Shown: positions 1 through 64,000 of the stretch, one piece after another
Numbering within the stretch: position 1 is the stretch's first letter
How the letters are laid out: the number at the start of each line of letters is the position of its first letter
Origin: a phage
DNA length: 64,000 bases
Assembly: GCA_026188615.1 (NCBI GenBank)
Contig: GCA_026188615.1_4525.1
Direction: 5' to 3' (one strand)
Notes under the pieces: generated by a model
Databases searched by the model: none
Told to the model about the DNA's origin: nothing
What the model saw: only the letters and a program-made list of their open reading frames with translations
Position numbers and translations under genes: made by a program

Positions 1-38
1 AAAAAAAAAAAGGAATCCCGAAGGATTCCTTAAATTAT

Positions 39-275
39 TTAACCACTTACTGGTGTAGGGGTAAACATTGCAGCGTTCTTAGTTTTCCAGTCAGCTGCAT
101 CAGAAACTACAGTAGAATAAGCTGCCTTTTCTGATGGAAAGATTTGGTAATGAGAATCTGCAATCCGATGTTCGTTTGAATAAATCTCAAACGGCACAGA
201 AACTTCCATACCTTTAACTTCTTTACCTTCACCAGCAGGATGCGTAAAGGTTTTGATGTTTACATAACCACCCAT
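39..275 (-). CDS. soc: small outer capsid protein Soc
   Basis: 78-aa ORF; GYVNIKTF...HYQxFPSEKAAYSTV matches T4 Soc from memory; RBS AAGGAG; late promoter TATAAATA upstream. Confidence 0.85.
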   Translation of the reverse strand: MGGYVNIKTFTHPAGEGKEVKGMEVSVPFEIYSNEHRIADSHYQIFPSEKAAYSTVVSDAADWKTKNAAMFTPTPVSG

Positions 276-277
276 AA

Positions 278-616
278 TTAACTCCTTTGTTGTTTAATTA
301 CAGGTGTATTTATAATGAATTTCTTCGGGACAATAAAATATCCGAATTTAGCTAATATAACAACATCACCGTTAATTATTACCGGAGAATAATCATCTGG
401 AGTATTAAATTTCCAGTGGAGTCTAGTATTATATCCATCAGAGCCGAATGCTTTATTAGCCGGTCTCCCGGCTTTTTGCCATGCATAAAAATCAAGTTTC
501 ATTTGCAACCCAATCAACCATATGTAGATGGTCTGATAATTGACTAACATGCTGAAGCTGATTAGACAGGAGCTTACAAATAAGCTCACTGTTATCATTT
601 TTAAATAGTTGGTCAA
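278..616 (-). CDS. hypothetical protein (start uncertain, hydrophobic N-terminus)
   Basis: 112-aa ORF between soc and 56; no recognisable motif. Confidence 0.35.
   Translation of the reverse strand: MTNYLKMITVSLFVSSCLISFSMLVNYQTIYIWLIGLQMKLDFYAWQKAGRPANKAFGSDGYNTRLHWKFNTPDDYSPVIINGDVVILAKFGYFIVPKKFIINTPVIKQQRS
307..314 (-). promoter_or_regulatory. late promoter TATAAATA (gp55-dependent type) for soc
   Basis: Exact TATAAATA on minus strand ~32 nt upstream of soc ATG. Confidence 0.6.
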
Positions 617-664
617 TACGTTTCTTATGAGCTTTCTTAAGCTGACGTTTATTTAAACGAGCCA

Positions 665-1186
665 TTAATAACCTCGGTCTTGACGAGCAAAGTTTTCAGC
701 ATTCTTCAGATAATACAGTTTAAAGATTTCTTCTGCTGTAAGACCAAGACCCTGGAACATATTCAGAACGAAATGAAGAATATCAATCATCTCAAATTTA
801 ATTTCAAGCTGGTCTTCAGGAGACAGTTCATCGATACGACGATTTCGATATTCAGCATGTTGTGCTTTCCATGGCTTCCATACAGAGCTAGCGGCTTTTT
901 CACCATTGCTCATACCACCAAGTGAAGTCAACAGTTCACGGAATTCATCATCAATATAATCTTTCTGATTACGCAGCCAATCAACAACATCACCAGCAGT
1001 AGCCAATTCATCAGGATGTTTGTTATGTTCAGGCTTGTCATTTGCCAGACGAACCTGTAAAGATTTCTGCATATCAAGCATTACCTGCAGTGGGTCTTTA
1101 TCTTCATGAATCAGAGCATTAAAATAAGCTTCTTCTGCTTTATCAACACCAGAAATAAGTTGTGAACATTCATTAAAGTGTGCCAT
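665..1186 (-). CDS. 56: dCTP pyrophosphatase gp56
   Basis: MAHFNEC...DPLQVMLDMQ...ETAGDVV...DDEFRELLTSLG...LYYLKNxENFARQDRGY matches T4 gp56; start moved to internal ATG with AGGA RBS. Confidence 0.9.
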   Translation of the reverse strand: MAHFNECSQLISGVDKAEEAYFNALIHEDKDPLQVMLDMQKSLQVRLANDKPEHNKHPDELATAGDVVDWLRNQKDYIDDEFRELLTSLGGMSNGEKAASSVWKPWKAQHAEYRNRRIDELSPEDQLEIKFEMIDILHFVLNMFQGLGLTAEEIFKLYYLKNAENFARQDRGY

Positions 1187-1274
1187 TATTTTTCCTTTCA
1201 ATTCAGTATAAGAGAGTTAATTCTAACATTAATTTTATAAAGCGTAATAAATAATATGTAACTAAGGAGATATC

Positions 1275-1472
1275 ATGTTTAAACTTCCATCGTTAATCAA
1301 CGCTATTAAAGGCAATAAAAAGAAAACTGCTATCGCTGCAATAGTTGTAGGTGGCATTATTTCATGGAACTTCGGGATTGCACCATTGTTAGTTGCCCAT
1401 GGTATTATAGTTCCTTCTGTTCCATTGGATACTGTAGTTGATTTGGCCTTTGCTATTATAGGGCTTGTTTAA
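1275..1472 (+). CDS. small hydrophobic protein (65 aa), opposite strand
   Basis: Plus-strand ORF in the 56-61 gap; ATG preceded by AAGGAG at 7 nt; two predicted TM stretches; stop overlaps gene 61 stop convergently. Confidence 0.45.
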   Translation: MFKLPSLINAIKGNKKKTAIAAIVVGGIISWNFGIAPLLVAHGIIVPSVPLDTVVDLAFAIIGLV

Positions 1473-2491
1473 ATCTTCGAATAACGAGATAATCTCATTT
1501 TAGCATGCAACCCACTTGAAATATTCTGTTTCATATATTCTAAAATTTCTTGTGGTGTTGCATTTTCTTTCATTACCATATCATTCACATCCTTTGATCT
1601 CCATGGAGCTCGGTCCCAGAACATGACACGTTCGCCTGCATCAACTAATCGCTTCATGCGAGCTATAGTATCCGGATGCCTAGGTTCGTTATCCATTACC
1701 CATACCCGACGTTCTTTAAATGGTACCACATCTAAATCTATCGAGCCGCCTGTAATAGCGATTGCATTGGGTATGAATAAACTATCAATAGGGCCTTCCA
1801 TTACCCAGACGTCCCCTTCCTTAACACGTTCAACACCATAAATTTTTGTTGCAGACTCAAACGCTTTAATAGTGATATATTTCTGAGGAGCATCTTTACG
1901 AAGTGCACGTCCTTGGAATGACTCGGCCTTCCCATCTTTATTAAAAATAGGAATCACTAACCGTGGTTCGGGAATCTCTTTCTTATACGTACCAGGTTGA
2001 ATCTTGTTGACCAATTTGGGCCATTCTAATGTGAACCATAATCTGTTCCACGATTCTTTAGGAATACACCGAGACTTAACATATTTCACAATAGGATGCT
2101 CTTCAGGCAGCTTGTCAAGACGAGAACAAGACGGCAAAGAATTTATAGTCTTTTTCTCTGGTTCTGGTTTATGTTCAGGAACCTTTTCAATCTTTGGTTC
2201 CATTCTAGCTTTTTCTTTACGAACTTCCATTAGATATTCGCGATAAAGCTCTTCATCATACTCTTTTAAGTATCCGGAAATTGTATTGTGGTATTGACAA
2301 TTATAGCAATGTACATTACCAGGAGTACCGCCATAATACCAACCGCGGGCTTTCATTGCATCTGTCTGAGAGTCGCCACAAACTGGACAACGAAATGTTA
2401 ATTTAAATGTGCTTGAATTATTGATTTGTCTAAAACGAGGTAGGTGAGAAAACGCACGATAAGCAAATTCATTATCTATCCATTCAGCCAT
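1469..2491 (-). CDS. 61: DNA primase gp61
   Basis: 340 aa; N-terminal Zn ribbon CPVCGDS...CYNCQYH and T4 gp61-like length and position. Confidence 0.9.
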   Translation of the reverse strand: MAEWIDNEFAYRAFSHLPRFRQINNSSTFKLTFRCPVCGDSQTDAMKARGWYYGGTPGNVHCYNCQYHNTISGYLKEYDEELYREYLMEVRKEKARMEPKIEKVPEHKPEPEKKTINSLPSCSRLDKLPEEHPIVKYVKSRCIPKESWNRLWFTLEWPKLVNKIQPGTYKKEIPEPRLVIPIFNKDGKAESFQGRALRKDAPQKYITIKAFESATKIYGVERVKEGDVWVMEGPIDSLFIPNAIAITGGSIDLDVVPFKERRVWVMDNEPRHPDTIARMKRLVDAGERVMFWDRAPWRSKDVNDMVMKENATPQEILEYMKQNISSGLHAKMRLSRYSKI

Positions 2492-2530
2492 AGTATTCTC
2501 CAGAGGCCTTAAATTAATAAGGCCATCATA

Positions 2531-3025
2531 TCACAACTTATTAATATTTACTTTAATTCGCTTTCTTTTCTTGGAAGGAATTTGTTCGGGACCTTTATTT
2601 ACGACTGCACCTGTAGTTGTTCCTGATGCAATAGCTTGAGGACTACTGCCTGAATCACCAGCAACCATATCCTCAAATAAAGGGAGTTCTTTAAATATTT
2701 CTTTCTGTTGTTCTTCAGTAATGTTATAGCGTGAAGCTACAGCACTCCAAGCGGACATCATTGAGGCCATTCCATTAAGACCCGGAACAGTGCTCATCAT
2801 TCGCTTCATTGAACGAACTGAAGCATGAAAAGGTGTATAAGCCGCTTTCTCTTCGGGAGTAGAAGGACGTTTAAGAACACTTCCACGTTCATCGATGATT
2901 TTGGCTTCGTACGCTTTCCATTCTGTAAAAGGTTTTTGCATTAGTCGAATAAACTTATATGCATAAACTGAATCTATTGCAGTGTTAATAATACCCATAG
3001 GTACCTCCTGAGTATATTTAATCAA
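2531..3025 (-). CDS. hypothetical protein (61.1-like position)
   Basis: 164-aa ORF, synteny only. Confidence 0.5.
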   Translation of the reverse strand: MIKYTQEVPMGIINTAIDSVYAYKFIRLMQKPFTEWKAYEAKIIDERGSVLKRPSTPEEKAAYTPFHASVRSMKRMMSTVPGLNGMASMMSAWSAVASRYNITEEQQKEIFKELPLFEDMVAGDSGSSPQAIASGTTTGAVVNKGPEQIPSKKRKRIKVNINKL

Positions 3026-3215
3026 TCACAAAGATCGCTTTATCACCGTTCGCATCTGTGACTTCATATGTAGTGTCTTCGTAGTGTGGAATATTCCAAA
3101 TTACACCGTCATTAGCTTTTACACTAATATGGCATTGGTGTTTTGAAACAACTTCATAATCTTCAAAACTTGTAAAAACACTAATTTTAGAACCAGTGCA
3201 AATTGCAGTAGTCAT
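3018..3215 (-). CDS. hypothetical protein
   Basis: 65-aa ORF, tight spacing to neighbours. Confidence 0.4.
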   Translation of the reverse strand: MTTAICTGSKISVFTSFEDYEVVSKHQCHISVKANDGVIWNIPHYEDTTYEVTDANGDKAIFVID

Positions 3216-3216
3216 T

Positions 3217-3876
3217 TTAACCTCGATTCATAAATGCATTAAATATTTGGTCATCAACAGAAATTTCTAATTCAACTTCAATTGCTTCAGCCTTTTCTTC
3301 AGGTGGTAATTCATATCCACACACTACAATTTTTTCATCGATATCAAAATATACAGAAGCAATACGATTAATGTTACTTTCAGTTAAGTCTAAATCAACA
3401 TCAACATCTTTTTGACCTACACTTAAAGGATAACTAATACGGGTTATTTTATTATCTTTAACAAAGAGACCACCAACATACTCTGTACTACGTTTGAAGT
3501 TTACACGTTTCCGAATTGAAAGATATGATGCATCTTTACCATGAGCTCGGCTCATAGGACATAATGAATAGCTAGAATAAGAGATGTCAAATCCTACACC
3601 TTCAATATGAGCCAACGTGTCATGATTAAACCAATTATAATCATATGCCAAATCCATTATATTGTAATATGTGAAAGGCACAGGATTAACATCATATGTT
3701 GTACCTTTAAAATCTGCCCAGGCAACGATTTCGTTATCTTTAACAATTACAAAAATTACACCAATATGGTATCCGTTATTATTTTCATTCGGCGTTATAT
3801 TATAACATTGTGCATTAGGAAATTTACCATATTTAAATGGCGCATTTTTGTGCATATAATAAATCATATTATTCAC
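3217..3876 (-). CDS. hypothetical protein (61.2-like position)
   Basis: 219-aa ORF; no motif recognised. Confidence 0.5.
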   Translation of the reverse strand: MNNMIYYMHKNAPFKYGKFPNAQCYNITPNENNNGYHIGVIFVIVKDNEIVAWADFKGTTYDVNPVPFTYYNIMDLAYDYNWFNHDTLAHIEGVGFDISYSSYSLCPMSRAHGKDASYLSIRKRVNFKRSTEYVGGLFVKDNKITRISYPLSVGQKDVDVDLDLTESNINRIASVYFDIDEKIVVCGYELPPEEKAEAIEVELEISVDDQIFNAFMNRG

Positions 3877-4162
3877 CTGTGATTTCGGTTACGATATCTT
3901 TGTTATCGAAATTAGGGTCACAATACAAAACATAGTTGTACTGCATGATACCGCCAGACTTAAGTTGTTCAACAACTTTATTAACCATATTAGGACGGTC
4001 TCGTTTAGTGATGTTCATGATATCAGAGAAGATTTGTTGTTCAACATCTTCTTGATTTGCAGTCATTGACCACTCACAGAGGTCTTTATCATAACCTGCC
4101 GTAACTGGAGCCGGTGCACATGATACTGCAAGTAAGATTGCTGCCAATGATAACTTTTTCAT
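3869..4162 (-). CDS. sp: spackle periplasmic protein Sp (61.3)
   Basis: 97 aa; signal peptide then GYDKDLCEWSMTA...KSGGxMQYNYVLYCD matches T4 Sp; RBS AAGGAG. Confidence 0.9.
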   Translation of the reverse strand: MKKLSLAAILLAVSCAPAPVTAGYDKDLCEWSMTANQEDVEQQIFSDIMNITKRDRPNMVNKVVEQLKSGGIMQYNYVLYCDPNFDNKDIVTEITGE

Positions 4163-4191
4163 TTTAACTCCTTAGTTGATTTGATAGGACT

Positions 4192-4221
4192 ACTATACTA
4201 TAGTCCATCTATAATGTAAAC
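4192..4221 (-). promoter_or_regulatory. T4-early-type promoter (GTTTAC -35, TATAGT -10)
   Basis: GTTTAC-N18-TATAGT upstream of sp; dyad symmetry flanks -10. Confidence 0.6.
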
Positions 4222-4225
4222 AAGT

Positions 4226-4474
4226 TTATTCTTTTTCGCGAATAATAATTACTTGTTGAGGCTGCTGAGCAGATTTCTTTTCGGCAACGATAGACCAAAT
4301 TAAAGTTCCAATCCAACCAATCATCGTCCAGTTAAAGAGTAAAGATACAAAGAAGATTGCTGTTGTGCTTTTTGTGCCACGAATAAGTGCGATTACCCAA
4401 GGCAACATGTAAATGATGATTGAACCAATACCTGCGATTAAAACTGCTACTGAACTAGCTACGAATAATTCCAT
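4226..4474 (-). CDS. small membrane protein
   Basis: 82-aa ORF, two hydrophobic helices, RBS AGAGGA; early promoter upstream. Confidence 0.55.
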   Translation of the reverse strand: MELFVASSVAVLIAGIGSIIIYMLPWVIALIRGTKSTTAIFFVSLLFNWTMIGWIGTLIWSIVAEKKSAQQPQQVIIIREKE

Positions 4475-4502
4475 GTTAATTTCCTCTTGATTTGTTATGT
4501 TT

Positions 4503-4532
4503 ATAATATCTTGTTTTAACTTTGGTGTAAAC
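4503..4532 (-). promoter_or_regulatory. early-type promoter
   Basis: GTTTAC-N18-TATTAT upstream of ORF 4226..4474. Confidence 0.5.
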
Positions 4533-4535
4533 CAA

Positions 4536-4904
4536 TTAATTAAATTTGTTTAAACGTTCAATACACTGGACGTAGTTATTCGCTATTTGTTTCTGGGTAG
4601 GCTCTTTACCAGTTGTTTCAACATAGCGAATGAATGCGATTTCAGTAGCCTGTAAGCAATGTTCTTTAACGCGTTGTTCTTTTGACAATGCTACAGTATC
4701 AGAGTCACGATAACGTTGAGCATGGGCATCAGCTTGAATCATTCGATTACCTACAGTAACCGGGTCTTCCACTTCAACTTTAGGTTGTTCATATTGTTTA
4801 ACATTCGGATTGTAAATCAGTTGGCCAACGTTATTAGGGATAAAGCCATGGGCACCACATCCGGTTAATCCGAATACCATTGCTAAAGCGATTAATTTTT
4901 TCAT
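4536..4904 (-). CDS. putative lipoprotein
   Basis: Internal start MKKLIALAMVFGLTGC (lipobox) with GAGGA RBS; track ORF 4536..4964 extends upstream. Confidence 0.55.
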   Translation of the reverse strand: MKKLIALAMVFGLTGCGAHGFIPNNVGQLIYNPNVKQYEQPKVEVEDPVTVGNRMIQADAHAQRYRDSDTVALSKEQRVKEHCLQATEIAFIRYVETTGKEPTQKQIANNYVQCIERLNKFN

Positions 4905-4964
4905 TTCAATTTCCTCTGTAGTTGATAGAAAGATAGTAACACAGTATGTGGTGCTTGTAAACAA

Positions 4965-5177
4965 CTATTTTAAACTTTTGCGAAATTTGCGTTTTTCTTG
5001 ACGAATCTGTCGTTTAGTCGGACGTACAGCAAATTTAACGAAGTCCACTTTACCGTGTGGAAACTTTTCAGATGCTTCACAGTCCATCATTAGTTCCCAT
5101 CCTTCCAGAATAAGAGCTTTCCATTGTGTAGTTGATGCAAATTCGTATGTTGATGGTTTAAACACAGTTGAATACAT
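4965..5177 (-). CDS. hypothetical small basic protein (C-terminal VRPTKRQ motif)
   Basis: Start moved to internal Met so that it abuts the dmd stop; paralog of 33408..33578. Confidence 0.45.
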   Translation of the reverse strand: MYSTVFKPSTYEFASTTQWKALILEGWELMMDCEASEKFPHGKVDFVKFAVRPTKRQIRQEKRKFRKSLK

Positions 5178-5178
5178 A

Positions 5179-5373
5179 TTATCCTCTGAAATCAGCTTCG
5201 AAAACTTTCTCGTCATTAACAAATGCTTTAACTAATGCTTTATTAATTTCAGCAAACTGCATGGTAGCCCACATGATATGCTCTTTGTCTGTTATATCCA
5301 TGCGGATTTCTTTGGTAAACATACTACCATTTTCAAACCAACCAATAAAAACTACTTTAGCAAACTCTTCCAT
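5179..5373 (-). CDS. dmd: antitoxin Dmd (61.5)
   Basis: 64 aa; KVVFxGWFxNxSMFTKEI...WATxQxAEINKALVKAF matches T4 Dmd. Confidence 0.85.
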   Translation of the reverse strand: MEEFAKVVFIGWFENGSMFTKEIRMDITDKEHIMWATMQFAEINKALVKAFVNDEKVFEADFRG

Positions 5374-5691
5374 TTAGATTTCCTCACAGAACGCCCATTC
5401 AGCATGATAAACTGTAGCGCCTTTAGTATCATTCATTTGAACTACATCTACCGGAGAAATTACTCGATAGAGTCGTGGTTCACCTCCATAAGAGCGTGCA
5501 GCTCGTCCTGCATAAATCTTTGCTAAACCGATATCTTCAGTAAAGAATACACGATCCAAGTTTTTCTTACGTCCAGTTTCAGACAGAACTCCTGTTTCCT
5601 CAGGAGGACAAAGCATGTTTTCGATGTTAGCTGAACTACTTGAACCGTGATAAAAAATCTTAAATTCTGCTTTACAATCGATGGTTTTCAT
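5374..5691 (-). CDS. hypothetical protein
   Basis: 105-aa ORF with RBS. Confidence 0.5.
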   Translation of the reverse strand: MKTIDCKAEFKIFYHGSSSSANIENMLCPPEETGVLSETGRKKNLDRVFFTEDIGLAKIYAGRAARSYGGEPRLYRVISPVDVVQMNDTKGATVYHAEWAFCEEI

Positions 5692-5717
5692 TTTGTTCTC
5701 CAGTAGTTGATAGGTCT

Positions 5718-5746
5718 ATAATAACACAACTACTGGAGAAGTAAAC
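5718..5746 (-). promoter_or_regulatory. early-type promoter
   Basis: GTTTAC-N17-TATTAT upstream of ORF 5374..5691. Confidence 0.55.
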
Positions 5747-6121
5747 TTAAAAACGTAATTTAGATATATCTGCGTTGATTTCGTTTTGGTTCGCGTCATA
5801 TGCAATTAAACGAACCGCTTTAGACGGGTCATTCAATGCATAGAAATGATGGAACATTGCTCGAACGATATCACCATTTACGAGTTCTACCTGGATAGGA
5901 GAACCTTTTTCGAGTTGGAAATGTTCATAAGCTTTGATGGTTCGTAGATAATCAAGTTTTTGATTTCCAGCTCCAACTATTTGTACGATACGTTTGCCCA
6001 TGTTTTCCATACGAGATACAATAGTTTTAGGAGCAAGAATAACGTAGGTTGCCAGCGGAGAAACTACTTCAACAGTTGTGTTTTCGGTGATTGCAGTAAA
6101 AATTGCTTGAGACATATTCAT
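5747..6121 (-). CDS. hypothetical protein
   Basis: 124-aa ORF, RBS AGAGGA, early promoter and terminator upstream. Confidence 0.55.
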   Translation of the reverse strand: MNMSQAIFTAITENTTVEVVSPLATYVILAPKTIVSRMENMGKRIVQIVGAGNQKLDYLRTIKAYEHFQLEKGSPIQVELVNGDIVRAMFHHFYALNDPSKAVRLIAYDANQNEINADISKLRF

Positions 6122-6150
6122 AATGTTTTCCTCTTGGTTGGTGTAAGTAC

Positions 6151-6180
6151 ATCATATCATGCCTAGAGGAAGATGTAAAC
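6151..6180 (-). promoter_or_regulatory. early-type promoter
   Basis: GTTTAC-N18-TATGAT upstream of ORF 5747..6121. Confidence 0.5.
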
Positions 6181-6183
6181 CCC

Positions 6184-6209
6184 AAAAGGAGACCGAAGTC
6201 TCCTTTTTT
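6184..6209 (-). terminator. rho-independent terminator hairpin (bidirectional)
   Basis: GGAGAC-CGAA-GTCTCC flanked by A4 and T6, just after gene 41 stop. Confidence 0.7.
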
Positions 6210-6210
6210 A

Positions 6211-7653
6211 TTAAAATTTTAACTCATTGGCTAAGCTATCTAGGTCAGCACGTGTTGCTTTGGCTTTACCTACGCGTTCCGTACGATTCACCTCTGCCTG
6301 ACGCATCTGAGCACCTGCGTTTTCATTTACTGTGTTAGGTGTGTTCATGCCTTCTTGCTCGATCTCAATCCATTTCTGGTTGCCTTTACGTACACCCATC
6401 AGGAATTTATTCCACTTATTCTTATCGCCGTATCGTGATTTGATTTGTTTGATAAGTTGTTGTTCAGCTTGTGCAAGTTCTTCGGTTTCAATTACGGCCA
6501 ACATGAAATCTGCCGTTGCTGGTAAACCTGCTGATTCTGCAATATCACTCATGTTCATATCCGAAGCATCCCATGCTGCACGCCCTACTTGAGCTGCAGT
6601 CCATAGAACTGTTTCAGATTCTACTGCTAATGCACGAAGTTCTTCTGCGATAGCTTTAACTAATGTGTAGCTATTTTCAGTGTAAACTCTGATACGACAA
6701 GACCCACAAATACCTAAGTAATCAACCATGATTACAGATGGCACAAAGTTCTTCTTGAGTTTCAATTCATTAAGCAATGCACGGAATGTATTAGCATTAG
6801 CTCCGCCAGTAGGATACTGTTTAACTACTAAACGTCCTAATGTGGATTTTGAACGCCATTTTTCCATCTTGGCTTTATATTCGGCATAAGATACGTTACC
6901 ATCATCGATATCATCAAGTGATACGTCAAGCATGTTTGCATCTATACGCTTAGCACAAACTTCTTCAGCCATTTCCATAGAAATATAAAGAACGTTATGG
7001 CCTGTTTGAAGATAATCTGCAGCAAGTGAACAAAGGCCTAAAGATTTACCGACGTTAACACCAGCCATTAAAACGTTTAGTGTACCTGTTTCTGCACCGC
7101 CTTTAGTGATTTTATTCAAAATGTTTAATTTGAACGGGACCTTACGTGCTTTATTTAGATAAGAAAGCCAGCGTGCTTCGTAGTCTTCCATCCAGTCATG
7201 TCCAACATAACTATCAAACGAAATTGAAAGTGCTTGACGCATAATATCAGGAATAGCTCCTACATCAGGCATTTTCTTGTTACGTTGTTCTGGAGGTAGT
7301 TCAGCATTAGACTGAATCTCAATGATTTTGGATGTAGCATTATACATCGCTTTTTGCTGGACATATTTCTCAGTTTCTTTAACCAACCATTCGTGGTCTT
7401 CAGGAGTATCAGCCAATTTTTCAATTAGGTCTGAAGTTCCTTTATATTCGGCTTCAGTTAAAGAACTGTTATCTAAAGCCACCTTTAATGCATTGATAGA
7501 TGGCATTGCATTATATTCGTTAACGTGGCTCTTTATAATTTTAAAGACATTTTTTGCCGGTCCACGCTCAAAATACTCAGAATCCATATAAGGCCAGACC
7601 TTAGAAAAATAAGCCTGGTCATATACTAGATGAGACAAAATAATTTCTACCAC
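6211..7653 (-). CDS. 41: replicative DNA helicase gp41 (DnaB family)
   Basis: 480 aa; MVEIILSHL..., Walker A GVNVGKS; start codon appears to be GTG. Confidence 0.93.
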   Translation of the reverse strand: MVEIILSHLVYDQAYFSKVWPYMDSEYFERGPAKNVFKIIKSHVNEYNAMPSINALKVALDNSSLTEAEYKGTSDLIEKLADTPEDHEWLVKETEKYVQQKAMYNATSKIIEIQSNAELPPEQRNKKMPDVGAIPDIMRQALSISFDSYVGHDWMEDYEARWLSYLNKARKVPFKLNILNKITKGGAETGTLNVLMAGVNVGKSLGLCSLAADYLQTGHNVLYISMEMAEEVCAKRIDANMLDVSLDDIDDGNVSYAEYKAKMEKWRSKSTLGRLVVKQYPTGGANANTFRALLNELKLKKNFVPSVIMVDYLGICGSCRIRVYTENSYTLVKAIAEELRALAVESETVLWTAAQVGRAAWDASDMNMSDIAESAGLPATADFMLAVIETEELAQAEQQLIKQIKSRYGDKNKWNKFLMGVRKGNQKWIEIEQEGMNTPNTVNENAGAQMRQAEVNRTERVGKAKATRADLDSLANELKF

Positions 7654-7662
7654 GATAACTCC

Positions 7663-8004
7663 TTAAAAGAATTTAAATTTTTTCTTGGTCCGTTCATTAA
7701 AAGCTTGTTGTACTTGCATTGTAATACATTTTTCAACATGTGGTGCAAGTTCTGCTTTTCTGTCCTGGTCAAGAACTGCAAAGTCCATTACGATTTTACC
7801 ATCAACCCAGTCTAGTTTTGTAATATAGACTATATGATGAGAACCATCTTCAAGCGTAATCAGAATCTCTTGAATGACATTTTCCATTGCTGAACGGATA
7901 ATTTTAAGAGATTCATTAAACACTCGTTCTTTGCGAATGTCTTCCCCTTCCGAAGAAGGGGATTCATCAACGATTTCTAGATTTAAATCATCGAGATTAT
8001 TCAT
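7663..8004 (-). CDS. 40: gp40-like protein (head vertex assembly chaperone position)
   Basis: Internal ATG MNNLDDLNLEIVDESPSSEGE immediately after uvsX stop; ~114 aa as T4 gp40; synteny. Confidence 0.6.
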   Translation of the reverse strand: MNNLDDLNLEIVDESPSSEGEDIRKERVFNESLKIIRSAMENVIQEILITLEDGSHHIVYITKLDWVDGKIVMDFAVLDQDRKAELAPHVEKCITMQVQQAFNERTKKKFKFF

Positions 8005-9169
8005 CGAAATCTTCCATTTCGTCAAGGTCGTTTTCAATATCTGCTGCAGACGGAGCATCAGAAGCTTTAACAGGAACTTTAGTTGTTGCTTTGCAATTAA
8101 TAAGGTCGTTAACAGCGTCATCAACTTCTTTAATAGAAGAGATAGCACCTAGTTTATATTTAGTTTCAATTGCATCTCGGAAAGGTTTGTGTTTAAACAA
8201 CGGTCCCCAGAATTCTACACAATCAGTAGCTTTAGCACGCCACGATTTCTCTTCACGAATCATTTCGCCTGTTTCTTCGTCAAGGAATTCACGAGCATAC
8301 CAACCAGCTTTAGGCTTAACTACAAAACCAATTTCAGTTGCCATTTCTAGCAAGCCGCTGAATGGGTCGATACCACCATCAAAATTAACCGTGATTGGGA
8401 AAGTAGATTTTTCTTTAACGGTGCGAGATTTTTCTGCTTTCAATGTGAAGTCATAACCGGTCAATTCTGTACCTTCTTTAACCTGACGTTTAGAGATAAA
8501 GAATACAGTGTTAGCAGAGTAAAGAATACCTGTACCACCACCCATAATCTCTTTAGGATACAATCCGCCAATTTCCATTGCGGTATGGTTAATTGCAACA
8601 CACGGAATATCTTTAATAGTCAGATAAGGAGTCACAATGCGGAACAGAGATTTAAGTGCCTTAGCACGAGACATATCACCTACAACTTTCTCGTTCAACG
8701 CATCTTCGGTTTCTTTCTTAGATGCAGTATTACCGATTGAATCGATAAAGATAATAACTTTATCACCGCGTTCAATAGCGTCAAGCTGATTAGTCATATC
8801 AACTTTAAGTTGTTCGACAGATTGAATCGGAGTATGAACTACTCGGTCTAAATCAACACCCATTGATCGAAAATAAGATTCTGAAGCACCAAATTCAGAA
8901 TCATAGAACAAACAAATTGCATCTTTATATTTCTTCATATATGCTGCAACCATAGTCAGCCCAAACAACGTTTTAAAGTGTTTAGAAGGAGCAGCAAAAA
9001 TAGTCAAGCCTGATTGCAATCCTGCATTCAGAGCACCACCTAGTGCAATATTCAACATCGGAATACGAGTAGGGACTTCATCACGATTATTAAACAGCTT
9101 AGACTTAGTCAAGTCTGCAGTCATTTTAGAAGTAGAAGCTTTAATCAGACGAGATTTTAAATCAGACAT
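7997..9169 (-). CDS. uvsX: recombinase UvsX (RecA-like)
   Basis: 390 aa; MSDLKSRLIKASTSK...GWYAREFLDEETGEMIREEKSWRAK matches T4 UvsX. Confidence 0.95.
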   Translation of the reverse strand: MSDLKSRLIKASTSKMTADLTKSKLFNNRDEVPTRIPMLNIALGGALNAGLQSGLTIFAAPSKHFKTLFGLTMVAAYMKKYKDAICLFYDSEFGASESYFRSMGVDLDRVVHTPIQSVEQLKVDMTNQLDAIERGDKVIIFIDSIGNTASKKETEDALNEKVVGDMSRAKALKSLFRIVTPYLTIKDIPCVAINHTAMEIGGLYPKEIMGGGTGILYSANTVFFISKRQVKEGTELTGYDFTLKAEKSRTVKEKSTFPITVNFDGGIDPFSGLLEMATEIGFVVKPKAGWYAREFLDEETGEMIREEKSWRAKATDCVEFWGPLFKHKPFRDAIETKYKLGAISSIKEVDDAVNDLINCKATTKVPVKASDAPSAADIENDLDEMEDFDE

Positions 9170-9222
9170 TGTATTTTTCCATAGGCATCATTATATTTTA
9201 CTCATGTTTAAAAGATAAGATG

Positions 9223-9247
9223 ATTATATACTAAGGGTTATACAGCA
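9223..9247 (-). promoter_or_regulatory. middle-promoter-like element (imperfect MotA box TGCTGTA + TATAAT)
   Basis: Box 12 nt upstream of TATAAT, ~50 nt before uvsX ATG. Confidence 0.35.
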
Positions 9248-9267
9248 TTTAAAACTTTAAATGGCTC

Positions 9268-9816
9268 TTAACGAGCCCATTTGATAATTTCTGTAATCAA
9301 ATAATTACGTTCGCTTGCATTAAATCCTATAACTTTGTTAGCACCATCATGATTAAGTAATTGATACGTTTGGATTTTGTTATGAATTGCAAACTCTTCA
9401 AAATGTGAAATGGCTGTATTAAAACCGAATGAAGACAAAGTAATAAGGTCGTCTTCAAAACTTTCAGTCATTTCGTTACGTGTTAAAATAATTGTGAACA
9501 CATCATGGTTTTGGCAAAGACGAATATAATCCTGTTCATAAACGTCAAGAACCGAGTCCGCATCTTGTCGAATACGTCCATAAACCCAGTTACTAATATA
9601 TCCACGGTCTAACAGATAAATCTTAGTAGGGTCTAAATAATTCAACATCGTTTCGAAACAGCCAACTTCATTTCGAGACTTAACATCGAAACGTCCATCA
9701 ACTGTTCGTTTAGGGAAATCAATCTTTACATATCTTTCACTAATTTCCATTATGTCATTAATGAAAGTTGTTTTACCGGCATTATCCGGGCCATCTACTA
9801 AAATAATTTTAGCCAT
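9268..9816 (-). CDS. P-loop kinase-like protein (thymidylate-kinase-like Walker A)
   Basis: 182 aa; IILVDGPDNAGKTT and DRGYIS motifs; occupies the T4 beta-gt locus together with 9818..10717. Confidence 0.6.
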   Translation of the reverse strand: MAKIILVDGPDNAGKTTFINDIMEISERYVKIDFPKRTVDGRFDVKSRNEVGCFETMLNYLDPTKIYLLDRGYISNWVYGRIRQDADSVLDVYEQDYIRLCQNHDVFTIILTRNEMTESFEDDLITLSSFGFNTAISHFEEFAIHNKIQTYQLLNHDGANKVIGFNASERNYLITEIIKWAR

Positions 9817-9817
9817 T

Positions 9818-10717
9818 TTATTCCTCGATTACGACATCTTCGTATTTAGGTATATTATACGGCGAAGAAATTAAAGCATTAAAGTAGATGAACTCACCAA
9901 GACCTGGATGGAATACTTCTTCAGGATTTTCGAAATATTGAATCTTCGGACGTCCTTTAAGAATTTGATAGTACTCAGTTTTAGTTGGTTTAAAAATTCG
10001 AATCAGCGCTTCTTCAGGATACTTATTTCTGTCGAAGCTATTATTTGGATCGGTTATATAAAGCGGTTGGCCTAATTGAATTGCACATTCAACCACTTGT
10101 TCAAAACGATAGCACGGGTCACTAATTCGAAATGGATGAAAAATACCATCTAGATGAATAGGAGCCAAATCACCTACAAGACGCTGCATGATGGAAGGAC
10201 GTATAACTTTCTGAGTTACGATAATCTTATTACCATCTGCACCTGCGTTAACCAGCACTTCTTTTTGACGTTCATTCAACACAGTAGTTTGAAGTGAACT
10301 ATTAACTGACAACATATCGGTTTTTAAGAATTCGTCAATATAAAAACGTGGTTTATTAGGGTCTGCCGTGATATTGAAATTGAATTCTACATCAAAAGCG
10401 CCGTCATAACCAGTGATATCTGTTATTAGAAAATCACAATCATAATAAGCAATTAATGAATCAACCACAAATTCATTTTCAGACCAGAAATATTTACGAG
10501 TGTTATACGCGTTATCTTTATACCATAATGGAACAAACTTAAATTCTGGGAAAAGACGTTCACATTCTTTAATATCAGATGCATTACGTGGATATGTAAT
10601 CACATCACCTGGATTAGCACGGTGCAAATGAAGTTGGAAGTTGCCATCCTTAAGGATAGCATACTGTCCAGTTTCATAAGACCGCATACTCAAGATAGGT
10701 ACGCGGAAAATAGCCAT
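9818..10717 (-). CDS. hypothetical protein (299 aa) in place of beta-glucosyltransferase
   Basis: No recognisable motif; TAATG stop/start overlap with gene 42, 1-nt gap to downstream kinase-like gene. Confidence 0.6.
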   Translation of the reverse strand: MAIFRVPILSMRSYETGQYAILKDGNFQLHLHRANPGDVITYPRNASDIKECERLFPEFKFVPLWYKDNAYNTRKYFWSENEFVVDSLIAYYDCDFLITDITGYDGAFDVEFNFNITADPNKPRFYIDEFLKTDMLSVNSSLQTTVLNERQKEVLVNAGADGNKIIVTQKVIRPSIMQRLVGDLAPIHLDGIFHPFRISDPCYRFEQVVECAIQLGQPLYITDPNNSFDRNKYPEEALIRIFKPTKTEYYQILKGRPKIQYFENPEEVFHPGLGEFIYFNALISSPYNIPKYEDVVIEE

Positions 10718-11433
10718 TAGTCAAGGAATCCTTTAACATAATCAAAATCACGTTCAAACACATGGGCACTTACCATGGTATGAGTATAATCACCAACTTC
10801 TACACCGCATTCGTTAGCGATATAATGAAGTAATTTTCCTTGGAGATAAAAATCCAACTGCATAACAACAGCACAGTTCTGAGAACGCATATGGCAGTGG
10901 GTATAAAGCTTACCATCACGAATATAATAAGTCACTGAGTCAGTACATGGATATTCAAGCGTTTCGTCTGAATCAAGCAAAGCCTGATCAGAACTTTCTA
11001 GAATTTGGAACACAACTCTTCGGGAGTTAGGCTTCTCTTTAAGTTCTTTTAGAAGAGCTGGTAATTGGGCCGCAATGCGAGGACCATAGAAAGTGTTGAA
11101 GTTCGCCGGCAAAACATCTGATTTTGGTTTAGAAATAAATTTAGCGACATTAGGATATGCCTTAAACGCTTCTTCTGCGTTGGTACCACCAGAAATCATA
11201 AACTTCCAGAAGTCTTCGGCATATTCATAAGAGATGCGGTTAATACGTGGGTCGGTCATTTTGAATGATGATGGAGTGTCAACAACTACTGTCATAGACC
11301 CAATTTCATTACAACGTCCAATACGAGAATCAGTTACGAATTCCGGGTTTTCTAAAATTTCACGATTGACTGCTTTAAATGCGGTTTGAAAATCTGCGGC
11401 TTTGATATATTTCATTGTGTTATGTTTTCCCAT
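10717..11433 (-). CDS. 42: thymidylate-synthase-family dCMP hydroxymethylase (gp42-like)
   Basis: 238 aa; SRRVV, YPCTDSVTYYIRDG, HMRSQN and QLDF align to T4 gp42 NPDSRRGIM / FMCTNTVQYLIRD / NMRSND / RNDY motifs. Confidence 0.75.
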   Translation of the reverse strand: MGKHNTMKYIKAADFQTAFKAVNREILENPEFVTDSRIGRCNEIGSMTVVVDTPSSFKMTDPRINRISYEYAEDFWKFMISGGTNAEEAFKAYPNVAKFISKPKSDVLPANFNTFYGPRIAAQLPALLKELKEKPNSRRVVFQILESSDQALLDSDETLEYPCTDSVTYYIRDGKLYTHCHMRSQNCAVVMQLDFYLQGKLLHYIANECGVEVGDYTHTMVSAHVFERDFDYVKGFLD

Positions 11434-11452
11434 GTTTACCTCAATACAATTT

Positions 11453-11476
11453 ATTATATACTCAATTCATAAAGCT
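11453..11476 (-). promoter_or_regulatory. middle-promoter-like element (AGCTTTA box + TATAAT)
   Basis: MotA-like box 11 nt upstream of TATAAT, ~20 nt upstream of gene 42 ATG. Confidence 0.4.
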
Positions 11477-11715
11477 TATTTGAATTTCTTGGCAATGTTG
11501 ATATAACGTAAAGCTTCAGAATCTATACTTCCAAGAACACTATGAAGGAATGCATCAGTGTAGTATTCCAATTGAACAGGTTCTTTAATCACTTTAGCCG
11601 CTTTGGTTTCAAACAGGCCCATAAGGGCCTTTTTAAGAATTTGTTCGTTAGTGTTCAGTTTCATAGTCAAAATCTCTTCGTTAAGTTTATAATTAAAACT
11701 TTTTCTAGAAATCAT
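11476..11715 (-). CDS. hypothetical protein (79 aa)
   Basis: ATGA start/stop overlap with upstream 386-aa gene; soluble, no motif. Confidence 0.5.
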   Translation of the reverse strand: MISRKSFNYKLNEEILTMKLNTNEQILKKALMGLFETKAAKVIKEPVQLEYYTDAFLHSVLGSIDSEALRYINIAKKFK

Positions 11716-12872
11716 TCCGGGTACCTCAAAGCGTCATCAGAGTTAGTTATATCAATAATAGATATGGAGTTTTCTGCTAACCCGTTTTTAGATAATTGAC
11801 GTTTATAATACCTTTCACAATATGTACACGTTGACCCACAGATTTCATTAGCACAATCAAAATCTGGATGTCTGAACCACCTTTTTTCTAAAAAGCCATC
11901 TAACAAAGAGGTTTCAATATTTACTGTATGTGAAAACTCAGTCTCATTTTCAAGAGTGAAAATAGTCTCTAAAGGCTTCCACAGTTCTAACAAATTACCT
12001 TCAAACTTTTCAGAAGCGTATGCTTCAAGAACTTTCAAAATGTAGTCTGTGCTACCTGTACGTCCTGAAACTTTGAATTGAGTGATACCAATATCATTAT
12101 AAAGTTTCAAATCTTGAGGACGAACAAAACGAGTTCTCAACCAGTTAAATGGGTCTGTATCACGAGCTTTAATACAGTGCTGCATTGGATATCCGTTTAA
12201 GGATTTAGCATCATCAGCTGTAACATCAGTACTATGGAAAATATAGCAAGAGTCACGATAGCTACAATGTGTTGTATACCCTTTACCAGCATTAGAACAG
12301 AACTCATTTACAAGAACTTCAAATATTATATTGTTCTTATTGCAAAACTCTGCTGCACGCTTCAGGAAAGAAACTGAACGGTTCTTATGAATTCCACAGC
12401 AGACCTTTTTGATATTATATTGGTCATGCAAGTATTTGATTTGAGTTACAGCATCGACATGTAGAATTGTTGAAACTTCAATCTCAATGTCTTTATTGAC
12501 TTCACGAACAATTTCCATAACAACAGGGTTAGCGATAGTAATACGCCATACGCCTATTGACCAAAGATACTGAACATAATCCTGAATAGCTTTCTTCTTC
12601 CACTCAACTAGTTCTCTTTTTGAACCAGGATTTATCGTGTTGAGTGTATAGTTAAAGCAAATACCTAATTCGTTACAACGTTTAACGTAGTCTTCTAACA
12701 TCTTTTTGTCAACGTCAGGAAGCCTAAAATCAGGTCTGGCTGCTACAAAAGCCATTTCTCTTGTAGAGCCGTATACTTCGTTTATCAAGCTATTAGGATA
12801 AGTTTTATTGAGCTCTACGATTTTATCAAGAAGAGCTAAATCAAAATTCGTTCCGATTTTAAAAGTATTCAT
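11712..12872 (-). CDS. Cys-rich hypothetical enzyme (386 aa)
   Basis: Multiple Cys clusters (KVCCGIH; NEFCSN...HCSYRDSC; C-terminal CANEICGSTCTYC); weak resemblance to Fe-S/TIM-barrel enzymes, not assignable. Confidence 0.55.
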   Translation of the reverse strand: MNTFKIGTNFDLALLDKIVELNKTYPNSLINEVYGSTREMAFVAARPDFRLPDVDKKMLEDYVKRCNELGICFNYTLNTINPGSKRELVEWKKKAIQDYVQYLWSIGVWRITIANPVVMEIVREVNKDIEIEVSTILHVDAVTQIKYLHDQYNIKKVCCGIHKNRSVSFLKRAAEFCNKNNIIFEVLVNEFCSNAGKGYTTHCSYRDSCYIFHSTDVTADDAKSLNGYPMQHCIKARDTDPFNWLRTRFVRPQDLKLYNDIGITQFKVSGRTGSTDYILKVLEAYASEKFEGNLLELWKPLETIFTLENETEFSHTVNIETSLLDGFLEKRWFRHPDFDCANEICGSTCTYCERYYKRQLSKNGLAENSISIIDITNSDDALRYPE

Positions 12873-12928
12873 TTTTTTGCATCTCGCGTTAATTGATGCG
12901 ATGGTTTTTGCAGGTCTTACTTAAATTA

Positions 12929-13330
12929 TTATAGATTCGGTTTATATGATTTAAATGTTTCGAATTCGCCTTTATTCATAAGAGCTTTGAATTCGTCAGG
13001 ACGCATAGCTTTGTCGTCGATAATCCAATCATATACTGGTTTATGTGTTAGCAAATTATGGTACTTCAAACCAATGTTTTCCAAGTTCTGAATCAGACTT
13101 GGGAGAATGTCAATTGCTATACGACCAGGACCTACTGACTTCATACCACGAGCAGTGTAAAGCGTTATGGTATGCCCTGCATCATACAGGGCATTAATGG
13201 CAGACACCATTTCGACGTCTGGTTTGAAGTTCACGTAATCACGATTGTTATTCCATTCCGTGATGCAATCATCGACATCAAAACAAAGATTAAGCATGTT
13301 TTCTACACGGTGCATTAGATTCGTTCCCAT
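12929..13330 (-). CDS. HAD-superfamily phosphatase (KdsC-like small sugar-phosphate phosphatase)
   Basis: 133 aa; motif I FDVDDCIT, motif II ITLYTAR, motif IV WIIDDK; 16-nt overlap with upstream gene. Confidence 0.65.
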   Translation of the reverse strand: MGTNLMHRVENMLNLCFDVDDCITEWNNNRDYVNFKPDVEMVSAINALYDAGHTITLYTARGMKSVGPGRIAIDILPSLIQNLENIGLKYHNLLTHKPVYDWIIDDKAMRPDEFKALMNKGEFETFKSYKPNL

Positions 13331-15000
13331 TGATGAGTGATATCGCCACCGATTGGACGATAGGAAACACCAGTTTCTTTATCAGTTAGTACCCATTTAC
13401 CCGGATTTTTTGTAATCAGAGTAGCCGTTACAGGTTCTGCTACGTCATAACTAATAGAGCCGTCTTGAAGTACACGGCCCATGTTACGTAATTGCTTAGT
13501 CAGAAGTTCCATACCTTTATAATATGCGGCTACCGCTTTAAGTGGATTATTCTTGAAATAACCACCTAATGCAATCCAGATAATTGCTACAGCCAAATGA
13601 TGATACTCGTTAAACGAACTCATCTTTCCATATTTGTAAACTAATGGATTGATGTTAATAGTCACATTACAAGTTGTTTCATCAATAGTAAACTGTCCCC
13701 AGGCCGGATTAGCATTGAATTCATCATAACCTGAAACAGCATAAAGCACTTTAGCTTCATCATATAATTTTGGCCCGTAAATCTTGGTTTCGCCAAAATA
13801 TCCACGAGGGTCGATAAACTTGACTTCACCGTTATCAGTAATCATAGTATTACTGAAGTTCGGGTCACCATGAATAACAGAGTACTGTCCCTGAGAACGA
13901 TTATGATAACGAATAAGGTGTTCTAAAGCTTGTTTCAGCATTGGCTTCAGACGTCCAATCTTAGTGTAGTTCACATGTGTGATTTTACCAAATGAATCAA
14001 TCAATGGTTGAATGCTTTCACAACGATCAATAACTTTCGTATAGAATTCTTTAGTGAAATCACGACGAACAGTTTCAGGACTTACAAAATAAGTGTCTGT
14101 GCTGAATTTCAGTGCATCTAAAATTGCATCAACAATTTGTGGACGAGCAAGACTTGATTTGGATTTAATATATTCAAATGCCGGCTTACCTTTAATGCGT
14201 TCCATTTCAAAATTATTTTCATTAACAGAAACTAACTGAGGAACTGAATCTGATTTCACTTTAAGATACCATGAAATCTCATCTTTCTGAAGAGCTCGAC
14301 CCTGTTCGGTTAATGCGAATTTAGTTACAGTTTCTTCACCAATTTCAACTGCATTAAAACTACGGTTCAGTTCACGAACTTCATGAGCTTTTTCAAGTTT
14401 AGGCATATCACCTAAATCAATTAGATTCATAAGCTCTGATTTATTGAATGCGCTACCGTAAAGGAATTCTACGAAATCACGTCCTTTGCAGTATTCATGA
14501 ATTTCTTCATCGGTGGAACCCATATAGAATTCCCAGTCTTTGAACTGATAAATTCCTACAACATTACCACCTGTTGAACCTACGTTAGTGATATTTTCAC
14601 CGTCGAAATTATATCGACATTCGTCACCCTTAACATAGATTGCGTTAACATTCCAAGACCATGAACCAAAATCCGGAATAATATCACACCAGTTAACAAT
14701 TACATTATGGCCGTCTAAATCTTTGTGTAATTTAGCAAGAGCATAAGCAGAACCATACGCTTCATCAACTGTACGAATAGTCACATTGAACCCTTCTTGC
14801 TCACAATAAGCTCGAACAGTTTCAGCAAATTTTGAATGAACTACTACAATAATTTCATCTGCGCCAAGGTCAGAATAAATTGTATACAAATTGCTCAGAA
14901 TAGTGTCTTGTTTATAGTTAACAAGCACCTTAGGAATATGATGCGTTATTGGATACAAACGAGTTGCCAGTCCAGCACCAAGAATAACAGCTTTTTTCAT
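13315..15000 (-). CDS. bifunctional sugar-1-phosphate nucleotidyltransferase / APH-type sugar kinase
   Basis: 561 aa; N-terminus KKAVILGAGLATRLYPIT (RmlA/GalU-type G-x-G-T-R-x-x-P-x-T); C-terminal VIHGDPNFSN...KFIDPRGYFG (aminoglycoside/choline-kinase-like). Confidence 0.7.
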   Translation of the reverse strand: MKKAVILGAGLATRLYPITHHIPKVLVNYKQDTILSNLYTIYSDLGADEIIVVVHSKFAETVRAYCEQEGFNVTIRTVDEAYGSAYALAKLHKDLDGHNVIVNWCDIIPDFGSWSWNVNAIYVKGDECRYNFDGENITNVGSTGGNVVGIYQFKDWEFYMGSTDEEIHEYCKGRDFVEFLYGSAFNKSELMNLIDLGDMPKLEKAHEVRELNRSFNAVEIGEETVTKFALTEQGRALQKDEISWYLKVKSDSVPQLVSVNENNFEMERIKGKPAFEYIKSKSSLARPQIVDAILDALKFSTDTYFVSPETVRRDFTKEFYTKVIDRCESIQPLIDSFGKITHVNYTKIGRLKPMLKQALEHLIRYHNRSQGQYSVIHGDPNFSNTMITDNGEVKFIDPRGYFGETKIYGPKLYDEAKVLYAVSGYDEFNANPAWGQFTIDETTCNVTININPLVYKYGKMSSFNEYHHLAVAIIWIALGGYFKNNPLKAVAAYYKGMELLTKQLRNMGRVLQDGSISYDVAEPVTATLITKNPGKWVLTDKETGVSYRPIGGDITHQWERI

Positions 15001-15041
15001 GTTGAAGTCCTCATTGGTAAGTAGGAGTATTGTACACTATT

Positions 15042-15185
15042 CTAGTTAAAGCATTCATACTTTGCTTGTAGTCCAATCATAATCCATCCAATTACAAGTG
15101 TTGGAATCATTACTGGAGCCGTTAAGCTCCAGTAGATAGTCATGACAAGCATCAATAGTAAAAGTCCTATTGTTATTGCTTTCAT
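15042..15185 (-). CDS. small hydrophobic peptide (47 aa), not in ORF track
   Basis: MKAITIGLLLLMLVMTIYWSLTAPVMIPTLVIGWIMIGLQAKYECFN; its ATG overlaps the TGA of the SIS gene (ATGA); ends 42 nt before the nucleotidyltransferase start. Confidence 0.5.
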   Translation of the reverse strand: MKAITIGLLLLMLVMTIYWSLTAPVMIPTLVIGWIMIGLQAKYECFN

Positions 15186-15817
15186 TGTTCGCCTCGTAAC
15201 ATGGCACCTAGTGCACCGCCTGGATGGAACTTAAGGAAATCATTAGAGGTAAATCCGCGTTCAGACGAAAGGTTGATAGCGAACGTATCGATAAGCGCTA
15301 ACAACAATGTAGTAGACATTGTCGGAGCTAAAGAGTTCTCGTCAACTTCTACTGCGATGCCTGTACAGAAAGAGTAATCAAAAAGGGCTTCATTTTCTTG
15401 TGGAATGTCTGGGTTACAATGCAACAGAATCTGTTTGACGTTCGGTCGAATCATTTTAAGATGCTTAGCCACGCCTATCATTTCTTCAGTTTTACCAGAA
15501 CGACTAATATGAATCAACACGTCATTAGGCGCAATAAATCCTGCATCACCGTGAGAATAATGTCCAGTGTTCAAGTACATACTCGGGATACCGAGTGAAG
15601 CAAATGTCTCAGAAGCTTTAGTTGCAATATTAGCATTCTTACCAACACCTGTAATAATTACTCGGCTTTCATAATTACTAAGTCCCGGGCGTCGAAGAGT
15701 TTCTAGAATAGCATTATAACGAGCAGGGTTTTGACTAATTACTTTGGCCATAGCGGCCAAAGAAGAAGCTTGTTTTATGATTGCGTCAATAGCGATAGTA
15801 ATAGGAGTAGTTTTCAT
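15182..15817 (-). CDS. SIS-domain sugar-phosphate isomerase (KdsD/GutQ arabinose-5-phosphate isomerase-like, no CBS domains)
   Basis: 211 aa; GVGKNANIATKASETFASLG and FHPGGALG motifs typical of SIS isomerases. Confidence 0.7.
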   Translation of the reverse strand: MKTTPITIAIDAIIKQASSLAAMAKVISQNPARYNAILETLRRPGLSNYESRVIITGVGKNANIATKASETFASLGIPSMYLNTGHYSHGDAGFIAPNDVLIHISRSGKTEEMIGVAKHLKMIRPNVKQILLHCNPDIPQENEALFDYSFCTGIAVEVDENSLAPTMSTTLLLALIDTFAINLSSERGFTSNDFLKFHPGGALGAMLRGEQ

Positions 15818-15857
15818 ATTTCTCTCATTTAATTAGTTTACCGTCCATGACATTATA

Positions 15858-18569
15858 TCAAAAATCGAACATATCGAACAGAGATGCTTTCTTCTCATAA
15901 TCGAGTTTCGCTGCTGATGTGAATCCTTCAAGTGGTTTAATAAATGTCTTCTCAAGGAGAACAGTGTAGTCCATCCAATGAAGTACATCATCTTTGATTA
16001 AATCAGTGATTTCCGTACCAGAAGGCCATGCGATACATTTATCACCGAATGGGTTTCCTTCACGTAAAGGCAGAACATATACTTTTTCACCTTCTACAAC
16101 TTGCGGCGCATCGATATTACCTTTGATAGCCCGGTTATACGTCAGAATTCCACGAATATGGAACGGGCATTTGGGACCAGGGAATCCACCGACGTCATAT
16201 TTAGCAATGTTATTCGCAGAAGATACCGACGCGATGCTAATATAATTCAATTGACGGAATTCTTTTTCAAACTCTTTAAAATATTCTTGTAATGATTCTT
16301 CACCTTCTTGAAGCATACGACGAATACATTCCTTAAGAGCTTTCTGTACTGCTTTAGGGGTTGAAGATTTCTGTGTTTCGAGACCCATGATTTTAAGCTT
16401 AGGTTCAGCGTATCTAGTTCCTTCCATATCCCACACGTTTAATGCATAACGTTTCTTACCAGTCCAGAATCCACCAATACCTTTAGAACCGAGCGGAGGA
16501 CCAGCGATAGCTTCTCGGTCCATGAACATCAAATGTTGTTTATTGTTCATGTATTCACACATTTCACGGAAACCTCTATCAATAGCTGGTTCCATACGTT
16601 CACGTGCAAACTTATCTAAGAAGTCTACCCAATGGTTAGTATCACGGAATTTAGATTCACCAACCTTATCGATAATTTTATCAGCAGATACGTAAATAGA
16701 GTCTGTATCACCATAAAGAACGAAAGCTTCGCCTTCTGTACCACAAACTTCATTCAGGTATTCATTAACTTTACGTTCAATCCACTGTAAAGCCATTTGC
16801 CCGAATGTTGTGATTGCAGTAGCATTACGCAAATCATAATAACGGAACCAAACGTTGCCAAGTGCACCATAAAGTGAGTTGATAAGCAATTTACGGTTAA
16901 TCTGTGCAGTCATACCTGCAACTTCAGTACGTTGAGCTCTAAACAACATTTCATTAAGAGATTTAGCAGACAACTTTTTAATCTTTTCTTTAATCTCATC
17001 GCTGAAGTCGAAACGATAATCAACATCTAATGGTTCGTCAACAGAAAGATTAGGATTATGCAATGCCTCTTTAATTATTTCACCATTACGTTGAGCTGCA
17101 AGCATGTAACCTTTATGTTCTTTACGTTGATTAAAGACCTTAGTGATTTCAGTTGGAACTACACCATCACGGTCTTTATAATACATCATGCCGTTAGGAG
17201 AACAACTGTACACATCTGAAGGACGTTCAGCGATTGCGTTAATATAATCATGCAATGGAGCTACTTTAAACGTTCCTGCTATTGTTTCTGGGCTAATATT
17301 CACTTGGCGAATAATACTTGGATACAGAGATGTAAGGTCGAAACTCATTACATATTTGTATCGATTTGGAATAGGTTCCTTAACAAAAGCGCCAGGATAA
17401 GGTTGAACCGGGTGAGAACGACCTTGTGGAATCACCTTGTTCTGCTCTTTAAGGCTATTAAAAATAATAGCATCCCATGTTTTAATTGGGCTAAACACAG
17501 ATTGAATCTGTATCTTAGCATAATAACCCATGTCCAAGCTCAAGTTGATGAACTGACGCTTAGCATCAATTTGCAATACACGATACACGTCGATAATGTT
17601 ATAAGAAATATATCGTTGGTGATTGCTTTCACGAAGCTTAGAAATAGGGCCGTCATATTTCAGTTTACCAACGTTCAATTCAAATTCTGAAATGTAATCC
17701 AGAGAATATGACGGTTGGTTCGTGAAAGAGAACTTTTTGTAAAGGTCAATGTAATCAAGAACAGAGATACCGAACAATGTAATGATTTCACGAGAACCAT
17801 ACATGTTTTCGATAACTTTAACACGAGTTTTACGATGTGGTGATAAACGTTTCGCAGTAGATTCGCCAAAAATATTCTTGATTCGGTTATACACATATGG
17901 AATATCAAATGACTCAACGTTCCATCCAGTCAAAATGACAGGAGTTTTCTGTTGCCAGAAGTTGAGATATTCCATCAATAATTCTTTTTCATTATCAAAC
18001 GGCATATAAACGATTTTGTCGATAATTTCGGATGGAACTTCATCACCACCTTGTTCTTGAAGCTTAGCTGCAATTTCGATAGACCATTCTTCTACATTAC
18101 CATATGGAGAATTCAATAGATCAAATACGTAGAACCTGTCGTCAATTGAGTCATAATGGGTGATAGCATCAATCGGATGTTTTGCTTGTGACGGCTCAGG
18201 GAACCCGTCCGGAGATGTTACTTCGATGTCGAAGTTAGCCACACGAATTTTTGTATGGTCGTATTTGATTTCATAGTTATAAGTGTCAGACAAATACGCC
18301 AATTTGAAATCGTCCATGCCAAGTGCTTCAAGTCCGATATCTTCCATGCGTTTAATCCATTGGGAGGCATCACGCATATTAGCGAACAACTTACGAGTAC
18401 ACGGCTTACCGTAGATATCGAAATATTTCGTAGCCTGACTTTCTGGACAATGAGCAAACAGTGATGGTTTATATTCTACTTCACGAGTACGTTCACGACC
18501 GTTAGAATCGATGTAACGTTCAAAAATTGAATCACCAATCTGTTCAACCGTTAAGTAAAATTCTTTCAT
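15858..18569 (-). CDS. 43: DNA polymerase gp43 (family B)
   Basis: 903 aa; MKEFYLTVEQIGDSIFERYIDSNGRERTREVEYKPSLFAHC... matches my recollection of RB69 gp43; exo and pol motifs (FDIEV, YGDTDS) present. Confidence 0.97.
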   Translation of the reverse strand: MKEFYLTVEQIGDSIFERYIDSNGRERTREVEYKPSLFAHCPESQATKYFDIYGKPCTRKLFANMRDASQWIKRMEDIGLEALGMDDFKLAYLSDTYNYEIKYDHTKIRVANFDIEVTSPDGFPEPSQAKHPIDAITHYDSIDDRFYVFDLLNSPYGNVEEWSIEIAAKLQEQGGDEVPSEIIDKIVYMPFDNEKELLMEYLNFWQQKTPVILTGWNVESFDIPYVYNRIKNIFGESTAKRLSPHRKTRVKVIENMYGSREIITLFGISVLDYIDLYKKFSFTNQPSYSLDYISEFELNVGKLKYDGPISKLRESNHQRYISYNIIDVYRVLQIDAKRQFINLSLDMGYYAKIQIQSVFSPIKTWDAIIFNSLKEQNKVIPQGRSHPVQPYPGAFVKEPIPNRYKYVMSFDLTSLYPSIIRQVNISPETIAGTFKVAPLHDYINAIAERPSDVYSCSPNGMMYYKDRDGVVPTEITKVFNQRKEHKGYMLAAQRNGEIIKEALHNPNLSVDEPLDVDYRFDFSDEIKEKIKKLSAKSLNEMLFRAQRTEVAGMTAQINRKLLINSLYGALGNVWFRYYDLRNATAITTFGQMALQWIERKVNEYLNEVCGTEGEAFVLYGDTDSIYVSADKIIDKVGESKFRDTNHWVDFLDKFARERMEPAIDRGFREMCEYMNNKQHLMFMDREAIAGPPLGSKGIGGFWTGKKRYALNVWDMEGTRYAEPKLKIMGLETQKSSTPKAVQKALKECIRRMLQEGEESLQEYFKEFEKEFRQLNYISIASVSSANNIAKYDVGGFPGPKCPFHIRGILTYNRAIKGNIDAPQVVEGEKVYVLPLREGNPFGDKCIAWPSGTEITDLIKDDVLHWMDYTVLLEKTFIKPLEGFTSAAKLDYEKKASLFDMFDF

Positions 18570-18616
18570 TTAATTTCCTTTAGACGAGTTATTGTCTTTT
18601 GTTTGTTGATGAACTT

Positions 18617-18647
18617 ATTATACTCCAAATGGGACCGAAGTCCCATT
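18617..18647 (-). promoter_or_regulatory. regA-43 intergenic hairpin (AATGGGAC-UUCG-GUCCCAUU) abutting a TATAAT element
   Basis: 8-bp stem with UUCG tetraloop on the transcript, 5 nt upstream of TATAAT, ~50 nt upstream of gene 43 ATG. Confidence 0.45.
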
Positions 18648-18650
18648 GCT

Positions 18651-19019
18651 TTAATTACCAATTGTATATTTTGCTTTCAAAGTCCAGTCATCTTTCTGTT
18701 TAAAAGAGATAACTCGGAAGTTATTAGTCAGGCTAAATAGATCTTCACGAGCAGAGTCTTCAATAACAATCAGTCCCCAGTCTTCAAGCAACTGGGCAAT
18801 CGAATCACGTCGTTGGTAGTCTTCACCATCGATATCAACTTGTCGTCCGTCCATACGCAGCATTTCTTTAAAGTGGACGATGTAGTATTTACCTTGCTTT
18901 TGGAGGATATGACAGGACTGATAAAGGACTTTATCCTTGTTATTAGCGATGCCCATACGGGTCAAAGTCTCTTTGACTTTAAGAAAATCTTCCGGGTTCT
19001 TCAATTTAATTTCAATCAT
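18651..19019 (-). CDS. regA: translational repressor RegA
   Basis: 122 aa; MIEIKLKNPEDFLKVKETLTRMGIANNKDKVLYQSCHILQK matches T4 RegA. Confidence 0.93.
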   Translation of the reverse strand: MIEIKLKNPEDFLKVKETLTRMGIANNKDKVLYQSCHILQKQGKYYIVHFKEMLRMDGRQVDIDGEDYQRRDSIAQLLEDWGLIVIEDSAREDLFSLTNNFRVISFKQKDDWTLKAKYTIGN

Positions 19020-19022
19020 TTT

Positions 19023-19586
19023 TTACCATTCCAATGCTAATTTTTTAAATTGTTTTTGTTCTTTCACATTTTTTGTAACTTCTTTGAGAAACTCATCAGT
19101 GACCATGGCCTTCAGTTCTTTAAGGACTATTGGCAGCTTGTTATTTTTTTCAAGGAGCCGTTTATACTCGGTAGCATCATTCATGTTGATTGTGTAACGT
19201 TTCATCAACAATTTGATAACTAGTAACTCTGAAGTGTCTTCGACTAGTTTAGCCCATTTAGAGAATCGACGACCATGCGGAATTGCCGCCATCATATAGT
19301 TGAAGTGCGCTTCATCACTTAATTCAGAACCGACTAAGTTCATCATGTAAACAGCTGGCATACATTCCGGGAACTGTGATAATGAGTTCTCAACCATAAA
19401 TTTTGAGTAGTCGACCTGAGCAATTGACATAGATTTCTTTTCATTAATAGCATTAATGATTTTAAAGAATTCATTCTCAGGTTTTTCTTTAAACATGTCA
19501 GCACATTTTTGAATCGCATCAGCGTCATTAGACTTCCATGCAATTTGGTGCTCGTTAAGCTGGACGTCATCATCGAATAAGTTCAT
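19023..19586 (-). CDS. 62: clamp loader small subunit gp62
   Basis: 187 aa, position between regA and 44, T4 gp62 size. Confidence 0.85.
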
Positions 19587-19587
19587 A

Positions 19588-20550
19588 TTATTTCCAAGTC
19601 AGTTCGCAGGTCAGTTGAAGAAGCATATACATAACATGTAATTCAATATTACTTGCTAATCCATGAAACTTATTGTTTTCGCCTGCAATTTCGTAAAGCG
19701 AAATAATACTTTTACCAGGTGCAACTTGGTCATAACATTCTGAAACTAATTTATCGATGAACCATGAATAATCTGCAGCGTATTTTGGAGCTAATGCACG
19801 AAGTTGTTTGATATCTTTGTTCTTCATTGCTTCGATAACATCAGAGACTGTGCCACGGTCATTAGTTACGATAGACAAAATACCTGCATCAAGAACACCT
19901 TTAGACGAGTACTGGTCTAATTGACCAATTGTACGACGAAAGTCCGGGAAGTTCTTTTTAACCAGAGCTGCAACAACTTTCATATCAGCGATTTCGATAT
20001 TTTCATTCTTACAGATTTCAACCATACGATGAATCATTTTCTTCATCATCGAGATTTTATCTTCTTCGGTTGGACGTCCGAATTCGATAACTCGACAACG
20101 ACTACGTAATGGTTCAATAATTCCATCGATGTTGTTAGCAGTAATAACAATAGAGCAGTTACTAGAGAATTCTTCCATAAACGTACGAAGGTGACGTTGT
20201 GATTCGGCGAGGCCACTACGGTCAAATTCATCAATAACAATAACTTTAGGCTTGCCTTCCATTGAGACTGAACGAGCAAATGCAGTTAACGGACCGCGTA
20301 CAAAATCAATTTTACAATCAGAACCGTTGACGAACATCATTTCAGCGTTGATATCGTTACATAATGCTTTTGCTACGGTTGTTTTACCGGTACCAGGAGA
20401 TGGAGAGTGTAAAATAATATGAGGAAGTTTTCCTTTAGATACTAAAGACTTGAATGTTTCATGGTCATACGCAGGCAGAATACATTCGTCAATGGAAGAA
20501 GGACGATATTTCTGTTCTAGAATGTGTTCTTTGGAATTGATAGTAATCAT
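19588..20550 (-). CDS. 44: clamp loader ATPase gp44 (AAA+)
   Basis: 320 aa; Walker [11 protein letters not shown], Walker B VIVIDEFD. Confidence 0.93.
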
Positions 20551-20576
20551 GTAATTTTCCTCATTATCATTAAACT

Positions 20577-20592
20577 GGAGGATTTCTCCTCC
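20577..20592 (-). other. 45-44 intercistronic hairpin
   Basis: GGAGGA-TTTC-TCCTCC between gene 45 stop and gene 44 start. Confidence 0.35.
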
Positions 20593-20625
20593 ATAATCGT
20601 ACTACATTAAACGTAAAGCTTTGAC

Positions 20626-21312
20626 TTAGAAGTCGTGAGTAGAATCGGCTTCCATCGCAATAACATAACTTACTTGAGAGCTTTCAAACTTAGCTGCAAC
20701 TTTATCACCAGCTCCCCACAACATTACTTTATAGTTACCTGGCTGGATTTTCATATTAGCCATATTGATTACGAAGTTAAAGTTGTTAGAACCATCATAA
20801 TCGGTAAGAGTCAAAGAATACTTAGGACGAGTCAAGCCAGAATCTTCAACTTTATTGTAACCGTTGATAACAATTTTACCATCTTTATTTGTAATAGCAA
20901 TTGTATCAATCTGAAGACCACGTGAAACTCGAAGCAATTGTTGAAGGTCTTCAGCTTTAATTTCAGTAATCACAGAAGCCACTGGGAATTGAATTGGCTT
21001 ATTAGGAAAAACAATGGTGCTCTTGTCAGCGGCAGGCCAATAAACTGTGGAACGTGTATCTGCAATTTTAATATTGCCATCAGTGTGCATTGAAATTTCA
21101 GCATCATCAGACACTAGACTCAAAATGCTTAAGAAGCTATTCAAATCATAAAGTGCTACGTCAAAATCAATTTCATCAGAGATATTTGCTTCCGCATAAG
21201 TGGTGCCATTAACTGCACGAGTCATAATAAATTTACCTTGACTCAGCAGAATGCCAGAGTTAATAGAGGCAAAGTTTTTCAGAATAGCGATAGTATCTTT
21301 AGACAGTTTCAT
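20626..21312 (-). CDS. 45: sliding clamp gp45
   Basis: Internal ATG MKLSKDT... with AAGGAA RBS; sequence matches T4 gp45 along its length (ends ALEADSTHDF in T4, AMEADSTHDF here). Confidence 0.93.
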   Translation of the reverse strand: MKLSKDTIAILKNFASINSGILLSQGKFIMTRAVNGTTYAEANISDEIDFDVALYDLNSFLSILSLVSDDAEISMHTDGNIKIADTRSTVYWPAADKSTIVFPNKPIQFPVASVITEIKAEDLQQLLRVSRGLQIDTIAITNKDGKIVINGYNKVEDSGLTRPKYSLTLTDYDGSNNFNFVINMANMKIQPGNYKVMLWGAGDKVAAKFESSQVSYVIAMEADSTHDF

Positions 21313-21354
21313 TTTATTTCCTTTCAAGACAATTCAAAGTTTATAACAAATTTA

Positions 21355-21771
21355 TTATGCAGCAACCATCTGCTTTTTAATAGCTTCAGGCAGTGATTCA
21401 ATATATTCTGGAATTTTAGAAGCAACAATTTCACCAGCTGCAATTAGTTGTTCGTCGGCATCAACACAGTAGAAATCTTCCAGACGCTCAGAACCGTCTT
21501 TATCAAGAACGATTTTTCCGCCGGCTTCAATAGAATCTTTATAGTGCTTACGCATCAGATGAATCCACATATCAGATACATCGTTATCAATAAAACCATA
21601 AATCATAAAACGAGTTTCTTGTGGCAAAGATTGGAGTTTTTTAGCACTTGTGTCATCACAATGCAGGACCCATGCTTTACGAACACGATTATGGTTATGT
21701 GGGTTAGCGTCAGTACGGATAGAAGTAACTTTCAGATCAGCAGCAGTGAAACCTTTAGCAGTAGTAAACAT
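21355..21771 (-). CDS. rpbA: RNA polymerase-binding protein RpbA-like
   Basis: 138-aa ORF in the T4 rpbA position; assignment by synteny. Confidence 0.55.
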   Translation of the reverse strand: MFTTAKGFTAADLKVTSIRTDANPHNHNRVRKAWVLHCDDTSAKKLQSLPQETRFMIYGFIDNDVSDMWIHLMRKHYKDSIEAGGKIVLDKDGSERLEDFYCVDADEQLIAAGEIVASKIPEYIESLPEAIKKQMVAA

Positions 21772-21783
21772 ATTATTTCTCTC

Positions 21784-21984
21784 TTATTCGTAGAAGTCGG
21801 TAACTGTCCATGCGGAATTGCGATTAGACATTATTTTATTATACTCATCTTTAAAAGCAGATTTGAGCATTTGTTCAGTAACAATATGTTCTTCACCTGA
21901 AAACGTATTGGTCAAAACATATTTTTTAATTTCAGGGACAACGAGAAGATGTTGGCCAGTTGAATACTCCATGTTGTTCTCCAT
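21784..21984 (-). CDS. hypothetical protein (45.2-like position)
   Basis: 66-aa ORF. Confidence 0.45.
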   Translation of the reverse strand: MENNMEYSTGQHLLVVPEIKKYVLTNTFSGEEHIVTEQMLKSAFKDEYNKIMSNRNSAWTVTDFYE

Positions 21985-22026
21985 TTAATTTGATGTGGTC
22001 ATTATAACCACATCGTGTTAAAGCGT

Positions 22027-23715
22027 TTATGAAACAGTCATTACCGTAAATCGTCCAACTTTGCTCATCTGAAGATGTTGTCCATAACGTTGAGGGTCAT
22101 GGTCTCGATGAGAGATAATGAACACATTAGTATTTTGTAAACTTCCAAGAATGGTATCTATAGCCTTAACAGCCTCAGAATCGACAGCACCATCAAAAAC
22201 CTCATCAAGAATCAGAGTGTTGATTTTAACACCAGAGACCTTTTCAGCAATATCTCGCCATGTAAACAACAATGCGATATCGATACGCGCTTTTTCGCCT
22301 TGACTAAATGAAGCATAACTGAACTCTTCACGGCCACGTGATTTTATAGATTCATTGAATTCTTCGTCAATAGAAAACACGTAATCGGCTTCCATGATTT
22401 TAAGATAATGGTTAATCTGCTTGTTGAACAGAGGCACGTATTTTTTAATGATAGCACCTTTAATGCCAGAATCTTTTAACATATCTGTGATAATACCACG
22501 ATGGTATTTTTCAAGAACGATATCCGATTTTGTTTTAATGATTTTATCAAGTTCTTTTTGAAGCAAAGCTATCTCATCGGCATGGTCGATAAATTCCGCT
22601 GAGGCTTGTTCTATTGCAGCTTTAACTTTCTTAGCTTTATCAATAGTGGCAATCATTGCTTGTTTCTTGGTACGAATATCAGATGCAAGGTCCTGTTTAG
22701 TCTTAACATTAGCTCTATATTCGTCCACTAGGACACTCAGATTATCTCTGTGACATGTAAGTTGCTCGAATGAGTGATTACATTCATGAAGCTTATCGGT
22801 AATCTTAGAGACAATAGGATCACCCTGGTGCAACTGTGATGCACAAGTAGGACATGTACCGCCGTCATGATACATCTTAATAACTTTGTTATATGAGTCA
22901 ATTTTAGATTTAATCAAGAATGCTTCTTGTCCTATCTTGTTAAATGCCTCAGTAGGGTCTTCATCAAGAACGATATTAAGTAGTCGCTCATTAGCTTCTT
23001 CGATTTCTGCTTTTAATGAACGAGCTTCTTTGGCCAGGTCGTCGTACATATTCTGTAGACGTGCTACATTGTCACCAGATAATTTCTTTTGACGTTCGAT
23101 ATTCTCGTTATAAATCTTAATTTGTTGGATAACACCATCTTTCTTAGCATCGAGAACTTGTCCCTGGGAATTAAGTTCTCGAACTTGAGACTTATTGATT
23201 TTATCCATTTCGGCGAGTGTGCCGACTTCTAAAAGGTCTTCGACAAGTTTTCTACGAGCAGGGGTGCTAAGAGCCATGAAAGGGGTATACCCTGCCGTCC
23301 CAAGCACAACGATTTGTTTAAAAGACGCGTATGACATTCCGATGCTACGTTCAAATTCTTCTTGGAAGTCACGACTGCTGGCAGATTCATCGAGACGAAC
23401 ACCGTCAACGGAGATTTCGAAAATATTGGGCTTTTGGCCGCGTCTAATGAAGTATTTTTTATCATCGAATTCCATCCAAAGCTCAACTAAGAGCTCTTTC
23501 TTGTTCGTGCTATTAATGATTTGTCCTTTCTTAACATCACGAAATGGTTTACCGAAAAGTCCGAAAGTAATGGCTTCTAACATCGTAGATTTACCACCGC
23601 CATTTTTACCAGTGATTAATGTCTTTTGGACTTTATCTAATTGGATATCAATAGGATTCCCACCTACCGACATGATGTTTTGATAACGAACACGATTTAA
23701 TTTAAATGATTTCAT
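22027..23715 (-). CDS. 46: recombination endonuclease subunit gp46 (Rad50/SbcC-like)
   Basis: 562 aa; Walker A TGKNGGGKST, long coiled coil with CPTC zinc hook, C-terminal signature. Confidence 0.93.
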   Translation of the reverse strand: MKSFKLNRVRYQNIMSVGGNPIDIQLDKVQKTLITGKNGGGKSTMLEAITFGLFGKPFRDVKKGQIINSTNKKELLVELWMEFDDKKYFIRRGQKPNIFEISVDGVRLDESASSRDFQEEFERSIGMSYASFKQIVVLGTAGYTPFMALSTPARRKLVEDLLEVGTLAEMDKINKSQVRELNSQGQVLDAKKDGVIQQIKIYNENIERQKKLSGDNVARLQNMYDDLAKEARSLKAEIEEANERLLNIVLDEDPTEAFNKIGQEAFLIKSKIDSYNKVIKMYHDGGTCPTCASQLHQGDPIVSKITDKLHECNHSFEQLTCHRDNLSVLVDEYRANVKTKQDLASDIRTKKQAMIATIDKAKKVKAAIEQASAEFIDHADEIALLQKELDKIIKTKSDIVLEKYHRGIITDMLKDSGIKGAIIKKYVPLFNKQINHYLKIMEADYVFSIDEEFNESIKSRGREEFSYASFSQGEKARIDIALLFTWRDIAEKVSGVKINTLILDEVFDGAVDSEAVKAIDTILGSLQNTNVFIISHRDHDPQRYGQHLQMSKVGRFTVMTVS

Positions 23716-23966
23716 ATGTATTCTCTTCGAATGAAGTCCTCTACATATTTTAACATGTCATCTCTATCAGCAAAATATTCATCTAGTTCTGCATACATAA
23801 CAACACCTGGGGCGTACTCACAGGTAACATACATTGTTCCAAAGAAACGAGGAGTTGATTCCTCGTAATTCTCAGTCCATTCAACGATACCAATATAACC
23901 GTCACCAATACTAAATTCATGACGATGGATTTCATAATCAGTCTTCGTCATTATACGCATCCTCAA
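23712..23966 (-). CDS. hypothetical protein (46.1-like)
   Basis: 84-aa ORF overlapping gene 46 start by 4 nt. Confidence 0.5.
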   Translation of the reverse strand: MRMRIMTKTDYEIHRHEFSIGDGYIGIVEWTENYEESTPRFFGTMYVTCEYAPGVVMYAELDEYFADRDDMLKYVEDFIRREYI

Positions 23967-24195
23967 TACACGCTTCAGCCATTTTAAGAATAGAACTGGG
24001 AGTATCGTTGTCCATTATATTAAAGCTAAATTCAATAGCCCAGTCGGTGCAGACATGAACTGCTTTAACTTCATTGCCTTCAACGCGTAATGGCTCAATC
24101 CAATACTTGATAGTGTTCTCGAATCCATCATCATCTTTAACGTCTATTTCAACTTCAAGCCCGAGCCCAGCATTGTTAAATTCATCTAAAGTCAT
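23938..24195 (-). CDS. hypothetical protein (46.2-like)
   Basis: 85-aa ORF. Confidence 0.5.
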   Translation of the reverse strand: MTLDEFNNAGLGLEVEIDVKDDDGFENTIKYWIEPLRVEGNEVKAVHVCTDWAIEFSFNIMDNDTPSSILKMAEACIEDAYNDED

Positions 24196-25211
24196 TGTGT
24201 TGCCTCAATATAAAGTTCGTTGGAATATTTGACCAGCGCTTCTCTGTCTTCGTCTGAGATATCTGGAATCGCGTCAATATATTCTTTAATGATATCTTGA
24301 AGTGATTTAATCTCGATTTCCTGGTCGTCATCAGATTCAACACTGTTATCAACTTTAGAAACCATACGAAGAGAGTGAACTACTTTTTCAAGTTCAGATT
24401 CAAACTTAGTCAAATCTGAATCAATTTCTGATACTATAACACGTACGGCTAGATTAGTATAATCAGAATAATTGATTTTGCCTTTAAACGGATAAGTGAT
24501 TCGTCGATGCCATGTTGTTTCATTAGGAATAAATTCCATACGTTCAACATCAGTGTCAAATACCCAGAATCCTCGAGGGTCGTTCTCATCACCTGCAGTA
24601 AGGGTCCATGGTGTCCCAATATATTTGACGTTAGCAGCTTCAGAGATTGTGTGGAAGTGGCCAGACCAGACTTGTTTATAGGTCTTTAAGAAATCAGGTT
24701 CAAGCCCATGAGACTTCATTCCTTTATAGAAATAAAAGCCGTTCAGTTCCAAGTGACCAACACAATACGCAGCAGAAGAAGTCTTGATGTGCTCTAAGAT
24801 TTCACCTGTATTTTCTTCACACATCCATGGAACGATATCAATCAGACATCCGTCAAAATCTACAGTAGTTGGATGTTCGTAAATAGTAAAGTTTTCAAAT
24901 TGAGTTAACAATTCAGAAACAGTGTTAGGTGTTATTGTATTCTTAAACGCCATGTCATGGTTTCCTATCGTGACATGAACGTGAATGCCTGCTTTAGAAA
25001 TCATATCAACGATTTCACGATTGAATTCCATTGTACGATGTGTTATTGCTTTACGGACGTCAAACCAATCACCGTACTGAATCCAAGTTTTAATCCCGTG
25101 TTTCTTAGAGTATTCAATTGCTTGACGAATACCGTCACGTTGAATATCTTGGACCCATGGGTCGTCTTGTTTGACTCCGATATGGAAGTCGCCTAAGTGC
25201 AAAATTTTCAT
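24192..25211 (-). CDS. 47: recombination endonuclease subunit gp47 (Mre11/SbcD-like)
   Basis: 339 aa; MKILHLGDFHIG, phosphoesterase motifs GNHD and GHxH. Confidence 0.93.
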   Translation of the reverse strand: MKILHLGDFHIGVKQDDPWVQDIQRDGIRQAIEYSKKHGIKTWIQYGDWFDVRKAITHRTMEFNREIVDMISKAGIHVHVTIGNHDMAFKNTITPNTVSELLTQFENFTIYEHPTTVDFDGCLIDIVPWMCEENTGEILEHIKTSSAAYCVGHLELNGFYFYKGMKSHGLEPDFLKTYKQVWSGHFHTISEAANVKYIGTPWTLTAGDENDPRGFWVFDTDVERMEFIPNETTWHRRITYPFKGKINYSDYTNLAVRVIVSEIDSDLTKFESELEKVVHSLRMVSKVDNSVESDDDQEIEIKSLQDIIKEYIDAIPDISDEDREALVKYSNELYIEATQ

Positions 25212-25234
25212 ATTATTTCCTCATTAGTTAATTC

Positions 25235-25258
25235 ATTCTATCATCCGTTTATAAAGCA
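25235..25258 (-). promoter_or_regulatory. middle-promoter-like element (TGCTTTA + TAGAAT)
   Basis: MotA box consensus 11 nt upstream of TAGAAT, just after terminator and before gene 47. Confidence 0.4.
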
Positions 25259-25281
25259 AAAAAGGAACTCCGAAGAGTTCC
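25258..25281 (-). terminator. rho-independent terminator
   Basis: GGAACTC-CGAA-GAGTTCC followed on minus strand by T6. Confidence 0.7.
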
Positions 25282-25454
25282 TATCCACATAGTACACCGT
25301 ACAGAGGCTCATTTGAACTTTTAAATCGAATGGGCTTGTACGTAATAGTTCCTTCGGCTTTAGCTTTATCATAAGACTCTTTAAAACGTCTCATTCTTTC
25401 TGCTTTGCCTTTACTGATTTTATCGAAATTTTCAGAAGTCGGGATGTTCGTCAT
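25281..25454 (-). CDS. small ORF (57 aa), not in ORF track
   Basis: MTNIPTSENFDKISKGKAERMRRFKESYDKAKAEG...; ends at the terminator hairpin. Confidence 0.3.
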   Translation of the reverse strand: MTNIPTSENFDKISKGKAERMRRFKESYDKAKAEGTITYKPIRFKSSNEPLYGVLCG

Positions 25455-25493
25455 GCATAATCACCTCTCAGAAAATACCTAAATCGATTTCTC

Positions 25494-25715
25494 TCATCGT
25501 TTCCACCATTTCTTAACTTGAAATGAATCAACCCACACGAGTTGTTTTGGGTCTGCCTTTACAATAGGCGGACAAATTTCTGTAATAGAACCGTCGTGAT
25601 ATTCCTTTTCGGAAATTTTAACACAAAGAGGACCACCTAATTTAATGGTGAACCCTGCGTTCAGCTTCAGACGTTTAAACTTTGTTTGAACTAGCGCCAT
25701 TAATGATGTCCTCAA
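25494..25715 (-). CDS. hypothetical protein
   Basis: 73-aa ORF. Confidence 0.4.
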   Translation of the reverse strand: MRTSLMALVQTKFKRLKLNAGFTIKLGGPLCVKISEKEYHDGSITEICPPIVKADPKQLVWVDSFQVKKWWKR

Positions 25716-25998
25716 TAGCCTGACGAGTAGTAATCCACTGGATTTTAATTAACTTGTCATTATATGGTTGTCGTAGAATATCCCGAGATTTCTTAATAGC
25801 ATATTCATAAGCTTCGAAGTTGTTTTGAATTGCTGCTTCTTGAGCATGAGCATAAAGACGGTTTAGTTCAAAACGATTCTTTTTAAGAATCTTTTCAGAT
25901 TTTTTACGTGCTTCAGCTTCATTTTTCTTTTGGATTTCTTGTAGCATTTTAGCTACTGCATCTTCTGCTTCTTTATTTTCAATAATCTCGGTAGTCAT
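25675..25998 (-). CDS. hypothetical protein
   Basis: 107-aa ORF. Confidence 0.5.
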   Translation of the reverse strand: MTTEIIENKEAEDAVAKMLQEIQKKNEAEARKKSEKILKKNRFELNRLYAHAQEAAIQNNFEAYEYAIKKSRDILRQPYNDKLIKIQWITTRQAIEDIINGASSNKV

Positions 25999-25999
25999 A

Positions 26000-26215
26000 T
26001 TATCTCATTAAATTAAAATAAAAACGTCCGTCCTCTTCAATACAGAACTCGTACTCAACCGGGGTCCCATTTATCGAAAATGACACGTCATGTGGGTTCA
26101 AAGGGTCGATGTCAAAATTAATTTTAAATTCTCGACCCAACAGTTTTACCAAATAAGGGATTGCTTCGTCAAAAGGTTCTTCTAAGTAGTTAGAGATGTC
26201 AATTGTCATCCTCAT
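26000..26215 (-). CDS. hypothetical protein (start trimmed to first in-frame Met, still overlaps gene 55 end by 17 nt)
   Basis: ORF 26000..26293 overlaps gene 55 end; internal Met used. Confidence 0.45.
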
Positions 26216-26756
26216 ATAAAAAATCCAAACTAGGTGAATCGCTAACAACTTCCTTCTTTTCAGCCCCAGGAGCTTTATAAGCGGATTCTTCATAATGCGT
26301 CATTTTATCGTAGATGTCTTGAATAAACGTTTCATCTACCAACGCTACCATATCATCGTCATGACTGTCGTAGACATTATGAACGAAGTAACTATATTTC
26401 TTTGCAACTTCCTTACGTTCTTTTTTGATACGTTGGACAAAAGCATTAAAACAAGCTCGAGTTATGTATGCATGTGGGTTATTGTACTTAGTTTCGTCGA
26501 AATTATGAAGTCCCTTAATAGAGGCTTCAATCCCATCTGCAATCATCTCCTGCTTCCAAGACTGGGTATATCCTGAAAAGTTGAAACGTTTGGACAGGCC
26601 TTCGGCGATAAGCATAATTGCTAAACCGATGGTATCATTCTGACGAATAATTTTGTTTGGGTCTTTATTATTTAAGAGCTCCTTTTTCCACTCGATTATA
26701 GCGGCGAGAAGCTCTTTATTATTCACATAGTTATTTTTAGGTTTTTGTTCAGTCAT
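26199..26756 (-). CDS. 55: late-transcription sigma factor gp55
   Basis: 185 aa; NYVNNKELL...[60 protein letters not shown] matches T4 gp55. Confidence 0.95.
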
Positions 26757-26793
26757 AAGTACCTCTTAGCTCAATTCATAGGTCTATTATATC

Positions 26794-26821
26794 ATAATAT
26801 TTAGAGACCTATCTTAAAGCA
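26794..26821 (-). promoter_or_regulatory. middle-promoter-like element (TGCTTTA box) upstream of gene 55
   Basis: TGCTTTA then 15-nt spacer then TATTAT; spacing longer than canonical. Confidence 0.3.
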
Positions 26822-26828
26822 CGAGATA

Positions 26829-27098
26829 CTATCGGATCAAACAATAAGCCTGAAACACTTTTTCCATTAAACGTTTGAACTCATGGATATCGATATAAAG
26901 CTCAGTAAGACCGGCATTATAAAGAAAATCTAAAAAGTTCTCATGTGTTTCGTTATAGTCGCCTTCGTTTAATTGAGATACATGAGTTTCCCAAAAACCA
27001 ACACCTTTAACGAATGGAAAATACGTGACTTTCATGTATTCGTCAACATAAAATTCGCCCAGCTTTTCTTCAGTTATACTGATTCGAGTTATTTTCAT
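26829..27098 (-). CDS. hypothetical protein
   Basis: 89-aa ORF. Confidence 0.5.
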   Translation of the reverse strand: MKITRISITEEKLGEFYVDEYMKVTYFPFVKGVGFWETHVSQLNEGDYNETHENFLDFLYNAGLTELYIDIHEFKRLMEKVFQAYCLIR

Positions 27099-27322
27099 TC
27101 TAGTTCCTTTGCTGCTTCAAGAGCAGCATCCAGCGAATCAAATTGGTCAACGAAATCAATATTCAACGCATCGTCAACCGTAGCATATAACCACCATTGT
27201 TTGAATTCATATTCTAGGATAAATCCAGGCCCTTCAATCTGAGGAAGACCTAGGCTATTTGTACCAACTTCGTAACCAGCTAGACGCAGGTCATTAATCA
27301 AAGTTTCTGTTAATACGCTCAT
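27095..27322 (-). CDS. hypothetical protein
   Basis: 75-aa ORF, 4-nt overlaps both sides. Confidence 0.5.
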   Translation of the reverse strand: MSVLTETLINDLRLAGYEVGTNSLGLPQIEGPGFILEYEFKQWWLYATVDDALNIDFVDQFDSLDAALEAAKELE

Positions 27323-27651
27323 TTTACCGCCTTAACAATTTTCAGGTCAACGAATTTTTTCTTACGTTGATTTTTCATACGACGGATAGTCTTTTCAGAG
27401 ATTTCATGTTTCTGATAAGCTTTAGATTCAACACCAAATGCAGCAACGTCAAATTCAGAAAGAATATATTGTACTAGAATTTCACGAATAGAATTACGTC
27501 CAATTTTCTGGTCGTGTTTTTGCATGATTTCATAAAGACGGAATTCCCACGCGTCAAGAACTTGAGGAGTAACAATATTGCCGGATTCCAGAAGAGCAAC
27601 AACTTTATCGAAAGCGAAAGAATTAACTACGTTTTTGATTTTAGTAGACAT
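27319..27651 (-). CDS. hypothetical protein
   Basis: Internal ATG MSTKIKN with GAGGA RBS; early promoter upstream. Confidence 0.5.
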   Translation of the reverse strand: MSTKIKNVVNSFAFDKVVALLESGNIVTPQVLDAWEFRLYEIMQKHDQKIGRNSIREILVQYILSEFDVAAFGVESKAYQKHEISEKTIRRMKNQRKKKFVDLKIVKAVK

Positions 27652-27688
27652 ATTATTTTCCTCGGTTATTTTATTATCCAACGAGAGA

Positions 27689-27717
27689 ATTATACTCATC
27701 TCTCAAGAGTTTGTATA
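27689..27717 (-). promoter_or_regulatory. sigma70-type promoter (TATACA -35, TATAAT -10)
   Basis: 17-nt spacer; near-duplicate of element at 57044..57072. Confidence 0.45.
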
Positions 27718-27957
27718 TTATTTTTTAAGCATGAAAAGTAAGTAATTTGTATCACGTGGAGTAATATCAACACCCATATCAAAGATGCCTTTATAGATTG
27801 GGTATTTGTTTTCGGTTGTATCGAAGCTGAAACTATTTCCATCACAACTAACAGTAATAGCATCTGTTAAAATGTCATACTCAATCCTAACAATTGAATC
27901 CCCAATTTTAACGTCGAGGTGTTTTTTGAATTTGATAAAATCTAATTCTTGGGCCAT
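27718..27957 (-). CDS. hypothetical protein
   Basis: 79-aa ORF. Confidence 0.5.
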   Translation of the reverse strand: MAQELDFIKFKKHLDVKIGDSIVRIEYDILTDAITVSCDGNSFSFDTTENKYPIYKGIFDMGVDITPRDTNYLLFMLKK

Positions 27958-28020
27958 GATATTTTACTCATTTTAAGACGATAGGAAGATAATAACATGT
28001 CTTCCTATCGTTGTACATTA

Positions 28021-28233
28021 TTAACCGAACTTTTTAGCGCCTTTCCAGCCTTCGTACATAACTGCACAAGTCAATAGTACAGCGTGCTGGCATTCTTTGT
28101 ATTTGTAAACCCAGAACCAGCGTAAGAAGTCTTCATCCTCAACGCCGTTGAGTTTCATATTGGCAAAGAATTCTGCACGTTCTTCACGAAGCTTTTGCGA
28201 TAACATAGATTCAGGATTCATTTTGTGTTCCAC
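28021..28233 (-). CDS. hypothetical protein
   Basis: 70-aa ORF. Confidence 0.45.
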   Translation of the reverse strand: MEHKMNPESMLSQKLREERAEFFANMKLNGVEDEDFLRWFWVYKYKECQHAVLLTCAVMYEGWKGAKKFG

Positions 28234-28359
28234 GCCCCATTTTCATCGATGAACTTAATCCAGTCATTTACAGACCATTTAGTTGTATCACCCTTTGGAT
28301 TAACATTTAAAGTGTATAATCCCTGCTTAAAAAGCATTCGTTTGATATTCATAATTTCC

Positions 28360-28653
28360 TCAACTGTAACGATAACATTCGTTAGCTTTACGTTTGGCTT
28401 CAGTATGAGAAGTATTATAATCATAATCTTCTTTACTGTAAACATCTTTTTTCAACTTACGAACTTCTTTGCGGAGTTGTCGATTCATTTCGTTCTTGAC
28501 TTCAGAATCAACGCCTTTCATACGTTTCCATTTATCTGAGCGGAAGATGTTTTCAACCATGTCTTTGTGGCTAACACCGTCAGGAGCTTTACGCTTACCA
28601 AAATAGTCGTAATCGCGAACTTTCAAATCTTTACGACGATATGTTTTACCCAT
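28360..28653 (-). CDS. hypothetical basic protein
   Basis: Internal start MGKTYRRKDLK; Lys/Arg-rich. Confidence 0.45.
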   Translation of the reverse strand: MGKTYRRKDLKVRDYDYFGKRKAPDGVSHKDMVENIFRSDKWKRMKGVDSEVKNEMNRQLRKEVRKLKKDVYSKEDYDYNTSHTEAKRKANECYRYS

Positions 28654-28660
28654 AAGTACC

Positions 28661-28909
28661 TCAGAGGTTGATTGATACAATGCGTTTGATAAAATTCACT
28701 TCACTTACTGAAAGGTCTTTAAGACCGATTGATTCTAAACGCTGAGTAAGCGTCAACATTGGGATATAATCCCATTGAGTTTTATTTGCTTGATAAGTAC
28801 GAACGCCATTAGCAATTTCAACATGCAAATCGGAAATGGTAATGAATACCGGATGCTCGTCATTAACTTTAAGGGTTAGAACAACCTTCTTTGAATCTAA
28901 ACTAATCAT
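28661..28909 (-). CDS. hypothetical protein
   Basis: 82-aa ORF. Confidence 0.45.
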   Translation of the reverse strand: MISLDSKKVVLTLKVNDEHPVFITISDLHVEIANGVRTYQANKTQWDYIPMLTLTQRLESIGLKDLSVSEVNFIKRIVSINL

Positions 28910-29250
28910 GGCTTAATTTCCTTCGCAACTGAACAGAAGATACTACGGTCACAAAGCATTTCACCAATTTCTGGATATTTGATTGAACGGTACCAAACAT
29001 CCAGGCTTGAAACTCTGGTTATCTGTATGGCATTACCATTGACAGAATAGTACTGGTCAACCTTAATTTCTTTATCTTCAATTGTCATTTTATTTTCCTC
29101 TATAGTAGATGGTTTAATCTTAACACATTTATTGAGGATGTAAACTGTTTTATGAAAATATTTTTTGATTTGAGAGGGGCACAAGGAGATAGTGAAGTGA
29201 AGATTCCAATGGATTATATTAGAAATGAGATAAAGAAGACCAGGCGGCAC
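28906..29250 (-). CDS. hypothetical protein
   Basis: 114-aa ORF, start uncertain. Confidence 0.4.
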   Translation of the reverse strand: MPPGLLYLISNIIHWNLHFTISLCPSQIKKYFHKTVYILNKCVKIKPSTIEENKMTIEDKEIKVDQYYSVNGNAIQITRVSSLDVWYRSIKYPEIGEMLCDRSIFCSVAKEIKP

Positions 29251-29254
29251 CTGG

Positions 29255-29545
29255 TCAATCTTCTATGATATCAGAGTCATATCCTAATGAAATCAAGGAC
29301 TTTTTAAACTCTGCAATATTCTTTTGTTTCTTATCATTTAAAAATATGACAGGATAACGAATATTAAGTGAAGTGAATCCTGCACGTTTAGCAAGAGATA
29401 CGATTAAAGGACGGTCATATTCAATCTTACCATTATTAGTGAGGACTTTATAAAATGTATAAGGAGCATTGAGCTCCTTTAAAAGTTTTGTAACAGTATA
29501 ACATCCTGGACAACGTCCAACTTCTTCAGGGATGCCATAAATTTC
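29255..29545 (-). CDS. glutaredoxin/NrdH-like redoxin (start uncertain)
   Basis: CPGCYTV CxxC motif in thioredoxin-fold context IYGIPEEVGRCPGCY...; upstream part of track ORF overlaps 29544..29861. Confidence 0.45.
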   Translation of the reverse strand, partial: EIYGIPEEVGRCPGCYTVTKLLKELNAPYTFYKVLTNNGKIEYDRPLIVSLAKRAGFTSLNIRYPVIFLNDKKQKNIAEFKKSLISLGYDSDIIED

Positions 29546-29861
29546 AATCTTGTTCTTTAAGTTCGAGTTTTGTTCCACGAGAAATAATTCCTTGGTAAGC
29601 CCAATAAGGAGGATTAACAGAATCCTCACCAGAGTTTTCTTCAGGAAAATAAACCTGGATAACGAAGCCGGATTCATCAAAGGTAAAATAAACCGTAGGC
29701 AGTTCACCTAACAAATCGGCACGAGCGTTGATTTCTTCGAGGTCTTGTTCACGTCCAGCCCAGAAGCTTGGGTTCAGACTACATTCATAGAAATAATAGT
29801 CATTACCGAACATATCAAAACCATTCCAACTCTCTACTACATACCGCTCAAAACTAATCAT
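29544..29861 (-). CDS. hypothetical protein
   Basis: 105-aa ORF with ATG start. Confidence 0.5.
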   Translation of the reverse strand: MISFERYVVESWNGFDMFGNDYYFYECSLNPSFWAGREQDLEEINARADLLGELPTVYFTFDESGFVIQVYFPEENSGEDSVNPPYWAYQGIISRGTKLELKEQD

Positions 29862-29863
29862 AA

Positions 29864-30079
29864 TTAAGCCTTTTTATCAAGAACAGAATTCAGTTTGTTA
29901 GTAATTTTATCCAGACGCTCATTGAACTCATTATAAGATAAGCCCTTTTCTGGAGAAATTAAACTAATCACGAAAAATACACCAGTAAAAGGAATAAGAA
30001 AAATAGCTCCAACTGCCATAAACAAAAAGAACGTTACAGTTGTAAGAAAATCAGCTAAACCTTTACGAAATTTATACAT
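29864..30079 (-). CDS. small membrane protein
   Basis: 71-aa ORF, one long hydrophobic segment. Confidence 0.5.
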   Translation of the reverse strand: MYKFRKGLADFLTTVTFFLFMAVGAIFLIPFTGVFFVISLISPEKGLSYNEFNERLDKITNKLNSVLDKKA

Positions 30080-30190
30080 ATTTACCCTTAATTAATTAAC
30101 CAAGCGTTGATAAGCAAACCATATTGCGAATAAAATTCTGGACCAAAATGAAAAATCATATCATTTGTAGTATCCATAATGTAATTCAAT

Positions 30191-30661
30191 TTAATCATGT
30201 TTCCACACCCCATCGGTATTTGACCAAAGTCGCTGATTATCTGATCCTCGCCACAGCTTTTTGGTCGGAAGATTTTTCTCATACTTCCCATCAATAATAA
30301 CATCAACATATTTAAGCATTTCTAGCTGTTTAATATCTTCAAACTTATATCCTGTCCACAACCAAATGCTTTTATTGGGATAAAGATTTTTAATAGTTTG
30401 AACCACAGAGTGAATCACATCTCTGTTATCAGGATAGAGAGGGTCACCTCCGGTTATAGTCAATCCTTCTATATAATCATTATTCAAACATTCAATTAAT
30501 TGTTCTAGTGTTTCACCAGTGAATGGAATACCATTTCTAGCATTCCATGTTGATTTATTATAACACCCTTCGCATTTATGCAAACAACCTGTAACGAAAA
30601 GAACGACCCTGCAACCAGGGCCATTCACAAAATCGCAAGGATAAAATCTATCATAATTCAT
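30191..30661 (-). CDS. nrdG: anaerobic ribonucleotide reductase activating protein NrdG (radical SAM)
   Basis: 156 aa; CxxxCxxC motif CLHKCEGC; size and position as T4 NrdG. Confidence 0.9.
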   Translation of the reverse strand: MNYDRFYPCDFVNGPGCRVVLFVTGCLHKCEGCYNKSTWNARNGIPFTGETLEQLIECLNNDYIEGLTITGGDPLYPDNRDVIHSVVQTIKNLYPNKSIWLWTGYKFEDIKQLEMLKYVDVIIDGKYEKNLPTKKLWRGSDNQRLWSNTDGVWKHD

Positions 30662-32475
30662 TGATGCTTAACCCTATGCATGATTTCTTTATTTTTGCCT
30701 AGATTAAATCCGCGTTCGTTCGGATTTCCCAAGTAACCGCAGGTCCTTCTTATAGTGTTCATCTTTTTAGGATCAGTTTCTCCGCAAACTGAACAAACAA
30801 ATCCGTTTTCAGTAGGAGTCATTTCATGGGTACTTCCGCATGTAAAACACTTATCTACTGGCATATTAACACCAAAATAATCTAAATGTTGTGCAGCATA
30901 ATCCCAGACAGCCTCAAGTCCCTTTAAATTGTTTTTCATATCTGGAAGTTCAACATAAGAAATGTGACCACCTGACGCAATGAAATGATATGGCGCTTCA
31001 CGAGAAATCTTTTCAAACGGAGTAATATTTTCTTCTACTGAAACATGGAAACTATTAGTGTACCAGCCTTTATCAGTGACATCCTTTACACTTCCATATT
31101 TTTCCGTGTCGAGTTTACAGAAACGATAACACAAGTTTTCAGCAGGAGTAGAATACAAGCTAAAAGCAAAACCGGTTCTTTCGGTCCACTGTTTAAGATG
31201 AGCATTCATCTTAGTTAAAATTTCTTGTCCAATATCACGACCGACAAGAATATTCAATTCGTGAATACCAATGTATCCTAGGGACACTGAACTTCTACCG
31301 TTTTTAAATAACTCAATTATATCGTCATCAGGTTTAAGACGGACCCCGAATGCACCTTCTTGGTAAAGAATAGGAGCAACAGTCGCTTTAACCCCTTTTA
31401 AGGAACTAATTCTACACATCAAAGCTTCAAAACACAAATCCATTCGTTCATCGAACAATTCGGCAAATTTCTGTTCATTGAACTGTGTTCCAATATAAGA
31501 ATCTAATGCGATACGAGGAAGATTCAGTGTTACAACACCGAGATTATTACGTCCATCAAGAATTTCATTACCGGTCGAATCTTTCCATACGCTCAAGAAA
31601 CTACGGCAACCCATTGGAGAAACAGGAACTGAAGAACCGGTAATAGCTTTATTATTCTTAACCGAAATAATATCAGGATACATTCTTTTGCTTGCGCACT
31701 CTAGAGCAAGCTGCTTAATATCATAGTTCGGATCATCTTTATAAAGATTAACACCTTCTTCAACAAACATAACAAGCTTAGGGAAAATAGGAGTTATTCC
31801 ATCACGACCAAGACCTTTAATGCGGTTTTTAAGAATTGCCTTCTGAATCATTCGTTCAGTCCAATCGGTTCCCGTACCAAATGTAATTGTTACAAAAGGC
31901 GTTTGTCCGTTTGAACTAAAGAGAGTATTTACTTCATATTCATAAGCTTGGAATGCGTCATAGACATCTTTTTCTGTTTTGGATTGAGCATAATTCAACG
32001 CATCAGCGATTTGCCATTTTTCTGCATCTTCAACATGTTTAGCGTATGTGCGTTTAACATAAGGAGAAAGAACTTTATCGACATTCGCAAATGTAGTTCC
32101 GCCATACTGGTGTGAAGCAACTTGTGCGGTAATTTGTGCCATAATTGCAGTAGCAACGCCAATAGATTTAGGCGTTTCAATTTGAGCATTGCCTAATTTA
32201 AATCCATTCTCAAGCATCCCCTTTAAATCGACTAAACAGCAATTAGTAAATGGAAGAGCAGGAGAATAATCAATATCATGCATGTGAATGATTCCGCTTT
32301 CATGCGCATTCATAATAAAAGACGGGACCATATTTTTGGCAATGTGCTTAGACACAATACCAGCCATAAGGTCCCGTTGAGTTGGAAAAACACGAGAATC
32401 TTTATTAGCATTCTCGTTTAAAAGGTCTTTATTAGTTTTATGAATTAATCCTTCAATTTCTTTTTCAATTTTCAT
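30658..32475 (-). CDS. nrdD: anaerobic ribonucleoside-triphosphate reductase NrdD
   Basis: 605 aa uninterrupted; C-terminal Zn site CFTCGS...CSVCG and glycyl-radical motif RTCGYLG. Confidence 0.95.
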   Translation of the reverse strand: MKIEKEIEGLIHKTNKDLLNENANKDSRVFPTQRDLMAGIVSKHIAKNMVPSFIMNAHESGIIHMHDIDYSPALPFTNCCLVDLKGMLENGFKLGNAQIETPKSIGVATAIMAQITAQVASHQYGGTTFANVDKVLSPYVKRTYAKHVEDAEKWQIADALNYAQSKTEKDVYDAFQAYEYEVNTLFSSNGQTPFVTITFGTGTDWTERMIQKAILKNRIKGLGRDGITPIFPKLVMFVEEGVNLYKDDPNYDIKQLALECASKRMYPDIISVKNNKAITGSSVPVSPMGCRSFLSVWKDSTGNEILDGRNNLGVVTLNLPRIALDSYIGTQFNEQKFAELFDERMDLCFEALMCRISSLKGVKATVAPILYQEGAFGVRLKPDDDIIELFKNGRSSVSLGYIGIHELNILVGRDIGQEILTKMNAHLKQWTERTGFAFSLYSTPAENLCYRFCKLDTEKYGSVKDVTDKGWYTNSFHVSVEENITPFEKISREAPYHFIASGGHISYVELPDMKNNLKGLEAVWDYAAQHLDYFGVNMPVDKCFTCGSTHEMTPTENGFVCSVCGETDPKKMNTIRRTCGYLGNPNERGFNLGKNKEIMHRVKHQ

Positions 32476-32945
32476 TTTAAACTCTTTCTAAGCTGCTTTT
32501 TGAATGAAGCTATTAATTGTGTTTTAGTGTCAGATTCATTATATTTAAATCCTCTTTGAAGCATCTCAGTCATCATTTCCTCTTTACCTAGTCTTGAGAA
32601 CTCTTTAGTTTTGTCTGGAACAAAATTAGGATGGATATTATTATCAGAATAATCTTGTTTCAAATAAGCAAGAAGAGCTTCAAGCCATTCGAGGTAATCA
32701 ACGTTTTGACCTTTAAGACCAGAACGGTTGAACTTATGCTTCATTTGACCTTCTGCTGCGTTGCACAGGTTACATAGTAAACCACGAACCTTACCTGCTT
32801 TTGGCCCGTTTAATTCATGGTCGTGGTCAAGATGGTTACCTTGAACATCAGGGTCTAATTCACGGTGGCAAATAGGACACTTACCGTTCTGTGCATCATA
32901 AAATTTTTGTTTTTCTTCTTTATATTTTGCGCCTGATAATAACAT
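32472..32945 (-). CDS. 49: endonuclease VII gp49 (Holliday junction resolvase)
   Basis: 157 aa; KFYDAQNGKCPICxREL...HLDHDHELNGPKAGKVRGLLCNLCNAAEG matches T4 gp49. Confidence 0.95.
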   Translation of the reverse strand: MLLSGAKYKEEKQKFYDAQNGKCPICHRELDPDVQGNHLDHDHELNGPKAGKVRGLLCNLCNAAEGQMKHKFNRSGLKGQNVDYLEWLEALLAYLKQDYSDNNIHPNFVPDKTKEFSRLGKEEMMTEMLQRGFKYNESDTKTQLIASFKKQLRKSLK

Positions 32946-32980
32946 GATAAACCCTTACCTTAAATAGATAAGGGTATTTA

Positions 32981-33544
32981 TTAACTTAAACGTCTTTCTA
33001 AATATTCAATGTATTCTGCGGCTGCTTGCATCAGGTTACCTTCATAGCCGTCGTTATTTTCTTGTCCGGCTAATTTAGCTAATGCATAAGAAATTCGTTC
33101 ACCTTCGAATTCACCAAGTTTACTACCTAGCACATCCGCAATATCAGCCGAATCAATTTCTTCGAGTTCATCTATTGAATGGGATTCCCAGAAGCACCAA
33201 AGAGAAGTATCACGGTCATAGATGCAAAGTTTCTCACCTGTGTTCAACATCACTTCGTTAATGCCATGGTCGCCATAACCATCTTCGGTAGTAGTACCAA
33301 TTACCTTGATGATTGTTCCTTTCTTTAATTCAGGAAACTTGACTTGTAGTTCTTCATCTTCTTTAACAATCTTGAACCATTTACCGCGAGTTTCAGAAAT
33401 ATTCATATCAATATTCTCTATAAAAGTTACGATGAGAACGTTTAGCTTTGCGAAGCTGACGTTTAGTAGGACGAACTGTAAATGGTTGTCCAGAGAAAAA
33501 ATTAGGATCGGTTTTAATAAGCAAATACCAATCATGTTTGCCAT
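32981..33544 (-). CDS. hypothetical protein (start uncertain)
   Basis: 187-aa ORF; likely starts at internal Met MNISETRGKWFK. Confidence 0.45.
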   Translation of the reverse strand: MANMIGICLLKPILIFSLDNHLQFVLLNVSFAKLNVLIVTFIENIDMNISETRGKWFKIVKEDEELQVKFPELKKGTIIKVIGTTTEDGYGDHGINEVMLNTGEKLCIYDRDTSLWCFWESHSIDELEEIDSADIADVLGSKLGEFEGERISYALAKLAGQENNDGYEGNLMQAAAEYIEYLERRLS

Positions 33545-33578
33545 TTTTTAATAAACGGTACAATAATTTAACTTGCAT
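33408..33578 (-). CDS. hypothetical small basic protein (C-terminal VRPTKRQ motif)
   Basis: Internal start MQVKLLYRLLK...FTVRPTKRQLRKAKRSHRNFYREY; paralog of 4965..5177. Confidence 0.4.
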   Translation of the reverse strand: MQVKLLYRLLKNGKHDWYLLIKTDPNFFSGQPFTVRPTKRQLRKAKRSHRNFYREY

Positions 33579-33706
33579 AATAATCTCTTCCCATTTCCAT
33601 ATCAATTAATTCATTTATTGAAGGTTCATCATAACATGGTTCTTCGTCGTTGTAAACCGTTTCGACGTCTGGCTCGACAGTCTCCCATCGAGCAGAATAC
33701 CACGGT

Positions 33707-33916
33707 TTAACCCCGGAGTTTATTGAGCTCTTCATAATCAATCCAGGATTCTAGCCCAGATGGCAAATCAGATTCAATTTCCCAAAGAAGCTCTTCAATT
33801 TTCTGAAGACGATCTAATTCTTCAACAGGAATAGTAACCATTGATGGAGCTCTTGCTGCACTAATATCGTAAATCATATTTACCCCAGTTTGACCACACA
33901 ATCGCCATATTTCCAC
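33707..33916 (-). CDS. hypothetical protein
   Basis: 69-aa ORF. Confidence 0.45.
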   Translation of the reverse strand: MEIWRLCGQTGVNMIYDISAARAPSMVTIPVEELDRLQKIEELLWEIESDLPSGLESWIDYEELNKLRG

Positions 33917-34095
33917 TTAGAAATAGACTTTTCGCCATTAGAATAATAAACTTCGAGTTTAGCACGATTATTTTTAATTTGAATAACCTTGGCTGTCATC
34001 AAAGTTCCATACCCATAGTAAACTGCAACTTCATCACCTACATATACCGCGTTTCCACGGTAGTCATGGATATAATCAGTTCCTTTAAGCATCAT
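33880..34095 (-). CDS. hypothetical protein
   Basis: 71-aa ORF. Confidence 0.45.
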   Translation of the reverse strand: MMLKGTDYIHDYRGNAVYVGDEVAVYYGYGTLMTAKVIQIKNNRAKLEVYYSNGEKSISKWKYGDCVVKLG

Positions 34096-34355
34096 TTAAA
34101 ATATTCCCGCAGTTGATCAAATCCACCAATGTGACTTCCGTCAGGAGCAAACACTTGAGGCATAGTCAATCCAACTTGTGATTTACGTCCAAGCTTAACC
34201 AGAAGCTCAGCAATTTTTTCTTCATCGAATACACCTTTTTCTGGCATAACATTAATGAATTCAAATGGCTGTTTCTTAACAGTCAGCAATCGTTTAGCAT
34301 TATCACAATAAATGCATTTATGAATAGTAGAGTCATACCCGTACACTTTAAACAT
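34092..34355 (-). CDS. nrdC: thioredoxin/glutaredoxin NrdC
   Basis: Internal ATG MFKVYGYDSxIHKCxYCDNAKRLLTVKKQPFEFIN...PDGSHIGGFDQLREYFK matches T4 NrdC; AGGA RBS. Confidence 0.93.
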   Translation of the reverse strand: MFKVYGYDSTIHKCIYCDNAKRLLTVKKQPFEFINVMPEKGVFDEEKIAELLVKLGRKSQVGLTMPQVFAPDGSHIGGFDQLREYFK

Positions 34356-34761
34356 TATTTTTCCTTTCATCGATTAAATATGCAACGCCAAATACAATAC
34401 ATGTAATAAAACCTGTGATACAGATAGAAACCAACAACACTGTACCAAAGAACCAAATCAGGTTATCTTTAGTAGTTTGTTTGATATCCATCTCACGAAT
34501 TTCTATAGCTATCGTATCACCTTTATTCAGAAGCGTATAAAACGAAGGTGATACACGCCTGTCAAAAACTCGTCCTTGTTCATCTTTATAAACTGCAATA
34601 AATTCTAATTTAGAATATTTTCCTGTAGATTGTCCTGAGATTAATTCCACTACCTCCACAGGAATTACTTTAGTTTCCATGTAAGTATTCTGGCTGTTCC
34701 AAATGAATGGAATAATGGCAAAAACTAAAGCTGCGATAAAACAACGAAGGCTATATCTCAT
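34348..34761 (-). CDS. membrane protein
   Basis: 137-aa ORF, N- and C-terminal TM segments. Confidence 0.5.
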   Translation of the reverse strand: MRYSLRCFIAALVFAIIPFIWNSQNTYMETKVIPVEVVELISGQSTGKYSKLEFIAVYKDEQGRVFDRRVSPSFYTLLNKGDTIAIEIREMDIKQTTKDNLIWFFGTVLLVSICITGFITCIVFGVAYLIDERKNNV

Positions 34762-35066
34762 TATAATGTTCTCTCAAATTTGTGGAAGCATTTACGGCAT
34801 TTCAATTTCAAGTTATCACTGGTCCAGTTAACCAGTTGGACTTGGATAGTTCCACATTCCGGACACGGATGTTTTGCTGCCGATTTGGCAGCATTTTCAC
34901 GTCGTTCAACCATTTTCATTATTTCGTTCCATGCTGGAGGAACGAACTCTTCTTCACCATGAATTTTATCTCGCTGAACAAATTCAATCTTTGAACTATC
35001 ATCAATAAACTTAACTAAGCCATGATTAGTGCTCATATCAATATCCTCTAGAAGACGTAGGTTCAT
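34761..35066 (-). CDS. zinc-ribbon protein
   Basis: 101 aa; CPECG...CRKC. Confidence 0.5.
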   Translation of the reverse strand: MNLRLLEDIDMSTNHGLVKFIDDSSKIEFVQRDKIHGEEEFVPPAWNEIMKMVERRENAAKSAAKHPCPECGTIQVQLVNWTSDNLKLKCRKCFHKFERTL

Positions 35067-36013
35067 TATAACACCTCAATGGCATTTCGTAAACCATCCG
35101 CTTTCGCGTTCAGAGCTTTTAACGATTTAGTCTGTTCTTTAATCTGGGCTTCGACTTCTTTAAGACGAGATTTGAGATATTCACGTTCTTCGCTCAAGTT
35201 GTCAACTTTTTCTACTTTAGGTTCTTTAATAGTCTTAAGTTTATACTCGTTAGGGTTCTTCAACTTAATTTGAATGCGAGAACTGAATAACATCGAACCG
35301 TTATCTTCGGTTTCGTCATACATTTCTACTACGTCCATGATTCTTAACATCATGCGAAGTTTATAAGACAGCGAACGAACGGTTTTATTGTGCTTCTTAA
35401 TTTCTTCAGCTTTCATGGTGCCGAGATTACGTGAGTAGTAATAAGGAACCTGGATATCAATTGACAATGATGCGTTACCATTACCTGTTGGTTTGAATAC
35501 TGCAGTAACCCAATCTTTAACATGAACTTTATTTGTACGATCATCGCCACCAGTGAATAATTTACGAGAATGTTTAAAAAGCATATTCACTTGGTTATTG
35601 AATTCACAAGCAAATTTATCAGCAAATTTAGTTTCAGGAATGGTAGATAACCAATCAGCCAAATGAGTCTTTTTAACATCATTAACAATAGTGAATTCAA
35701 CCAAATCGGTTTTAGATGTCACAGATTTAATAAAGCTCGGCTTCATAAAGTTTTTAATGTTATCGCGAGCTACAGTAGAAGATAATAAACGAGAACGTTT
35801 GAACCATTGAAGCAGCGTCCCTAATGAATGAGAATATGCATTTTGAGTATCTTTACAGATATGATTTTCTTGGCCTGTGTATGTAAGAAAATCACGAAGA
35901 ATACTATAAACCACACCTTTATGTGGAACATCAGTCCAAGCACCAGTAGCACGTTGAGCGTGAGCGTTAGCGATAAGACCGGCAAAGTATTCAATGTAAT
36001 GTGAACGTGTCAT
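35066..36013 (-). CDS. hypothetical protein with C-terminal coiled coil
   Basis: 315-aa ORF; strong early promoter upstream. Confidence 0.6.
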   Translation of the reverse strand: MTRSHYIEYFAGLIANAHAQRATGAWTDVPHKGVVYSILRDFLTYTGQENHICKDTQNAYSHSLGTLLQWFKRSRLLSSTVARDNIKNFMKPSFIKSVTSKTDLVEFTIVNDVKKTHLADWLSTIPETKFADKFACEFNNQVNMLFKHSRKLFTGGDDRTNKVHVKDWVTAVFKPTGNGNASLSIDIQVPYYYSRNLGTMKAEEIKKHNKTVRSLSYKLRMMLRIMDVVEMYDETEDNGSMLFSSRIQIKLKNPNEYKLKTIKEPKVEKVDNLSEEREYLKSRLKEVEAQIKEQTKSLKALNAKADGLRNAIEVL

Positions 36014-36041
36014 AATATTTTCCTCTCGTTAAGATAGGTTC

Positions 36042-36071
36042 ATTATACTCCAACCATCCTTGGTTGTAAAC
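36042..36071 (-). promoter_or_regulatory. early promoter (GTTTAC-N18-TATAAT)
   Basis: Best consensus match in window; upstream of ORF 35066..36013. Confidence 0.7.
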
Positions 36072-36075
36072 TGAT

Positions 36076-37035
36076 TTATGATTTTAATGCATTCATTGCG
36101 TTAAAAAGTTTAGAGTACTGCAACTGGAGATTGGTCACCACCTGTTGAGCATCACGAAGCTTAGCTTGTGCTTTGTCAAGTTCAACGGACAGTTGGTCTA
36201 CAGTAGCCTTGATTTGGTTGTAATGATAATCTTCGGCCGGAAGAAGGTCATTAGAAACATTTAGTTTTACTGCCGACAGTTTGCACACATTTGGCAAACC
36301 TTTAAACATACCAGATTGTGCTGGAGAATATGCGCCTAGAACCTCTGCATTACCGACTGGTGTTGCTGTAATATTGCCTTCAAACAATGCATTTTCCTTT
36401 TTAAGATTTTGATAGTATTCAGAGTCTTTGTGCCACCATGGCGCAGGAACCTTTTTACCAATAGATACACGAGCTTGGATAGCGATATGGCCCTTATTCT
36501 TGATAGGGTCGATAATATTAAGCTCACGAGAATAAATTGCTTTAATCTGGTGGATATTATCACCTAAAACTTCCAACGCTTGGTGAAATACACGAGCAAC
36601 GTTATCATTCTTAGGTTTATACGTAAGAGTGAACTCATTCTCACTGATAACCATGATTTCCAACTTATCATAAGTATATTTCAAATGTTTCATGTTAATT
36701 GCTTGAGGACGAATACGAGAAGCAATGGCCATCAGATTGTTAAGGTTATTCCGGAACTGCTTAGCGAAATATTGTCCTTCACCGCCAATACAAAAATTAC
36801 GAAGTTTCTGTTTGGCTAATAAACGGCTGAACTCACCATTTTTAATGAACTCTTTAACGGGTGTGTTAGTAACGCATTCAAATTGAGTAAACTTACGAGA
36901 AGTAATCCCATAATATGAACAGACTTCCTCAATCTCTTCAGGAGTCTTTACAGGCATACGGATAGGATTAGGTCCTGGAGTATATGCGTTCGAGGTAAAT
37001 TCTTTGATAAGTTCTTTACGTGTAATAAAAGCCAT
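36076..37035 (-). CDS. hypothetical protein with C-terminal coiled coil
   Basis: 319-aa ORF; own promoter. Confidence 0.6.
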   Translation of the reverse strand: MAFITRKELIKEFTSNAYTPGPNPIRMPVKTPEEIEEVCSYYGITSRKFTQFECVTNTPVKEFIKNGEFSRLLAKQKLRNFCIGGEGQYFAKQFRNNLNNLMAIASRIRPQAINMKHLKYTYDKLEIMVISENEFTLTYKPKNDNVARVFHQALEVLGDNIHQIKAIYSRELNIIDPIKNKGHIAIQARVSIGKKVPAPWWHKDSEYYQNLKKENALFEGNITATPVGNAEVLGAYSPAQSGMFKGLPNVCKLSAVKLNVSNDLLPAEDYHYNQIKATVDQLSVELDKAQAKLRDAQQVVTNLQLQYSKLFNAMNALKS

Positions 37036-37061
37036 TTTATATTCCTCATGTTGAAAAATTT

Positions 37062-37091
37062 ATTATACTCCAACCATCCTTGGTTGTACAT
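37062..37091 (-). promoter_or_regulatory. early-type promoter (TGTACA -35 variant, TATAAT -10)
   Basis: Near-duplicate of 36042..36071 with 1-nt change in -35. Confidence 0.5.
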
Positions 37092-38086
37092 CATTCCTTA
37101 AGAAGTTTTACTACCTGAATAAGATTAGCTCGTTCTGTTTTATTTTTACCATTTAAGCCTGCTAATCGTGAGATTTCATCGTCAGTCTGTTGAATAGTTA
37201 CATTAAGTTCGTTAATCAAAGCTTCAAAGTATTTGATTTGCTCAGCATGTTTTGATTCAAATTTCTGAACAGGAATAACGTCTTGGTTCAGTTCATCAAT
37301 AAGGTCTTTAAGAGCATCTTCTTGGTTGATATCATATTCAACTTCTTTTATTTCTTCAACGAGCTCGTCTTTATATCTAACGTCTTTTAGTCCTGGTGCT
37401 GGTCCTGAAATCTCTTCTTTAAGAGTACAAACATATCCAATACGGTATCCAATGCCGTCTCGCTTGATATCAACTTCGTCGATAAATCCACAATGTTTAA
37501 GACCAGAGCCGATTAGGTCAAAATATCCTTGACGTCGTCCTTCAAACGTTACACGAACTACTAAGACAGTTTTACCTGCAACCTTTTGAAGCTCACATTT
37601 ATAAAAGTCAGTTGAACCTGAATAACGTGGATGAGTTTTAAAGTTCATCTGACGATCTAGGCCCATTTGTAAGCGTGCTGTTACGGCCATAAAACGTGTT
37701 TGGTTCTCGTTAAGATGAGCAACAATCCATTTCAAAGGCATTTTACACTGTTCACGACCGAACAAATCAGTACGTCCTAGATTACGCAGGATGTTGTTAG
37801 AGTTAATCATCGACAGAACGTTAAGTTTATTCAGCGCGCTGAAGATTCCGTCAGCCATTGATTTTCCATAACCTTTACACGTTTTAATAAGTGCTCGCGG
37901 TAGATTAGTATAGATTTCAGATGGCATATGAAAATCAAATTTTCTAACCAGTAATTGATGAACTTGGATAGCAATTTGCTCATAATTAAGTGCTCTGCGA
38001 TCGTTATGGTCTTTAAACCACACTTTAATCTGTGAAGCACATAAACCGTTAATTTCATGTTTTACCGCATCAGATGTAATGCTCAT
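37091..38086 (-). CDS. hypothetical protein with C-terminal coiled coil
   Basis: 331-aa ORF. Confidence 0.6.
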   Translation of the reverse strand: MSITSDAVKHEINGLCASQIKVWFKDHNDRRALNYEQIAIQVHQLLVRKFDFHMPSEIYTNLPRALIKTCKGYGKSMADGIFSALNKLNVLSMINSNNILRNLGRTDLFGREQCKMPLKWIVAHLNENQTRFMAVTARLQMGLDRQMNFKTHPRYSGSTDFYKCELQKVAGKTVLVVRVTFEGRRQGYFDLIGSGLKHCGFIDEVDIKRDGIGYRIGYVCTLKEEISGPAPGLKDVRYKDELVEEIKEVEYDINQEDALKDLIDELNQDVIPVQKFESKHAEQIKYFEALINELNVTIQQTDDEISRLAGLNGKNKTERANLIQVVKLLKE

Positions 38087-38148
38087 AACTATTTCCTCAG
38101 ATTGAATTGGAACTCAAAACCATTATAACCCGTCCTTGGGTAAAGCGT

Positions 38149-38673
38149 TTATGCGTGAACCGTCTTTAAACGTTCTTCAAATTTCCGAAGAAGTGCTTGG
38201 CGTTCTGCTCGTTGTTCCGTATAAGTTTTAATACGACCTGAAGTGAGGGCGTATTGTTCGTTTACCGATTCCTTCATAAAATCAGGAATCTCACGACAAG
38301 CTTTTATTTCGTCGAACTTGTCAATAACTGCTTGTTGTTCTGCAATCAGATTGTTGTAGTATTCGATATCTGATTTAATGTTTTGGATATCAGACTCAGT
38401 AGGCATGTTACGTGCTTTACGTTTTGCCTGATACTCTGCGTTTGTAGCACGACTCCAGTGAAGAGTACGTTTTTTGTTAGTGTTTTTATAGACTTCCAAA
38501 ATCCCAACTGAATCGATGATAACAATCCAGTTCCAACGGCTTTTGTAAATCTCTCCTCCAGAAACGGTAATCTCGTTACCGCATGCTACTTCATTAAAGA
38601 ACTTGCTTTGTGCTTCAGATTTAAATTTACCGTCGTTATAATTTACCAGGTTGAAAATATCTTTAGCGTTCAT
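38149..38673 (-). CDS. hypothetical protein
   Basis: 174-aa ORF; early promoter upstream. Confidence 0.55.
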   Translation of the reverse strand: MNAKDIFNLVNYNDGKFKSEAQSKFFNEVACGNEITVSGGEIYKSRWNWIVIIDSVGILEVYKNTNKKRTLHWSRATNAEYQAKRKARNMPTESDIQNIKSDIEYYNNLIAEQQAVIDKFDEIKACREIPDFMKESVNEQYALTSGRIKTYTEQRAERQALLRKFEERLKTVHA

Positions 38674-38700
38674 GTTTTACCTCCAGTAGTTGATAGGTCT

Positions 38701-38730
38701 ATAGTAACATGTCCATAGACCTGTGTAAAC
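38701..38730 (-). promoter_or_regulatory. early-type promoter
   Basis: GTTTAC-N18-TACTAT upstream of ORF 38149..38673. Confidence 0.5.
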
Positions 38731-38732
38731 AA

Positions 38733-39020
38733 CTAAAAGAAACTTTTTTCGGTATTTTTTCCACTGAACCAAACAGACTTCGGGATTTTTTGTAATTTTT
38801 CAGATTTAAGTTTCTCTTTTTGTTCTTTCTTATATACACCCTTGTCGTACTGGAGCATCTCTATGGCATTCTTTTGTAGACGATCTAAGGTAATTAAGGC
38901 TTTAGTTTTTCCTTTCAAGGAAGAGTCCTGGCGAACCTCCTCGCTATATTGCATCGTAGAACTAACCATACGATGAGCATACAGTTCGACTGCGGCTTTA
39001 ATTTTTTGCATAAAATCCAT
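38733..39020 (-). CDS. hypothetical protein
   Basis: 95-aa ORF. Confidence 0.45.
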   Translation of the reverse strand: MDFMQKIKAAVELYAHRMVSSTMQYSEEVRQDSSLKGKTKALITLDRLQKNAIEMLQYDKGVYKKEQKEKLKSEKLQKIPKSVWFSGKNTEKSFF

Positions 39021-39158
39021 AACATATCCTCTTTGATTTGTACATCATTATTTTTAAATATTTCTATGCCCTCAGTAGGTTCCTGGTGTCCTTCTTTGAG
39101 GTAAGCCATATGATTATTCATCTTTATGGCTTTTGTTACCTAAGAATTTCCTATAAGC

Positions 39159-40160
39159 TTATTTCAGTAAAGTAACTTCCGAGATTTCCTCCCAACCATC
39201 TTTATCAGTTGAAATAAAATCTGCTACATAAAGAGCCGTACGTAATGATACATTGCGAAGACGAGATACGTTAGCCTTCATCCAGGACAATGCTTTATAC
39301 GTTTCTGCATCAGTCAGACCACGTTTCTGCATCATGTCAGTAGATAATATTACATCTTCAACTCGAACCATAATCTCTTCATTAGAGTGTACTCCAAGGT
39401 CGAGATACACTGAACGAGATACTAAAGCTTGAAGGTGTGGAGCAAGTTTCGAACCGCGTTCTAACTCTTTATCGATATCAACGTTTGTAATGAAAACGAT
39501 AGTACCTTCAAACTCAAATTCTTTATCAATACCCTTATCATCGAGATAAGATGACGCAGTGCTCCAACAAACTTTGCGTTTATCTCCAGTATCTAATGCT
39601 GCTTTAAGAAGATTCAAGATGTCCATATCTGAGAATACGTCAACGTCGTCGATTAAGAGAACGCTGTCTGCATCACGGTTGAGCCAAAGTTGTTCGTAAA
39701 GGCCAATACCGGAGATTTTACCATTAATGCTTTTGTATTTGATGAAACCATTATCATTAGCATTATTAAGTGCTTTATCCAGAGAATACGTCTTACCAAT
39801 ACCGGCTGCACCTGAAATAATGAGTGAACGAATTTTGCCATCGATAATGCCATTCGTCATCATGTTCATTACTTTAAAGCGTTTGTTGATACGAGTTTTC
39901 ATATCTTCAGTGCTTTCAACAACTGCAACTGGTGACGTCTCAACTCCTTCCATTACGATGTCTGATTTGAAGACCCATACTCCACGTTCAGAACCATCAA
40001 TCATAACGAAAATTTTACCGTCACCTAAGTGGGAACATTCAGGATTAAGCTTTGCCGGGAACCAGGTCTTTGTGGCAACATAAGAACCAGAGATTTCGTT
40101 ATTACGATAGATACCTTTTTTGATTTGAACGTTGAACATTTTATTCTCCAATTTACTCAT
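39159..40160 (-). CDS. AAA+ ATPase-like protein
   Basis: 333 aa; Walker A ISGAAGIGKTY, Walker B VLLIDDVD; unassigned ~110-aa N-terminal domain. Confidence 0.65.
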   Translation of the reverse strand: MSKLENKMFNVQIKKGIYRNNEISGSYVATKTWFPAKLNPECSHLGDGKIFVMIDGSERGVWVFKSDIVMEGVETSPVAVVESTEDMKTRINKRFKVMNMMTNGIIDGKIRSLIISGAAGIGKTYSLDKALNNANDNGFIKYKSINGKISGIGLYEQLWLNRDADSVLLIDDVDVFSDMDILNLLKAALDTGDKRKVCWSTASSYLDDKGIDKEFEFEGTIVFITNVDIDKELERGSKLAPHLQALVSRSVYLDLGVHSNEEIMVRVEDVILSTDMMQKRGLTDAETYKALSWMKANVSRLRNVSLRTALYVADFISTDKDGWEEISEVTLLK

Positions 40161-40177
40161 TTCGTTTCGATAGGTCT

Positions 40178-40206
40178 ATAATAACATATCCTAAAAGCAT
40201 GTACAC
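40178..40206 (-). promoter_or_regulatory. early-type promoter
   Basis: GTGTAC-N17-TATTAT upstream of AAA+ ATPase gene. Confidence 0.45.
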
Positions 40207-40236
40207 TACTTTTTAAAAATATTTTAACCCCCTAAA

Positions 40237-40252
40237 GGGACCCGAAGGTCCC
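40237..40252 (-). other. stem-loop GGGACC-CGAA-GGTCCC after secreted-protein gene
   Basis: 6-bp GC stem with tetraloop; not followed by a clean U tract. Confidence 0.4.
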
Positions 40253-40257
40253 CACAT

Positions 40258-40539
40258 TTACTTATCACACTTAGCAACATAATTAGGCATATCACAGAAT
40301 ACGGAGCGAGTAACTACTCGACCCTTTGACCATGCTTCAGTTGCTTGTCCGGCCGTGCTATTAATATAGTTTGATTTAATGTTCTCAATACCCTGAGAAT
40401 GTGATGCATTTACCGAACCATTGGAAGGCCCAGAAGACTGGTTACCACCAGCTCCTGCACTACCGCTGGCTGCACCCGTGGTAGCACCGACAGAGAATGC
40501 CATCATTACTGCGAATAAACCAATTACTAATTTTTTCAT
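40258..40539 (-). CDS. secreted Gly/Ser-rich small protein
   Basis: 93 aa; signal peptide MKKLVIGLFAVMMAFSVGA; two C-terminal Cys. Confidence 0.5.
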   Translation of the reverse strand: MKKLVIGLFAVMMAFSVGATTGAASGSAGAGGNQSSGPSNGSVNASHSQGIENIKSNYINSTAGQATEAWSKGRVVTRSVFCDMPNYVAKCDK

Positions 40540-40570
40540 ATTTACCTCAAGTTAATGGTTATTTATCTAT

Positions 40571-41560
40571 TTATTTATAGTAAGAATTATGATTTTCGAG
40601 ATAGACTTGCTCAAGGAAATCATCCCAGAAACTCATATCTACTTTTTGTTGCATACCATTCTTGGCAGCTTGTTCAGATGCTTGTTCAACTTGGTCAACG
40701 ATATCTTCTAGGAATTCTTGTACAGTTTTAAACGTATGTTTGCCAAGCTTAACATCGAGAATAAATGGAGCATCCTGAAGTGGGTAAACCAGGTCGCCGG
40801 TTTTGTAAATTTCCAATAATTGAAGTCCACCACGACATGCATGACTCAATGCTTTCCAGTCAATACCTTCGTTGGCTTCTGCCTTACGAGCACGTTCACC
40901 ATAGTTCTCTTCCAGTTTAACCAGGATGGCATTGAACTCTTTATTGGTTAACGTATCTTGGAATTTACGGTCTAACAGATTATAGAATGTTTGCTTACCT
41001 GTTTTCTCGTTTTCGGTTTCAACCCACGAAGCAAATTCACCTACAGGCAGAACATTCTTCATATGTGATAAACGAATTACTGCACCATTATCAAAGTATT
41101 GTCCCCATTCATTAGAACGTTTAAGGGCTTGTCGAAGAACAGCCAGTCGAGAACCCTTGACACCATATTTAGAAGCTTGCTTACGGACATACCCTAAATA
41201 AGATTTCATGTTAGTGGTATAGAAACGAGACCTGTTATCTTGAATATACTTCCATACATCAGGCAAATCAGATTTAACTACTAGACTTTGTGGAGTGTGA
41301 AGCATATCTAATGCGACGGTTTCACCATCCGCAGCTAGTTTAAAGAAATATTTGAGACTATATAACTCATGGTCCACGTCGTCTTTTGTGTTCTTAGAAG
41401 ATGTGTTATTCGTGTTCTTGCTCATATGTTCTTTAACGTTACCGGTCAAGATATCACGAGCATGAGGGACATAAATTTCTTTAAAATCAACGTCAGATTC
41501 TGGGGTAGACGTTCCATAAAGGTGGCTACCAAAGTAGCCTTTCATAATTGTTTTCATCAT
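40571..41560 (-). CDS. nucleotidyltransferase-fold protein (minimal NTase motif)
   Basis: 329 aa; GSHLYGTSTPESDVD fits G[SG]x9-13Dx[DE]. Confidence 0.6.
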   Translation of the reverse strand: MMKTIMKGYFGSHLYGTSTPESDVDFKEIYVPHARDILTGNVKEHMSKNTNNTSSKNTKDDVDHELYSLKYFFKLAADGETVALDMLHTPQSLVVKSDLPDVWKYIQDNRSRFYTTNMKSYLGYVRKQASKYGVKGSRLAVLRQALKRSNEWGQYFDNGAVIRLSHMKNVLPVGEFASWVETENEKTGKQTFYNLLDRKFQDTLTNKEFNAILVKLEENYGERARKAEANEGIDWKALSHACRGGLQLLEIYKTGDLVYPLQDAPFILDVKLGKHTFKTVQEFLEDIVDQVEQASEQAAKNGMQQKVDMSFWDDFLEQVYLENHNSYYK

Positions 41561-42030
41561 TTAGCCTTATATTCAAGAGTAGGACAGACTTTTTCTTTAC
41601 GAGCTTTAAGGTATTCGCCTATTAATGATTTCTTACGTTCAATAGGCTCAAGTCCATTTTTAATTCGTTCTTGGTTTTGCGCAATGAGCTCAATTTCTTT
41701 ATAATACTTCCGCTCTCTATATAAGTCGATTAGCCACGGTATGCCTAATACTAAAACTATAGAAATACCAACACATAATGCAATGAATAAAACACCTACA
41801 CCAATTGAGGCCGGAACCAATGACCATAAACTACTAAAGACAAAGAATTTAGTTAAAATTTCATGGCCAACGATTGTGGCCGCTGCTAAAATCGCAAATC
41901 CAATAATCGAAACAAACAATACCGGGAGAAACGTTTTCCAAAAATAAGCACACAACGTTTTCGGACGATTCCATGTACTATTAAACGCGGCATAAATTTT
42001 AAAGTGCCAAGAGTTTTCATTGATAATCAT
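41557..42030 (-). CDS. membrane protein
   Basis: 157-aa ORF, multiple TM segments. Confidence 0.5.
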   Translation of the reverse strand: MIINENSWHFKIYAAFNSTWNRPKTLCAYFWKTFLPVLFVSIIGFAILAAATIVGHEILTKFFVFSSLWSLVPASIGVGVLFIALCVGISIVLVLGIPWLIDLYRERKYYKEIELIAQNQERIKNGLEPIERKKSLIGEYLKARKEKVCPTLEYKAK

Positions 42031-42039
42031 AATAATTCC

Positions 42040-42570
42040 TTATTTCAAAGTTGGGATAATAGAATCGAGATAAGCTTTAAGAGCAACTGCTTCATCTTTG
42101 TCTAATGTAACGATATGTTGACGAAGGTCATCAATTTGGCGAATAACTACAACATCGCCATCTTCATAAGAAGGATTAACGCCTAGGACCGTTGTATAGT
42201 CAGGGCGGTCCTGATTTGTAATAAAAGCATTACGGCATTTAGCCCATTGAAGTTTAGCCTTTTTGGCCGTTTCAGATTCCATTAATTCTTTCACCTTAGT
42301 GACAAACGTTTTCCAATTATTAATAGAAAGGCATTCATCTTCTGTTTCGATATTAACCCCACTATAAAGACCGTGATAAAAACGAACTTGAAGGTCTTCA
42401 CCGATGTTAATTACAGATGCATGGCCGGGCGGATTGAGTTTCAAAATCTTGTCCAGTTCCATAGGAAGAATAGTAACAGAATCATCTTCTTGTGTCAGAA
42501 CATACACATAACCACGTTTTTCGATACATAAATCACCAAACAACTCGGTTGTTTCAATTACGGTTTTCAT
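42040..42570 (-). CDS. hypothetical protein
   Basis: Track ORF starts on TTG; ATG MKTVIETT at 42570 with RBS. Confidence 0.5.
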   Translation of the reverse strand: MKTVIETTELFGDLCIEKRGYVYVLTQEDDSVTILPMELDKILKLNPPGHASVINIGEDLQVRFYHGLYSGVNIETEDECLSINNWKTFVTKVKELMESETAKKAKLQWAKCRNAFITNQDRPDYTTVLGVNPSYEDGDVVVIRQIDDLRQHIVTLDKDEAVALKAYLDSIIPTLK

Positions 42571-42571
42571 A

Positions 42572-42751
42572 TTATTCACCAATTAAAGTTTCAACAAAAT
42601 TCACCAAATCATTCAGACAAGCATCAACCTGTTTTTCATAAAAGTCTTCGTTATCATTTACTGCATGATAAGCTACATCATTCAAATCTGAATCGGCTTC
42701 ACGTAAGTTACGGATAAGTTCCATCAATTTATTAGCTTGTTCACGGGTCAT
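42572..42751 (-). CDS. small ORF (59 aa), not in ORF track
   Basis: MTREQANKLMELIRNLREADSDLNDVAYHAV...; ATGA overlap with upstream 36-aa ORF. Confidence 0.35.
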   Translation of the reverse strand: MTREQANKLMELIRNLREADSDLNDVAYHAVNDNEDFYEKQVDACLNDLVNFVETLIGE

Positions 42752-42858
42752 TTTACCATACTCGTTTCAATAAGATTCACTACGCCGTTTACCATGTTAT
42801 AAGTAAACATCGGATAATTGTATTGTACTACAACATAAGCGATAAGCAAAAGTTTCAT
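42748..42858 (-). CDS. small ORF (36 aa), not in ORF track
   Basis: MKLLLIAYVVVQYNYPMF...; just downstream of an early promoter. Confidence 0.3.
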   Translation of the reverse strand: MKLLLIAYVVVQYNYPMFTYNMVNGVVNLIETSMVK

Positions 42859-42886
42859 TTTGTTCTCCGTTCGTTTTGGTAGGACT

Positions 42887-42916
42887 ACTATAACATAATC
42901 CTACCAAGATGTAAAC
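42887..42916 (-). promoter_or_regulatory. early-type promoter
   Basis: GTTTAC-N18-TATAGT with flanking dyad TAGGACT/AGTCCTA. Confidence 0.55.
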
Positions 42917-43149
42917 TACCGATTGTGTTTTAAATGTTGATAAAGTTCTTCAACTTGTTTATGGTCCAAAACAATTAGGTCATTTTCTTGGCGAAGATAA
43001 ATCCATCCCTTATCACCAGGGCCATTTTTACAAAACATCACCACCGTATCATCATCTTCAGCGCTTTCAGGTAAAAGTTCAAGTACACCGTCTTCAGATT
43101 TTCCAGTATAATCGTAAAGCATAATATCCTCACATAATCTCGTTAACAT
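42916..43149 (-). CDS. hypothetical protein
   Basis: 77-aa ORF. Confidence 0.45.
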   Translation of the reverse strand: MLTRLCEDIMLYDYTGKSEDGVLELLPESAEDDDTVVMFCKNGPGDKGWIYLRQENDLIVLDHKQVEELYQHLKHNR

Positions 43150-43309
43150 ACATTTGCAATTCGGTGTGGGTGTCAGCCATCTTTTTCATTGCCTTATTGA
43201 TATCAATATCGCCATCTTCGCACCCATGGGCATTCTCCCAATCAGATACGGCATTAGCGTACTCTTCAATCAAAAACATTAACTTAGAAATTTTTTCTTT
43301 ACGTGACAT
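43130..43309 (-). CDS. hypothetical protein
   Basis: Internal ATG MSRKEK; track ORF extends into the promoter. Confidence 0.4.
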   Translation of the reverse strand: MSRKEKISKLMFLIEEYANAVSDWENAHGCEDGDIDINKAMKKMADTHTELQMYVNEIM

Positions 43310-43336
43310 AACGTTCTCCTCTAGTAAGTAAAGACT

Positions 43337-43365
43337 ACTATAACACAACCTGCGGAGAAGTAAAC
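43337..43365 (-). promoter_or_regulatory. early-type promoter
   Basis: GTTTAC-N17-TATAGT immediately after terminator 43376..43404. Confidence 0.55.
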
Positions 43366-43375
43366 TGATAGATAC

Positions 43376-43404
43376 AAAAAAGCCCCAACCATAAGGAAGG
43401 GGCT
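43376..43404 (-). terminator. rho-independent terminator
   Basis: AGCCCC...GGGGCT stem with internal GNRA-like loop, then T5 on minus strand; after rI. Confidence 0.65.
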
Positions 43405-43410
43405 AGTAAA

Positions 43411-43713
43411 TTAGATAGATGTAGGCTCTAATTTTATTTTCATGAACTCGGCAAATTGTTTGGCAGTTTTTATGCCTTGTTCATGACATTCAAATGCATC
43501 ATCACAGGGGCTATTTTTGTAATGCTTTGCCATATACTTATAGAATTTTTCAGAGTTCTCGACATTTTGAATTTCAAACAAAGTGTATACGTTTTTAATC
43601 CCTGATTCCATAAAGTTATCAAAGTATGGGTCAACATATGCAGTACCAACGATAGGAGTTGTTGCTGCAAAAAACCCAAGCATCGCCATGACAGCTATCG
43701 CTCTTAAGGCCAT
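43411..43713 (-). CDS. rI: lysis inhibition regulator RI
   Basis: 100 aa; signal anchor then VDPYFDNFMESGIKNVYTLFE...PCDDAFEC matches T4 RI. Confidence 0.85.
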   Translation of the reverse strand: MALRAIAVMAMLGFFAATTPIVGTAYVDPYFDNFMESGIKNVYTLFEIQNVENSEKFYKYMAKHYKNSPCDDAFECHEQGIKTAKQFAEFMKIKLEPTSI

Positions 43714-43725
43714 ATAGGCCTCCTG

Positions 43726-43938
43726 TTAATTTTGGCCAGTATTTATTTTTCGCCTTTGGACGGCCTTAACATCTGCGAGGTATTTTTCCAGCTTGCGCTT
43801 GCGTGTATAATCAGCTTTAGAACCAGTTTGACGAATATCCTCGTTTAAATGAGAAATAGAATGTCCTAATTCTCTTCGGATTTCGTCCAATTGGGTTACA
43901 GTAAGATTACGAAGTTGTCTTTCGTTTAATTGCTGCAT
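43726..43938 (-). CDS. hypothetical protein
   Basis: 70-aa ORF; late-promoter-like TATAAATA upstream. Confidence 0.5.
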
Positions 43939-43962
43939 ATATACCTCTTGGTTAGATATTAG

Positions 43963-43970
43963 TATTTATA
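43963..43970 (-). promoter_or_regulatory. late-promoter-like TATAAATA
   Basis: Exact TATAAATA on minus strand 24 nt upstream of ORF 43726..43938. Confidence 0.45.
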
Positions 43971-44547
43971 ACAACCCTGTCAAATCATTCCAATGCTTCC
44001 GGCATAATGACACGTATCTATCAGTATCACCAATTTCAATTTGACTGCCATCTGTAATTGGAAGTCCGTCTTCCGTGACTCTAGCTACCATTGTGGCTTT
44101 TTTACCGCAATGACAGACACCTTTAAGTTCAACAAGCTTATCAGCAATAGCCATTAATGCTTGAGAACCTTCAAATAGATTACCTTTAAAATCTGTTCGT
44201 AGTCCGTATGCCATTACCGGCACATTGTATACGTCAACAATACGACTAAGTTGATACACCTTTTCAGTAGTTAAGAACTGAGCTTCGTCAACAAATACAC
44301 AGTGAATATCCTTTTGTGCTGCAGCCCATTTATAAAATTCAAAGATATCCATGTCTTTTGTAATTATATTGGCATCCTGACGAATACCAATACGGGAGAC
44401 TATTTCACCTTTTGAATCGCGAGTATCAATAGCCGGTTTAAGAACTAATACACCCATGCCACGTTCTTTATAGTTATGTGCGGCAGTAAGTAATGAAGCG
44501 GACTTACCAGCGTTCATAGCGGCATAGGTAAAAATTAAACTAGCCAT
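43966..44547 (-). CDS. tk: thymidine kinase
   Basis: 193 aa; Walker A YAAMNAGKSASLL, C-terminal Zn site CHCGKKA...CRKH. Confidence 0.93.
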   Translation of the reverse strand: MASLIFTYAAMNAGKSASLLTAAHNYKERGMGVLVLKPAIDTRDSKGEIVSRIGIRQDANIITKDMDIFEFYKWAAAQKDIHCVFVDEAQFLTTEKVYQLSRIVDVYNVPVMAYGLRTDFKGNLFEGSQALMAIADKLVELKGVCHCGKKATMVARVTEDGLPITDGSQIEIGDTDRYVSLCRKHWNDLTGLL

Positions 44548-44556
44548 AAGAGTCCC

Positions 44557-44739
44557 TTATAGTGAATTCACGTAGTCAATGAGTTCTTGTTCTTTCCTGT
44601 CAAATGATTCCATCAATGCTTGATATTCTTCGTCTGTTAAAGGAGCATATTCATCGTACGCATTGGTGGCTGCTTGCTCATCCAATAGGTCATGGATAAG
44701 TTCGAACAGTTTAGTTTTCTCTTCTTTAGTCAATTTCAT
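44557..44739 (-). CDS. hypothetical protein
   Basis: 60-aa ORF. Confidence 0.4.
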   Translation of the reverse strand: MKLTKEEKTKLFELIHDLLDEQAATNAYDEYAPLTDEEYQALMESFDRKEQELIDYVNSL

Positions 44740-44957
44740 TTAGGTTCACCTTCTTTAACGAAATCTGGGTAAGGGTAAAATCCTGAGTAAAACCCTTCAC
44801 CTTTATGATTGCTACAACCTTTGTTCGAACAGTAACACCAATAATCAAAATCACAAGCCATTTCGTCATTGCATAAAGCAAAAACTACAGGCCATTCGCA
44901 TTTTTCGCATTTAGCACCTGTAAGAATTTTTGTTTGGCTCATAACAATGGTTCCCAA
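44736..44957 (-). CDS. Cys-rich small protein
   Basis: 73 aa with 8 Cys (CEKCEW...CNDEMAC...CYCSNKGC). Confidence 0.45.
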   Translation of the reverse strand: MGTIVMSQTKILTGAKCEKCEWPVVFALCNDEMACDFDYWCYCSNKGCSNHKGEGFYSGFYPYPDFVKEGEPK

Positions 44958-45439
44958 TCAACAATCACAATTTCTAGTTTAGTGGAATACGTATCTAAAA
45001 TCTCTTCGATGACATCCCAGTTTCCACCACCACCAATACCTGCACCAATTCTTGGCATATAAATTACAGGCTTTGTTATCTTATTTTTTCCGAATTCATT
45101 TAATTCTATTATACAATTCATTAAAGCAGAGTACTCAAAATTAGGTCCCGGCTCAAACTGTGTATAAAGATTAAAGCAATAAGCTTTATGGGTCTTAAAA
45201 TATTTTTCATAAACCGAATAAGTCCCGAGTTTAGACTTGTCTCCGAATTCGGTTTGAAGTTTATCGGCTTCCAGAATTTTTGGATAAGCCTTTGCTAATT
45301 GTCCTGCCACACCAGCACCCATTGTATGAAAACAATTGCACCCATGAGCAATATTATTACCTTTAGAAAACAGGGCGACAATATCGCCCTTGATATAGTT
45401 TTTAATCACTTGCTGCAAGTCCTCTAGTATAAGAGTCAA
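44939..45439 (-). CDS. macro-domain protein (TARG1/OARD1- or DarG-like)
   Basis: 166 aa; NIAHGCNCFHTMGAGVAG and YMPRIGAGIGGG resemble TARG1 motifs AHCISEDCRMGAGIA and MPRIGCGLD. Confidence 0.65.
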   Translation of the reverse strand: MTLILEDLQQVIKNYIKGDIVALFSKGNNIAHGCNCFHTMGAGVAGQLAKAYPKILEADKLQTEFGDKSKLGTYSVYEKYFKTHKAYCFNLYTQFEPGPNFEYSALMNCIIELNEFGKNKITKPVIYMPRIGAGIGGGGNWDVIEEILDTYSTKLEIVIVDWEPLL

Positions 45440-45749
45440 CTAGGCGGTCTACCATAGAATTGCATGCTGCCTTATCTTTAGGTTCCGCCACCGAGCATTC
45501 TAATATTTGCCATTTTTTATGATATCGTTTAATTAAGGTAGACGCCTTGAACCTACTAGACGCCCCATCTTTTTCTCCGTCTTTATATGCGTATAACAAT
45601 TTTTGTGAAAAATCTACTTTACACTCTTGACTTTTACCACAATAATCAGACGCCGTTCTGTTTGTATACTCCGTTACATCAGTATATGTAGTATTAGCAA
45701 GAGCGTTAAATGAAACCAAGCCAACTATTAAAGCCAACATTTTGGTCAT
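45402..45749 (-). CDS. secreted Cys-containing protein
   Basis: 115 aa; signal peptide MTKMLALIVGLVSFNALA. Confidence 0.5.
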   Translation of the reverse strand: MTKMLALIVGLVSFNALANTTYTDVTEYTNRTASDYCGKSQECKVDFSQKLLYAYKDGEKDGASSRFKASTLIKRYHKKWQILECSVAEPKDKAACNSMVDRLVDSYTRGLAASD

Positions 45750-46288
45750 TCTTTTATTTCCAGTAGTTTATTTGATTTAAGGTAATTAGCCTTTTCTAGG
45801 ACTTCAGAAGCATATTTACTTCCAGCACTTGTCTTCCATCCCGCATTATATGAGGATATAGCTTTTCTTATATCCCCGTTATGTATATTTAACCAATAAG
45901 AAAATTCGATATAAGCCCATCTGGCTGAATTAGACCGCTTAGATAGCATTTTCTTAATTTGGGCATCAGTCATATTATAACCAAGTTGGTTAATTCTTGC
46001 CCTCATTGTTGGTAGATAATTTTGGAACATTCCATACGCATGGTGACCTTTCTTATCTTTAAGATTAATACCGGCAGATGATTCCTGCCATAGTATTGCG
46101 GCCATTATGTATCCAAGTCCTTTCTTATGCATATTTTCATGCGTTTTAAATTTTCCGTCCTTAGAAAACTGTTCCCCAAACTGATAAGCATAATTCAAGT
46201 TATCGAGTTGGACATTACTAAAAGTATGCTCGGAGCTATGTGCTGATAACGAAAGAGCAAATAGACCAGCGAGTAGTGCTTTTCTCAT
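45746..46288 (-). CDS. soluble lytic transglycosylase-like protein (vs.1-like)
   Basis: 180 aa; signal peptide; SLT motifs WQESS, YGMFQ, SYNAG. Confidence 0.7.
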   Translation of the reverse strand: MRKALLAGLFALSLSAHSSEHTFSNVQLDNLNYAYQFGEQFSKDGKFKTHENMHKKGLGYIMAAILWQESSAGINLKDKKGHHAYGMFQNYLPTMRARINQLGYNMTDAQIKKMLSKRSNSARWAYIEFSYWLNIHNGDIRKAISSYNAGWKTSAGSKYASEVLEKANYLKSNKLLEIKE

Positions 46289-46296
46289 GTTTACCT

Positions 46297-46755
46297 CTAG
46301 ATTTTAATCACTGCTTTAGAAGCTTTTCCTGGTAGTCGTTTATTGTTAATAATAGCCATTCTGCATTGAAGAGTCTTCATTTTGAATGCCGGATTTTCGC
46401 GACAAACTGTAAGTCCTAACCAAAGATTTCCGTCAGTTATTTCTAAACGGCCCGGGCGATATTCGACACCTTCGTCAAAATCTTCATCAACATCTGGACG
46501 TGCCGGCATTGATAAAAATTCTGCAACTTCTTTAACATGATTTTTTACTTTATGAAATAATTCAAAAACGTAATTCTCATCTATTTCTCTCTGGATGGCA
46601 CGATCTAAGAGATGTTGAGAATACTTGATATGAAAGCCTGGTAGTCCAAGAGACTTTGCAGCATCTTTTATACTGGCATTTATTTTGCGGAACTCCGTTT
46701 CAAAGATTCGACGGAGTTTATTGCGGCGGATAAAAACGTCTGAATTGATAGTCAT
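46297..46755 (-). CDS. regB: RegB endoribonuclease-like
   Basis: 152 aa; size and position as T4 regB; sequence similarity recalled only weakly. Confidence 0.6.
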   Translation of the reverse strand: MTINSDVFIRRNKLRRIFETEFRKINASIKDAAKSLGLPGFHIKYSQHLLDRAIQREIDENYVFELFHKVKNHVKEVAEFLSMPARPDVDEDFDEGVEYRPGRLEITDGNLWLGLTVCRENPAFKMKTLQCRMAIINNKRLPGKASKAVIKI

Positions 46756-46783
46756 TTTGATTTCTCCTCTAGTTGACAGGTCT

Positions 46784-46812
46784 ATAGTAACACAACTAGA
46801 GGAGAAGTAAAC
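46784..46812 (-). promoter_or_regulatory. early-type promoter upstream of regB
   Basis: GTTTAC-N17-TACTAT. Confidence 0.5.
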
Positions 46813-46816
46813 TACT

Positions 46817-47032
46817 TTATTGATAAAATGGAGTTAAAGCCCAAGATTCTTTAGATACTATATTGGCGAAACGCCTCATCTCTTCGATTTGGCGACGACG
46901 CTGGTCAGCATAGTCTTCTTCGCCTTCTTCCTTACAATCTTCAAGGTCTTCTTCAAGATACTTTAAGTATTCACTACAAATTTTGTTGACCTTTTCTTGA
47001 AAGTCCAATAACCCAGTAATAGTAGAAGCCAT
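46817..47032 (-). CDS. hypothetical protein
   Basis: 71-aa ORF. Confidence 0.45.
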   Translation of the reverse strand: MASTITGLLDFQEKVNKICSEYLKYLEEDLEDCKEEGEEDYADQRRRQIEEMRRFANIVSKESWALTPFYQ

Positions 47033-47466
47033 TAGTATTTTTCCTCAGGACGAAATACTGCACGACACGCCCACATGCTGGCTTCTTTTAGATGTTGCTT
47101 AGCATACTTAAGAGCCTGCACTGCATCCATATCTTCTTTGGTTTGTTCCTCTGTTTCATTTTCTTTCAAGATATATGCTTCTTCAATCAGAGCATCAAAC
47201 AACAATCCAAGACGGACTTCGGCATCTTTAATAGCGTTCACTTTACTGATTTTATCATCGGTATGCGGCTTGTAGCCTTTGATGTCTTCAATCGACATAA
47301 GGAATTTCCTCATCGGTGGCAAGGTCGTATTCGACCAATTGGATAGGCTCATTAATACCATATCCACGTACAGTGATATCAGTTGTCGGATAGTTTCCAG
47401 TAATATCACCCATTCTAAATGCTTCAATGAATGATTGCTCGCCTGAGCAACTAAACCAGGCGGCAA
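47032..47466 (-). CDS. hypothetical protein (start uncertain)
   Basis: 144-aa ORF; upstream part overlaps 47288..47512 in another frame. Confidence 0.35.
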   Translation of the reverse strand: MPPGLVAQASNHSLKHLEWVILLETIRQLISLYVDMVLMSLSNWSNTTLPPMRKFLMSIEDIKGYKPHTDDKISKVNAIKDAEVRLGLLFDALIEEAYILKENETEEQTKEDMDAVQALKYAKQHLKEASMWACRAVFRPEEKY

Positions 47467-47512
47467 AACATTTTAAAACATCTTCGGACCCTTCTATAAT
47501 CAATTTAGCCAT
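47288..47512 (-). CDS. hypothetical protein
   Basis: 74-aa ORF abutting grcA. Confidence 0.4.
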   Translation of the reverse strand: MAKLIIEGSEDVLKCFAAWFSCSGEQSFIEAFRMGDITGNYPTTDITVRGYGINEPIQLVEYDLATDEEIPYVD

Positions 47513-47874
47513 TATAGACTCTCAGTAAAGGTACGAGCGATAACGTCACGCTGCTGTTCCGGAGTCAGAGAGTTAAAGCGAACTGCATAACCGGATACAC
47601 GGATGGTCAGCTGCGGATATTTTTCCGGATGCTTAACTGCATCTTCCAGAGTTTCACGACGCAGAACGTTAACGTTCAGGTGTTGACCACCTTCAATTTT
47701 AACTTTAGGTTGATGTTCAATTTCAATTTCACGGGCATTCAAACCGTAGAAAATTTCTGGATCTACAATAGCGTCTTCTTTAAAAGTCTTAGAGACAATA
47801 ATCCGGGCTTGAGTACCGTCTTCAAAATAAATAGTGCCTTTGTGTGCACCTTCAAGAATTTGATATGCTTTCAT
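47512..47874 (-). CDS. grcA: autonomous glycyl radical cofactor GrcA/YfiD homolog
   Basis: 120 aa; C-terminal [60 protein letters not shown] matches E. coli GrcA from memory; locally GC-rich. Confidence 0.85.
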
Positions 47875-47880
47875 ATAACC

Positions 47881-48189
47881 TCAATTAGAAAATAAATTTA
47901 TCCAAGATTTTTCTTTAATCAAAAATGGACCGGAATTAAACGCCATTAAACTTTGAGTGATTAATCCCTTAAATGGTCCATCAATAAATTCCATTTTGAA
48001 ATGCGGAATACTAGTCATCAACCGTGCATTAGGAGCAGTACAAAGAACCTGCTGCCCTGCGAACGGACCTTTAGTCAAACGATATCGTTTAGGTTTAAAA
48101 TGGTAAATCTCGTAATTTTCTACAAGGGCCCTTTTATTGCATACTGGGCTGTTATAACAATATTCAAAAACTTCAATAGTGGTCATCAT
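47881..48189 (-). CDS. hypothetical protein
   Basis: 102-aa ORF. Confidence 0.45.
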   Translation of the reverse strand: MMTTIEVFEYCYNSPVCNKRALVENYEIYHFKPKRYRLTKGPFAGQQVLCTAPNARLMTSIPHFKMEFIDGPFKGLITQSLMAFNSGPFLIKEKSWINLFSN

Positions 48190-48725
48190 TGCATTCCAAT
48201 CACAAAAAATTGAGGACGAGCATTACCGCCGATGCAATATTTGCTTTTGCAACAGTGTTGGACTGTTTTAATATGTACATTGTAAATCTTATCCATATCA
48301 GGAGCTTTAATAGGCTCGTCAATTATATACAGAATACGAGAAAGCGTTAATCCACGAAATTTAGAACCTTCATTGCCAATAAAACTACGGACAGAATCAG
48401 TAAATAAACGGAATCGAATATCATCGCTAGAATAACGAGAAAATTCTTTTTTAATGTTGCCAGCAGAAATTTTAGCATAAGCTGAAGTATTAGAAAGAAC
48501 AATAACTGTTCCACCATCATACAGCCAATTAACAGCAAAATTAGTTACTGCGGTCGATTTACCTGATTGTCGGCCGCCGTCTAAACGAAGTGTACAGTAC
48601 TGCTTGAGTACGTCTTCAAACGGTGGGACATAACCATTCTTACAAATTTCTTCTACTCTAGCATCAGAATGGTGTGTAAAAGCATTCATCAGGGATAGAT
48701 AAGGTCCAGTTAAAAATGTTCTCAT
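48186..48725 (-). CDS. P-loop NTPase-like protein
   Basis: 179 aa; Walker A GGRQSGKST. Confidence 0.55.
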   Translation of the reverse strand: MRTFLTGPYLSLMNAFTHHSDARVEEICKNGYVPPFEDVLKQYCTLRLDGGRQSGKSTAVTNFAVNWLYDGGTVIVLSNTSAYAKISAGNIKKEFSRYSSDDIRFRLFTDSVRSFIGNEGSKFRGLTLSRILYIIDEPIKAPDMDKIYNVHIKTVQHCCKSKYCIGGNARPQFFVIGMQ

Positions 48726-48806
48726 TTAGTTTCTCTTAAGGTTTGGGCCATTCCGTGGCACATGAATTGTCCATTTCTGTATTTACCCCTCCAAGTAATT
48801 ATGAAT

Positions 48807-48836
48807 ATACTATCACAATTCTAGGAGAAAGTAAAC
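48807..48836 (-). promoter_or_regulatory. early-type promoter
   Basis: GTTTAC-N18-TAGTAT upstream of ORF 48186..48725. Confidence 0.45.
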
Positions 48837-48838
48837 TG

Positions 48839-49141
48839 TTATTTACCTTTAATTACTTTAGCTGCTTCGATAGCCGCTTGCTGAAGGTCATCCATAGACA
48901 TACCGAATTTAGAAGCAAAGTTATCAATTTTCTTTTCGACAGCATTCAAAGGCTTGGCCTGTTTACCTTCATTAGCGCCAGGAAGAGCGAGAATACGCTC
49001 TTTGTCAATATAAAGGCTTACAAGTTTCTTACGGTCTTTATCGGACAAATCATGAAATGAATGGGCCTTTTTATTTATAGCGGCTTCTAATTTACCTGCA
49101 CTCACTCGCGCTTCAGTAATAAATTCTTGATATGTTTTCAT
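48839..49141 (-). CDS. internal (capsid-packaged) protein with capsid targeting sequence, IPII-like
   Basis: 100 aa; N-terminal CTS MKTYQEFITEA; own early promoter. Confidence 0.75.
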   Translation of the reverse strand: MKTYQEFITEARVSAGKLEAAINKKAHSFHDLSDKDRKKLVSLYIDKERILALPGANEGKQAKPLNAVEKKIDNFASKFGMSMDDLQQAAIEAAKVIKGK

Positions 49142-49174
49142 TTTTTTTGTTTCCTTGTTTGTTTTGATAGAGTA

Positions 49175-49204
49175 ATTATACCATATTAATACTTAAGCGT
49201 AAAC
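49175..49204 (-). promoter_or_regulatory. early promoter (GTTTAC-N18-TATAAT)
   Basis: Upstream of internal protein gene 48839..49141. Confidence 0.65.
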
Positions 49205-49207
49205 AAT

Positions 49208-49468
49208 TTAAGCTTTACCGCCAGAAATAATTCCGAAATTGTTAAAATCATATCCAATATCGTCAACATCTACTTTAGGACTTGCTACAACATAAGCAAT
49301 TTCACTACGTTTTGCATAGGTGTTGATTTCTTTACCATCGCCACCTAAGAAAGAATACCCATTACGTTTTAATGAGCCAAAGTCTTCCGCATCACCAATG
49401 AAAGCTTTAACTTTAAATTTAGGACCTTTGGCATCAGCTTCAGTGATAAATTCTTGATACATTTTCAT
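49208..49468 (-). CDS. internal protein with capsid targeting sequence
   Basis: 86 aa; N-terminal MKMYQEFITEA. Confidence 0.7.
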   Translation of the reverse strand: MKMYQEFITEADAKGPKFKVKAFIGDAEDFGSLKRNGYSFLGGDGKEINTYAKRSEIAYVVASPKVDVDDIGYDFNNFGIISGGKA

Positions 49469-49474
49469 TTTTCC

Positions 49475-49888
49475 TTAGTAAATTGATTTACCATAGTATT
49501 TGTACCAAGTCGGACGTTGAGCAATTTTTTCATCTAAGCGTGCTTGACTTATCGCAATGGACTCTTCGGACGGGACGTAATTATTACGAAATTCGGCAGG
49601 GATGTCGGAAATATCCTGGACAGTCGTGTCCTTGATTTTGAAACCACGTTTCAAGCATTCAGCGATTAGCTCGATTTGTCGTAAACGTAAAAATTCGAGT
49701 TTGTCGTAAAAGAATGTTACGTGACCTGTGCCTAAGATAAATGTTGGAGAGATTTTAAAATCCTTTACACGTTTACCGTTTTGAACATGTTTACGGACTG
49801 CACCGAATACACGAGGTAATTCACGATACTCAGCCATAAGATGTTGGTCGGCCAGTTCAGAAACAAGTGTTAAATTGATACGGGTCAT
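49475..49888 (-). CDS. denV: endonuclease V (pyrimidine dimer DNA glycosylase) DenV
   Basis: Internal [37 protein letters not shown]... matches T4 EndoV. Confidence 0.93.
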
Positions 49889-49915
49889 AATTTCCTCCAA
49901 GTAGTTGATAGATGT

Positions 49916-49945
49916 ATAGTATCAAAGTCCTTGGAGGAAGTAAAC
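49916..49945 (-). promoter_or_regulatory. early-type promoter upstream of denV
   Basis: GTTTAC-N18-TACTAT. Confidence 0.5.
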
Positions 49946-49946
49946 A

Positions 49947-50228
49947 CTATTTTTCTGAAGCGCCTGAAATATATTTTTCAAGACGTTGTTTCATTAACGA
50001 GCCGTTCTTAGCGATTTCTTCCGGTTTATCGCACATACGTAACAAGGCTTCAAGCTTAGCGATATCGCTGGTACGTTCAAATTTGCGAGTATCTATCTTA
50101 CTAGCAAGTTCAGAAATACGTGCTAATAGACTTTCCGCTTCAACCAAAGCTGCACCTAGCTTAGTTGCAAATGTGTCAGTAGCTTCGTTAAGAATAGATT
50201 CTGATAAAAATTCACTATATGTTTTCAT
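49947..50228 (-). CDS. internal protein with capsid targeting sequence (IPIII-like position)
   Basis: Internal [14 protein letters not shown]; its ATG overlaps the TGA of gene e (ATGA). Confidence 0.65.
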
Positions 50229-50713
50229 ATATACGCTTTCCAAGTTCCTGTTTTAAATGTTGAGATTACGCGTTTTGCGCGATTAGGTGTCTGACGATAC
50301 CATTTAGATTGGGCTAGATTTACTGCCGCTTCGTCCCAACGTTTCTGTTGAAGCATACGAAGAGAATTAGTAAAACCGGCGACGCCTGCTACACCCATTT
50401 GGAAGACCATATTGACCAATGCACATCGACGAACTGCATCTAAAGAATCATATACCGGTTTAAGTTTAGCATTACCCAAGATTCCGCGAACGGCTTTATC
50501 AACGTCTTCATTAAATAGCTTTTCAGCCTCATCAAGGGTAATTGTACCGTTGCATTTACGACCGATCATTCTGTCAAGTTCAGCTTTAGCTACGGCTAAA
50601 GACGGGTTCTTTGTTACCAAATGGCCTATGCCAATCGTCCAAAAGCCTTCAGTGTCTTTGTATAAAGTCAGTCTAAGACCTTCGTCATTACGAAGCATTT
50701 CAAATATATTCAT
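50225..50713 (-). CDS. e: lysozyme (endolysin) e
   Basis: [23 protein letters not shown]..TIGIGHL...RCALxNMVFQMG..[25 protein letters not shown] matches T4 lysozyme. Confidence 0.97.
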
Positions 50714-50747
50714 AATACCTCCCACGTTTATAGGAGGTATTTATTAC

Positions 50748-51206
50748 TTATAGGATGGTAGTGAGCACCTTATATAATGATTTGCCCATTACATATTCCC
50801 ATTGAGAAGGTTTAATTAAAGCGAATGCATCAAATTCAGGAATCTGTCGTCCGTCTGGGAATGTATGATAGGAATTACAAACACTGTTTCTGAATTGCTC
50901 GTGCTCTACAGGGATGGTATATAGGAACAGATGAATATTCTTATTGTCTGAGTAATGATGTTCACCTAGGTCTTTCAGGAAGGCAGGGTCATATTGTGTA
51001 AACCCAGTTTCTTCTTCGCATTCACGAATAGCGGCTTCAATAGGAGATTCACCAGGCTCGACACGGCCTTTAGGAATATCCCACCGATGAGCTAAAGAAC
51101 CTTTAGGACGAGAACCAGTTACACGCCCCATGAATAATTCTTTATCTTCGGTAAGGAAAATAATACCGGCTGATAGTTCTTTCACTTTATTTTTCTTACT
51201 CATCAT
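50748..51206 (-). CDS. nudE: Nudix hydrolase NudE-like
   Basis: 152 aa; Nudix box GRVEPGESPIEAAIRECEEETG. Confidence 0.85.
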   Translation of the reverse strand: MMSKKNKVKELSAGIIFLTEDKELFMGRVTGSRPKGSLAHRWDIPKGRVEPGESPIEAAIRECEEETGFTQYDPAFLKDLGEHHYSDNKNIHLFLYTIPVEHEQFRNSVCNSYHTFPDGRQIPEFDAFALIKPSQWEYVMGKSLYKVLTTIL

Positions 51207-51447
51207 CTCTGTCCCATGATTTGGCCATTAATTCGGACATAAATTCTTCAATGCGCGTTTCTTTAGATGGACTTTCACTATTAGAGACCGCAAGTTTGTA
51301 ATCTGCAATAGGACAGAACATATCAAGGTCCATATTAAGGTCGTCTTTGATTTTTTCTTCTGACACATCTTTATCGTATGTGTACAGATAACTATCACAT
51401 GATTCTGATTTAATGTAAATTGCTATACTCATCTCAAATTTCTGCAT
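51196..51447 (-). CDS. hypothetical protein
   Basis: 83-aa ORF. Confidence 0.45.
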   Translation of the reverse strand: MQKFEMSIAIYIKSESCDSYLYTYDKDVSEEKIKDDLNMDLDMFCPIADYKLAVSNSESPSKETRIEEFMSELMAKSWDRDDE

Positions 51448-51920
51448 TCGGTAATAAAACGTTCAACTTCATTATTCTTGGCTTTTATCTTGTCTTTATG
51501 TTCTTGTAAACTACTTTTAATAAGATTAATAATGATAGCGGCAGTGCCGCCGCCAATGATGCCACCAACAACACTTATGATAATAGATGCTAATAAGATA
51601 GCAATAATATCAACAAAACCGAAAGAACTCACCTTAGTACTGAAAAACCATATAGATGGTACAAATATAATCCATCCTGTTATCCATTGGCACTTATTGA
51701 AAAACTTTTCAAGCTCAGCTTGAGTTGTTCGTATTACTTCATCGATAGGTTGATAACCGTTAATGTATCTGTTCACGATAATACCTGCTGGCTGGTCGAT
51801 TTTAAATTCTTGGCAAATACGTTTAACTAAGTAGGATGGACATCCTGTCCAATCTACTGAATAGTATGAAATACCTTTATTGCCGTCGTCTATATTAGAC
51901 CAATATGTTTTGTTAATCAT
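51429..51920 (-). CDS. membrane protein
   Basis: 163-aa ORF, two TM segments. Confidence 0.5.
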   Translation of the reverse strand: MINKTYWSNIDDGNKGISYYSVDWTGCPSYLVKRICQEFKIDQPAGIIVNRYINGYQPIDEVIRTTQAELEKFFNKCQWITGWIIFVPSIWFFSTKVSSFGFVDIIAILLASIIISVVGGIIGGGTAAIIINLIKSSLQEHKDKIKAKNNEVERFITECRNLR

Positions 51921-52606
51921 TACCAGCCTTCCATAGGGAATTCCAGATAAACTTGAGCGTTGACACGAATTTCATTGGTAATCTTTTTAACTCGGTCTGT
52001 ATTACGAGATACACGTCCGAACCAACGCCATCCGTTACTAATTGCACGAGAACCAGTGTGCCATGTTTGCCAATCAAACTGAAGAAGAGTACGATCCGGA
52101 GCTTCCCATTTCTCTAGTTCGCCTTTTTCGATTTTTTCGAGGACTTCTTTGTGCCACTGGCGATAGATAAGTTCGCCATCAGGAATCTGACTGAACTCTG
52201 CAGTTCCTGTTGCAAAATGAGTAGGACACACATCAGCGTTAACAAGACCAAGAATATGTTCAGACAAATAGCGAGGATTGTCATAGTCAGGTTGTCCTGC
52301 AGTAATAAAATGTTGACCAACCGGAATATCCGGGCGTGGTACATCGTCATGGTGATAACCTGGGATAGCAGGGTACCAACCGGGCATCAGCATGTGGACT
52401 CGTGAATCAAATACTACAACCGAGTCTTTCCAATCGTCAGGGAGATTTTGGATAAAGCTACGAGTAATTGGACCGCCGTTATCAAAAGCAAAATTCAAAT
52501 CGCAATTAAAGAACATAGGCTCGTTTTTAATCTGGCCATTTTTAATCGCATGAGCAAAACCACCTACTGCACGAGCTTGACTATTAAACACTTTAGAACT
52601 ATTCAT
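51920..52606 (-). CDS. hypothetical protein
   Basis: 228-aa ORF. Confidence 0.55.
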   Translation of the reverse strand: MNSSKVFNSQARAVGGFAHAIKNGQIKNEPMFFNCDLNFAFDNGGPITRSFIQNLPDDWKDSVVVFDSRVHMLMPGWYPAIPGYHHDDVPRPDIPVGQHFITAGQPDYDNPRYLSEHILGLVNADVCPTHFATGTAEFSQIPDGELIYRQWHKEVLEKIEKGELEKWEAPDRTLLQFDWQTWHTGSRAISNGWRWFGRVSRNTDRVKKITNEIRVNAQVYLEFPMEGW

Positions 52607-52607
52607 A

Positions 52608-52913
52608 TTATTTTCCTCGACATTCTTTAATGAAATTTTCTAGATTGGTAGATTCAATAGCTTTTTTACGAGCTTCTGCGTGTTCTTCTTCGGTCAATTT
52701 ACGTTTATAATTGACCCAGACATTATGGTCGAAACTAGTCGTGGCATATAATAACAATGCTCCAACGAATAGCAAAAACGGCGATAAGAATATAAAACCA
52801 GGAACACCATCCATATCGTAAGCCTTTTGTAATACTGCAACAGAAAGGGCTGCGTAAAAAAGTGATGCAAATATTGTTAAAAGACCAATTCGGTTGGTTT
52901 CGCCTAATTTCAT
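52608..52913 (-). CDS. membrane protein
   Basis: 101-aa ORF with TM segments; early promoter upstream. Confidence 0.5.
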   Translation of the reverse strand: MKLGETNRIGLLTIFASLFYAALSVAVLQKAYDMDGVPGFIFLSPFLLFVGALLLYATTSFDHNVWVNYKRKLTEEEHAEARKKAIESTNLENFIKECRGK

Positions 52914-52941
52914 AATATTCTCCTCATGTTTAATAGGACTA

Positions 52942-52971
52942 CTATAACATAGTCCTATAATTGTGTAAACA
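52942..52971 (-). promoter_or_regulatory. early-type promoter
   Basis: GTTTAC-N18-TATAGT, dyad ATAGGACT/AGTCCTAT around -10. Confidence 0.55.
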
Positions 52972-52982
52972 GTTTTGTGAAG

Positions 52983-53939
52983 TTATTTGAAAGGTTTTAC
53001 CATATGGAAATTTTGTTTGAAACGTTTGACGTAATCGTCATGTCCTAAGCTTTGGTACATACTTACAACTTTGCTGTAGTTTTCCCAAGCGTATTCACGG
53101 AACCAACCTGATGTGATTGAAGTACAGACCTTTTCAAGAGCCATCATAAAACTATCACGTGGATGGATTTTAAAGTCATTAGGAATTTGAGAACGTTCTA
53201 ACGCTAGTACACATGATTCTTCGTATACACCGGCCAATTTGACCATTTCCGGTAATGATTCGAACTTCTCGCGTGAGGTCATGACTTCAGAACCATCTTT
53301 CATGTAAAATGTATACGCTGGACGGTCTGTTAGTGCAATGGCTTCATGAATAGTATCATGGTCATATGTATAGATGTCATCTTTAAAGAATGCGCTTTTA
53401 GAAGTGTCAAGAACCGGGTGAGCATAATTCAAGGTTTCTTTCTGGCGTTTCAGCATAATTTCAGTAAGTTCATCGTTCAGTGTAACACCTTTACCACGAA
53501 GATACTGAATATGGTTCATAGTCTTTAAAAAGAATGGATTATTTTTCTTGAAACGATGAGACATCTTAATTGCAAGACACATCTCAGGAGTTGCCCAGTA
53601 AAACCCGTTCAAACGATCTTTAGTCAAATTTTTCTTGGCGTATTTTAAAAGGTCATAAGAAGACGTGAAATCTTCAGGAGTGAGTTCACCGACTAATTCA
53701 CGGACATTAGTGATTGCCGGAACAATATATGCTTCAAAATGAGTTTCGCGTCCATTATGGAAGCATTTGAAAACTTGGACATCAGGGTTATCTTGGTGAA
53801 CATATACACCCATCATTTGATTTTTGAATGCATTCCAAGAACCTTGGTCTGCAATAAAGTCCCAGTCACTATTTTTGATAGCGTTAGAATCAATAAGACC
53901 GTGATAGTGAAGTGCACGAGAACCAATAACTAACATCAT
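52983..53939 (-). CDS. hypothetical protein
   Basis: 318-aa ORF. Confidence 0.55.
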   Translation of the reverse strand: MMLVIGSRALHYHGLIDSNAIKNSDWDFIADQGSWNAFKNQMMGVYVHQDNPDVQVFKCFHNGRETHFEAYIVPAITNVRELVGELTPEDFTSSYDLLKYAKKNLTKDRLNGFYWATPEMCLAIKMSHRFKKNNPFFLKTMNHIQYLRGKGVTLNDELTEIMLKRQKETLNYAHPVLDTSKSAFFKDDIYTYDHDTIHEAIALTDRPAYTFYMKDGSEVMTSREKFESLPEMVKLAGVYEESCVLALERSQIPNDFKIHPRDSFMMALEKVCTSITSGWFREYAWENYSKVVSMYQSLGHDDYVKRFKQNFHMVKPFK

Positions 53940-53967
53940 AATATTTTCCTCGGATTAATTCATTAAC

Positions 53968-54219
53968 TTAAATTTCACGACATGCGATATTATATTCATC
54001 CCAGAGGTCATCGTGTGAAGCCTCTACCAATGGAACGATTGTACCGTTTATGTCTTCATTATAAGGGCAAATTGTACAGTGCGCATCTTCGAATCGGATG
54101 CCTTTGTGTTCAGATTTTTTATAACGCATATCGAATATCTTTGCAAACTTTTCACGAGTAATGGTTTTACCAACCACTTTGGTTCCGATACTTTCGTAAT
54201 AAATCATTGTGGACTCCAT
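53968..54219 (-). CDS. hypothetical protein
   Basis: 83-aa ORF; early promoter upstream. Confidence 0.5.
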   Translation of the reverse strand: MESTMIYYESIGTKVVGKTITREKFAKIFDMRYKKSEHKGIRFEDAHCTICPYNEDINGTIVPLVEASHDDLWDEYNIACREI

Positions 54220-54235
54220 TTGTTTTGATAGGACT

Positions 54236-54265
54236 ACTATAACATAGCCCTATCTTGTTGTAAAC
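54236..54265 (-). promoter_or_regulatory. early-type promoter
   Basis: GTTTAC-N18-TATAGT. Confidence 0.55.
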
Positions 54266-54269
54266 TGTT

Positions 54270-54467
54270 TTAGCAAGAATAACTAGATGATACCCAGCCT
54301 TGAACAGTGATACTATTGTGGGATAATGAGATCGCGTCCTGGAGATTCAGACCTGCGTTATCTTCAATCCATAATGTAACTTCTTCGCGTTCTTCTGTTG
54401 CAATTTGGAACAGGTTTTCCAGAGCAGCTACTGCCGTACGTACAGCACAATCTAATTCACGAGACAT
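54270..54467 (-). CDS. small protein, paralog family (C-terminal WVSSSxSC)
   Basis: 65 aa ending QGWVSSSYSC. Confidence 0.5.
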   Translation of the reverse strand: MSRELDCAVRTAVAALENLFQIATEEREEVTLWIEDNAGLNLQDAISLSHNSITVQGWVSSSYSC

Positions 54468-54476
54468 ATTGTTTCC

Positions 54477-54749
54477 TTAGCAAGTGTGAGAAGATGCGAC
54501 CCAACCACCAGTTTCGAGGCTCAGGTTGTAGTCGTATTGGTAAACGTCAGCCCATTCAGCATAGCCGTTTTTTGTACAACGTTCAAGATCGGCTTTAAGA
54601 TGTCCGGGTGAATGATAGGTTCCACCCATACCATAAGCTGGGTACAAGTTGAATGTTGTGTTTTGTTTATCAGCAATTTCTTTGGCAGCCTCAATAGCTG
54701 CATAGATTTTTGCTACAGCTTCAGCCAGTTCGGTTTGTTCTTTAGACAT
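54477..54749 (-). CDS. small protein, paralog family (C-terminal WVxSSxxC)
   Basis: 90 aa ending GGWVASSHTC. Confidence 0.5.
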   Translation of the reverse strand: MSKEQTELAEAVAKIYAAIEAAKEIADKQNTTFNLYPAYGMGGTYHSPGHLKADLERCTKNGYAEWADVYQYDYNLSLETGGWVASSHTC

Positions 54750-54758
54750 AATGATTCC

Positions 54759-55064
54759 TTAGCACAACGCAGAAGACGAAACCCAAGCACCTTCAGTAAT
54801 AACGTATCCATTACCTTCACGCTTAACATCGCCACCATTATTTTCAATTTCATCTTTCATCCACTGGGATACGATTTCACCCTTAGGATAATAAGTACGA
54901 CCGCTACCATAATCACCTACAGAAAATGATACGGCATATTGGTCTGCGATCTTTGTTGCTTCTTCTTCGATGCGTTCAGCTTGATTCAGAAGTTTATAAA
55001 TTGCATCTGAAGCGGATTTGGCATCATTAAACTCTGGTACTTTAATTTCAATAATCTTACTCAT
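54759..55064 (-). CDS. small protein, paralog family (C-terminal WVSSSxxC)
   Basis: 101 aa ending GAWVSSSALC. Confidence 0.5.
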   Translation of the reverse strand: MSKIIEIKVPEFNDAKSASDAIYKLLNQAERIEEEATKIADQYAVSFSVGDYGSGRTYYPKGEIVSQWMKDEIENNGGDVKREGNGYVITEGAWVSSSALC

Positions 55065-55420
55065 TTTCTACATTCCTTAATAAAGTTTTCTATTGTTTCA
55101 TTTTCACGTCTAGTTAGGAGTTCATTATAACTAATCATTTGAGAAGCGTAAACCTTTTTATTTTTCTTGTTATGGTTTATAAAATCGTAGTAAAAATAGA
55201 CTACAGTACAAAATGATGCGATGGATGCAAAGGCTTGGGTATACCGTAAGTCCTGCCATTGGTCTGTGAATCCACCGGTATTCCCTATAAATCCTAACAC
55301 AACTCCGTCAATAAGAAATCCAACTAATCCAAAGGCAAATCCCATGCCAATACTCATAATAAAAATTAGAATGTTCTCACCAAGAGAAGGCCATACGGTT
55401 AAGAGTTGAGGCTTTTGCAT
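55061..55420 (-). CDS. membrane protein
   Basis: 119-aa ORF. Confidence 0.5.
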   Translation of the reverse strand: MQKPQLLTVWPSLGENILIFIMSIGMGFAFGLVGFLIDGVVLGFIGNTGGFTDQWQDLRYTQAFASIASFCTVVYFYYDFINHNKKNKKVYASQMISYNELLTRRENETIENFIKECRK

Positions 55421-55824
55421 CTTATCTCCTTAACGAATTCCATAGCTTCTTCATATTCATACTTTTTAACAGCTTCATCATACTGAGCTTGAGCTTTTGC
55501 GCACTGAACTTTCCATTCTCTTAATCGGGCTCTGTGATGACGGCCTTGGTGCCAATATCCTACCCAATTAATAGGCATTAATAAAAACGGTACAATAAGT
55601 GGTGCGACGAACATTAATGAAAATGCTGCATCAGACGATATAACTTTATTGGAATCTAAAACAGCTCCTATAATCATAAAGATTAAAAATGCTAAAGCTA
55701 AAATAGGGCCAAATAGTACTTCGTTTGGGATTAATTTACGTTTGTATTCGTATGCCCATGGCTTAATTGGCATGTACAGGGTTGGCTTTGACATATTCTC
55801 TACATTCCATAATAAATTGCTCAA
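55399..55824 (-). CDS. membrane protein
   Basis: 141-aa ORF. Confidence 0.5.
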   Translation of the reverse strand: MSNLLWNVENMSKPTLYMPIKPWAYEYKRKLIPNEVLFGPILALAFLIFMIIGAVLDSNKVISSDAAFSLMFVAPLIVPFLLMPINWVGYWHQGRHHRARLREWKVQCAKAQAQYDEAVKKYEYEEAMEFVKEIRCKSLNS

Positions 55825-56359
55825 GGATTAAATTGTTAGTGAAATTAGGACTAACAACCATAGTTTCATAAAGCGCATCAATAGCACTTAAAGCATCAAC
55901 TCTTTTAAGCAAAGGCTTGCCTTCATACATAGTTTCAGAATCGATGATTAAAGTAAAGTAATATTTTTTATTATCGACTAGAACTTCTGTATCGATATAA
56001 AACATATTAGACCTCAGAAGCTTATCTCTAAAACCATAATAATCTTCTGAACGTTCACTGATATATTCCCGTTCAGTGTTTAAACAACAAACAGACCACG
56101 TAGGAGCAACGAAATCAGTGAATCTAATATCATGGTCTGCAACTAGTTTAGCAATAGCTCCGATATCATGAATCATAATACCTGGGGCTAATAAAGATTT
56201 TCGGTGATTTGCATATTCAGTTGTCTCATAAGAAGACGACCAGTACCATTTACGTCCAGTTGCAACATATCGTAATGAATCAACTAAAGACGTAGGTGGA
56301 TTTACCTTATCTCGGAACTCTTCGAACATTGAGTCAATATCATTATTTTGGTTTCGCAT
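55763..56359 (-). CDS. hypothetical protein
   Basis: Internal ATG MRNQNNDIDSMFEEF with AAGGAG RBS. Confidence 0.5.
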   Translation of the reverse strand: MRNQNNDIDSMFEEFRDKVNPPTSLVDSLRYVATGRKWYWSSSYETTEYANHRKSLLAPGIMIHDIGAIAKLVADHDIRFTDFVAPTWSVCCLNTEREYISERSEDYYGFRDKLLRSNMFYIDTEVLVDNKKYYFTLIIDSETMYEGKPLLKRVDALSAIDALYETMVVSPNFTNNLILEQFIMECREYVKANPVHAN

Positions 56360-56378
56360 GTTAACTCCTTTATTATCC

Positions 56379-56400
56379 AAAAGGAGGACCGGAGTCCTCC
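56379..56400 (-). terminator. hairpin with short U tract (weak terminator or attenuator)
   Basis: GGAGGAC-CGGA-GTCCTCC then TTTT on minus strand. Confidence 0.45.
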
Positions 56401-56408
56401 GTATTATT

Positions 56409-57002
56409 TTATTTCAAAGAGTTAATATATTCTTGTACATCAGCAGAAGTGGTTTCGACGCCGGCTGGAGTGCCATTGAACGTTTCAACACGAGTCAGAG
56501 TGTCTTCGATATCAACCTTAGTCAGTGCAGCTATTTCAATTACATCATCGGCCGTAGAGATACCAAGGGCATTGGCTGCTCGAGTTTCACGAATGTATTC
56601 GAGTTTGATTGCCAGGTTCTGACTAGCATCGTCAAGTTCAACCACCTTACGAGCAATTTCAATTCGCATAGCGGCGTACCCGTCAGCTTTTGTATTAAGT
56701 TGTTCGGCAGTTCGACGATACAGAAGACCAAGCTTAGCATGCATAGTAACATCTTGTCCTTCAGCCAGGAGCTTACGAATTTCACGTTCCTTAGAAGCGG
56801 CTTGCTTGTTCTTTTCATTAACAAGTTCGCGAATACGTTTTTCTTCATTAATAGATTTAACAGAAGCCGTTTTTAGTTCTTTGATTTGGGTAATCAACTT
56901 ATCTGCAGCTGCGTTATACTGTTCTTCGACAGTCAGATTTTTAGCCATAGCAGTACCCAGTTTAGTGCGAATGAATTCAACAAGTTTCTTCAGTGTGTTC
57001 AT
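56409..57002 (-). CDS. PspA/IM30-like coiled-coil protein (tentative)
   Basis: Start at [13 protein letters not shown]; long amphipathic coiled coil resembling phage-shock protein A architecture. Confidence 0.45.
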
Positions 57003-57043
57003 ATTATTACCTTTCAATTGGTGGTTTATTATCCAACGAGAGC

Positions 57044-57072
57044 ATTATACTCTGCTCTCAAGAGTTTGTAAA
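57044..57072 (-). promoter_or_regulatory. sigma70-type promoter (TTTACA-N17-TATAAT)
   Basis: Upstream of PspA-like gene; near-duplicate of 27689..27717. Confidence 0.55.
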
Positions 57073-57300
57073 TTATTTTTTAATCAAATTGACATAAAAC
57101 TTGGCGTCTTCGGGGTGCATGCCTTCGCAGTATTCTTCAACCATGAACTTCTTAACAGCTTCATAAGGACCGCTCAGATTAAGCTCAGTTGTCCAAAACT
57201 TGGAATCTTGGACTGAATCGATACGAACTTCAGGGTGACGGTTGCGAATAACTTCTTCAGTGTATTCATAATCAACAACATCAATACTAACTGTAGCCAT
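57073..57300 (-). CDS. hypothetical protein
   Basis: 75-aa ORF. Confidence 0.5.
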   Translation of the reverse strand: MATVSIDVVDYEYTEEVIRNRHPEVRIDSVQDSKFWTTELNLSGPYEAVKKFMVEEYCEGMHPEDAKFYVNLIKK

Positions 57301-57329
57301 TTTGTTTCTCCTCTTGATTTGATGTGATT

Positions 57330-57359
57330 ACTATAACATAAACTTACTTAGATGTAAAT
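57330..57359 (-). promoter_or_regulatory. early-type promoter
   Basis: ATTTAC-N18-TATAGT. Confidence 0.45.
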
Positions 57360-57512
57360 TATTTCAACGTCACCTTTAGCTGCTTTATAACCTTCGGCCC
57401 AAGATACAACAGAGTTTTTATCTGAGGATTCAAATTCAGGCATTGGACTTTCACCAATATTCACACAGTATGTTTCTTCATTTTCATCGAACCAAATAAT
57501 TAAAGTAGTCAT
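57348..57512 (-). CDS. small ORF (54 aa), not in ORF track
   Basis: MTTLIIWFDENEETYCVNIGESPMPEFESSDKNSVVSWAEGYKAAKGDVEIIYI; fills otherwise empty interval. Confidence 0.35.
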   Translation of the reverse strand: MTTLIIWFDENEETYCVNIGESPMPEFESSDKNSVVSWAEGYKAAKGDVEIIYI

Positions 57513-57542
57513 TTTGTTTACTCCTCTGTAGTTGATAAGTCT

Positions 57543-57571
57543 ATAGTATCACCATCCTTGGTGCTTGTACA
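57543..57571 (-). promoter_or_regulatory. early-type promoter
   Basis: TGTACA-N17-TACTAT upstream of small ORF 57348..57512. Confidence 0.4.
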
Positions 57572-57580
57572 TCGTTATTT

Positions 57581-57886
57581 TTAATTTTTCCAACTTAACA
57601 ACTTGTAGTGTCCTTCATTCATACGTGGTTTATCCCAAGAAATACTAATATATGATTCGCTGTCAATAGAAGTCGCCGGGTTTTTCTCTACCGTAAGACC
57701 TTCACTTTCCAGCCATTCAATAGTATTTGCGCATAAATCGGAAGAACACCTCATCGGGAACCGGCAAGATTTTTCACCTTTAGCTGCAGTGTTATACATC
57801 TTTTCTAAAATACGCTTTTGCACGTTTTTAAAAATAGTTTCAGCAGATTCTTCAGATTTTTTATTCAGTTCAGTGTAAAGACTCAT
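57581..57886 (-). CDS. hypothetical protein
   Basis: 101-aa ORF. Confidence 0.5.
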   Translation of the reverse strand: MSLYTELNKKSEESAETIFKNVQKRILEKMYNTAAKGEKSCRFPMRCSSDLCANTIEWLESEGLTVEKNPATSIDSESYISISWDKPRMNEGHYKLLSWKN

Positions 57887-57914
57887 AATATTTTCCTCAT
57901 GTTTTTATAGGTCT

Positions 57915-57943
57915 ATAGTAACACATCTAGGGAAGAAGTAAAC
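57915..57943 (-). promoter_or_regulatory. early-type promoter
   Basis: GTTTAC-N17-TACTAT just after terminator 57974..58001. Confidence 0.5.
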
Positions 57944-57973
57944 ATCTTTATGAAATATTTTTATGCCCTAGAC

Positions 57974-58001
57974 ACCAAAAAGCCCCAACCTTTCGGAAGG
58001 G
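57974..58001 (-). terminator. rho-independent terminator
   Basis: AGCCCC...GGGGCT then T5; near-copy of terminator at 43376..43404; downstream of RNA region. Confidence 0.65.
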
Positions 58002-58052
58002 GCTATGCCTTGCGGCAACCTTGTCGGGGTTCCACCTGCTAAGGCAAGTGTT

Positions 58053-58144
58053 TGTACGAAACGCCGGGATTTGAACCCGGTTATCAAGTAGTTGACGCTA
58101 CTCAATATTTTTAAAAGGCCATATCTCGACCATATCCGAACGTT
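58053..58144 (-). ncRNA. tRNA-like structured RNA element
   Basis: T-arm CCGGG-TTCAAAT-CCCGG followed by 7-nt strand pairing with CGGAACG 77 nt upstream; no D or anticodon arm could be folded. Confidence 0.3.
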
Positions 58145-58315
58145 CCGTCAAAAACGCTACTCGGCTTACGGCAAAGATATTTCCTCGAATCGATAATTCG
58201 GTGCGCCGTTTCTGCTGTGATGTAAGGGGATATTAACAAATCGTAAAGATTTATTAAGACCAGTCCTTACTCAGGGAACATCAGTCCGACGACTTACCGG
58301 TAGCGACCCGGCTTC

Positions 58316-58711
58316 TTATTTTGGCATATCATCAATTTGCTCTCGACGCCGACGCCATAGATTAATCGCTTCATTAACACATTCGGCGTTTGGTATATGA
58401 CGGCAATAATATAATGATTCGCGTTTCTGGAACCGATGTTGCAATGGGATTTCGTTTAAAAGGTCTTTACGGTCAAAGTATTCAAAACTAGTTAACCCGG
58501 AACGGTTTTTAATGAACTTCCAATGACCGAATTCATTTTGAACATAGATGTAATCGGCATGCTGATACAGCGAATTAATCAATCGATGAGAAATAACTGT
58601 ATCATATTCGTTAAAATAAAACGTTAAATCATGAACTACCAGATAAATATTGCCTTTCATATTTTCCTCACTTAAAGTTGGTGCCTCTAGAAAGATTTGA
58701 ACTCTCACCAT
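58316..58711 (-). CDS. hypothetical protein (start uncertain)
   Basis: 131-aa ORF; likely begins at internal MKGNIYLVVHDL. Confidence 0.45.
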   Translation of the reverse strand: MVRVQIFLEAPTLSEENMKGNIYLVVHDLTFYFNEYDTVISHRLINSLYQHADYIYVQNEFGHWKFIKNRSGLTSFEYFDRKDLLNEIPLQHRFQKRESLYYCRHIPNAECVNEAINLWRRRREQIDDMPK

Positions 58712-58739
58712 TAACCTTAGAATGATTATATGCTATCCA

Positions 58740-59405
58740 TTACACTATAGAGGCAATTAAATTATTTACAATATCTTCTTTATAAACTTCAGCATAATGA
58801 AGTTCATATATTTCCCATCCTAATGATTTTATAATATCATGGCGTTCTTTATAATAAGGGGCCAAAATCTTTTTCTTAGGATTGGAGTAATGTTGGTTTC
58901 CATTAACTTCAATAATAATCTTTTTATCTATTAAAGCAATATCCGTGCAATACGCTCGGTTTTTAACCGGTTGGTATTCTTCAATAAATGAAATTCCATT
59001 TTCTATTAATTTAGATTTCAAAAATTCACAAGGCACAGATTTAAATTTTGTATTTTTCTTCCAAGGATGTTTATCGGGGTTTTCATTCAACCATTTTTTC
59101 CGAGCATTAGATATTTTTATTCTAGCTTCCTCAGAGTGTTCTCTACCTAATGAAGCGGCTGACAATTTTTGTCTAGTCTCTTCCGAAATTACTACAGGAA
59201 CACCAGTCTTTTTAGATACAACATACTGGTTTAAATTACCTGAAGCTATACGTGCTTTATTCATTGCTGCAATGGCTGATTTAGAACTTTCTTTATACAA
59301 TTCCAATTTAGGGTTGGATTTACACCATCTAGTGTGGTTAGCCATCCATCCTTTAGGTTTATTAGAAATATCAAATTCCATATTACAATGTTTACAAATG
59401 CTCAT
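58740..59405 (-). CDS. putative endonuclease (Zn finger, NUMOD3-like helix, C-terminal Vsr/DUF559-like PD-(D/E)xK domain)
   Basis: Track ORF starts on TTG; ATG MSICKHCN...; C-terminal IIEVNGNQHY...ERHDIIKSLGWEIYEL; sits beside the tRNA genes. Confidence 0.5.
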   Translation of the reverse strand: MSICKHCNMEFDISNKPKGWMANHTRWCKSNPKLELYKESSKSAIAAMNKARIASGNLNQYVVSKKTGVPVVISEETRQKLSAASLGREHSEEARIKISNARKKWLNENPDKHPWKKNTKFKSVPCEFLKSKLIENGISFIEEYQPVKNRAYCTDIALIDKKIIIEVNGNQHYSNPKKKILAPYYKERHDIIKSLGWEIYELHYAEVYKEDIVNNLIASIV

Positions 59406-59415
59406 TACCAATTAT

Positions 59416-59434
59416 CTCCTATAAAATATAGGAG
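59416..59434 (-). promoter_or_regulatory. hairpin sequestering the Shine-Dalgarno of the endonuclease gene
   Basis: Perfect 8-bp inverted repeat CTCCTATA/TATAGGAG; the AGGAG RBS lies in the 3' arm, ~10 nt upstream of ATG at 59405. Confidence 0.45.
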
Positions 59435-59479
59435 TATTTATTATTTGGATAGAGCACTTAATTTACTTCGTTTAAATTA

Positions 59480-59551
59480 CTGGCGCACTTGGACTCGAAC
59501 CAAGATAAAGAAGTTAACAGCTCCCCGTAATAACCTTTATACGATGCACCA
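59480..59551 (-). tRNA. tRNA-Asn (anticodon GUU)
   Basis: Cloverleaf folded by hand: U1-A71 7-bp acceptor, D loop with GG, anticodon loop CUGUUAA, T arm CTTGG-TTCGAGT-CCAAG; no encoded CCA. Confidence 0.7.
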
Positions 59552-59557
59552 TTTGTT

Positions 59558-59632
59558 TGGTGACCCTGGCTGGTTTCGATCCAGCTACCTATCAGTTATG
59601 AGCTGACAGCTCTCCCATTGAGCTACAGGGCC
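59558..59632 (-). tRNA. tRNA with CAU anticodon (Met or Ile2-type), CCA encoded
   Basis: Acceptor GGCCCTG/CAGGGTC, D stem GCTC/GAGC, anticodon loop CUCAUAA, T arm GCTGG-ATCGAAA-CCAGC, 3' ACCA. Confidence 0.7.
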
Positions 59633-59694
59633 TAAATAACTTTCTATTATGAAAGGCACTTTAGAGTACCTTTGGTAATAGAGGGTATGAATTA

Positions 59695-59719
59695 ATAATA
59701 ACACATAATTCTTAAAGCA
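59695..59719 (-). promoter_or_regulatory. middle-promoter-like element (TGCTTTA-N12-TATTAT) upstream of tRNA genes
   Basis: MotA box consensus with canonical spacing, ~60 nt upstream of tRNA 5' end. Confidence 0.45.
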
Positions 59720-60227
59720 AATCAATCATTTTAACAGTTGGCAAAACGATTTCTTCTTCAATATAAGCAAATTCGACACGTTCAACTACACGCAAGAAAT
59801 CATAATCATAGTATTCAGAAGCATAGCCAAGAATATCAATAAGACCTTCTGATACCTCATCACCTTTCACAAAGAACAGGTCGAATACACGGGCTTCGTC
59901 TTCTTCAGATTTATAGCCAAGGTCGACTTCAATATCAAAGACCTTTTTAATGAATTCTGGATAAAGCTGGTCTGAGAACAGTCCTTCAACCAAGTATTCA
60001 TAGATTAAAAGCGAGCAATCACTGAATGGTGTATTACCACAGTAACGTTCAGCTTTAGTACTGGAATGACGACTCTTAAATTTCTTCAAGAGATATTTAA
60101 ACTGTTGGAGCTCATGCTCTTCCACACCAAATAATGTTTTGGTTTTATAGTTGTCGCCGTCATTTTCCCAAGTAGTGACATCAATTACGTAACCCTTAGG
60201 AATTGTACTGCCTAAACAAATATTCAT
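59712..60227 (-). CDS. hypothetical protein
   Basis: 171-aa ORF. Confidence 0.55.
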   Translation of the reverse strand: MNICLGSTIPKGYVIDVTTWENDGDNYKTKTLFGVEEHELQQFKYLLKKFKSRHSSTKAERYCGNTPFSDCSLLIYEYLVEGLFSDQLYPEFIKKVFDIEVDLGYKSEEDEARVFDLFFVKGDEVSEGLIDILGYASEYYDYDFLRVVERVEFAYIEEEIVLPTVKMIDLL

Positions 60228-60231
60228 TTAC

Positions 60232-60522
60232 TCACCGTACCATATTAATGTAATTATATTCAATGCAACGTAATTTCAAAGGATTCTTGAAAATATCATA
60301 TTCAAGAGGGCCTTTTTCTGTTTCAATAAAGAAATCAAAGTTAACTGTGTTAAATTTATCGTCTTCACAGAGTAATTTAACTTGCGAAGATGAACGGTCG
60401 ATATAAACCTTTTCAACCTCAAAGTTAGTCAGAATACCGTAGTCATTAACTAGTGCTTTAGCTGCACGTTGGTCGCTTTCATATCCATTCTCGACAGATT
60501 TTACTTTAGCATAAAGAATCAT
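60232..60522 (-). CDS. hypothetical protein
   Basis: 96-aa ORF. Confidence 0.5.
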   Translation of the reverse strand: MILYAKVKSVENGYESDQRAAKALVNDYGILTNFEVEKVYIDRSSSQVKLLCEDDKFNTVNFDFFIETEKGPLEYDIFKNPLKLRCIEYNYINMVR

Positions 60523-60899
60523 GAATGTTCCACCATTTCAAAGGTATGAGCATCAACAATATGATACCAGTCAAAATTTTCTTCTGCGTTTTTATAAATT
60601 TCGCGAAGAGCCTCAACAGTTTTTCCTGTAGCAACAAGGTCGTCAATACCACCAAGAGGATAACAGTCATAACCAGCAAACAGAAGGAAATTAATAGTTT
60701 CTGTAGGTTCTGGATGCAGAACACCGTTATCGTCTACCACTTCAAAGAAAGTGTAAGAAGGAGTACAAGTTTTAATCCAAGCCCATGCTTGAGCTGCTGA
60801 ATCAAATGGTCTGCGTATCAAACGACAATCAGGGTCTTTAGAAGGATTTGCTTCAAAATCAGCATATACATGATATTTCATTTTACTCACCTTTTGCAA
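60519..60899 (-). CDS. hypothetical protein
   Basis: 126-aa ORF. Confidence 0.5.
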   Translation of the reverse strand: MQKVSKMKYHVYADFEANPSKDPDCRLIRRPFDSAAQAWAWIKTCTPSYTFFEVVDDNGVLHPEPTETINFLLFAGYDCYPLGGIDDLVATGKTVEALREIYKNAEENFDWYHIVDAHTFEMVEHS

Positions 60900-61089
60900 T
60901 TTTATCCATAACGATAGCGATTAAACTGATTAGAAATGCTACTACCAATGAGATAGAATTTTCAGTTGTTGTCAGTAGTCCGCAAATGAATCCTACAAAC
61001 ATCGAAAAACTAAAAGCCATTGAAGCAATTACTACAGCAACATTACGAATCAGTTCAGCGCGTTTCATTTTATTTCTCCATTTACTCAT
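60883..61089 (-). CDS. small membrane protein
   Basis: 68-aa ORF, two TM segments. Confidence 0.5.
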   Translation of the reverse strand: MSKWRNKMKRAELIRNVAVVIASMAFSFSMFVGFICGLLTTTENSISLVVAFLISLIAIVMDKIAKGE

Positions 61090-61105
61090 TTGATTTGATA
61101 GGACT

Positions 61106-61135
61106 ACTATAACATATCCCTATAGGCTTGTATAC
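61106..61135 (-). promoter_or_regulatory. early-type promoter
   Basis: GTATAC-N18-TATAGT. Confidence 0.45.
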
Positions 61136-61137
61136 CT

Positions 61138-61401
61138 TTATTTCAAATATATTGCGTATTTTTTATAGCCACCAGGCTCGTGTCGAAGACCTTTATCATT
61201 CGCAAAACGTTGAATGTTATTGAACTGGTTTTCATCAAGTTCGGATGTGTCAAATATAAAAAAGTTTCGTTTGTTACCAAGCGTGATATGCGGAGTTAAG
61301 TCAATGTTATACAAATTAAGAATATCAGCAATAACCTGATTAACCGCTTTGTTAATTTTCACGCCAGACGATTCTGAGATGAATTCATTGAAAGTTTTCA
61401 T
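61138..61401 (-). CDS. internal protein with capsid targeting sequence
   Basis: CTS MKTFNEFISES at internal Met of track ORF 61138..61413. Confidence 0.6.
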   Translation of the reverse strand: MKTFNEFISESSGVKINKAVNQVIADILNLYNIDLTPHITLGNKRNFFIFDTSELDENQFNNIQRFANDKGLRHEPGGYKKYAIYLK

Positions 61402-61433
61402 TTTAGGTTCCATTTGGTTGTTTTGATAGGACT

Positions 61434-61463
61434 ACTATAGCATAGTCCTATCGTGTTTTAAAC
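61434..61463 (-). promoter_or_regulatory. early-type promoter upstream of internal protein gene
   Basis: GTTTAA-N18-TATAGT. Confidence 0.5.
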
Positions 61464-61466
61464 TAC

Positions 61467-61754
61467 TTACAGAAGAGTTTTTGCAATAATTTTAAGCTGA
61501 GCTACAGAAATATGCTTAGCTTTAAACAGTGCAGTCTCTTCAGCCGGAGAGATAACAATAGTAGCGCCATCTTTCTTAGCAGACCATCCATCCCCTAAGT
61601 AAACAGTACCTTTTACTTCTTCGCCGTCAACCAGACTAATCATTGGTTTACCCTCACGTCCTTTATTTGCTTTAATAACTTCAGAAGTAAGGGTTGCTTC
61701 GGTCAGAGTAGAAACGTTAGCAACAGGTGATATAAATTCTTTATAGGTTTTCAT
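61467..61754 (-). CDS. internal protein with capsid targeting sequence (IPI-like position)
   Basis: 95 aa; N-terminal MKTYKEFIS; adjacent to 57B as ipI is in T4. Confidence 0.65.
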   Translation of the reverse strand: MKTYKEFISPVANVSTLTEATLTSEVIKANKGREGKPMISLVDGEEVKGTVYLGDGWSAKKDGATIVISPAEETALFKAKHISVAQLKIIAKTLL

Positions 61755-61788
61755 TTTATTTCCTTGAGGCTGTTTATTTGATAGGATG

Positions 61789-61818
61789 ATAGTATCACAC
61801 CATCTTCCTTATGTAAAC
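61789..61818 (-). promoter_or_regulatory. early-type promoter upstream of internal protein gene
   Basis: GTTTAC-N18-TACTAT. Confidence 0.5.
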
Positions 61819-61831
61819 TGTTTTGTGAAAA

Positions 61832-62517
<686 letters not shown>

Positions 62518-62521
62518 TTTA

Positions 62522-63256
62522 TTACCTTAAGATTTTTTCAATTTTAGAATAAAGCTCTTCTAACGAGCCGTCGTTTGTAATAACTAAGTCGCCTTCTTCA
62601 ATAGGCAACCCAGCTTCTGTAATATGTTTATCAGTGGATTCCGTACCAGAGCGAACCACATGAATAACTGTAGCACCCATCGCTCTAGCGGTTTCCATTT
62701 CATGGACTTGGCGTGTATCGGTCACAACGTAGTAATCGAAATCACTTCCAATATAATCCATATAGTTTAATGCAAAAAGCTTAACCCAATACATACGGTC
62801 AAATAAATTAACGACAACATCCGTACCGAGGGCTTGCATAAGACGGCGGATTGACCATGTGTCGTTGATATTATTTATAGCTTCACGCAGGGCTTCATAC
62901 GGTTTAATATCTAGATATGAATACCCACCTTCTAATGATGATAATACTTTAACATTATTAATTGGCAAATATTGACTTTGTAAATAAATTAGCGCTTCTT
63001 CCAATAATTCAATAACATCCAACTTATTGAGATTTAATGGTGTTTCACGGTCGTATCCAATGCCTTCAAAGTATTCGTATTTCAACTCTGTGAATACATC
63101 AGGATTTTCAGCATGCCAAAATTGCCACGCTGTTGCTAGAGCGTCTTTAATTGGATATGCTAATTGGTATTTTACGGATTTAAAGTTTGAATTGATGTAA
63201 TCAGCAGTAGTGTCTTTACCACTACGTTTGATGCCACTTAAAAAGATTAGCTCCAT
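62522..63256 (-). CDS. 1: deoxynucleoside monophosphate kinase gp1
   Basis: 244 aa; IFLSGxKRSGKDTTAD, WSIRRLMQALGTD, MGATVIHVVR, ITNDGSLEEL match T4 gp1. Confidence 0.93.
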   Translation of the reverse strand: MELIFLSGIKRSGKDTTADYINSNFKSVKYQLAYPIKDALATAWQFWHAENPDVFTELKYEYFEGIGYDRETPLNLNKLDVIELLEEALIYLQSQYLPINNVKVLSSLEGGYSYLDIKPYEALREAINNINDTWSIRRLMQALGTDVVVNLFDRMYWVKLFALNYMDYIGSDFDYYVVTDTRQVHEMETARAMGATVIHVVRSGTESTDKHITEAGLPIEEGDLVITNDGSLEELYSKIEKILR

Positions 63257-63309
63257 AGGTTTTCCTCATATAATTTATGAGTGATTATAACATACGGAGC
63301 TAGAAGCGA

Positions 63310-63900
63310 TTAACGCAAGGAAGGGTGTCTAGAAATGGATTTAGATTCGACTGCTTGACGTGGTTGTTGAGATACAATGACTTCACCATCCTTTTCTATC
63401 GTCATATACGCATAGTGAATAGTTGCTACGCACGTAACGGCAGGGTCAGAGTCTTCGGTGTAACTAAATTCAATTTCACTCAAATCAGAAATCCATGGTT
63501 TATAGAAATTCGCCGTCAAAACTACTTCAGTCTTATTGTTGTTTAAAATGTGCAAAGTAACAAACTCAGGACCATCAGAGTGTGCCGTATTATGTCCGGT
63601 TATATAGTTATTAGTGCTGAGCATCCATTTATACATGTTCATCCAGGACGTCATGTCTTCATCAACTATAAATCGTACAACAAAAGGGTCATATTCAAAT
63701 GTGGTGCCTGCACGCATTGCACGTCCTAACCCCATTGTGCCTGTCACAGTTTCAACAACAGGAATTCTCACACCTGGCAACGGTGCCGTTTGGGCATTGA
63801 GCACAAAACCTGAAGTTCGTGTACTATCCGGGATATCCACAACAAAGTTTGTTATATTTGTTTGGTTAAAAATCTGTCTCGCTGGACGAGTCATAAGCAC
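63310..63900 (-). CDS. 3: tail-associated protein in gp3 position
   Basis: 196-aa ORF downstream of gene 1; synteny only. Confidence 0.45.
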   Translation of the reverse strand: MLMTRPARQIFNQTNITNFVVDIPDSTRTSGFVLNAQTAPLPGVRIPVVETVTGTMGLGRAMRAGTTFEYDPFVVRFIVDEDMTSWMNMYKWMLSTNNYITGHNTAHSDGPEFVTLHILNNNKTEVVLTANFYKPWISDLSEIEFSYTEDSDPAVTCVATIHYAYMTIEKDGEVIVSQQPRQAVESKSISRHPSLR

Positions 63901-64000
63901 CTCAAAAACGCTTTAATAAAAATGCAGTATAATGGTTTTAGGTCTCTTCCATTAATCCGGTTCAACAGAATATCAGAAGAACGGAAGAGAATAGAATTAA

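Follow-up and report, generated by a model that had tools for sequence, protein, structure and literature searches.

Why do the short intervals between the genes of a phage carry one promoter-like pattern again and again, and why can so many of the copies fold back on themselves? The question arises between positions 4192 and 61818 of a phage DNA of 64,000 nucleotides (assembly GCA_026188615.1, contig GCA_026188615.1_4525.1), referred to here, at its full length, as the window. A first-pass annotation had proposed that selection for a hairpin is superimposed on the promoters.

The recurrent module is an early promoter

Mosigvirus genomes match the window at 95-97% identity, and in their annotation the same sites are labelled T4-type early promoters; judged by its sequence, the window belongs to a Mosigvirus, one of the RB69-like T4-type phages. 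Between 4192 and 61818 there are 18 occurrences of the pattern GTTTAC-N16-19-TAYWRT, each of them on the minus strand, which is the gene strand; 0.47 are expected by chance, and the maximum in 100 shuffles was 4. A relaxed pattern, in which one mismatch is allowed in the -35 and a Shine-Dalgarno (SD) sequence plus ATG is required downstream, gives 28 promoter copies, about 24 of them intergenic; coding sequence contains or overlaps the ones at 28443, 30585, 33657 and 35094. The earlier count of more than 20 intergenic copies, and their reading as early promoters, are thus borne out. Its parts are a UP region rich in A/T, the -35 GTTTAC, a spacer of 17-18 bp, TGn and the -10 TAnnnT, and by these the module is recognizable as the known T4-type sigma-70 early promoter, of which 57 have been predicted in RB69 (PMC1524935). 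A median of only 2-3 nt separates the stop codon of the upstream gene from the -35, so that the promoter takes up practically the whole intergenic region.

Dyads in the window take two forms

An ungapped helix of score at least 18, meaning 7-8 bp or more, is present in 10 of the 28 window copies; among chimeras made within the window the share is 7.7%, and among shuffles 1.2%. A further 3-4 copies have helices that are weaker or interrupted. The share of dyads is therefore about 36-50%, and the inverted repeat is not found "in most copies", as had been claimed. The self-duplex energy of the window copies averages -11.2 kcal/mol, compared with -7.7 in chimeras (permutation p = 5e-5), and the fold z-scores of dyad-bearing promoters run from -3 to -6.4. 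The repeats quoted earlier are all in place: ATAGGACT/AGTCCTAT at 52933-52958, 61425-61452 and 54227-54254, CAGTAGTTG/CAACTACTG at 5696-5740, and AGGTCTAT/ATAGACCT at 38695-38722.

The dyads fall into two classes. In class A, which makes up more than half of them, arms of 7-12 bp adjoin and bracket the -10 element around a loop of about 8 nt, and predicted SD accessibility is unchanged by the helix. The class A promoters of the window are as follows (coordinates, strand, elements, fold):

61425..61463 (-), class A promoter: arms GATAGGACTA 61452-61443 and TAGTCCTATC 61434-61425; -10 TATAGT 61439-61434 in the loop; predicted start ~61427, within the 3' arm; -16.6 kcal/mol, z = -6.4
54227..54265 (-), class A promoter: arms GATAGGGCTA 54254-54245 and TAGTCCTATC 54236-54227, the sole mismatch being a G.U on the sense strand; -16.0 kcal/mol, z = -5.3
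52933..52970 (-), class A promoter: arms ATAGGACTA 52958-52950 and TAGTCCTAT 52941-52933; -12.7 kcal/mol, z = -3.8
42876..42916 (-), class A promoter of a mobD.2-like gene: arms TTGGTAGGATTA 42907-42896 and TAGTCCTACCAA 42887-42876, one U.G pair; -18.3 kcal/mol, z = -4.6
38695..38730 (-), class A promoter of the nrdC.8 orthologue, register shifted: arms AGGTCTAT 38722-38715 and ATAGACCT 38702-38695, loop 12 nt; -13.5 kcal/mol, z = -3.3
57038..57073 (-), class A promoter with unique arms, e.6 orthologue: GAGAGCA 57059-57053 and TGCTCTC 57044-57038; -12.6 kcal/mol, z = -3.4
4187..4221 (-), weak class A promoter: GGACTA 4206-4201 with TAGTCC 4192-4187, extended across a bulge; -11.1 kcal/mol, z = -2.95

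The hairpin of OL960576 that is orthologous to 42876..42916 carries an annotation as a predicted "terminator". The T4 counterpart of the nrdC.8 promoter differs in having an anti-SD helix instead (GTTCCTC.../...GGAGGAAC).

In class B, an anti-SD arm just 3' of the -35 pairs with the ribosome-binding site that serves the downstream gene. The long repeats (CAGTAGTTG/CAACTACTG and similar) sit in helices of 10-14 bp whose 3' arm is that gene's SD, a pairing overlooked in the first-pass annotation. For the class B and mixed promoters, the predicted probability that the SD is unpaired is given for read-through RNA and then for the promoter's own transcript:

5689..5746 (-), class B early promoter: -35 GTTTAC 5746-5741, -10 TATTAT 5723-5718, predicted start ~5711, ATG 5691; 5' arm TTCTCCAGTAGTTG 5740-5727 with CAACTACTGGAGAA 5709-5696, containing the SD 5701-5698; -21.1 kcal/mol, z = -5.3; 0.00 and 0.80
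46753..46812 (-), class B early promoter, regB orthologue: -35 46812-46807, -10 TACTAT 46789-46784, predicted start ~46777, ATG 46755; TTCTCCTCTAGTTG 46806-46793 with CAACTAGAGGAGAA 46775-46762 (SD 46769-46766); -21.6 kcal/mol, z = -4.9; 0.00 and 0.35
49886..49945 (-), class B early promoter, denV orthologue: -10 TACTAT 49921-49916, ATG 49888; TTCCTCCAAG 49939-49930 with CTTGGAGGAA 49901-49892 (SD 49898-49895); -19.2 kcal/mol, z = -5.8; 0.00 and 0.57
29086..29145 (-), weaker class B promoter: -10 TAAGAT 29122-29117; TCCTCAATA 29138-29130 with TATAGAGGA 29104-29096, one A.A mismatch; score 14; 0.03 and 0.67
48772..48836 (-), mixed promoter, its downstream gene lying in the denV/internal-protein region: AATTGTGA 48820-48813 with TCATAATT 48804-48797, one G.U; score 13; spacer CTCC faces GGAGG at about 48789; 0.07 and 0.28

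T4 has versions of the 48772..48836 helix that measure 14 bp at the ipII promoter and 8 bp at the ipIII promoter. About 14 window copies are without a significant dyad; these, and the copies preceded by a canonical terminator, are:

6119..6203 (-), canonical terminator then early promoter: GGAGACTTCGGTCTCC plus T-run 6203-6184, -35 6180-6175; interrupted anti-SD helix TTCCTCTAGG 6171-6162 with CCAAGAGGAA 6137-6128, one A.A mismatch; no predicted difference in SD accessibility (0.48 in read-through RNA, 0.44 in own transcript)
57915..58004 (-), canonical terminator (AGCCCCTTCCGAAAGGTTGGGGCT plus T-run, ~58004-57976) then early promoter (57943-57915) without significant dyad
43337..43404 (-), canonical terminator (~43404-43376), near-identical to that of 57915..58004, then early promoter (43365-43337); the sole pairing possible is a 6-bp TTCTCC/GGAGAA core over a 34-nt loop
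61789..61818 (-), early promoter with an interrupted helix only (AGGAAGAT/ATCATCCT)
Other copies without significant dyad, -35 at 61135, 57359, 55153, 49204, 40206, 36071, 35094, 33657, 30585, 28443, 4962 and 4532

Pairing is conserved while sequence changes

The symmetry could in principle have no function and simply follow from the promoter consensus and from promoter cassettes having been duplicated. In the window there is something to be said for this: the -10-bracketing class numbers 5 copies against a permutation maximum of 5 and, because its members share near-identical ATAGGACT-type arms, the window alone cannot separate it from shared consensus; moreover, the 3' arm AGTCCTATCAA is consensus in most copies, with or without a 5' arm. 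The statement that symmetry is kept while sequence varies is therefore correct in that arms differ between copies, but for this class its proof comes from T4 and relatives. In a set of 285 unique promoters drawn from the window, from T4 and from 54 related loci, 38.9% have a helix of score at least 18, as against 3.6% of chimeras and 1.3% of shuffles, a 10- to 30-fold deficit in the controls; about 60% of promoters are without a dyad. There are 74 distinct arm pairs, with loops of 6-34 nt, and the loop-8 register is occupied in 44 sequences where 5.9 are expected.

Orthologous promoters bear unrelated arm sequences and, among true orthologues, compensatory changes. In the alignment of mobD.2-like promoter orthologues, 96.4% of cells are paired (slid controls, 24-64%), and 3 pairs have changed on both sides. 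Pairing at the regB promoter is kept in at least 5 lineages with differing inner-arm sequences; denV orthologues have at least 5 different complementary arm sets; those of e.6 have GTGTAGGAG/CTCCTACAC or GAGGACA/TGTCCTC in place of the window arms; and a compensatory T-A to C-G change separates two of the related loci, L038 and L040. In some relatives the 5' arm lies in the -10 and discriminator rather than in the spacer. The covariation check thus finds symmetry beyond promoter consensus across the relatives, a functionless origin is strongly disfavoured and scarcely credible, and the comparison supports the proposal that a hairpin has been selected for on top of the early promoters.

The predicted start splits the hairpin

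An exact anti-SD 4-mer is found in the early part of the spacer in 57 of the 285 promoters (4.8 expected), and the helix reaches at least 4 bp past the SD core in 44%, compared with 1.9% of chimeras. The ribosome-binding site is a partner in some 40% of helices; this favours a gating of translation over RNA processing or termination, two of the roles suggested earlier. GGAG is present in 39/39 class B promoters and in 46-64% of those in other classes, an enrichment that is partly detection bias because GC-rich cores score higher.

Placing the start 7 nt past the -10, we find that the 5' arm lies upstream of it in 88 of 95 SD-sequestering helices, straddles it in 6 and is wholly within the promoter's own 5' UTR in 1, although short 5' UTRs leave little room for a fully transcribed 5' arm, which accounts for part of this rarity. 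With the predicted start between the arms, only read-through RNA, whose existence we infer from the absence of terminators, would be able to fold the hairpin. In the five class B and mixed promoters of the window, the predicted unpaired probability of the SD is 0.00-0.07 in read-through RNA and 0.28-0.80 in the own transcript.

Like this geometry, the relation to upstream terminators supports an effect on read-through transcripts, as had been suggested. Dyads occur in 3% of promoters with a canonical terminator upstream (n = 31) and in 43% of those without (n = 254; p = 2.5e-6); by sequence clusters, the counts are 1/20 and 51/134 (p = 0.002), and with a looser terminator detector the shares are 19% and 43% (p = 0.003). 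That the hairpins are themselves classical terminators we reject as unlikely: a U-tract follows 0/111 of them, and their tails are A-rich, with an average of 1.2-2.0 T in 8 nt.

Alternative explanations

In the PeSL cassettes (Arbiol 2010, Comeau 2014), stem-loops are held to terminate or attenuate upstream transcription, the cassette serving chiefly for recombination by which small genes are shuffled. Their layout (AT-rich with the upstream stop, early promoter, stem-loop between -35 and -10 or overlapping the -10, SD, ATG) is that of the window module (PMC2839356), one RB49 stem-loop cut lacZ expression as strongly as rrnB T1, two orthologous hairpins in OL960576 are called "terminators" by prediction programs, promoter 43365 resembles a chimera of two cassettes, and a stand-in for a terminator would be expected to avoid canonical terminators, as these hairpins do. 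Yet besides the missing U-tracts, the stems here, at 45% GC, are AU-rich, whereas those of RB49 are polyG/polyC; arm diversity within one genome lowers homology and so would not help recombination; and termination gives no reason for about 40% of 3' arms to coincide exactly with the SD and to have covarying extensions. We regard this account as unlikely, if the strongest of the alternatives. Somewhat less probable still is translational coupling, in which the class B SD would stay closed until an upstream ribosome melts the base of the stem, fixing a ratio between genes in read-through RNA. A terminating ribosome covers an estimated 6-9 nt of mRNA past the stop codon; it may thus open the stem, and apparent silencing could be coupling. 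The closeness of the upstream stop to the -35 is in its favour, as are the class B 5' arm, whose start lies at a median distance of 9 nt (interquartile range 7-11) from the stop, at the edge of that footprint, and the pairing of the SD with the outermost part of the stem, the first to open. However, the gap is mostly slightly beyond the estimated reach of the ribosomal helicase, stems of 10-14 bp would quickly re-form, and class A arms begin at a median of 12 nt past the stop and leave the SD uninvolved.

A protein-bound or cruciform DNA palindrome might instead regulate the promoter itself, for example in the shut-off of early promoters minutes after infection, which is still without a known mechanism (PMC3014915, PMC2988021). 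Class A elements do form near-perfect palindromes centred on the -10, in T4 with arms up to 14 bp and an 8-bp centre, and the evidence for the sense strand as the one acted upon is weak: in-helix transition mismatches are G.U in 15 cases and A.C in 9 (binomial p = 0.15), with the arms considered alone, stability is greater for the sense strand in 14 cases and for the antisense in 7 (p = 0.09), and a larger 53:14 bias is partly due to a U.G closing pair from conserved promoter bases. Against this, the 74 arm pairs, the range of loops and the varying register within one genome exclude a single sequence-specific binder, so that the protein-binding dyad of the first-pass annotation is unlikely; only about 40% of early promoters have a dyad; an intrinsic promoter function should ignore an upstream terminator, on which dyad presence depends; and class B arms are tied to the SD, an RNA feature. 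We consider a DNA-level element very improbable.

Proposed role of split hairpins

We favour, with moderate confidence, the view that these are RNA hairpins that tell read-through transcripts from promoter-proximal ones. In about 40% of promoters the spacer bears the 5' arm and the 3' arm lies at or past the predicted transcription start. A transcript from the promoter itself would be without the 5' arm and remain open, while read-through RNA from an upstream promoter would contain both arms and fold. In class B, the 3' arm is the SD of the downstream gene (always GGAG, the RegB target), sometimes plus the AUG; in read-through RNA the gene would be silenced, or translated only if a ribosome terminating upstream melts the stem base, and the RNA would be shielded from RegB, whereas from its own promoter the gene would be fully translatable. 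Protection of GGAG from RegB by RNA structure is known (PMC3014915). In class A, whose role is uncertain, the hairpin encloses the -10 sequence and leaves the SD free. The most likely role, and this is a guess, is that of an intercistronic stem standing in for a terminator hairpin, as a 3' barrier to exonucleases or an attenuator of the upstream message.

Nearest among known systems are the PeSL cassettes and, at T4 late promoters, the hairpins in which ribosome-binding sites are sequestered. In T4 e, soc, 49 and I-TevI, hairpins hide the ribosome-binding site in long transcripts and an internal promoter relieves this (PMC3014915, PMC2988022). Split hairpins at early promoters are a variant of these known regulatory devices of the T4 family.

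The Recurrent Module as a T4-Type Early Promoter

The exact pattern GTTTAC-N16-19-TAYWRT has 18 matches in the window, all on the minus strand, the first at 4192-4221 and the last at 61789-61818, against a mean of 0.47 and a maximum of 4 in shuffles of the window. When one mismatch in the -35 is allowed and a Shine-Dalgarno (SD) sequence and ATG are demanded downstream, 28 promoter copies are found, about 24 of them intergenic; each is named here by the window coordinate at which its -35 begins on the minus strand. The copies are enriched over chance and lie on the gene strand, with a spacer of 17-18 bp and a -10 of the form TAnnnT. Most have tgt or tga just ahead of the -10, and the sequence upstream of the -35 is an A/T-rich UP region of the aaaatattttcataaaaca type. 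An SD with its start codon, belonging to an early-region gene, follows 20-45 nt downstream, and the genes so placed include orthologues of regB, denV, nrdC.8, mobD.2 and e.6 together with internal-protein-like genes. Generic sigma-70 scans gave no enrichment (67 sites vs. 67.0 expected, and 73 vs. 69.9 in a second scan), the phage-specific GTTTAC form alone being enriched; many of the sites in these scans carried a TG flag.

The window (GC 36-38%, almost every gene on the minus strand) spans the early region from about T4 gene 43 through nrdC, tk, regB, denV, the internal-protein genes and the tRNA cluster, and Mosigvirus genomes, which are RB69-like and T4-type (moskry, vB_EcoM_SA79RD), are 95-97% identical to it. 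For RB69, 57 early promoters have been predicted (Nolan 2006, PMC1524935), and in SA79RD the same sites are annotated as T4-type early promoters. This promoter type has a GTTTAC -35, a TGn, a TAnnnT -10 and an UP element (Miller 2003 consensus, to the extent that it is quoted in OL960576; review, PMC2988021). Hexamers, spacing, extended -10, A/T-rich upstream sequence, C-rich -3 to -1 region, strand and placement before early genes are all shared, and we see no difference at the promoter level. Judged by its sequence, the recurrent module is a T4-type early promoter, and the first-pass annotation was right to see recurrent early promoters here. The published early-promoter descriptions searched mention no superimposed dyad, whether as hairpin, palindrome or symmetry.

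Between the end of the upstream ORF's stop codon and the -35 there is a median gap of 2-3 nt, which makes the promoter the whole intergenic space. At about -6 to +6, a start region of the form a-g-(t/a)-CCTATCAA-(a/c) is conserved in most copies, with or without the 5′ arm of an inverted repeat (e.g., 54225-54235, 52931-52940 and 38690-38700). Its T4 counterpart is cTATCAACTAC; initiation or escape, a 5′-UTR function and shared ancestry are candidate reasons for the conservation. The following promoter matches lie in or overlap coding sequence, and none has a dyad:

28414-28443, promoter match in or overlapping coding sequence
33628-33657, promoter match in or overlapping coding sequence
30557-30585, promoter match in or overlapping coding sequence
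35065-35094, promoter match in or overlapping coding sequence

The -10 of promoter 35094 overlaps the final bases of the upstream ORF. Orthologous sites are found for 28443 in T4, and for 30585 and 35094 in relatives.

Inverted Repeats over the Promoters

In the window, the energy of pairing between a promoter spacer and its own downstream sequence averages -11.2 kcal/mol, as compared with -7.7 when the spacer is set against the downstream sequences of other copies (permutation p = 5e-5). Using an ungapped helix score in which G.T and A.C are penalised equally, with a cut-off of at least 18 (7-8 bp or longer), helices are found in 10/28 window promoters vs. 7.7% of within-window chimeras, in which the spacer of one promoter is set against the downstream sequence of another, and 1.2% of shuffles. 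Ten window hairpins fold with z-scores of -2.95 to -6.4. The inverted repeat described in the first-pass annotation is upheld by the permutation test; its presence in most copies is not, the dyad being clear in about 36% and reaching at most 50% when weak cases are counted. Rfam covariance models at the gathering score found no family at the dyad sites, and the sole matches in the window were three tRNAs at the position of the T4 tRNA cluster:

58682-58754, minus strand, tRNA gene
59480-59551, minus strand, tRNA gene
59561-59632, minus strand, tRNA gene

The dyads are of two kinds, which we call class A and class B:

61463, 54265, 52970, 42916, 57073 and 38730, minus strand, class A
4221, minus strand, weak class A
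5746, 46812 and 49945, minus strand, class B
29145, 48836, 6180 and 43365, minus strand, weaker class B

In class A, arms of 7-12 bp abut the -10, and the loop, mostly of 8 nt, contains TGnTATAg; the 3′ arm covers about -7 to +3/+5 and leaves the SD free. Within the window this tight class has almost one arm sequence, of the ATAGGACT type, so the window alone cannot separate it from a shared consensus. In class B, the 5′ arm opens with TTCTCC or TTCCTCC, 0-2 nt after the -35. Its partner is the SD of the gene downstream, which contains GGAG, and the stem runs inward to 10-14 bp. The SD is GGAG in 39/39 class B cases vs. 46-64% elsewhere, a comparison in which part of the excess comes from detection bias, GC-rich cores scoring higher.

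Start sites were predicted from sequence, and read-through, that is, RNA arriving from an upstream promoter, is inferred. The start was placed 7 nt beyond the -10, at the A of ATCAA, a position in keeping with the C-rich -3 to -1 region noted for RB69 (PMC1524935). In class B it falls between the two arms; in class A the 3′ arm contains it. Given this position, a promoter's own transcript could not fold the hairpin, and only RNA from upstream could. Of 95 SD-sequestering helices, 88 have the 5′ arm upstream of the predicted start and 6 have it across the start; in the remaining one the arm is wholly within the transcript. The predicted probability that the SD is unpaired at 5746, 46812, 49945, 29145 and 48836 is 0.00-0.07 in read-through RNA vs. 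0.28-0.80 in the own transcript; for class A, no predicted difference in SD accessibility between the two RNAs was found.

Conservation and Covariation in Relatives

From the window, T4 and 54 IMG/VR loci taken around regB, an e.6-region gene and nrdC.8, 285 unique promoters were gathered, orthologous promoters among them being not fully independent samples. Helices scoring at least 18 occur in 38.9% of the 285 vs. 3.6% of chimeras and 1.3% of shuffles, with 74 distinct arm pairs, which bears out the earlier remark that the symmetry is kept while the repeat sequence varies. In a fixed register with a loop of 8, at least 7 consecutive pairs are present in 44 sequences vs. 5.9 expected (maximum 16). 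The early part of the spacer contains an exact anti-SD 4-mer in 57/285 promoters vs. 4.8 expected, and the helix reaches at least 4 bp past the SD core in 44% vs. 1.9% of chimeras. T4 itself (NC_000866) has dyads at early promoters too, with unrelated arm sequences:

T4, before ipI, dyad GATGAGGTA/TACCTCATC
T4, before ipII, 14-bp TCCTAGAATTGTGA palindrome
T4, before mobD.2, dyad TTGACAAGATT
T4, before denV, regB and nrdC.8, anti-SD helices

The covariation check proposed in the first-pass annotation was run on orthologues, and its outcome favours a conserved helix. Six orthologues of the mobD.2-like promoter, aligned without gaps, have 96.4% of cells paired, as against 24-64% in slid controls; three pairs are changed on both sides and a fourth via G.U. 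Locus L038 compared with L040 displays a T-A to C-G double change. At the regB promoter, the helix is kept in at least five lineages, with inner arms CTAGTTG/CAACTAG, CTTGACTG/CAGTTAAG, CTTTATG/CATAAAG, TGTAAG/CTTACA and TTTTAGT/ACTAAAA; one lineage has a class A stem, GGGCCAT/ATGGCCC, in place of the anti-SD helix, and the most distant one has a terminator upstream and no dyad. A MAFFT alignment of the regB-promoter orthologues was set aside for covariation because variable loop lengths left the SD arms unaligned, and anchor-based counts and the ungapped alignment were used instead. Orthologues of the denV promoter have at least five arm sets. In some relatives, the -10 hexamer and discriminator of this promoter are the 5′ arm and pair with SD and AUG (TATGATGTCCTCC/GGAGGACATCATG), so that promoter element and anti-translation arm are the same bases:

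L031:12551, denV promoter with the -10 as arm
L032:13895, denV promoter with the -10 as arm
L033:12571, denV promoter with the -10 as arm
L036:14187, denV promoter with the -10 as arm
L022-L024 (~14.5-15 kb), denV promoters with the -10 as arm

Dyads and Terminators

The first-pass annotation had suggested that the hairpin might terminate read-through transcripts. In the wider set of window, T4 and the 54 loci, a U-tract (5 or more T among the 8 nt beyond the stem) follows 0/111 hairpins, the tails being A-rich, and arm GC averages 45%; the GC-rich stem followed by a U-tract that defines an intrinsic terminator is not found at the dyads, which argues against intrinsic termination. Dyads and terminators have a stem-loop at a gene end in common, the dyad stems being lower in GC, and they are mutually exclusive, as if interchangeable. 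A dyad is present in 3% of 31 promoters lying behind a canonical GC-hairpin and T-run vs. 43% of 254 promoters without one (p = 2.5e-6); with one vote per sequence cluster, the figures are 1/20 vs. 51/134 (p = 0.002), and with a looser terminator detector 19% vs. 43% (p = 0.003). At the window promoters preceded by a terminator (57943, 43365 and 6180), the dyad is absent or degenerate. This exclusion, seen in sequence comparison, fits a role of the dyads as surrogate terminators.

Several hairpins of the region were scored as terminators or terminator-like:

~57976-58004, minus strand, canonical terminator, AGCCCCTTCC-loop-GGTTGGGGCT and T-run
~43376-43404, minus strand, near-identical canonical terminator
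61424-61453, plus strand, class A hairpin of promoter 61463, terminator-like on this strand only
56383-56400, GC-rich hairpin GGAGGACTCCGGTCCTCC, terminator-like on both strands
29238-29256, GC-rich hairpin GACCAGGTGCCGCCTGGTC, terminator-like on both strands

The near-identical pair lies directly upstream of early promoters 57943 and 43365, both without a good dyad, and these terminator-promoter pairs look like duplicated cassettes of the T4/PST type discussed below. The hairpin at 61424-61453 is the sole dyad called terminator-like in the scanned ranges; it owes the call to GTTTAAAACA, whose complement supplies a T-rich tail. A possible role of class A dyads as antisense terminators was dropped, as just this one site satisfies the plus-strand terminator rule. 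The hairpins at 56383-56400 and 29238-29256 may be bidirectional terminators within the early region. In OL960576 (locus L001), the orthologous counterparts of dyads 38730 and 42916, at 3689-3726 and 7867-7908, are annotated as "rho-independent terminator" (WebGeSTer/TransTermHP) without a U-tract, and at 7867-7908 the annotation has no promoter. Caution is warranted where such hairpins are labelled Rho-independent terminators without the defining U-tract.

RNA or DNA as the Level of Action

A dyad could also be a site for a protein, as the first-pass annotation had considered. An operator for a dimeric DNA-binding protein would be expected to have a conserved half-site at a fixed position and spacing; none was found, the 74 arm pairs having loops of 6-34 nt and registers that are shifted within one genome, which makes such a sequence-specific operator unlikely. 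Moreover, a dyad that matters only when RNA comes from upstream would act on or through read-through transcription, and a promoter-intrinsic DNA operator is hard to reconcile with the dependence on terminators. The strand comparisons point the same way, suggestively. Sense RNA folds better than antisense in 53/74 hairpins (53:14), a bias that is partly an artefact because conserved promoter bases form a U.G closing pair; when the arms alone are folded, the counts are 14 sense vs. 7 antisense (p = 0.09, not significant). Transition mismatches inside the helices are G.U in 15 cases vs. A.C in 9 (p = 0.15, not significant). The case that the dyads act as RNA rests mainly on SD involvement and terminator exclusion. 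We conclude that the dyads are probably RNA hairpins, split by the predicted start, which mark read-through RNA apart from promoter-proximal RNA.

Relation to Known Systems

Promoter-early stem-loop (PeSL) cassettes of T4-like phages (RB49/phi1, PMC2839356; PST/T4 and nt-1/KVP40, PMC4122927) share the composite intergenic layout: a stop codon in an AT-rich region, an early promoter, a stem-loop, an SD and ATG. The same arrangement is found in the window, with early promoter and stem-loop between the upstream stop and the downstream SD/ATG. PeSL cassettes are further marked by a concentration in hyperplastic regions beside indels and by recombination with one another into mini-circles. On this point the window offers anecdotal signs: small ORFs surround two groups of copies, at 4-6 kb and 42-62 kb, and 43365 looks chimeric. 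In RB49/phi1, the stem-loop is most often between -35 and -10 or over the -10, and its polyG/polyC stems have been read as terminators and recombination sites (PMC2839356), while the T4/PST stems lie upstream of the promoter (PMC4122927). In contrast, the stems described here are AU-rich, diverse, without a U-tract, split by the predicted start, and SD-paired in about 40%; translation is not discussed in the PeSL paper (PMC2839356). Weaker AT-rich PeSL-like versions have been noted at T-even internal-protein loci (Repoila 1994, as cited in PMC2839356). It is at these loci that such elements first came to notice in T-even phages. In the window, small genes behind early promoters with starts at 61754, ~61401 and 49141 (minus strand) begin MKTYKEFI, MKTFNEFI and MKTYQEFI, and resemble in this the N-terminal leader common to T4 internal proteins ipII and ipIII.

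A second parallel is offered by T4 e, soc, 49, I-TevI/II/III and segB, whose RBS-hiding hairpins are relieved by an internal promoter and have been described as a late-gene device (PMC3014915, PMC2988022). The logic is shared with the e/soc/49/I-TevI type: the SD, the AUG or both are paired in the long transcript, and translation is possible from a shorter RNA made by a promoter that lies within or across the 5′ arm. By predicted folding, five window promoters have the SD paired in the long transcript, and by geometry, with the predicted start, the promoter's transcript would be without the 5′ arm. In the present case, however, gating would lie with an early sigma-70 promoter, and the long and the short transcript are both early; no late or middle relieving promoter with a late gene was found, the promoters being early ones before early genes such as regB and denV. 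The effect would separate promoter-proximal from read-through expression, not early from late.

Escherichia coli sigma-54 promoters encode anti-SD insulation from read-through (Levy et al., bioRxiv 10.1101/086108), and short CT-rich promoter motifs that pair with the downstream SD are common to both systems, silencing read-through translation there and predicted to do so here. The sigma factor and organism differ, and the sigma-54 motifs are 3-5 nt without an extended helix, whereas the helices here are 8-17 bp with covarying extensions. In the elements described here, early promoters, AU-rich diverse stems without a U-tract, start-site split, frequent SD pairing and terminator exclusion come together, parts of which the older T4 literature may already describe. 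Our literature search found no usable genome-wide 5′- or 3′-end maps of T4 or RB69.

Proposed Role in Early Expression

We propose that class B gates translation, the GGAG SD being buried in read-through RNA. A buried SD should be closed both to the 30S subunit and to RegB, a GGAG-specific nuclease from which RNA structure protects its target (PMC3014915). A median of 9 nt separates the upstream stop codon from the class B stem. By an estimate of its mRNA footprint, a terminating ribosome may open this stem, and the outcome could then be translational coupling in place of full silencing. Class A, we infer, would most likely do the work of a terminator hairpin for the message upstream, either as a 3′ barrier or as an attenuator; cleavage by RegB and RNase E makes entry points for 3′ exonucleases (PMC3014915).

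Tentatively, and with confidence somewhat short of even, we suggest that T-even phages run a genome-wide, promoter-gated layer of early expression involving roughly 20-40% of early promoters. With an anti-SD arm, or another 5′ arm, set inside the promoter, the transcript of its own promoter would be the only RNA from which a small early gene is translated and on which RegB can reach it, while read-through copies would be silent or ribosome-coupled and RegB-resistant. Promoter-nested hairpins would replace terminators where genes abut, and immediate-early vs. delayed-early protein output would be set by RNA structure.

If this is true, a mechanism known for a few late genes would extend to a whole promoter class, and the promoters would be natural, compact "insulator promoters" for synthetic biology. 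Many T4-type early genes would not be simply co-expressed on long early transcripts; the promoter from which an RNA came would decide whether a gene on it is translated and whether RegB can inactivate it. This would help to explain how ordered protein output is obtained although strong promoters stand in tandem by the dozen and leave almost no space between genes.

Follow-up and report, generated by a model that had tools for sequence, protein, structure and literature searches.

What do two small genes encode at the place where T4 carries beta-gt? The question is raised by a stretch of DNA of 64,000 nucleotides from an RB69-like coliphage, here called the window, which belongs to Mosigvirus and has 99% nucleotide identity to phage mogra and Mosigvirus genomes. 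In T4, the order uvsX-segA-b-gt-42 is found at the same place, which bears out the positional comparison made in an earlier note on this DNA. The coordinates of the two ORFs described in that note, encoding 299 and 182 aa, hold on the minus strand (9818..10717 and 9268..9816, respectively), between uvsX (7997..9169) and a gene for a thymidylate-synthase homologue. The gene order at the locus is the same in the window, RB69 and HY126, and RB69 ORF047c/046c/045c show 98–99% nucleotide identity to the window DNA.

The genes follow one another closely, and the TAATG overlap and the 1-nt gap noted previously can both be read in the sequence. At positions 10715..10719, 'catta' on the plus strand gives TAATG on the other strand, and the stop of the hydroxylase gene and the ATG of the transferase gene hence have one base in common. 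At positions 9814..9820, the plus strand reads 'catttta', corresponding to TAAAATG on the minus strand, which leaves 1 nt between the end of the transferase gene and the kinase ATG; the sequence GAGGAA stands 5 nt upstream of this ATG. Translational coupling joins a run of three genes in the order hydroxylase, transferase and kinase, and the 299-aa and 182-aa genes are the final two of them. Both are real genes: about 345 phage genomes have kept them, and their fold models are confident. A scan for promoters and terminators gave nothing above shuffled controls, and a hairpin over the kinase stop codon was not significant (z −1.39).

The first gene of this run had been taken for gene 42. Instead, its 238-aa product (10717..11433, minus strand) has 25% identity to T4 gp42 and is nearly identical to PDB 9iqc (PDB 9iqc/9ir2/9iqu, E 8e-161), a flavin-dependent dCMP 5-hydroxylase, or 5-hydroxy-dCMP (5hodCMP) synthase. 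It carries MRSQN, the D169N signature, where T4 gp42 has MRSND, and the Asp expected of a dCMP hydroxymethylase at the ThyA-D169 position is absent. The 5hodCMP synthase function has been demonstrated for RB69 gp48, and RB69-type DNA contains arabinosyl-5-hydroxycytosine (PMC13326640); this base, and not a glycosyl-hmC, is the one reported by Lee et al. (NAR 2026). Since the neighbor is a dCMP 5-hydroxylase and not a hydroxymethylase, the DNA base here is arabinosyl-5-hydroxycytosine rather than glycosyl-hmC.

Elsewhere, an isomerase, a bifunctional kinase/uridylyltransferase and a HAD phosphatase have been shown to produce UDP-arabinofuranose, and genes for all three lie on the minus strand of the window. 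The 211-aa arabinose-5-phosphate isomerase (15182..15817; RB69 gp55) matches the NCBIfam models KpsF/GutQ (E 2e-32) and KdsD (E 7e-31). The 561-aa bifunctional sugar-1-P nucleotidyltransferase and kinase (13315..15000; RB69 gp52:53, an AfhE homologue; PHROG 4098) has a Pfam NTP_transferase match at residues 3–99 and kinase-like matches at 308–409, and is of the type that makes UDP-arabinofuranose (PMC13326640). The 133-aa HAD-type phosphatase (12929..13330; RB69 gp51, an AfhF homologue; NCBIfam TIGR01689, E 2e-13; PHROG 1238) is assigned the conversion of Araf-1,5-P2 to Araf-1-P, as reported for HY126 AfhF (PMC13326640). Each step from ribulose-5-P to UDP-Araf already has its gene (PMC13326640).

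The 299-aa protein was previously regarded as a novel orphan, and it is neither. It matches PHROG 3891 (E 8e-156), 138 database proteins and 349 phage records, and 296 of its 299 residues (99%) are identical in the HY126 protein. It corresponds to RB69 gp46:47, which is labelled 'arabinosyltransferase 1' (PMC13326640, Table 1); in the RB69 GenBank record this ORF is split by a 1-nt insertion, whereas the window ORF is intact. RB69 gp46:47, the HY126 protein and DLP3 gp79 are the same PHROG 3891 protein at the same place, after the dCMP hydroxylase gene. The pathway is already known, and the 299-aa product, as an orthologue of RB69 gp46:47 and of its HY126 counterpart and by its gene neighborhood, is the predicted RB69-type first transferase.

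Sequence models alone reveal little about this protein: no Pfam family is found at E ≤0.1, no NCBIfam at E ≤0.01 and no PDB sequence at E ≤1, and it does not pass the GT4 models (Pfam Glycos_transf_1 and relatives). The fold prediction, which had been suggested as a check for GT-A or GT-B similarity, gives a GT-B protein: the AF2 model (pLDDT 95.3, pTM 0.90) has two Rossmann-like domains with an inter-domain cleft, and none of the features of a GT-A-like or MobA-like nucleotidyltransferase. The best fold matches are sucrose-phosphate synthase, BshA and PimA, whose acceptors are small and phosphorylated or acidic. An E-x7-E motif is present near the C-terminus of the window protein (E267-x7-E275), but E267 is not conserved across the family; an invariant H270-P-G block is followed by a conserved E/D at 275. 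The invariant residues R197 and K246 could bind the diphosphate. The family is acidic, with a median pI of 5.15 compared to 9.05 for T4 beta-GT, and the window protein has a pI of 5.05. From the predicted fold we infer a minimal, retaining transferase of the GT4-type, GT-B class. As the base-proximal arabinose is alpha-linked by NMR (PMC13326640), the predicted retaining fold type fits this linkage and counts in favor of a first-arabinose role. Consistent with such a role, the mono-arabinosylating phage Thanatos has this transferase type only (PMC13326640).

The likeness to T4 beta-gt (GT63, inverting) is one of position, that is, the same slot between uvsX and the thymidylate-synthase homologue. 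BLASTP finds no homology between the two proteins (best E-value 3.7), and divergent orthology was rejected. The T4 beta-gt and alpha-gt enzymes (the latter GT72 and retaining) and the predicted transferase would share a UDP-sugar donor and an acceptor that is a C5-linked oxygen on a cytosine derivative. Unlike the T4 enzymes, the 299-aa protein is about 50–100 residues shorter, its predicted acceptor is a phenol-like 5-OH instead of a hydroxymethyl group, and its sugar would be a furanose pentose.

The 182-aa protein has 97% identity to its HY126 counterpart and 97.8% to RB69 ORF045c, the product of which, gp45, is labelled 'nucleotide kinase' (PMC13326640, Table 1). The DGPDNAGKTT and DRGYIS motifs reported for it earlier are present. 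Its model (pLDDT 87.7) is that of a P-loop NMP kinase with TMK topology, a fold shared with thymidylate kinases such as vaccinia TMK (2v54) and human TMPK. Likewise common to these proteins are a P-loop followed by an FP(K/E)R segment and a DR motif after strand 3. In the kinase family, no variation is seen in the P-loop GxxxxGKT (G9, G14, K15 and T16) or in D70-R71; the DR motif continues with Gly in third position and then Tyr. The lid region contains an invariant R113 and an invariant acidic FxDDLI motif, in contrast to the basic residues of thymidylate kinases, which are also about 25 residues longer. At the sequence level, Pfam PF02223 is not reported at E ≤0.1, and the TIGR00041 score is 16.2 bits, far below the cut-off of 83.25 for this TMK model. 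A PDB search with the kinase alone returns a P-loop match only, and the match of the family profile to PDB TMKs is limited to residues 4–42 (E 0.005–0.08). The fold and the conserved residues suggest that the protein is an active P-loop NMP kinase of the thymidylate-kinase fold.

What this analysis adds is that the genes for hydroxylase, transferase and kinase occur together as a near-obligate triad. Phage records with the transferase number 349 and those with the kinase 344, and the two sets have almost the same genus counts. A transferase homologue was found in 61 loci, two of which are cut by a contig end; the triad is present in 58 of the 59 assessable loci, down to 25% identity, and T4 has no such kinase gene. 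The kinase starts −19 to +22 nt from the transferase stop in 41 of the 61, lies immediately upstream of the transferase in 5, is elsewhere in the cluster in 12 (0.7–7 kb away) and is absent from one. All but one of the adjacent thymidylate-synthase homologues have the hydroxylase signature. RB69 gp45, DLP3 gp78 and RL38J1_214 ('nucleotide kinase') have been published without a role, and it is their triad partnership that is new here. The protein family at this locus is phage-restricted: a search of 185,579 species genomes gave a single match, on a 167-kb contig resembling a mis-binned T4-like phage, and on this basis we rejected an origin in bacteria as well as the existence of bacterial homologues.

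The kinase is not tied to arabinose. The triad is kept in loci L004 and L032–L045, where a tblastn search reaching 8 kb from the transferase detects no arabinose genes, and also in Rhizobium phage P10VF, whose relative RL38J1 has hexoses on 5hoC (PMC13326640). Together these loci link the kinase to the base chemistry. Close co-evolution of kinase and transferase was considered and rejected, as distance matrices for 27 Straboviridae loci linked the kinase to the sugar genes instead: Pearson and Spearman correlations were 0.93 and 0.78 with the 561-aa enzyme, 0.85 and 0.74 with the isomerase and 0.82 and 0.54 with the HAD phosphatase, but only 0.70 and 0.29 with the transferase.

The two genes belong to the published arabinosyl-5-hydroxycytosine pathway of RB69/HY126-type Mosigvirus, probably with the following steps. 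The thymidylate-synthase homologue, as shown elsewhere, converts dCMP to 5-hydroxy-dCMP (PMC13326640). The kinase would phosphorylate this C5-oxygenated dCMP, allowing its entry to the triphosphate pool, and the transferase would put the first, alpha-linked arabinofuranose from UDP-Araf onto the 5-hydroxyl of 5-hydroxycytosine. An ORF003c-type transferase, encoded outside the window, would then add the second sugar on DNA. As to the substrates, we lean, tentatively and with less than even confidence, toward a kinase acting on 5-hydroxy-dCMP and a transferase acting on replicated DNA, by analogy with every known phage DNA glycosylation. As far as our search of the literature reached, no activity is demonstrated for either protein, and a transposon-mutagenesis preprint (LC53, Bas46) contains no essentiality data on the two genes. 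Work on the near-identical phage HY126 by He et al. 2026 (Nat Chem Biol) may already settle the transferase and kinase activities; its proteins are 97–99% identical to these, and assays on them would apply directly.

Several observations were counted against this model. The DLP3 homologue gp79 did not arabinosylate 5hoC-containing DNA, whether UDP-Araf or UDP-Arap was supplied (a result stated without data in PMC13326640), and with Thanatos TH1_063, plasmid DNA, dCMP and dCTP were all unmodified (PMC12838424). TH1_063 is taken as the probable Thanatos counterpart because it is 300 aa long, has a locus tag adjacent to that of the thymidylate-synthase homologue TH1_062 and fits what PMC13326640 says on synteny; the match does not come from an alignment. 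T4 gp1, likewise an NMP kinase, supplies the dNTP pool from a modified dCMP, and its RB69 homologue, the dNMP kinase gp159, phosphorylates 5-hydroxy-dCMP and, together with the hydroxylase, suffices for 5hoC in E. coli DNA (PMC13326640). On this count, there would seem to be no need of a second 5hodCMP kinase, although its gene is kept in nearly every assessable locus. The acidic transferase, the failure of either protein to pass the GT4 or TMK models, and kinase divergence that in Straboviridae follows the sugar-activation genes more than the transferase were also counted here.

The strongest rival, although unlikely, is that the first sugar is added before replication. Here, the transferase would arabinosylate free 5-hydroxy-dCMP, the kinase would take care of arabinosyl-5-hydroxy-dCMP, too bulky for the T4-type gp1 kinase, and the polymerase would use a glycosylated dCTP, leaving only the second sugar to be added on DNA. 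This would explain why 344 T4-like genomes, all with gp1, keep a second NMP kinase even though RB69 gp1 phosphorylates 5hodCMP, and why the DLP3 transferase was negative on 5hoC DNA (PMC13326640). The authors of that study were unable to tell a first arabinosylation on the mononucleotide from one on DNA (PMC13326640). The coupled order of transferase and then kinase in 41 of the 61 loci is in agreement, as are, more weakly, the pI of 5.05, unlike that of T4 beta-GT, and the small, phosphorylated or acidic acceptors of the fold neighbors. However, such a route is without precedent, as known phage DNA glycosylations are all post-replicative and the later arabinoses are added on DNA (PMC13326640). 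In addition, TMK-type NMP sites are tight, and triad phages outside the T4 group would need a 5hodCMP kinase anyway, a need that alone could explain the presence of the kinase in the module.

Considerably less probable is a role of the kinase in the sugar-nucleotide branch, such as uridine-nucleotide recycling or sugar phosphorylation, and not in the base branch. The distance correlations with the 561-aa enzyme, isomerase and HAD phosphatase point in this direction, as do loci resembling JS10/QL01 and Marfa, where the kinase gene directly follows the HAD gene. However, exchange of a linked three-gene block could produce the same correlation, and the steps from ribulose-5-P to UDP-Araf are all assigned (PMC13326640). 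The kinase also adjoins the transferase where arabinose genes are missing within 8 kb and in hexose-using Rhizobium phages. Given this retention and the NMP-kinase fold, a sugar-kinase role was rejected as unlikely, and with it the suggestion in the earlier note of a sugar-nucleotide kinase.

Somewhat more doubtful still is a model in which the kinase, depending on ATP, assists the transferase on DNA, in a complex or as an activating subunit, with the transferase inactive alone. Distant phages carry a fusion of the kinase domain with an MBD4-like HhH-GPD domain. Such domains bind DNA and flip out bases, and the fusion would fit a partner on DNA, although it may merely reflect a common pathway. 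Translational coupling suggests stoichiometric synthesis, and the lone transferase was inactive on 5hoC DNA (PMC13326640). These points are offset by the weak kinase-transferase co-evolution (Spearman 0.29), the 12 loci in which the genes lie apart and the full NMP-kinase catalytic set that the kinase retains.

A new sugar transferase on hmC DNA with a kinase that acts on hm-dCMP or on a sugar nucleotide, as first proposed, is very improbable: the T4 beta-gt slot and a 2018 description of RB69 DNA as arabosyl-hmC (PMC6024577) speak for it, and the NDP-pentose donor survives as the UDP-arabinofuranose of the cluster, but the hmC acceptor does not, as the adjoining enzyme is of the 5-hydroxylase type and the sugar lies directly on 5-hydroxycytosine in RB69 and phage NP DNA, correcting the hmC assignment (PMC13326640, PMC13390438). 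Equally improbable is a UDP-pentose pyrophosphorylase, the activity by which purified TH1_063 reportedly formed UDP-xylose in vitro from UTP and xylose-1-P (PMC12838424), since the 299-aa protein has the GT-B fold described above, the 561-aa protein already has a dedicated nucleotidyltransferase domain, and the TH1_063 activity, from a protein placed in the family without alignment, could be a side reaction of a UDP-pentose binder or due to a contaminant.

The arabinosyl-5-hydroxycytosine pathway was worked out in 2025–2026. In many T4-like phages that are candidates for therapy, the modified base gives protection against restriction enzymes and DNA-targeting CRISPR systems, and it also exposes these phages to type IV systems. 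The triad is a portable three-gene core common to enterobacterial, Acinetobacter, Rhizobium and uncultivated large phages, whatever the sugar, and its presence in a genome offers an easy marker of glycosyl-5-hydroxycytosine DNA. The triad also brings into focus a question that can be tested, namely whether the first sugar goes onto the nucleotide or onto DNA. Were the former true, this would be the first known case of DNA glycosylation before replication and would explain why the kinase gene travels with those of the transferase and hydroxylase in unrelated phages.

Two further genes lie inside the cluster, both on the minus strand. The first is a 79-aa ORF (11476..11715; PHROG 8601, E 2e-50), a homologue of RB69 ORF049c that is found in only some related loci. 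The second encodes a 386-aa peptidase-U32-family protein (11712..12872; RB69 gp50; Pfam PF01136, E 7e-11) with ten invariant cysteines, eight of them in two groups of four. A profile of the phage U32 proteins has no HMMER match to E. coli RlhA, UbiU or UbiV, and hhalign gives weak matches to these proteins (E 7e-4 and 3e-3).

Three genes are transcribed in succession on the minus strand: a thymidylate-synthase homologue of 238 residues (10717..11433), a 299-residue ORF (9818..10717) and a 182-residue ORF (9268..9816), with uvsX (7997..9169, minus strand) lying downstream after a 98-nt spacer. The junctions read from the sequence are those described in the earlier note: TAATG, a one-base overlap, joins the first two genes and TAAAATG, a 1-nt gap, the second and third. 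GAGGAA is found just 5' of the last start codon. The 182-residue protein does contain DGPDNAGKTT and DRGYIS, and the parallel drawn with T4 holds, as uvsX-segA-b-gt-42 occupies the same place there. The observation of both genes is confirmed, and the genes are real.

The premise that these genes act on hydroxymethylcytosine DNA is wrong for this phage, since the 238-residue neighbour carries the D169N signature, which is the mark of hydroxylases (PMC13326640). This protein matches PDB 9iqc/9ir2/9iqu (E 8e-161) and is nearly identical to 9iqc, whereas its identity to T4 gp42 is only 25%; it reads MRSQN...QLD where gp42 reads MRSND...RND. On this comparison, "gene 42" of the window (10717..11433, minus strand) is a dCMP 5-hydroxylase, not a hydroxymethylase. 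Many GenBank records still call the gene dCMP hydroxymethylase or thymidylate synthase. No flavin reductase gene was found in the window's Mosigvirus cluster; in two unrelated phage contigs, such genes (Pfam Flavodoxin_2, FMN_red; L004 4739..5293 and L063 7068..7613) directly adjoin the hydroxylase-type homologue or its kinase, which fits a need for reduced flavin.

This is the arabinosyl-5-hydroxycytosine pathway already published, and the same proteins were annotated earlier in RB69 and HY126. Arabinose in RB69 DNA, with ORF003c proposed as the transferase, was described by Thomas et al. 2018 (PMC6024577), and the modified base is beta-D-Araf-(1-3)-alpha-D-Araf-5-hydroxy-deoxycytidine (Lee et al. 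2026, PMC13326640). In the latter study, RB69 gp48, the "gene 42" homologue, was demonstrated to be a flavin-dependent 5-hydroxy-dCMP (5hodCMP) synthase, 5hodCMP was phosphorylated by the T4-type dNMP kinase gp159 and later arabinoses go onto DNA. The labels "arabinosyltransferase 1" (gp46:47) and "nucleotide kinase" (gp45) were derived there from fold searches; single transferases were inactive on 5-hydroxycytosine (5hoC) DNA and the authors cannot distinguish the mononucleotide from DNA as the target of the first arabinosylation. The same prediction has been repeated for Mosigvirus NP (PMC13390438). The earlier note guessed well in proposing a sugar transferase beside a TMK-like kinase.

The 2.5 kb around the locus matches Escherichia phage mogra and some 150 further Mosigvirus genomes at 99% identity, and RB69 ORF047c-046c-045c is 98–99% identical to the window at the nucleotide level. 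The RB69 record (AY303349, L067 2098..2998, aligned to window 9818..10717) has one extra T at alignment column 545, which makes two ORFs, ORF047c and ORF046c, of the transferase gene; the 299-residue ORF is intact in the window and about 150 relatives, and the split has been attributed to sequencing error (PMC13326640). In HY126, the predicted transferase is identical at 296/299 residues and the predicted kinase at 177/182, and the cluster order is the same: isomerase, bifunctional enzyme, HAD, U32, thymidylate-synthase homologue, transferase, kinase, uvsX.

The transferase has no match in Pfam, NCBIfam or PDB sequences, so it was fairly said to lack a recognisable motif. It is not an orphan: it belongs to PHROG 3891 (E 8e-156), has 138 database relatives, including forms of 345–380 residues on large metagenomic contigs, and is present in 349 phage records (Escherichia, Acinetobacter, Klebsiella, Serratia, Proteus, Yersinia and others). 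A search of 185,579 species genomes of bacteria and archaea gave a single occurrence, on a 167-kb contig that resembles a T4-like phage binned in error. The canonical E-x7-E motif is not shared among relatives; instead, an HPG...E block, R197 and K246 are invariant. The protein is not similar to T4 beta-gt and is thus a non-orthologous replacement in the same slot. The base-proximal arabinose is alpha-linked, in keeping with a retaining fold type. For TH1_063 of Thanatos, placed in this family on the basis of its length, its locus-tag position and published synteny and not by alignment, UDP-xylose formation has been reported (PMC12838424); this shows at most UDP-pentose binding by this enzyme type.

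The new comparative result is a three-gene core of hydroxylase, transferase and kinase. In the phage collection, the kinase is present in 344 records against 349 for the transferase, with nearly equal genus counts. Profile scans covered 56 viral loci with a transferase relative and several metagenomic ones. The kinase starts -19 to +22 nt from the transferase stop in 41/61 loci that carry a transferase homologue; these loci are not independent, but their transferase identities reach from 99% down to 25% and they come from several unrelated groups of phages. The kinase is directly upstream in five, elsewhere in the cluster in 12 and absent from one, while two are not judgeable at contig ends. 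Every adjoining thymidylate-synthase homologue save one carries the hydroxylase signature MRS[QN]N, and the exception is the locus that lacks the kinase. At loci L004 and L032-L045, where a tblastn search extending 8 kb from the transferase gave no arabinose-synthesis gene, the three genes are still present. They are also retained in Rhizobium phage P10VF, corresponding to RL38J1_214-216 of a phage with hexoses on 5hoC (PMC13326640).

The best reading is that the kinase acts on the base branch, because other genes cover all sugar activation and the kinase persists without them. It may, tentatively, be the module's own 5hodCMP kinase, with the transferase working on DNA. This is in line with every precedent and would account for the kinase in phages that may lack a gp1-type (T4-type dNMP) kinase, yet T4-like phages, which never lose the gene, would then seem to have no need of it. 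A version in which 5hodCMP is the transferase's substrate and the glycosylated product passes to the kinase is unlikely and without precedent, although it would explain why the kinase is retained, how the genes are ordered, why the published assay on DNA was negative and why the transferase is acidic (pI 5.05 versus 9.05 for T4 beta-GT).

Both versions of the base-branch reading are complicated by kinase divergence. Across 27 Straboviridae loci, kinase pairwise distances correlate with those of the 561-residue bifunctional UDP-Ara enzyme (Pearson 0.93) and the isomerase (0.85), and much more weakly with transferase (0.70) and hydroxylase (0.68), whose distances follow uvsX. At loci resembling phages Marfa, JS10/QL01 and Proteus phage Pm5461 (L007-L009, L013-L017, L022, L028), which are without the phage arabinose-5-phosphate isomerase, the 561-residue enzyme (41–43% identity), HAD phosphatase and kinase (36–42%) form a much more divergent block, while transferase, hydroxylase and uvsX differ little from their Mosigvirus counterparts. 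In the JS10/QL01- and Marfa-like loci, this kinase, only 36–42% identical, directly follows the HAD gene. The simplest reading is that three linked genes, the sugar-activation block, have been exchanged together, and the pattern argues against a tightly co-adapted transferase–kinase complex.

Remote homologues of the kinase, on distant phage contigs, carry at their C terminus a fused MBD4-like HhH-GPD glycosylase domain in which the catalytic Asp is retained (GKYAIDSF; L063 6001..7074, L064 127..1092). L063 further encodes dCMP deaminase, dUTPase, a hydroxylase-type thymidylate-synthase homologue, FMN reductase, SIS isomerase and a 561-residue-enzyme homologue; the order in L064 is thymidylate-synthase homologue, kinase–glycosylase, transferase-like gene and family-A polymerase. 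The fusion ties the kinase to a pathway enzyme that works at the level of DNA, without deciding between substrates.

The cluster also encodes a 386-residue peptidase-U32-family protein (11712..12872, minus strand; Pfam PF01136, E 7e-11) with eight invariant cysteines in two groups (C192, C203, C209, C233 and C340, C345, C349, C352). The U32 family includes RlhA (5-hydroxycytidine in 23S rRNA), TrhP (5-hydroxyuridine in tRNA) and UbiU/UbiV, which perform oxygen-independent hydroxylation. Because of these members, the protein could conceivably be a candidate oxygen-independent cytosine-C5 hydroxylase, a backup in the anaerobic gut for the flavin enzyme, which needs O2. Its hhalign match to RlhA is weak (E 7e-4, probability 26%), no PDB sequence match was found and it has been listed just as "sugar or heterocycle reductase" (PMC13326640). 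At three loci (L052, L054, L055) where a thymidylate-synthase homologue was not detected, a U32 homologue adjoins a distant transferase and kinase. In the window, the genes for HAD (12929..13330) and the 561-residue enzyme (13315..15000) overlap by 16 nt without an insert; in phage NRG-P0074 (L001 10271..11032) a homing endonuclease gene is inserted between them.

Follow-up and report, generated by a model that had tools for sequence, protein, structure and literature searches.

Gene content and conservation of the locus

The window (the whole 64,000-nucleotide stretch of phage DNA analysed) carries six tightly packed ORFs at 11476–15817, as an earlier note made from the letters of the DNA had described; all are on the minus strand. 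The window is that of a Mosigvirus; in this region it is 97.8% identical in DNA to RB69, its ORFs corresponding to RB69 p055 to p049, and the best match is phage PhAPEC2 (98.4%). Spacing at the gene junctions lies between −16 and +56 nt, and the SIS/47-aa and U32/79-aa pairs overlap by ATGA. The block is kept at 95–99% in 156 phage records and is found in 43 further, more distant records, so the six ORFs are not a chance set. The functional cluster extends past 11476 down to 9268, adding genes for a ThyA-like protein, a glycosyltransferase and a nucleotide kinase; the whole spans 9268–15817 of the minus strand, with gene 43 on one side and uvsX on the other:

15182..15817, minus strand: predicted D-arabinose-5-phosphate isomerase (SIS domain), 211 aa, RB69 gp55 ortholog
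15042..15185, minus strand: 47-aa peptide, very hydrophobic by hydropathy, RB69 gp54
13315..15000, minus strand: predicted bifunctional kinase/nucleotidyltransferase, 561 aa, RB69 ORF53_52c, HY126 AfhE analog
12929..13330, minus strand: HAD-type phosphatase, 133 aa, RB69 gp51, HY126 AfhF analog
11712..12872, minus strand: U32-family Fe-S protein (Pfam Peptidase_U32), 386 aa, RB69 gp50
11476..11715, minus strand: 79-aa helical protein, RB69 gp49
10717..11433, minus strand: predicted 5-hydroxy-dCMP synthase, ThyA-family, flavin/O2-dependent, RB69 gp48, near-identical to PDB 9iqc
9818..10717, minus strand: DNA arabinosyltransferase 1, intact 299-aa ORF, RB69 gp46:47, PHROG 3891
9268..9816, minus strand: thymidylate-kinase-like nucleotide kinase, RB69 gp45, PHROG 761

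It is probable (roughly 0.8) that this region makes up the central portion of an RB69-type arabinosyl-5-hydroxycytosine DNA hypermodification cluster. Gene content and order agree with those of the RB69 gp45–gp55 and HY126 Afh clusters, the window's HAD and ThyA-like proteins are near-identical to PDB 9iqw and 9iqc, respectively, and its 561-aa and 299-aa ORFs are unbroken, matching the corrected RB69 sequence (PMC6024577 for the 561-aa ORF). There is no substantive difference from the RB69 cluster, and the window is a strain-level variant of it. A gene cluster for UDP-arabinose synthesis and attachment to DNA cytosines is already published and is not new here; He 2026 (Nat Chem Biol) and Mahler 2025 (Cell Host Microbe) are reportedly further papers on it.

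Four enzyme functions make up a predicted donor arm

The 211-aa isomerase, with the C-terminal end ...FHPGGALGAMLRGEQ, matches Pfam SIS (1e-10), NCBIfam KpsF/GutQ (2e-32) and KdsD (7e-31), PDB 3etn (2.6e-25) and 2xhz (KdsD; 3.5e-19), and PHROG 5670 ‘arabinose 5-phosphate isomerase’ (4e-116), which bears out its earlier reading as a KdsD-like SIS isomerase. It is a homolog of KdsD of the Kdo pathway, capsule KpsF and GutQ, with the same predicted reaction, but it has only one SIS domain and no CBS domains, and neither KdsA nor KdsB is present. The 561-aa protein matches Pfam NTP_transferase over residues 3–99 (8.5e-10), NCBIfam sugar-1-P nucleotidyltransferases and PDB 1jyk LicC (2e-5), with weak kinase-fold matches (Fructosamin_kin, EcKL, APH; Pfam) at residues 308–409. 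The 133-aa HAD protein gave no match in a Pfam search; it matches PDB 9iqw (4e-87) and 1xpj (1.5e-10), and its best model is TIGR01689, the EcbF/BcbF capsule-biosynthesis phosphatase (1.9e-13). No model tested supported the KdsC-like identity first given to it, and unlike KdsC it probably acts on a bisphosphate. These matches support the prediction that the SIS isomerase, both halves of the fusion and the HAD phosphatase together supply the arabinose nucleotide for DNA hypermodification.

A donor pathway for these genes was predicted by Thomas 2018 (PMC6024577), and Lee 2026 (NAR; PMC13326640) sets out the route, relaying the HY126 AfhE/AfhF biochemistry of He 2026. In that account, ribulose-5-P is proposed to be converted to arabinose-5-P by the SIS isomerase, the kinase half of AfhE yields arabinose-1,5-bisphosphate, AfhF removes the 5-phosphate to leave arabinose-1-P, and the nucleotidyltransferase half of AfhE forms UDP-arabinofuranose. 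Carried over by orthology, the isomerase of the window would divert ribulose-5-P to arabinose-5-P, the C-terminal kinase domain of the fusion would make the bisphosphate, the HAD phosphatase would strip its 5-phosphate and the N-terminal nucleotidyltransferase domain would make UDP-arabinofuranose.

The earlier note had cast all six genes as an NDP-pentose donor module. The isomerase, kinase, nucleotidyltransferase and phosphatase functions hold, matching PMC6024577 and PMC13326640; the 386-aa, 79-aa and 47-aa genes drop out, with no sign of a part in donor synthesis. Its caution that assigning the ORFs to arabinosylation was conjecture has since been overtaken by published work.

Predicted base hydroxylation and glycosylation genes

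The ThyA-like protein shares 233/238 residues with PDB 9iqc and has C146, L143E, D169N and N177D in register (RSQNCAVVMQLD). D169N/N177D/L143E is the signature of 5-hydroxy-dCMP synthases, for which activity and 18O2 labelling are reported (PMC13326640), and the modified base is 5-hydroxycytosine with ether-linked arabinose (published NMR/MS). The 299-aa ORF corresponds, at 97–98% identity, to an RB69 region whose annotation shows two split ORFs, 046c/047c, and its assignment as arabinosyltransferase 1 follows Table 1 of PMC13326640. The same table lists RB69 gp45 as a nucleotide kinase; its ortholog here matches PHROG 761 ‘thymidylate kinase’ (2.5e-44). By orthology, the ThyA-like flavoenzyme would hydroxylate dCMP with O2, parallel to the donor arm, and once the product is built into DNA, arabinose would be placed on its 5-OH by the glycosyltransferase of 9818–10717.

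It is very improbable that the pathway instead runs through free arabinose (isomerase, phosphatase, anomeric kinase, nucleotidyltransferase) to an NDP-pentose that is added to hmC supplied by an adjacent gp42, as previously suggested. In its favour, the locus does encode all four enzyme types, the base was interpreted in 2018 as arabinosyl-hmC (PMC6024577), and Table 1 of PMC13326640 still has the earlier phrase ‘dephosphorylates Araf5p to Ara’. The published route as relayed there nevertheless passes from 5-phosphate through 1,5-bisphosphate to 1-phosphate, the NMR/MS ether link is to 5-hydroxycytosine, and the neighbour taken for a gp42 hydroxymethylase carries the D169N signature of an enzyme that makes 5-hydroxy-dCMP from 18O2 (PMC13326640).

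The cluster parallels T4 glucosyl-hmC (gp42, alpha-gt, beta-gt and host UDP-glucose) in its ThyA-family enzyme, in modified dCMP replacing dCMP, in sugar addition on DNA by GT-B transferases, and in a location between gene 43 and uvsX. The base, however, is 5-hydroxy-C rather than 5-hydroxymethyl-C, made with flavin and O2 rather than methylene-tetrahydrofolate, and the phage encodes donor synthesis because its sugar donor, unlike that of T4, is not a host metabolite. Acinetobacter phage DLP3 (gp76–gp83), whose host is an obligate aerobe, shares the order of isomerase, kinase/nucleotidyltransferase, HAD phosphatase, 5-hydroxy-dCMP synthase, glycosyltransferase and kinase, but lacks the U32, 79-aa and 47-aa genes and has two additional glycosyltransferases.

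The U32 protein and its genomic neighbours

The 386-aa protein, rejected as a donor enzyme, belongs to the U32 family of Fe-S proteins, and its closest E. coli paralog is RlhA (hhalign probability 80%, E 1.4e-5), followed by TrhP (13%), UbiU (5%) and UbiV (0.3%). It matches Pfam Peptidase_U32 (7e-11), and its AF2 model (pLDDT 93.3) is a TIM-barrel with a U32 protein, 5d88, as top PDB match. Across 121 homologs, ten cysteines are 98–100% conserved (nine are invariant and C177 reaches 98%); among them is a U32-motif pair that aligns with the essential C169/C176 of RlhA. Like RlhA, the protein also has a C-terminal Cys cluster, and two Fe-S sites are probable. It lacks the canonical CX6CX15CX3-4C spacing and has C192, C203, C209 and C233. 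RlhA, TrhP and UbiU/UbiV share the U32 domain and perform O2-independent hydroxylation that requires prephenate (PMC5727448, PMC6599085, PMC10990095), RlhA making 5-hydroxycytidine in rRNA; hydroxylase activity has so far been reconstituted in vitro for no U32 protein (PMC10990095). The phage protein differs from these E. coli proteins in its low identity (~19%), shorter length, Cys spacing and lack of a DUF3656/RNA-binding extension; where they act on RNA or a quinone precursor, it would act on a deoxynucleotide.

In 56 phage records U32 or the 79-aa gene is followed by a bona fide CM_2 gene; in unrelated viral contigs a U32 homolog lies next to a DAHP synthase, alone or fused to CM, and these neighbours score as DAHPS (221 bits) over KDO8P synthase (67 bits). 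No chorismate mutase was found in the window (best tblastn E 0.58). Genes for Thymidylate_kin, dCMP deaminase and dUTPase/DCD also occur nearby, as do full-length, GT1-like homologs of the arabinosyltransferase found in the window (E 8e-17). Arabinose-donor genes are often present in these loci, and some hold nucleotide-metabolism genes with no arabinose-donor genes detected. A motif-based scan, which distant relatives escape, gave one weak ThyA-like match in 32 non-Straboviridae IMG/VR loci, covering 8 kb on either side of U32, so that a ThyA gene may lie elsewhere on those genomes. Homologs of the gp45 kinase accompany U32 in loci with no ThyA-type gene detected, and other phages have the mirror cassette of ThyA-like, GT and kinase genes without U32. 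U32 occurs in 222 phage records, with hosts all Enterobacterales or Shewanella, and in 0/57 Acinetobacter phages carrying ThyA-like and AfhE genes, a correlation with host that reflects few phage clades and not independent events. U32 is not required on E. coli, since Dhakaviruses of this host, among them JS10, carry the pathway but no U32 gene.

A possible second route to 5-hydroxy-dCMP

By analogy with RlhA, whose change of C to 5-hydroxy-C is the one proposed here, we give roughly even odds to the U32 protein being a prephenate-dependent, O2-independent cytosine C5-hydroxylase that makes 5-hydroxy-dCMP. It would provide a second route to this nucleotide and would allow DNA modification when a facultatively anaerobic host grows without oxygen; the chorismate mutase and DAHPS-CM neighbours of its homologs may represent prephenate supply. 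If so, the U32/ThyA-like pair would parallel TrhP/TrhO in tRNA and UbiU-V/UbiH-F-I in ubiquinone.

Reductive alteration of a sugar or heterocycle, as part of the glycan branch, seems unlikely. The gene lies between those for the phosphatase and the ThyA-like protein, two probable Fe-S sites could support redox chemistry, and Table 1 of Lee 2026 labels RB69 gp50 ‘sugar or heterocycle reductase’, but PMC13326640 does not argue the case for this name. Since DLP3 produces tri-arabinosyl-5hoC though it has no U32 gene, the sugar chemistry does not need U32; the loci that pair U32 homologs with nucleotide metabolism and no detected donor genes also speak against a reductase, which would leave the recurrent chorismate mutase link unexplained. 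Quite unlikely, too, is hydroxylation of RNA (phage or host tRNA U34, or rRNA C2501) in the manner of TrhP or RlhA and unrelated to DNA modification. T4-like phages encode tRNAs, and the nucleic-acid activities assigned to U32 proteins are all on RNA, yet TrhP (453 aa) and RlhA (653 aa, DUF3656) have C-terminal extensions that the phage protein does not, E. coli already has both enzymes, and DNA-precursor and DNA-glycosylation neighbours recur in >40 loci from several lineages. The GenBank and PHROG annotations ‘peptidase’ and ‘collagenase-like protease’, together with historical reports of collagenolytic activity of PrtC, would make it a collagenase-like protease; this is hardly credible, given that U32 ‘peptidases’ have no established catalytic mechanism, that characterised members are hydroxylation factors, and that the conserved cysteines and genomic context fit poorly.

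The two small proteins

The 47-aa peptide (Kyte-Doolittle ~2 over 19-residue windows; PHROG 3610, a family without function label) is probably not a pathway enzyme. It is conserved beside the isomerase in Enterobacterales Straboviridae, lies near imm in Dhakavirus JS10 and is absent from Acinetobacter phages having the pathway. The RB69 record remarks on its gene as ‘similar to T4 42-imm intercistronic region’. The 79-aa protein belongs to PHROG 8601, likewise without function label, and its AF2 model reaches a pLDDT of only 61; chorismate mutase was rejected as its identity (hhalign probability 0.1%, BLAST E 17). An ATGA overlap joins its start codon to the stop codon of U32. In Yersinia phage TG1 the gene sits between U32 and the CM gene, and among relatives it is often truncated or frameshifted.

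The block and its relatives

As the earlier note had described, six packed genes occupy 11476-15817; six ORFs were found there, all on one strand (minus) and reading away from gene 43.

Genes of the block and its flanks
15858-18569, DNA polymerase (gene 43), flank on the 15817 side
15182-15817, minus strand, SIS isomerase, 211 aa
15042-15185, minus strand, hydrophobic peptide, 47 aa
13315-15000, minus strand, nucleotidyltransferase/kinase fusion, 561 aa
12929-13330, minus strand, HAD phosphatase, 133 aa
11712-12872, minus strand, U32 protein, 386 aa
11476-11715, minus strand, p79, 79 aa
10717-11433, ThyA-family gene, flank on the 11476 side
9818-10717, GT1 (arabinosyltransferase), 299 aa, beyond the ThyA-family gene
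9268-9816, kinase-like ORF, 182 aa, followed by uvsX

Neighbouring genes within the block overlap by up to 16 nt or are separated by up to 56 nt, with ATGA stop/start overlaps at two of the junctions (isomerase/47-aa peptide and U32/79-aa protein). Base composition was unremarkable, and a scan for sigma-70 promoters and terminators gave counts no higher than shuffled controls and was therefore uninformative.

Megablast with 11400-15900 as query matched 199 phage records, 156 of them at 95-99% identity; the top match was phage PhAPEC2 (98.4%), and RB69 was 97.8% identical over the full length. The six ORFs correspond to RB69 p055, p054, p053+p052, p051, p050 and p049. The 561-aa and 299-aa ORFs are single and intact in the window, whereas each is split in two in the RB69 GenBank record (052c/053c, L001 4915-6601, and 046c/047c, L001 1418-2318). 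Re-sequencing showed the first split to be a single-base error (Thomas 2018, PMC6024577) and the second has likewise been called an error (Lee 2026, PMC13326640); the reading frames of the window agree with both being sequencing errors.

Arabinose donor genes

Arabinose was found in RB69 DNA by Thomas 2018 (PMC6024577), who described the module in that phage as eight non-T4 genes running from the polymerase gene to uvsX and proposed ORF055c and ORF53_52c as candidates for UDP-arabinose synthesis; Lee 2026 (PMC13326640) assigned the donor route to gp55, gp52:53 and gp51. The window proteins bear out two earlier predictions, of a KdsD-like SIS isomerase and of a nucleotidyltransferase fused to a kinase. 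The 211-aa protein, encoded beside gene 43, is a single-SIS KdsD/KpsF/GutQ homologue (Pfam SIS 1e-10, KpsF 2e-32 and KdsD 7e-31, the KdsD/KpsF models covering residues 48-207; PHROG 5670 at 4e-116; PDB 3etn 2.6e-25 and 2xhz 3.5e-19) and is 100% identical to RB69p055 by tblastn. The 561-aa ORF, 99% identical to the RB69 region, joins an N-terminal sugar-1-phosphate nucleotidyltransferase fold at residues 3-109 (Pfam NTP_transferase 8.5e-10 at 3-99; further matches to LicC 1jyk, 2e-5, and to archaeal GlmU-type and MurU models) to residues 308-409, which weakly match protein-kinase-like folds. The 133-aa protein had been called a KdsC-like HAD phosphatase: it is an HAD phosphatase of the type named AfhF in phage HY126, near-identical to PDB 9iqw (4e-87; next 1xpj, 1.5e-10), but the Pfam and NCBIfam searches matched no KdsC model and no Pfam HAD model, the sole NCBIfam match being TIGR01689 (EcbF/BcbF capsule phosphatase, 1.9e-13).

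By orthology with enzymes characterized elsewhere, the isomerase, the kinase/pyrophosphorylase fusion and the phosphatase would together yield UDP-arabinofuranose. As He 2026 is relayed in PMC13326640, the HY126 route runs from arabinose-5-P to arabinose-1,5-bisphosphate (kinase domain of AfhE, the fusion protein), then to arabinose-1-P (AfhF phosphatase) and finally to UDP-arabinofuranose (AfhE nucleotidyltransferase domain); on that account, the order of steps in the earlier note is wrong. Its central idea, that the block forms the donor arm of a DNA hypermodification, holds, but that note errs in the step order, in the base and in what the neighbouring gene encodes. Since the pathway was predicted in 2018 (Thomas) and characterized by 2026 (Lee; He), the arabinose-donor reading is correct but already known; as stated, the earlier reading is partly supported and its novelty is nil.

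The 47-aa peptide is strongly hydrophobic and falls in a PHROG without an assigned function; it probably has no part in the pathway, since it is absent from Acinetobacter phages and adjoins imm in phage JS10. AfhE and HAD homologues are present in the Dhakavirus JS10 (L005 5440-5940) and in some Klebsiella and Proteus phages (L018, L022, L023 and L029), with the kinase gene between the HAD gene and the next gene; no SIS isomerase was detected by tblastn in any of these loci, and such phages may draw arabinose-5-P from another source or use another sugar.

The neighbouring ThyA homologue and the modified base

By mass spectrometry and NMR, the RB69 base is 5-hydroxycytosine with ether-linked mono- or di-arabinose, and gp48, the RB69 ThyA homologue, binds flavin and makes 5-hydroxy-dCMP with oxygen from 18O2 (Lee 2026, PMC13326640). 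The arabinosyl-hmC of the earlier note thus gives way to 5-hydroxycytosine, and its adjoining gp42 hydroxymethylase to a different enzyme: the window's ThyA homologue shares 233 of 238 residues with PDB 9iqc and, in a gapless alignment to E. coli ThyA, carries C146, L143E, D169N and N177D (RSQNCAVVMQLD in the window versus RSCDVFLGLPFN in E. coli ThyA; LEYPC versus LAPC). D169N/N177D/L143E is the signature used for 5-hydroxy-dCMP synthases (Lee 2026, PMC13326640), and where the T4-type glucosyl-hmC feature is Asp at the ThyA-169 position, the window has Asn. The claim that alpha- and beta-glucosyltransferase genes are lacking stands, as a-gt and b-gt are missing from RB69-type phages (PMC6024577) and the transferase adjoining the ThyA homologue is of the gp46:47 type (typed from Lee 2026, PMC13326640).

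The window matches the RB69/HY126 cluster in having the isomerase by gene 43, an AfhE-type fusion, an AfhF-type HAD phosphatase and a D169N ThyA homologue. Arabinosylated 5-hydroxycytosine would accordingly be predicted for the DNA of this phage, as transferred from RB69 by orthology; the ThyA-like flavoenzyme would use O2 to form 5-hydroxy-dCMP and the glycosyltransferases would put arabinose on the DNA, both activities having been shown elsewhere.

A U32 protein as a candidate DNA-precursor hydroxylase

The worthwhile lead of the region is the U32 gene. Its RB69 counterpart, gp50, is labelled ‘sugar or heterocycle reductase’ in a table entry, without discussion, by Lee 2026 (PMC13326640), who cites Kimura 2017 (RlhA) and Lauhon 2019 and draws no link from those pathways to gp50. 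Our literature search found no paper tying U32 proteins to phage DNA hydroxylation; He 2026 and Mahler 2025 lay outside it, and earlier publication is possible.

The 386-aa protein matches Peptidase_U32 (PF01136; 42.2 bits against a cut-off of 22.4; E 7e-11), a family with RlhA and TrhP among its members, and its AF2 model (pLDDT 93.3, pTM 0.91) has the U32 protein 5d88 as best solved match. Comparison of its profile with four E. coli paralogues by hhalign gave a probability of 80% for RlhA (E 1.4e-5, 205 columns), 13% for TrhP, 5% for UbiU and 0.3% for UbiV; because the targets were single sequences, the placing of RlhA as nearest of the four is only indicative. PDB sequence searches with the U32, glycosyltransferase and kinase proteins gave no useful matches.

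Ten cysteines are 98-100% conserved in an alignment of 121 homologues (nine invariant, C177 98%): C158, C177, C192, C203, C209, C233 and a C-terminal C340-x4-C345-x3-C349-x2-C352. C203 and C209, invariant in all 121, correspond in the alignment to the cysteine pair of the U32 motif (C169/C176 in RlhA and likewise in UbiU), while the spacing C192-x10-C203-x5-C209-x23-C233 differs from the canonical 4Fe-4S motif CX6CX15CX3-4C. Mutation of C169/C176 in RlhA abolishes 5-hydroxycytidine formation, and the C-terminal cysteines of RlhA are also required. Prephenate is a metabolite required by RlhA and TrhP and the oxygen donor for UbiU-V (PMC5727448, PMC6599085, PMC10990095).

We propose that the U32 protein, a probable Fe-S protein, would use prephenate to form the same 5-hydroxylated nucleotide as the ThyA-like enzyme when O2 is absent. 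Judged from family and gene context, that it is a DNA-precursor hydroxylase at all is close to an even call. The full reading, to which we give a joint probability of about 0.45, is that it would be the first prephenate-dependent, O2-independent DNA-precursor hydroxylase (dCMP to 5-hydroxy-dCMP); that RB69-type phages would reach the same base by two separate routes, one aerobic (the flavin/O2 ThyA-like enzyme) and one anaerobic (U32); and that U32 would replace the ThyA-type enzyme in many uncultivated phages (some of them with contigs of up to 466 kb), with phage chorismate mutase (CM) or DAHP-synthase/CM fusions supplying the oxygen donor. Paired enzymes of this kind have direct precedents in TrhP/TrhO and UbiUV/UbiHFI, and T-even phages carry both aerobic and anaerobic ribonucleotide reductases.

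U32 neighbourhoods outside Straboviridae

A protein search returned 263 U32 relatives: Straboviridae orthologues at 76-88% identity and, next, many proteins some 360 aa long with 48-58% identity, six of which were placed on 44-466 kb contigs with phage-type genes (DnaE polymerase, SSB, holin, Mu F). An IMG/VR scan yielded 32 further U32 loci outside Straboviridae. Pfam families were assigned to 127 neighbours at 18 representative loci.

Most frequent Pfam families among U32 neighbours
Thymidylate_kin, 6 neighbours
DAHP_synth_1, 5 neighbours
CM_2, 4 neighbours
NTP_transferase, 4 neighbours
SIS, 4 neighbours
dUTPase, 3 neighbours

Prephenate-supply genes (CM_2, DAHPS-CM, DAHPS) adjoin U32 homologues in several lineages, and none occurs in the window. 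Contigs L045 and L042 share the order AfhE-like, Thymidylate_kin, DAHP-synthase/CM_2 fusion, HAD, U32, and in L031 a DAHP synthase directly follows U32; two of the DAHP_synth_1 neighbours are fused to CM_2. The DAHP_synth_1 proteins might instead have been KdsA enzymes of a Kdo-type route from arabinose-5-P; this was rejected because they score 221 bits as DAHP synthase versus 67 as KDO8P synthase.

The order in L034 and L013 is Thymidylate_kin, a full-length GT1 homologue (E 8e-17 and 2e-10), U32, DnaE, and the gene directly before U32 is a dCMP deaminase in L058 and a dUTPase/DCD in L061. Because genes for dedicated dNMP kinases, dCMP deaminase and dUTPase accompany U32, it would probably act at the mononucleotide level, and the adjoining dCMP deaminase makes dUMP, instead of dCMP, a possible substrate in some U32-only phages. 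On the viral contig L012 (8098-13179), U32 precedes a weak TAGT-type glycosyltransferase and a dUTPase/DCD, with a UDP-galactopyranose mutase near and no ThyA-like gene seen within 7 kb, a set reminiscent of the reported galactofuranosyl-5-hydroxycytosine system of Rhizobium phage RL38J1.

Co-occurrence of U32 and the ThyA-like enzyme

All fetched loci were searched by tblastn, over 8 kb each side of U32, with nine proteins from the window and the CM of Serratia phage LC53. Among the 32 non-Straboviridae loci (several of the compared U32 loci being near-duplicates), 16 had an AfhE homologue, 9 an SIS homologue and 7 a GT1 homologue within that range, and a ThyA-like match was found in one (L033, weak, 23% identity). 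A ThyA-like scan resting on two conserved peptide motifs gave 35 loci, among them Acinetobacter phages and Dhakaviruses, with no contig in common with the U32-only set; five unclassified contigs carry a ThyA-like/GT1/kinase cassette without U32. The matrix and the scan thus establish three configurations, with both enzymes, the ThyA-like enzyme only or U32 only (8 kb around U32), and the same glycosyltransferase and kinase families occur in each. This is the pattern to be expected if U32 and the ThyA-like enzyme were to supply the same kind of acceptor base.

Phage records carrying each gene
ThyA-like gene, 346 phage records, 57 Acinetobacter phages
AfhE homologue, 377 phage records, 57 Acinetobacter phages
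U32 gene, 222 phage records, 0 Acinetobacter phages

Acinetobacter is an obligate aerobe. The hosts of the 222 U32-bearing records are all Enterobacterales or Shewanella, a correlation that is phylogenetically clustered and has an exception in E. coli Dhakaviruses, for example JS10, which lack U32. U32, p79 and CM are all missing from phage DLP3, which has the complete pathway and whose DNA contains tri-arabosylated 5-hydroxycytosine; U32 is therefore dispensable for the sugar chemistry.

These phages infect gut Enterobacterales, which often grow anaerobically, although the known 5-hydroxy-dCMP synthase depends on O2; an anaerobic U32 route, if real, would explain how the DNA modification is kept up without oxygen. 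It would also bring DNA precursors, beside RNA and quinones, within the poorly understood chemistry of U32 proteins and prephenate and offer the soluble small-molecule substrate for in vitro assay that the U32 field is missing (PMC10990095). U32 would then be a second metagenome marker, beside ThyA D169N, for phages with O-glycosylated pyrimidines, with a bearing on the choice and engineering of such phages for therapy at anaerobic sites.

Chorismate mutase and p79

Prephenate is the product of chorismate mutase. U32 in LC53 is followed by a gene for chorismate mutase (Pfam CM_2 score 44.6 bits; cut-off 27). By tblastn, phage CM occurs in 56 phage records; wherever the locus was inspected or carries annotation, CM has the U32/p79 genes on one side and the ThyA-like gene on the other. 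Hosts of the CM-bearing phages are Serratia, Erwinia, Kosakonia, Yersinia, Klebsiella, Enterobacter, Proteus, Providencia, Morganella, Edwardsiella, Pectobacterium and Shewanella. The window has no chorismate mutase (best tblastn E 0.58); in E. coli, prephenate is supplied via PheA and TyrA (PMC10990095).

The start of p79 overlaps the stop of U32, and p79 evolves faster than U32 and is often truncated or frameshifted. That it might be a diverged chorismate mutase (AroQ) was rejected: it had no family match, with CM_2 absent from a Pfam search to E 10, a BLAST E of 17 and an hhalign probability of 0.1% against the phage CM family, and it forms a separate family. Its AF2 model (pLDDT 61) was too poor for a fold search. 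Yersinia phage TG1 carries, in order, U32, a p79 homologue, CM and the ThyA-like gene. The CM of LC53, a Winklervirus (114 aa; L002 8158-8502), begins MRRINHTMNELV, and the resemblance to the p79 family N-terminus, M.RINHKLNEEL, suggests that it arose by a deletion fusing p79 and CM genes of the kind still separate in TG1 (L003 6510-7020).

Other genes at U32 loci

The U32 homologue of L007 (12160-15428) adjoins NT5C, an NMN transporter and a deoxynucleoside kinase; also on the contig are genes for a radical-SAM/SPASM protein and a nucleoside 2-deoxyribosyltransferase and a second gene with faint U32 likeness, and a nearby dockerin/GH43 gene suggests an anaerobic, cellulolytic host. In the IMG/VR viral contig L041 (6689-7948), an IS605 OrfB/TnpB (Cas12f-like) gene lies directly upstream of U32, between the arabinose-donor genes and U32. 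A ‘putative endonuclease’ gene, probably a homing endonuclease and absent from the window, separates the HAD phosphatase and U32 genes of LC53 (L002 6352-6990), and in TG1 (L003 9951-12529) the RecA-like uvsX is annotated in two pieces with a GIY-YIG homing endonuclease gene between them.
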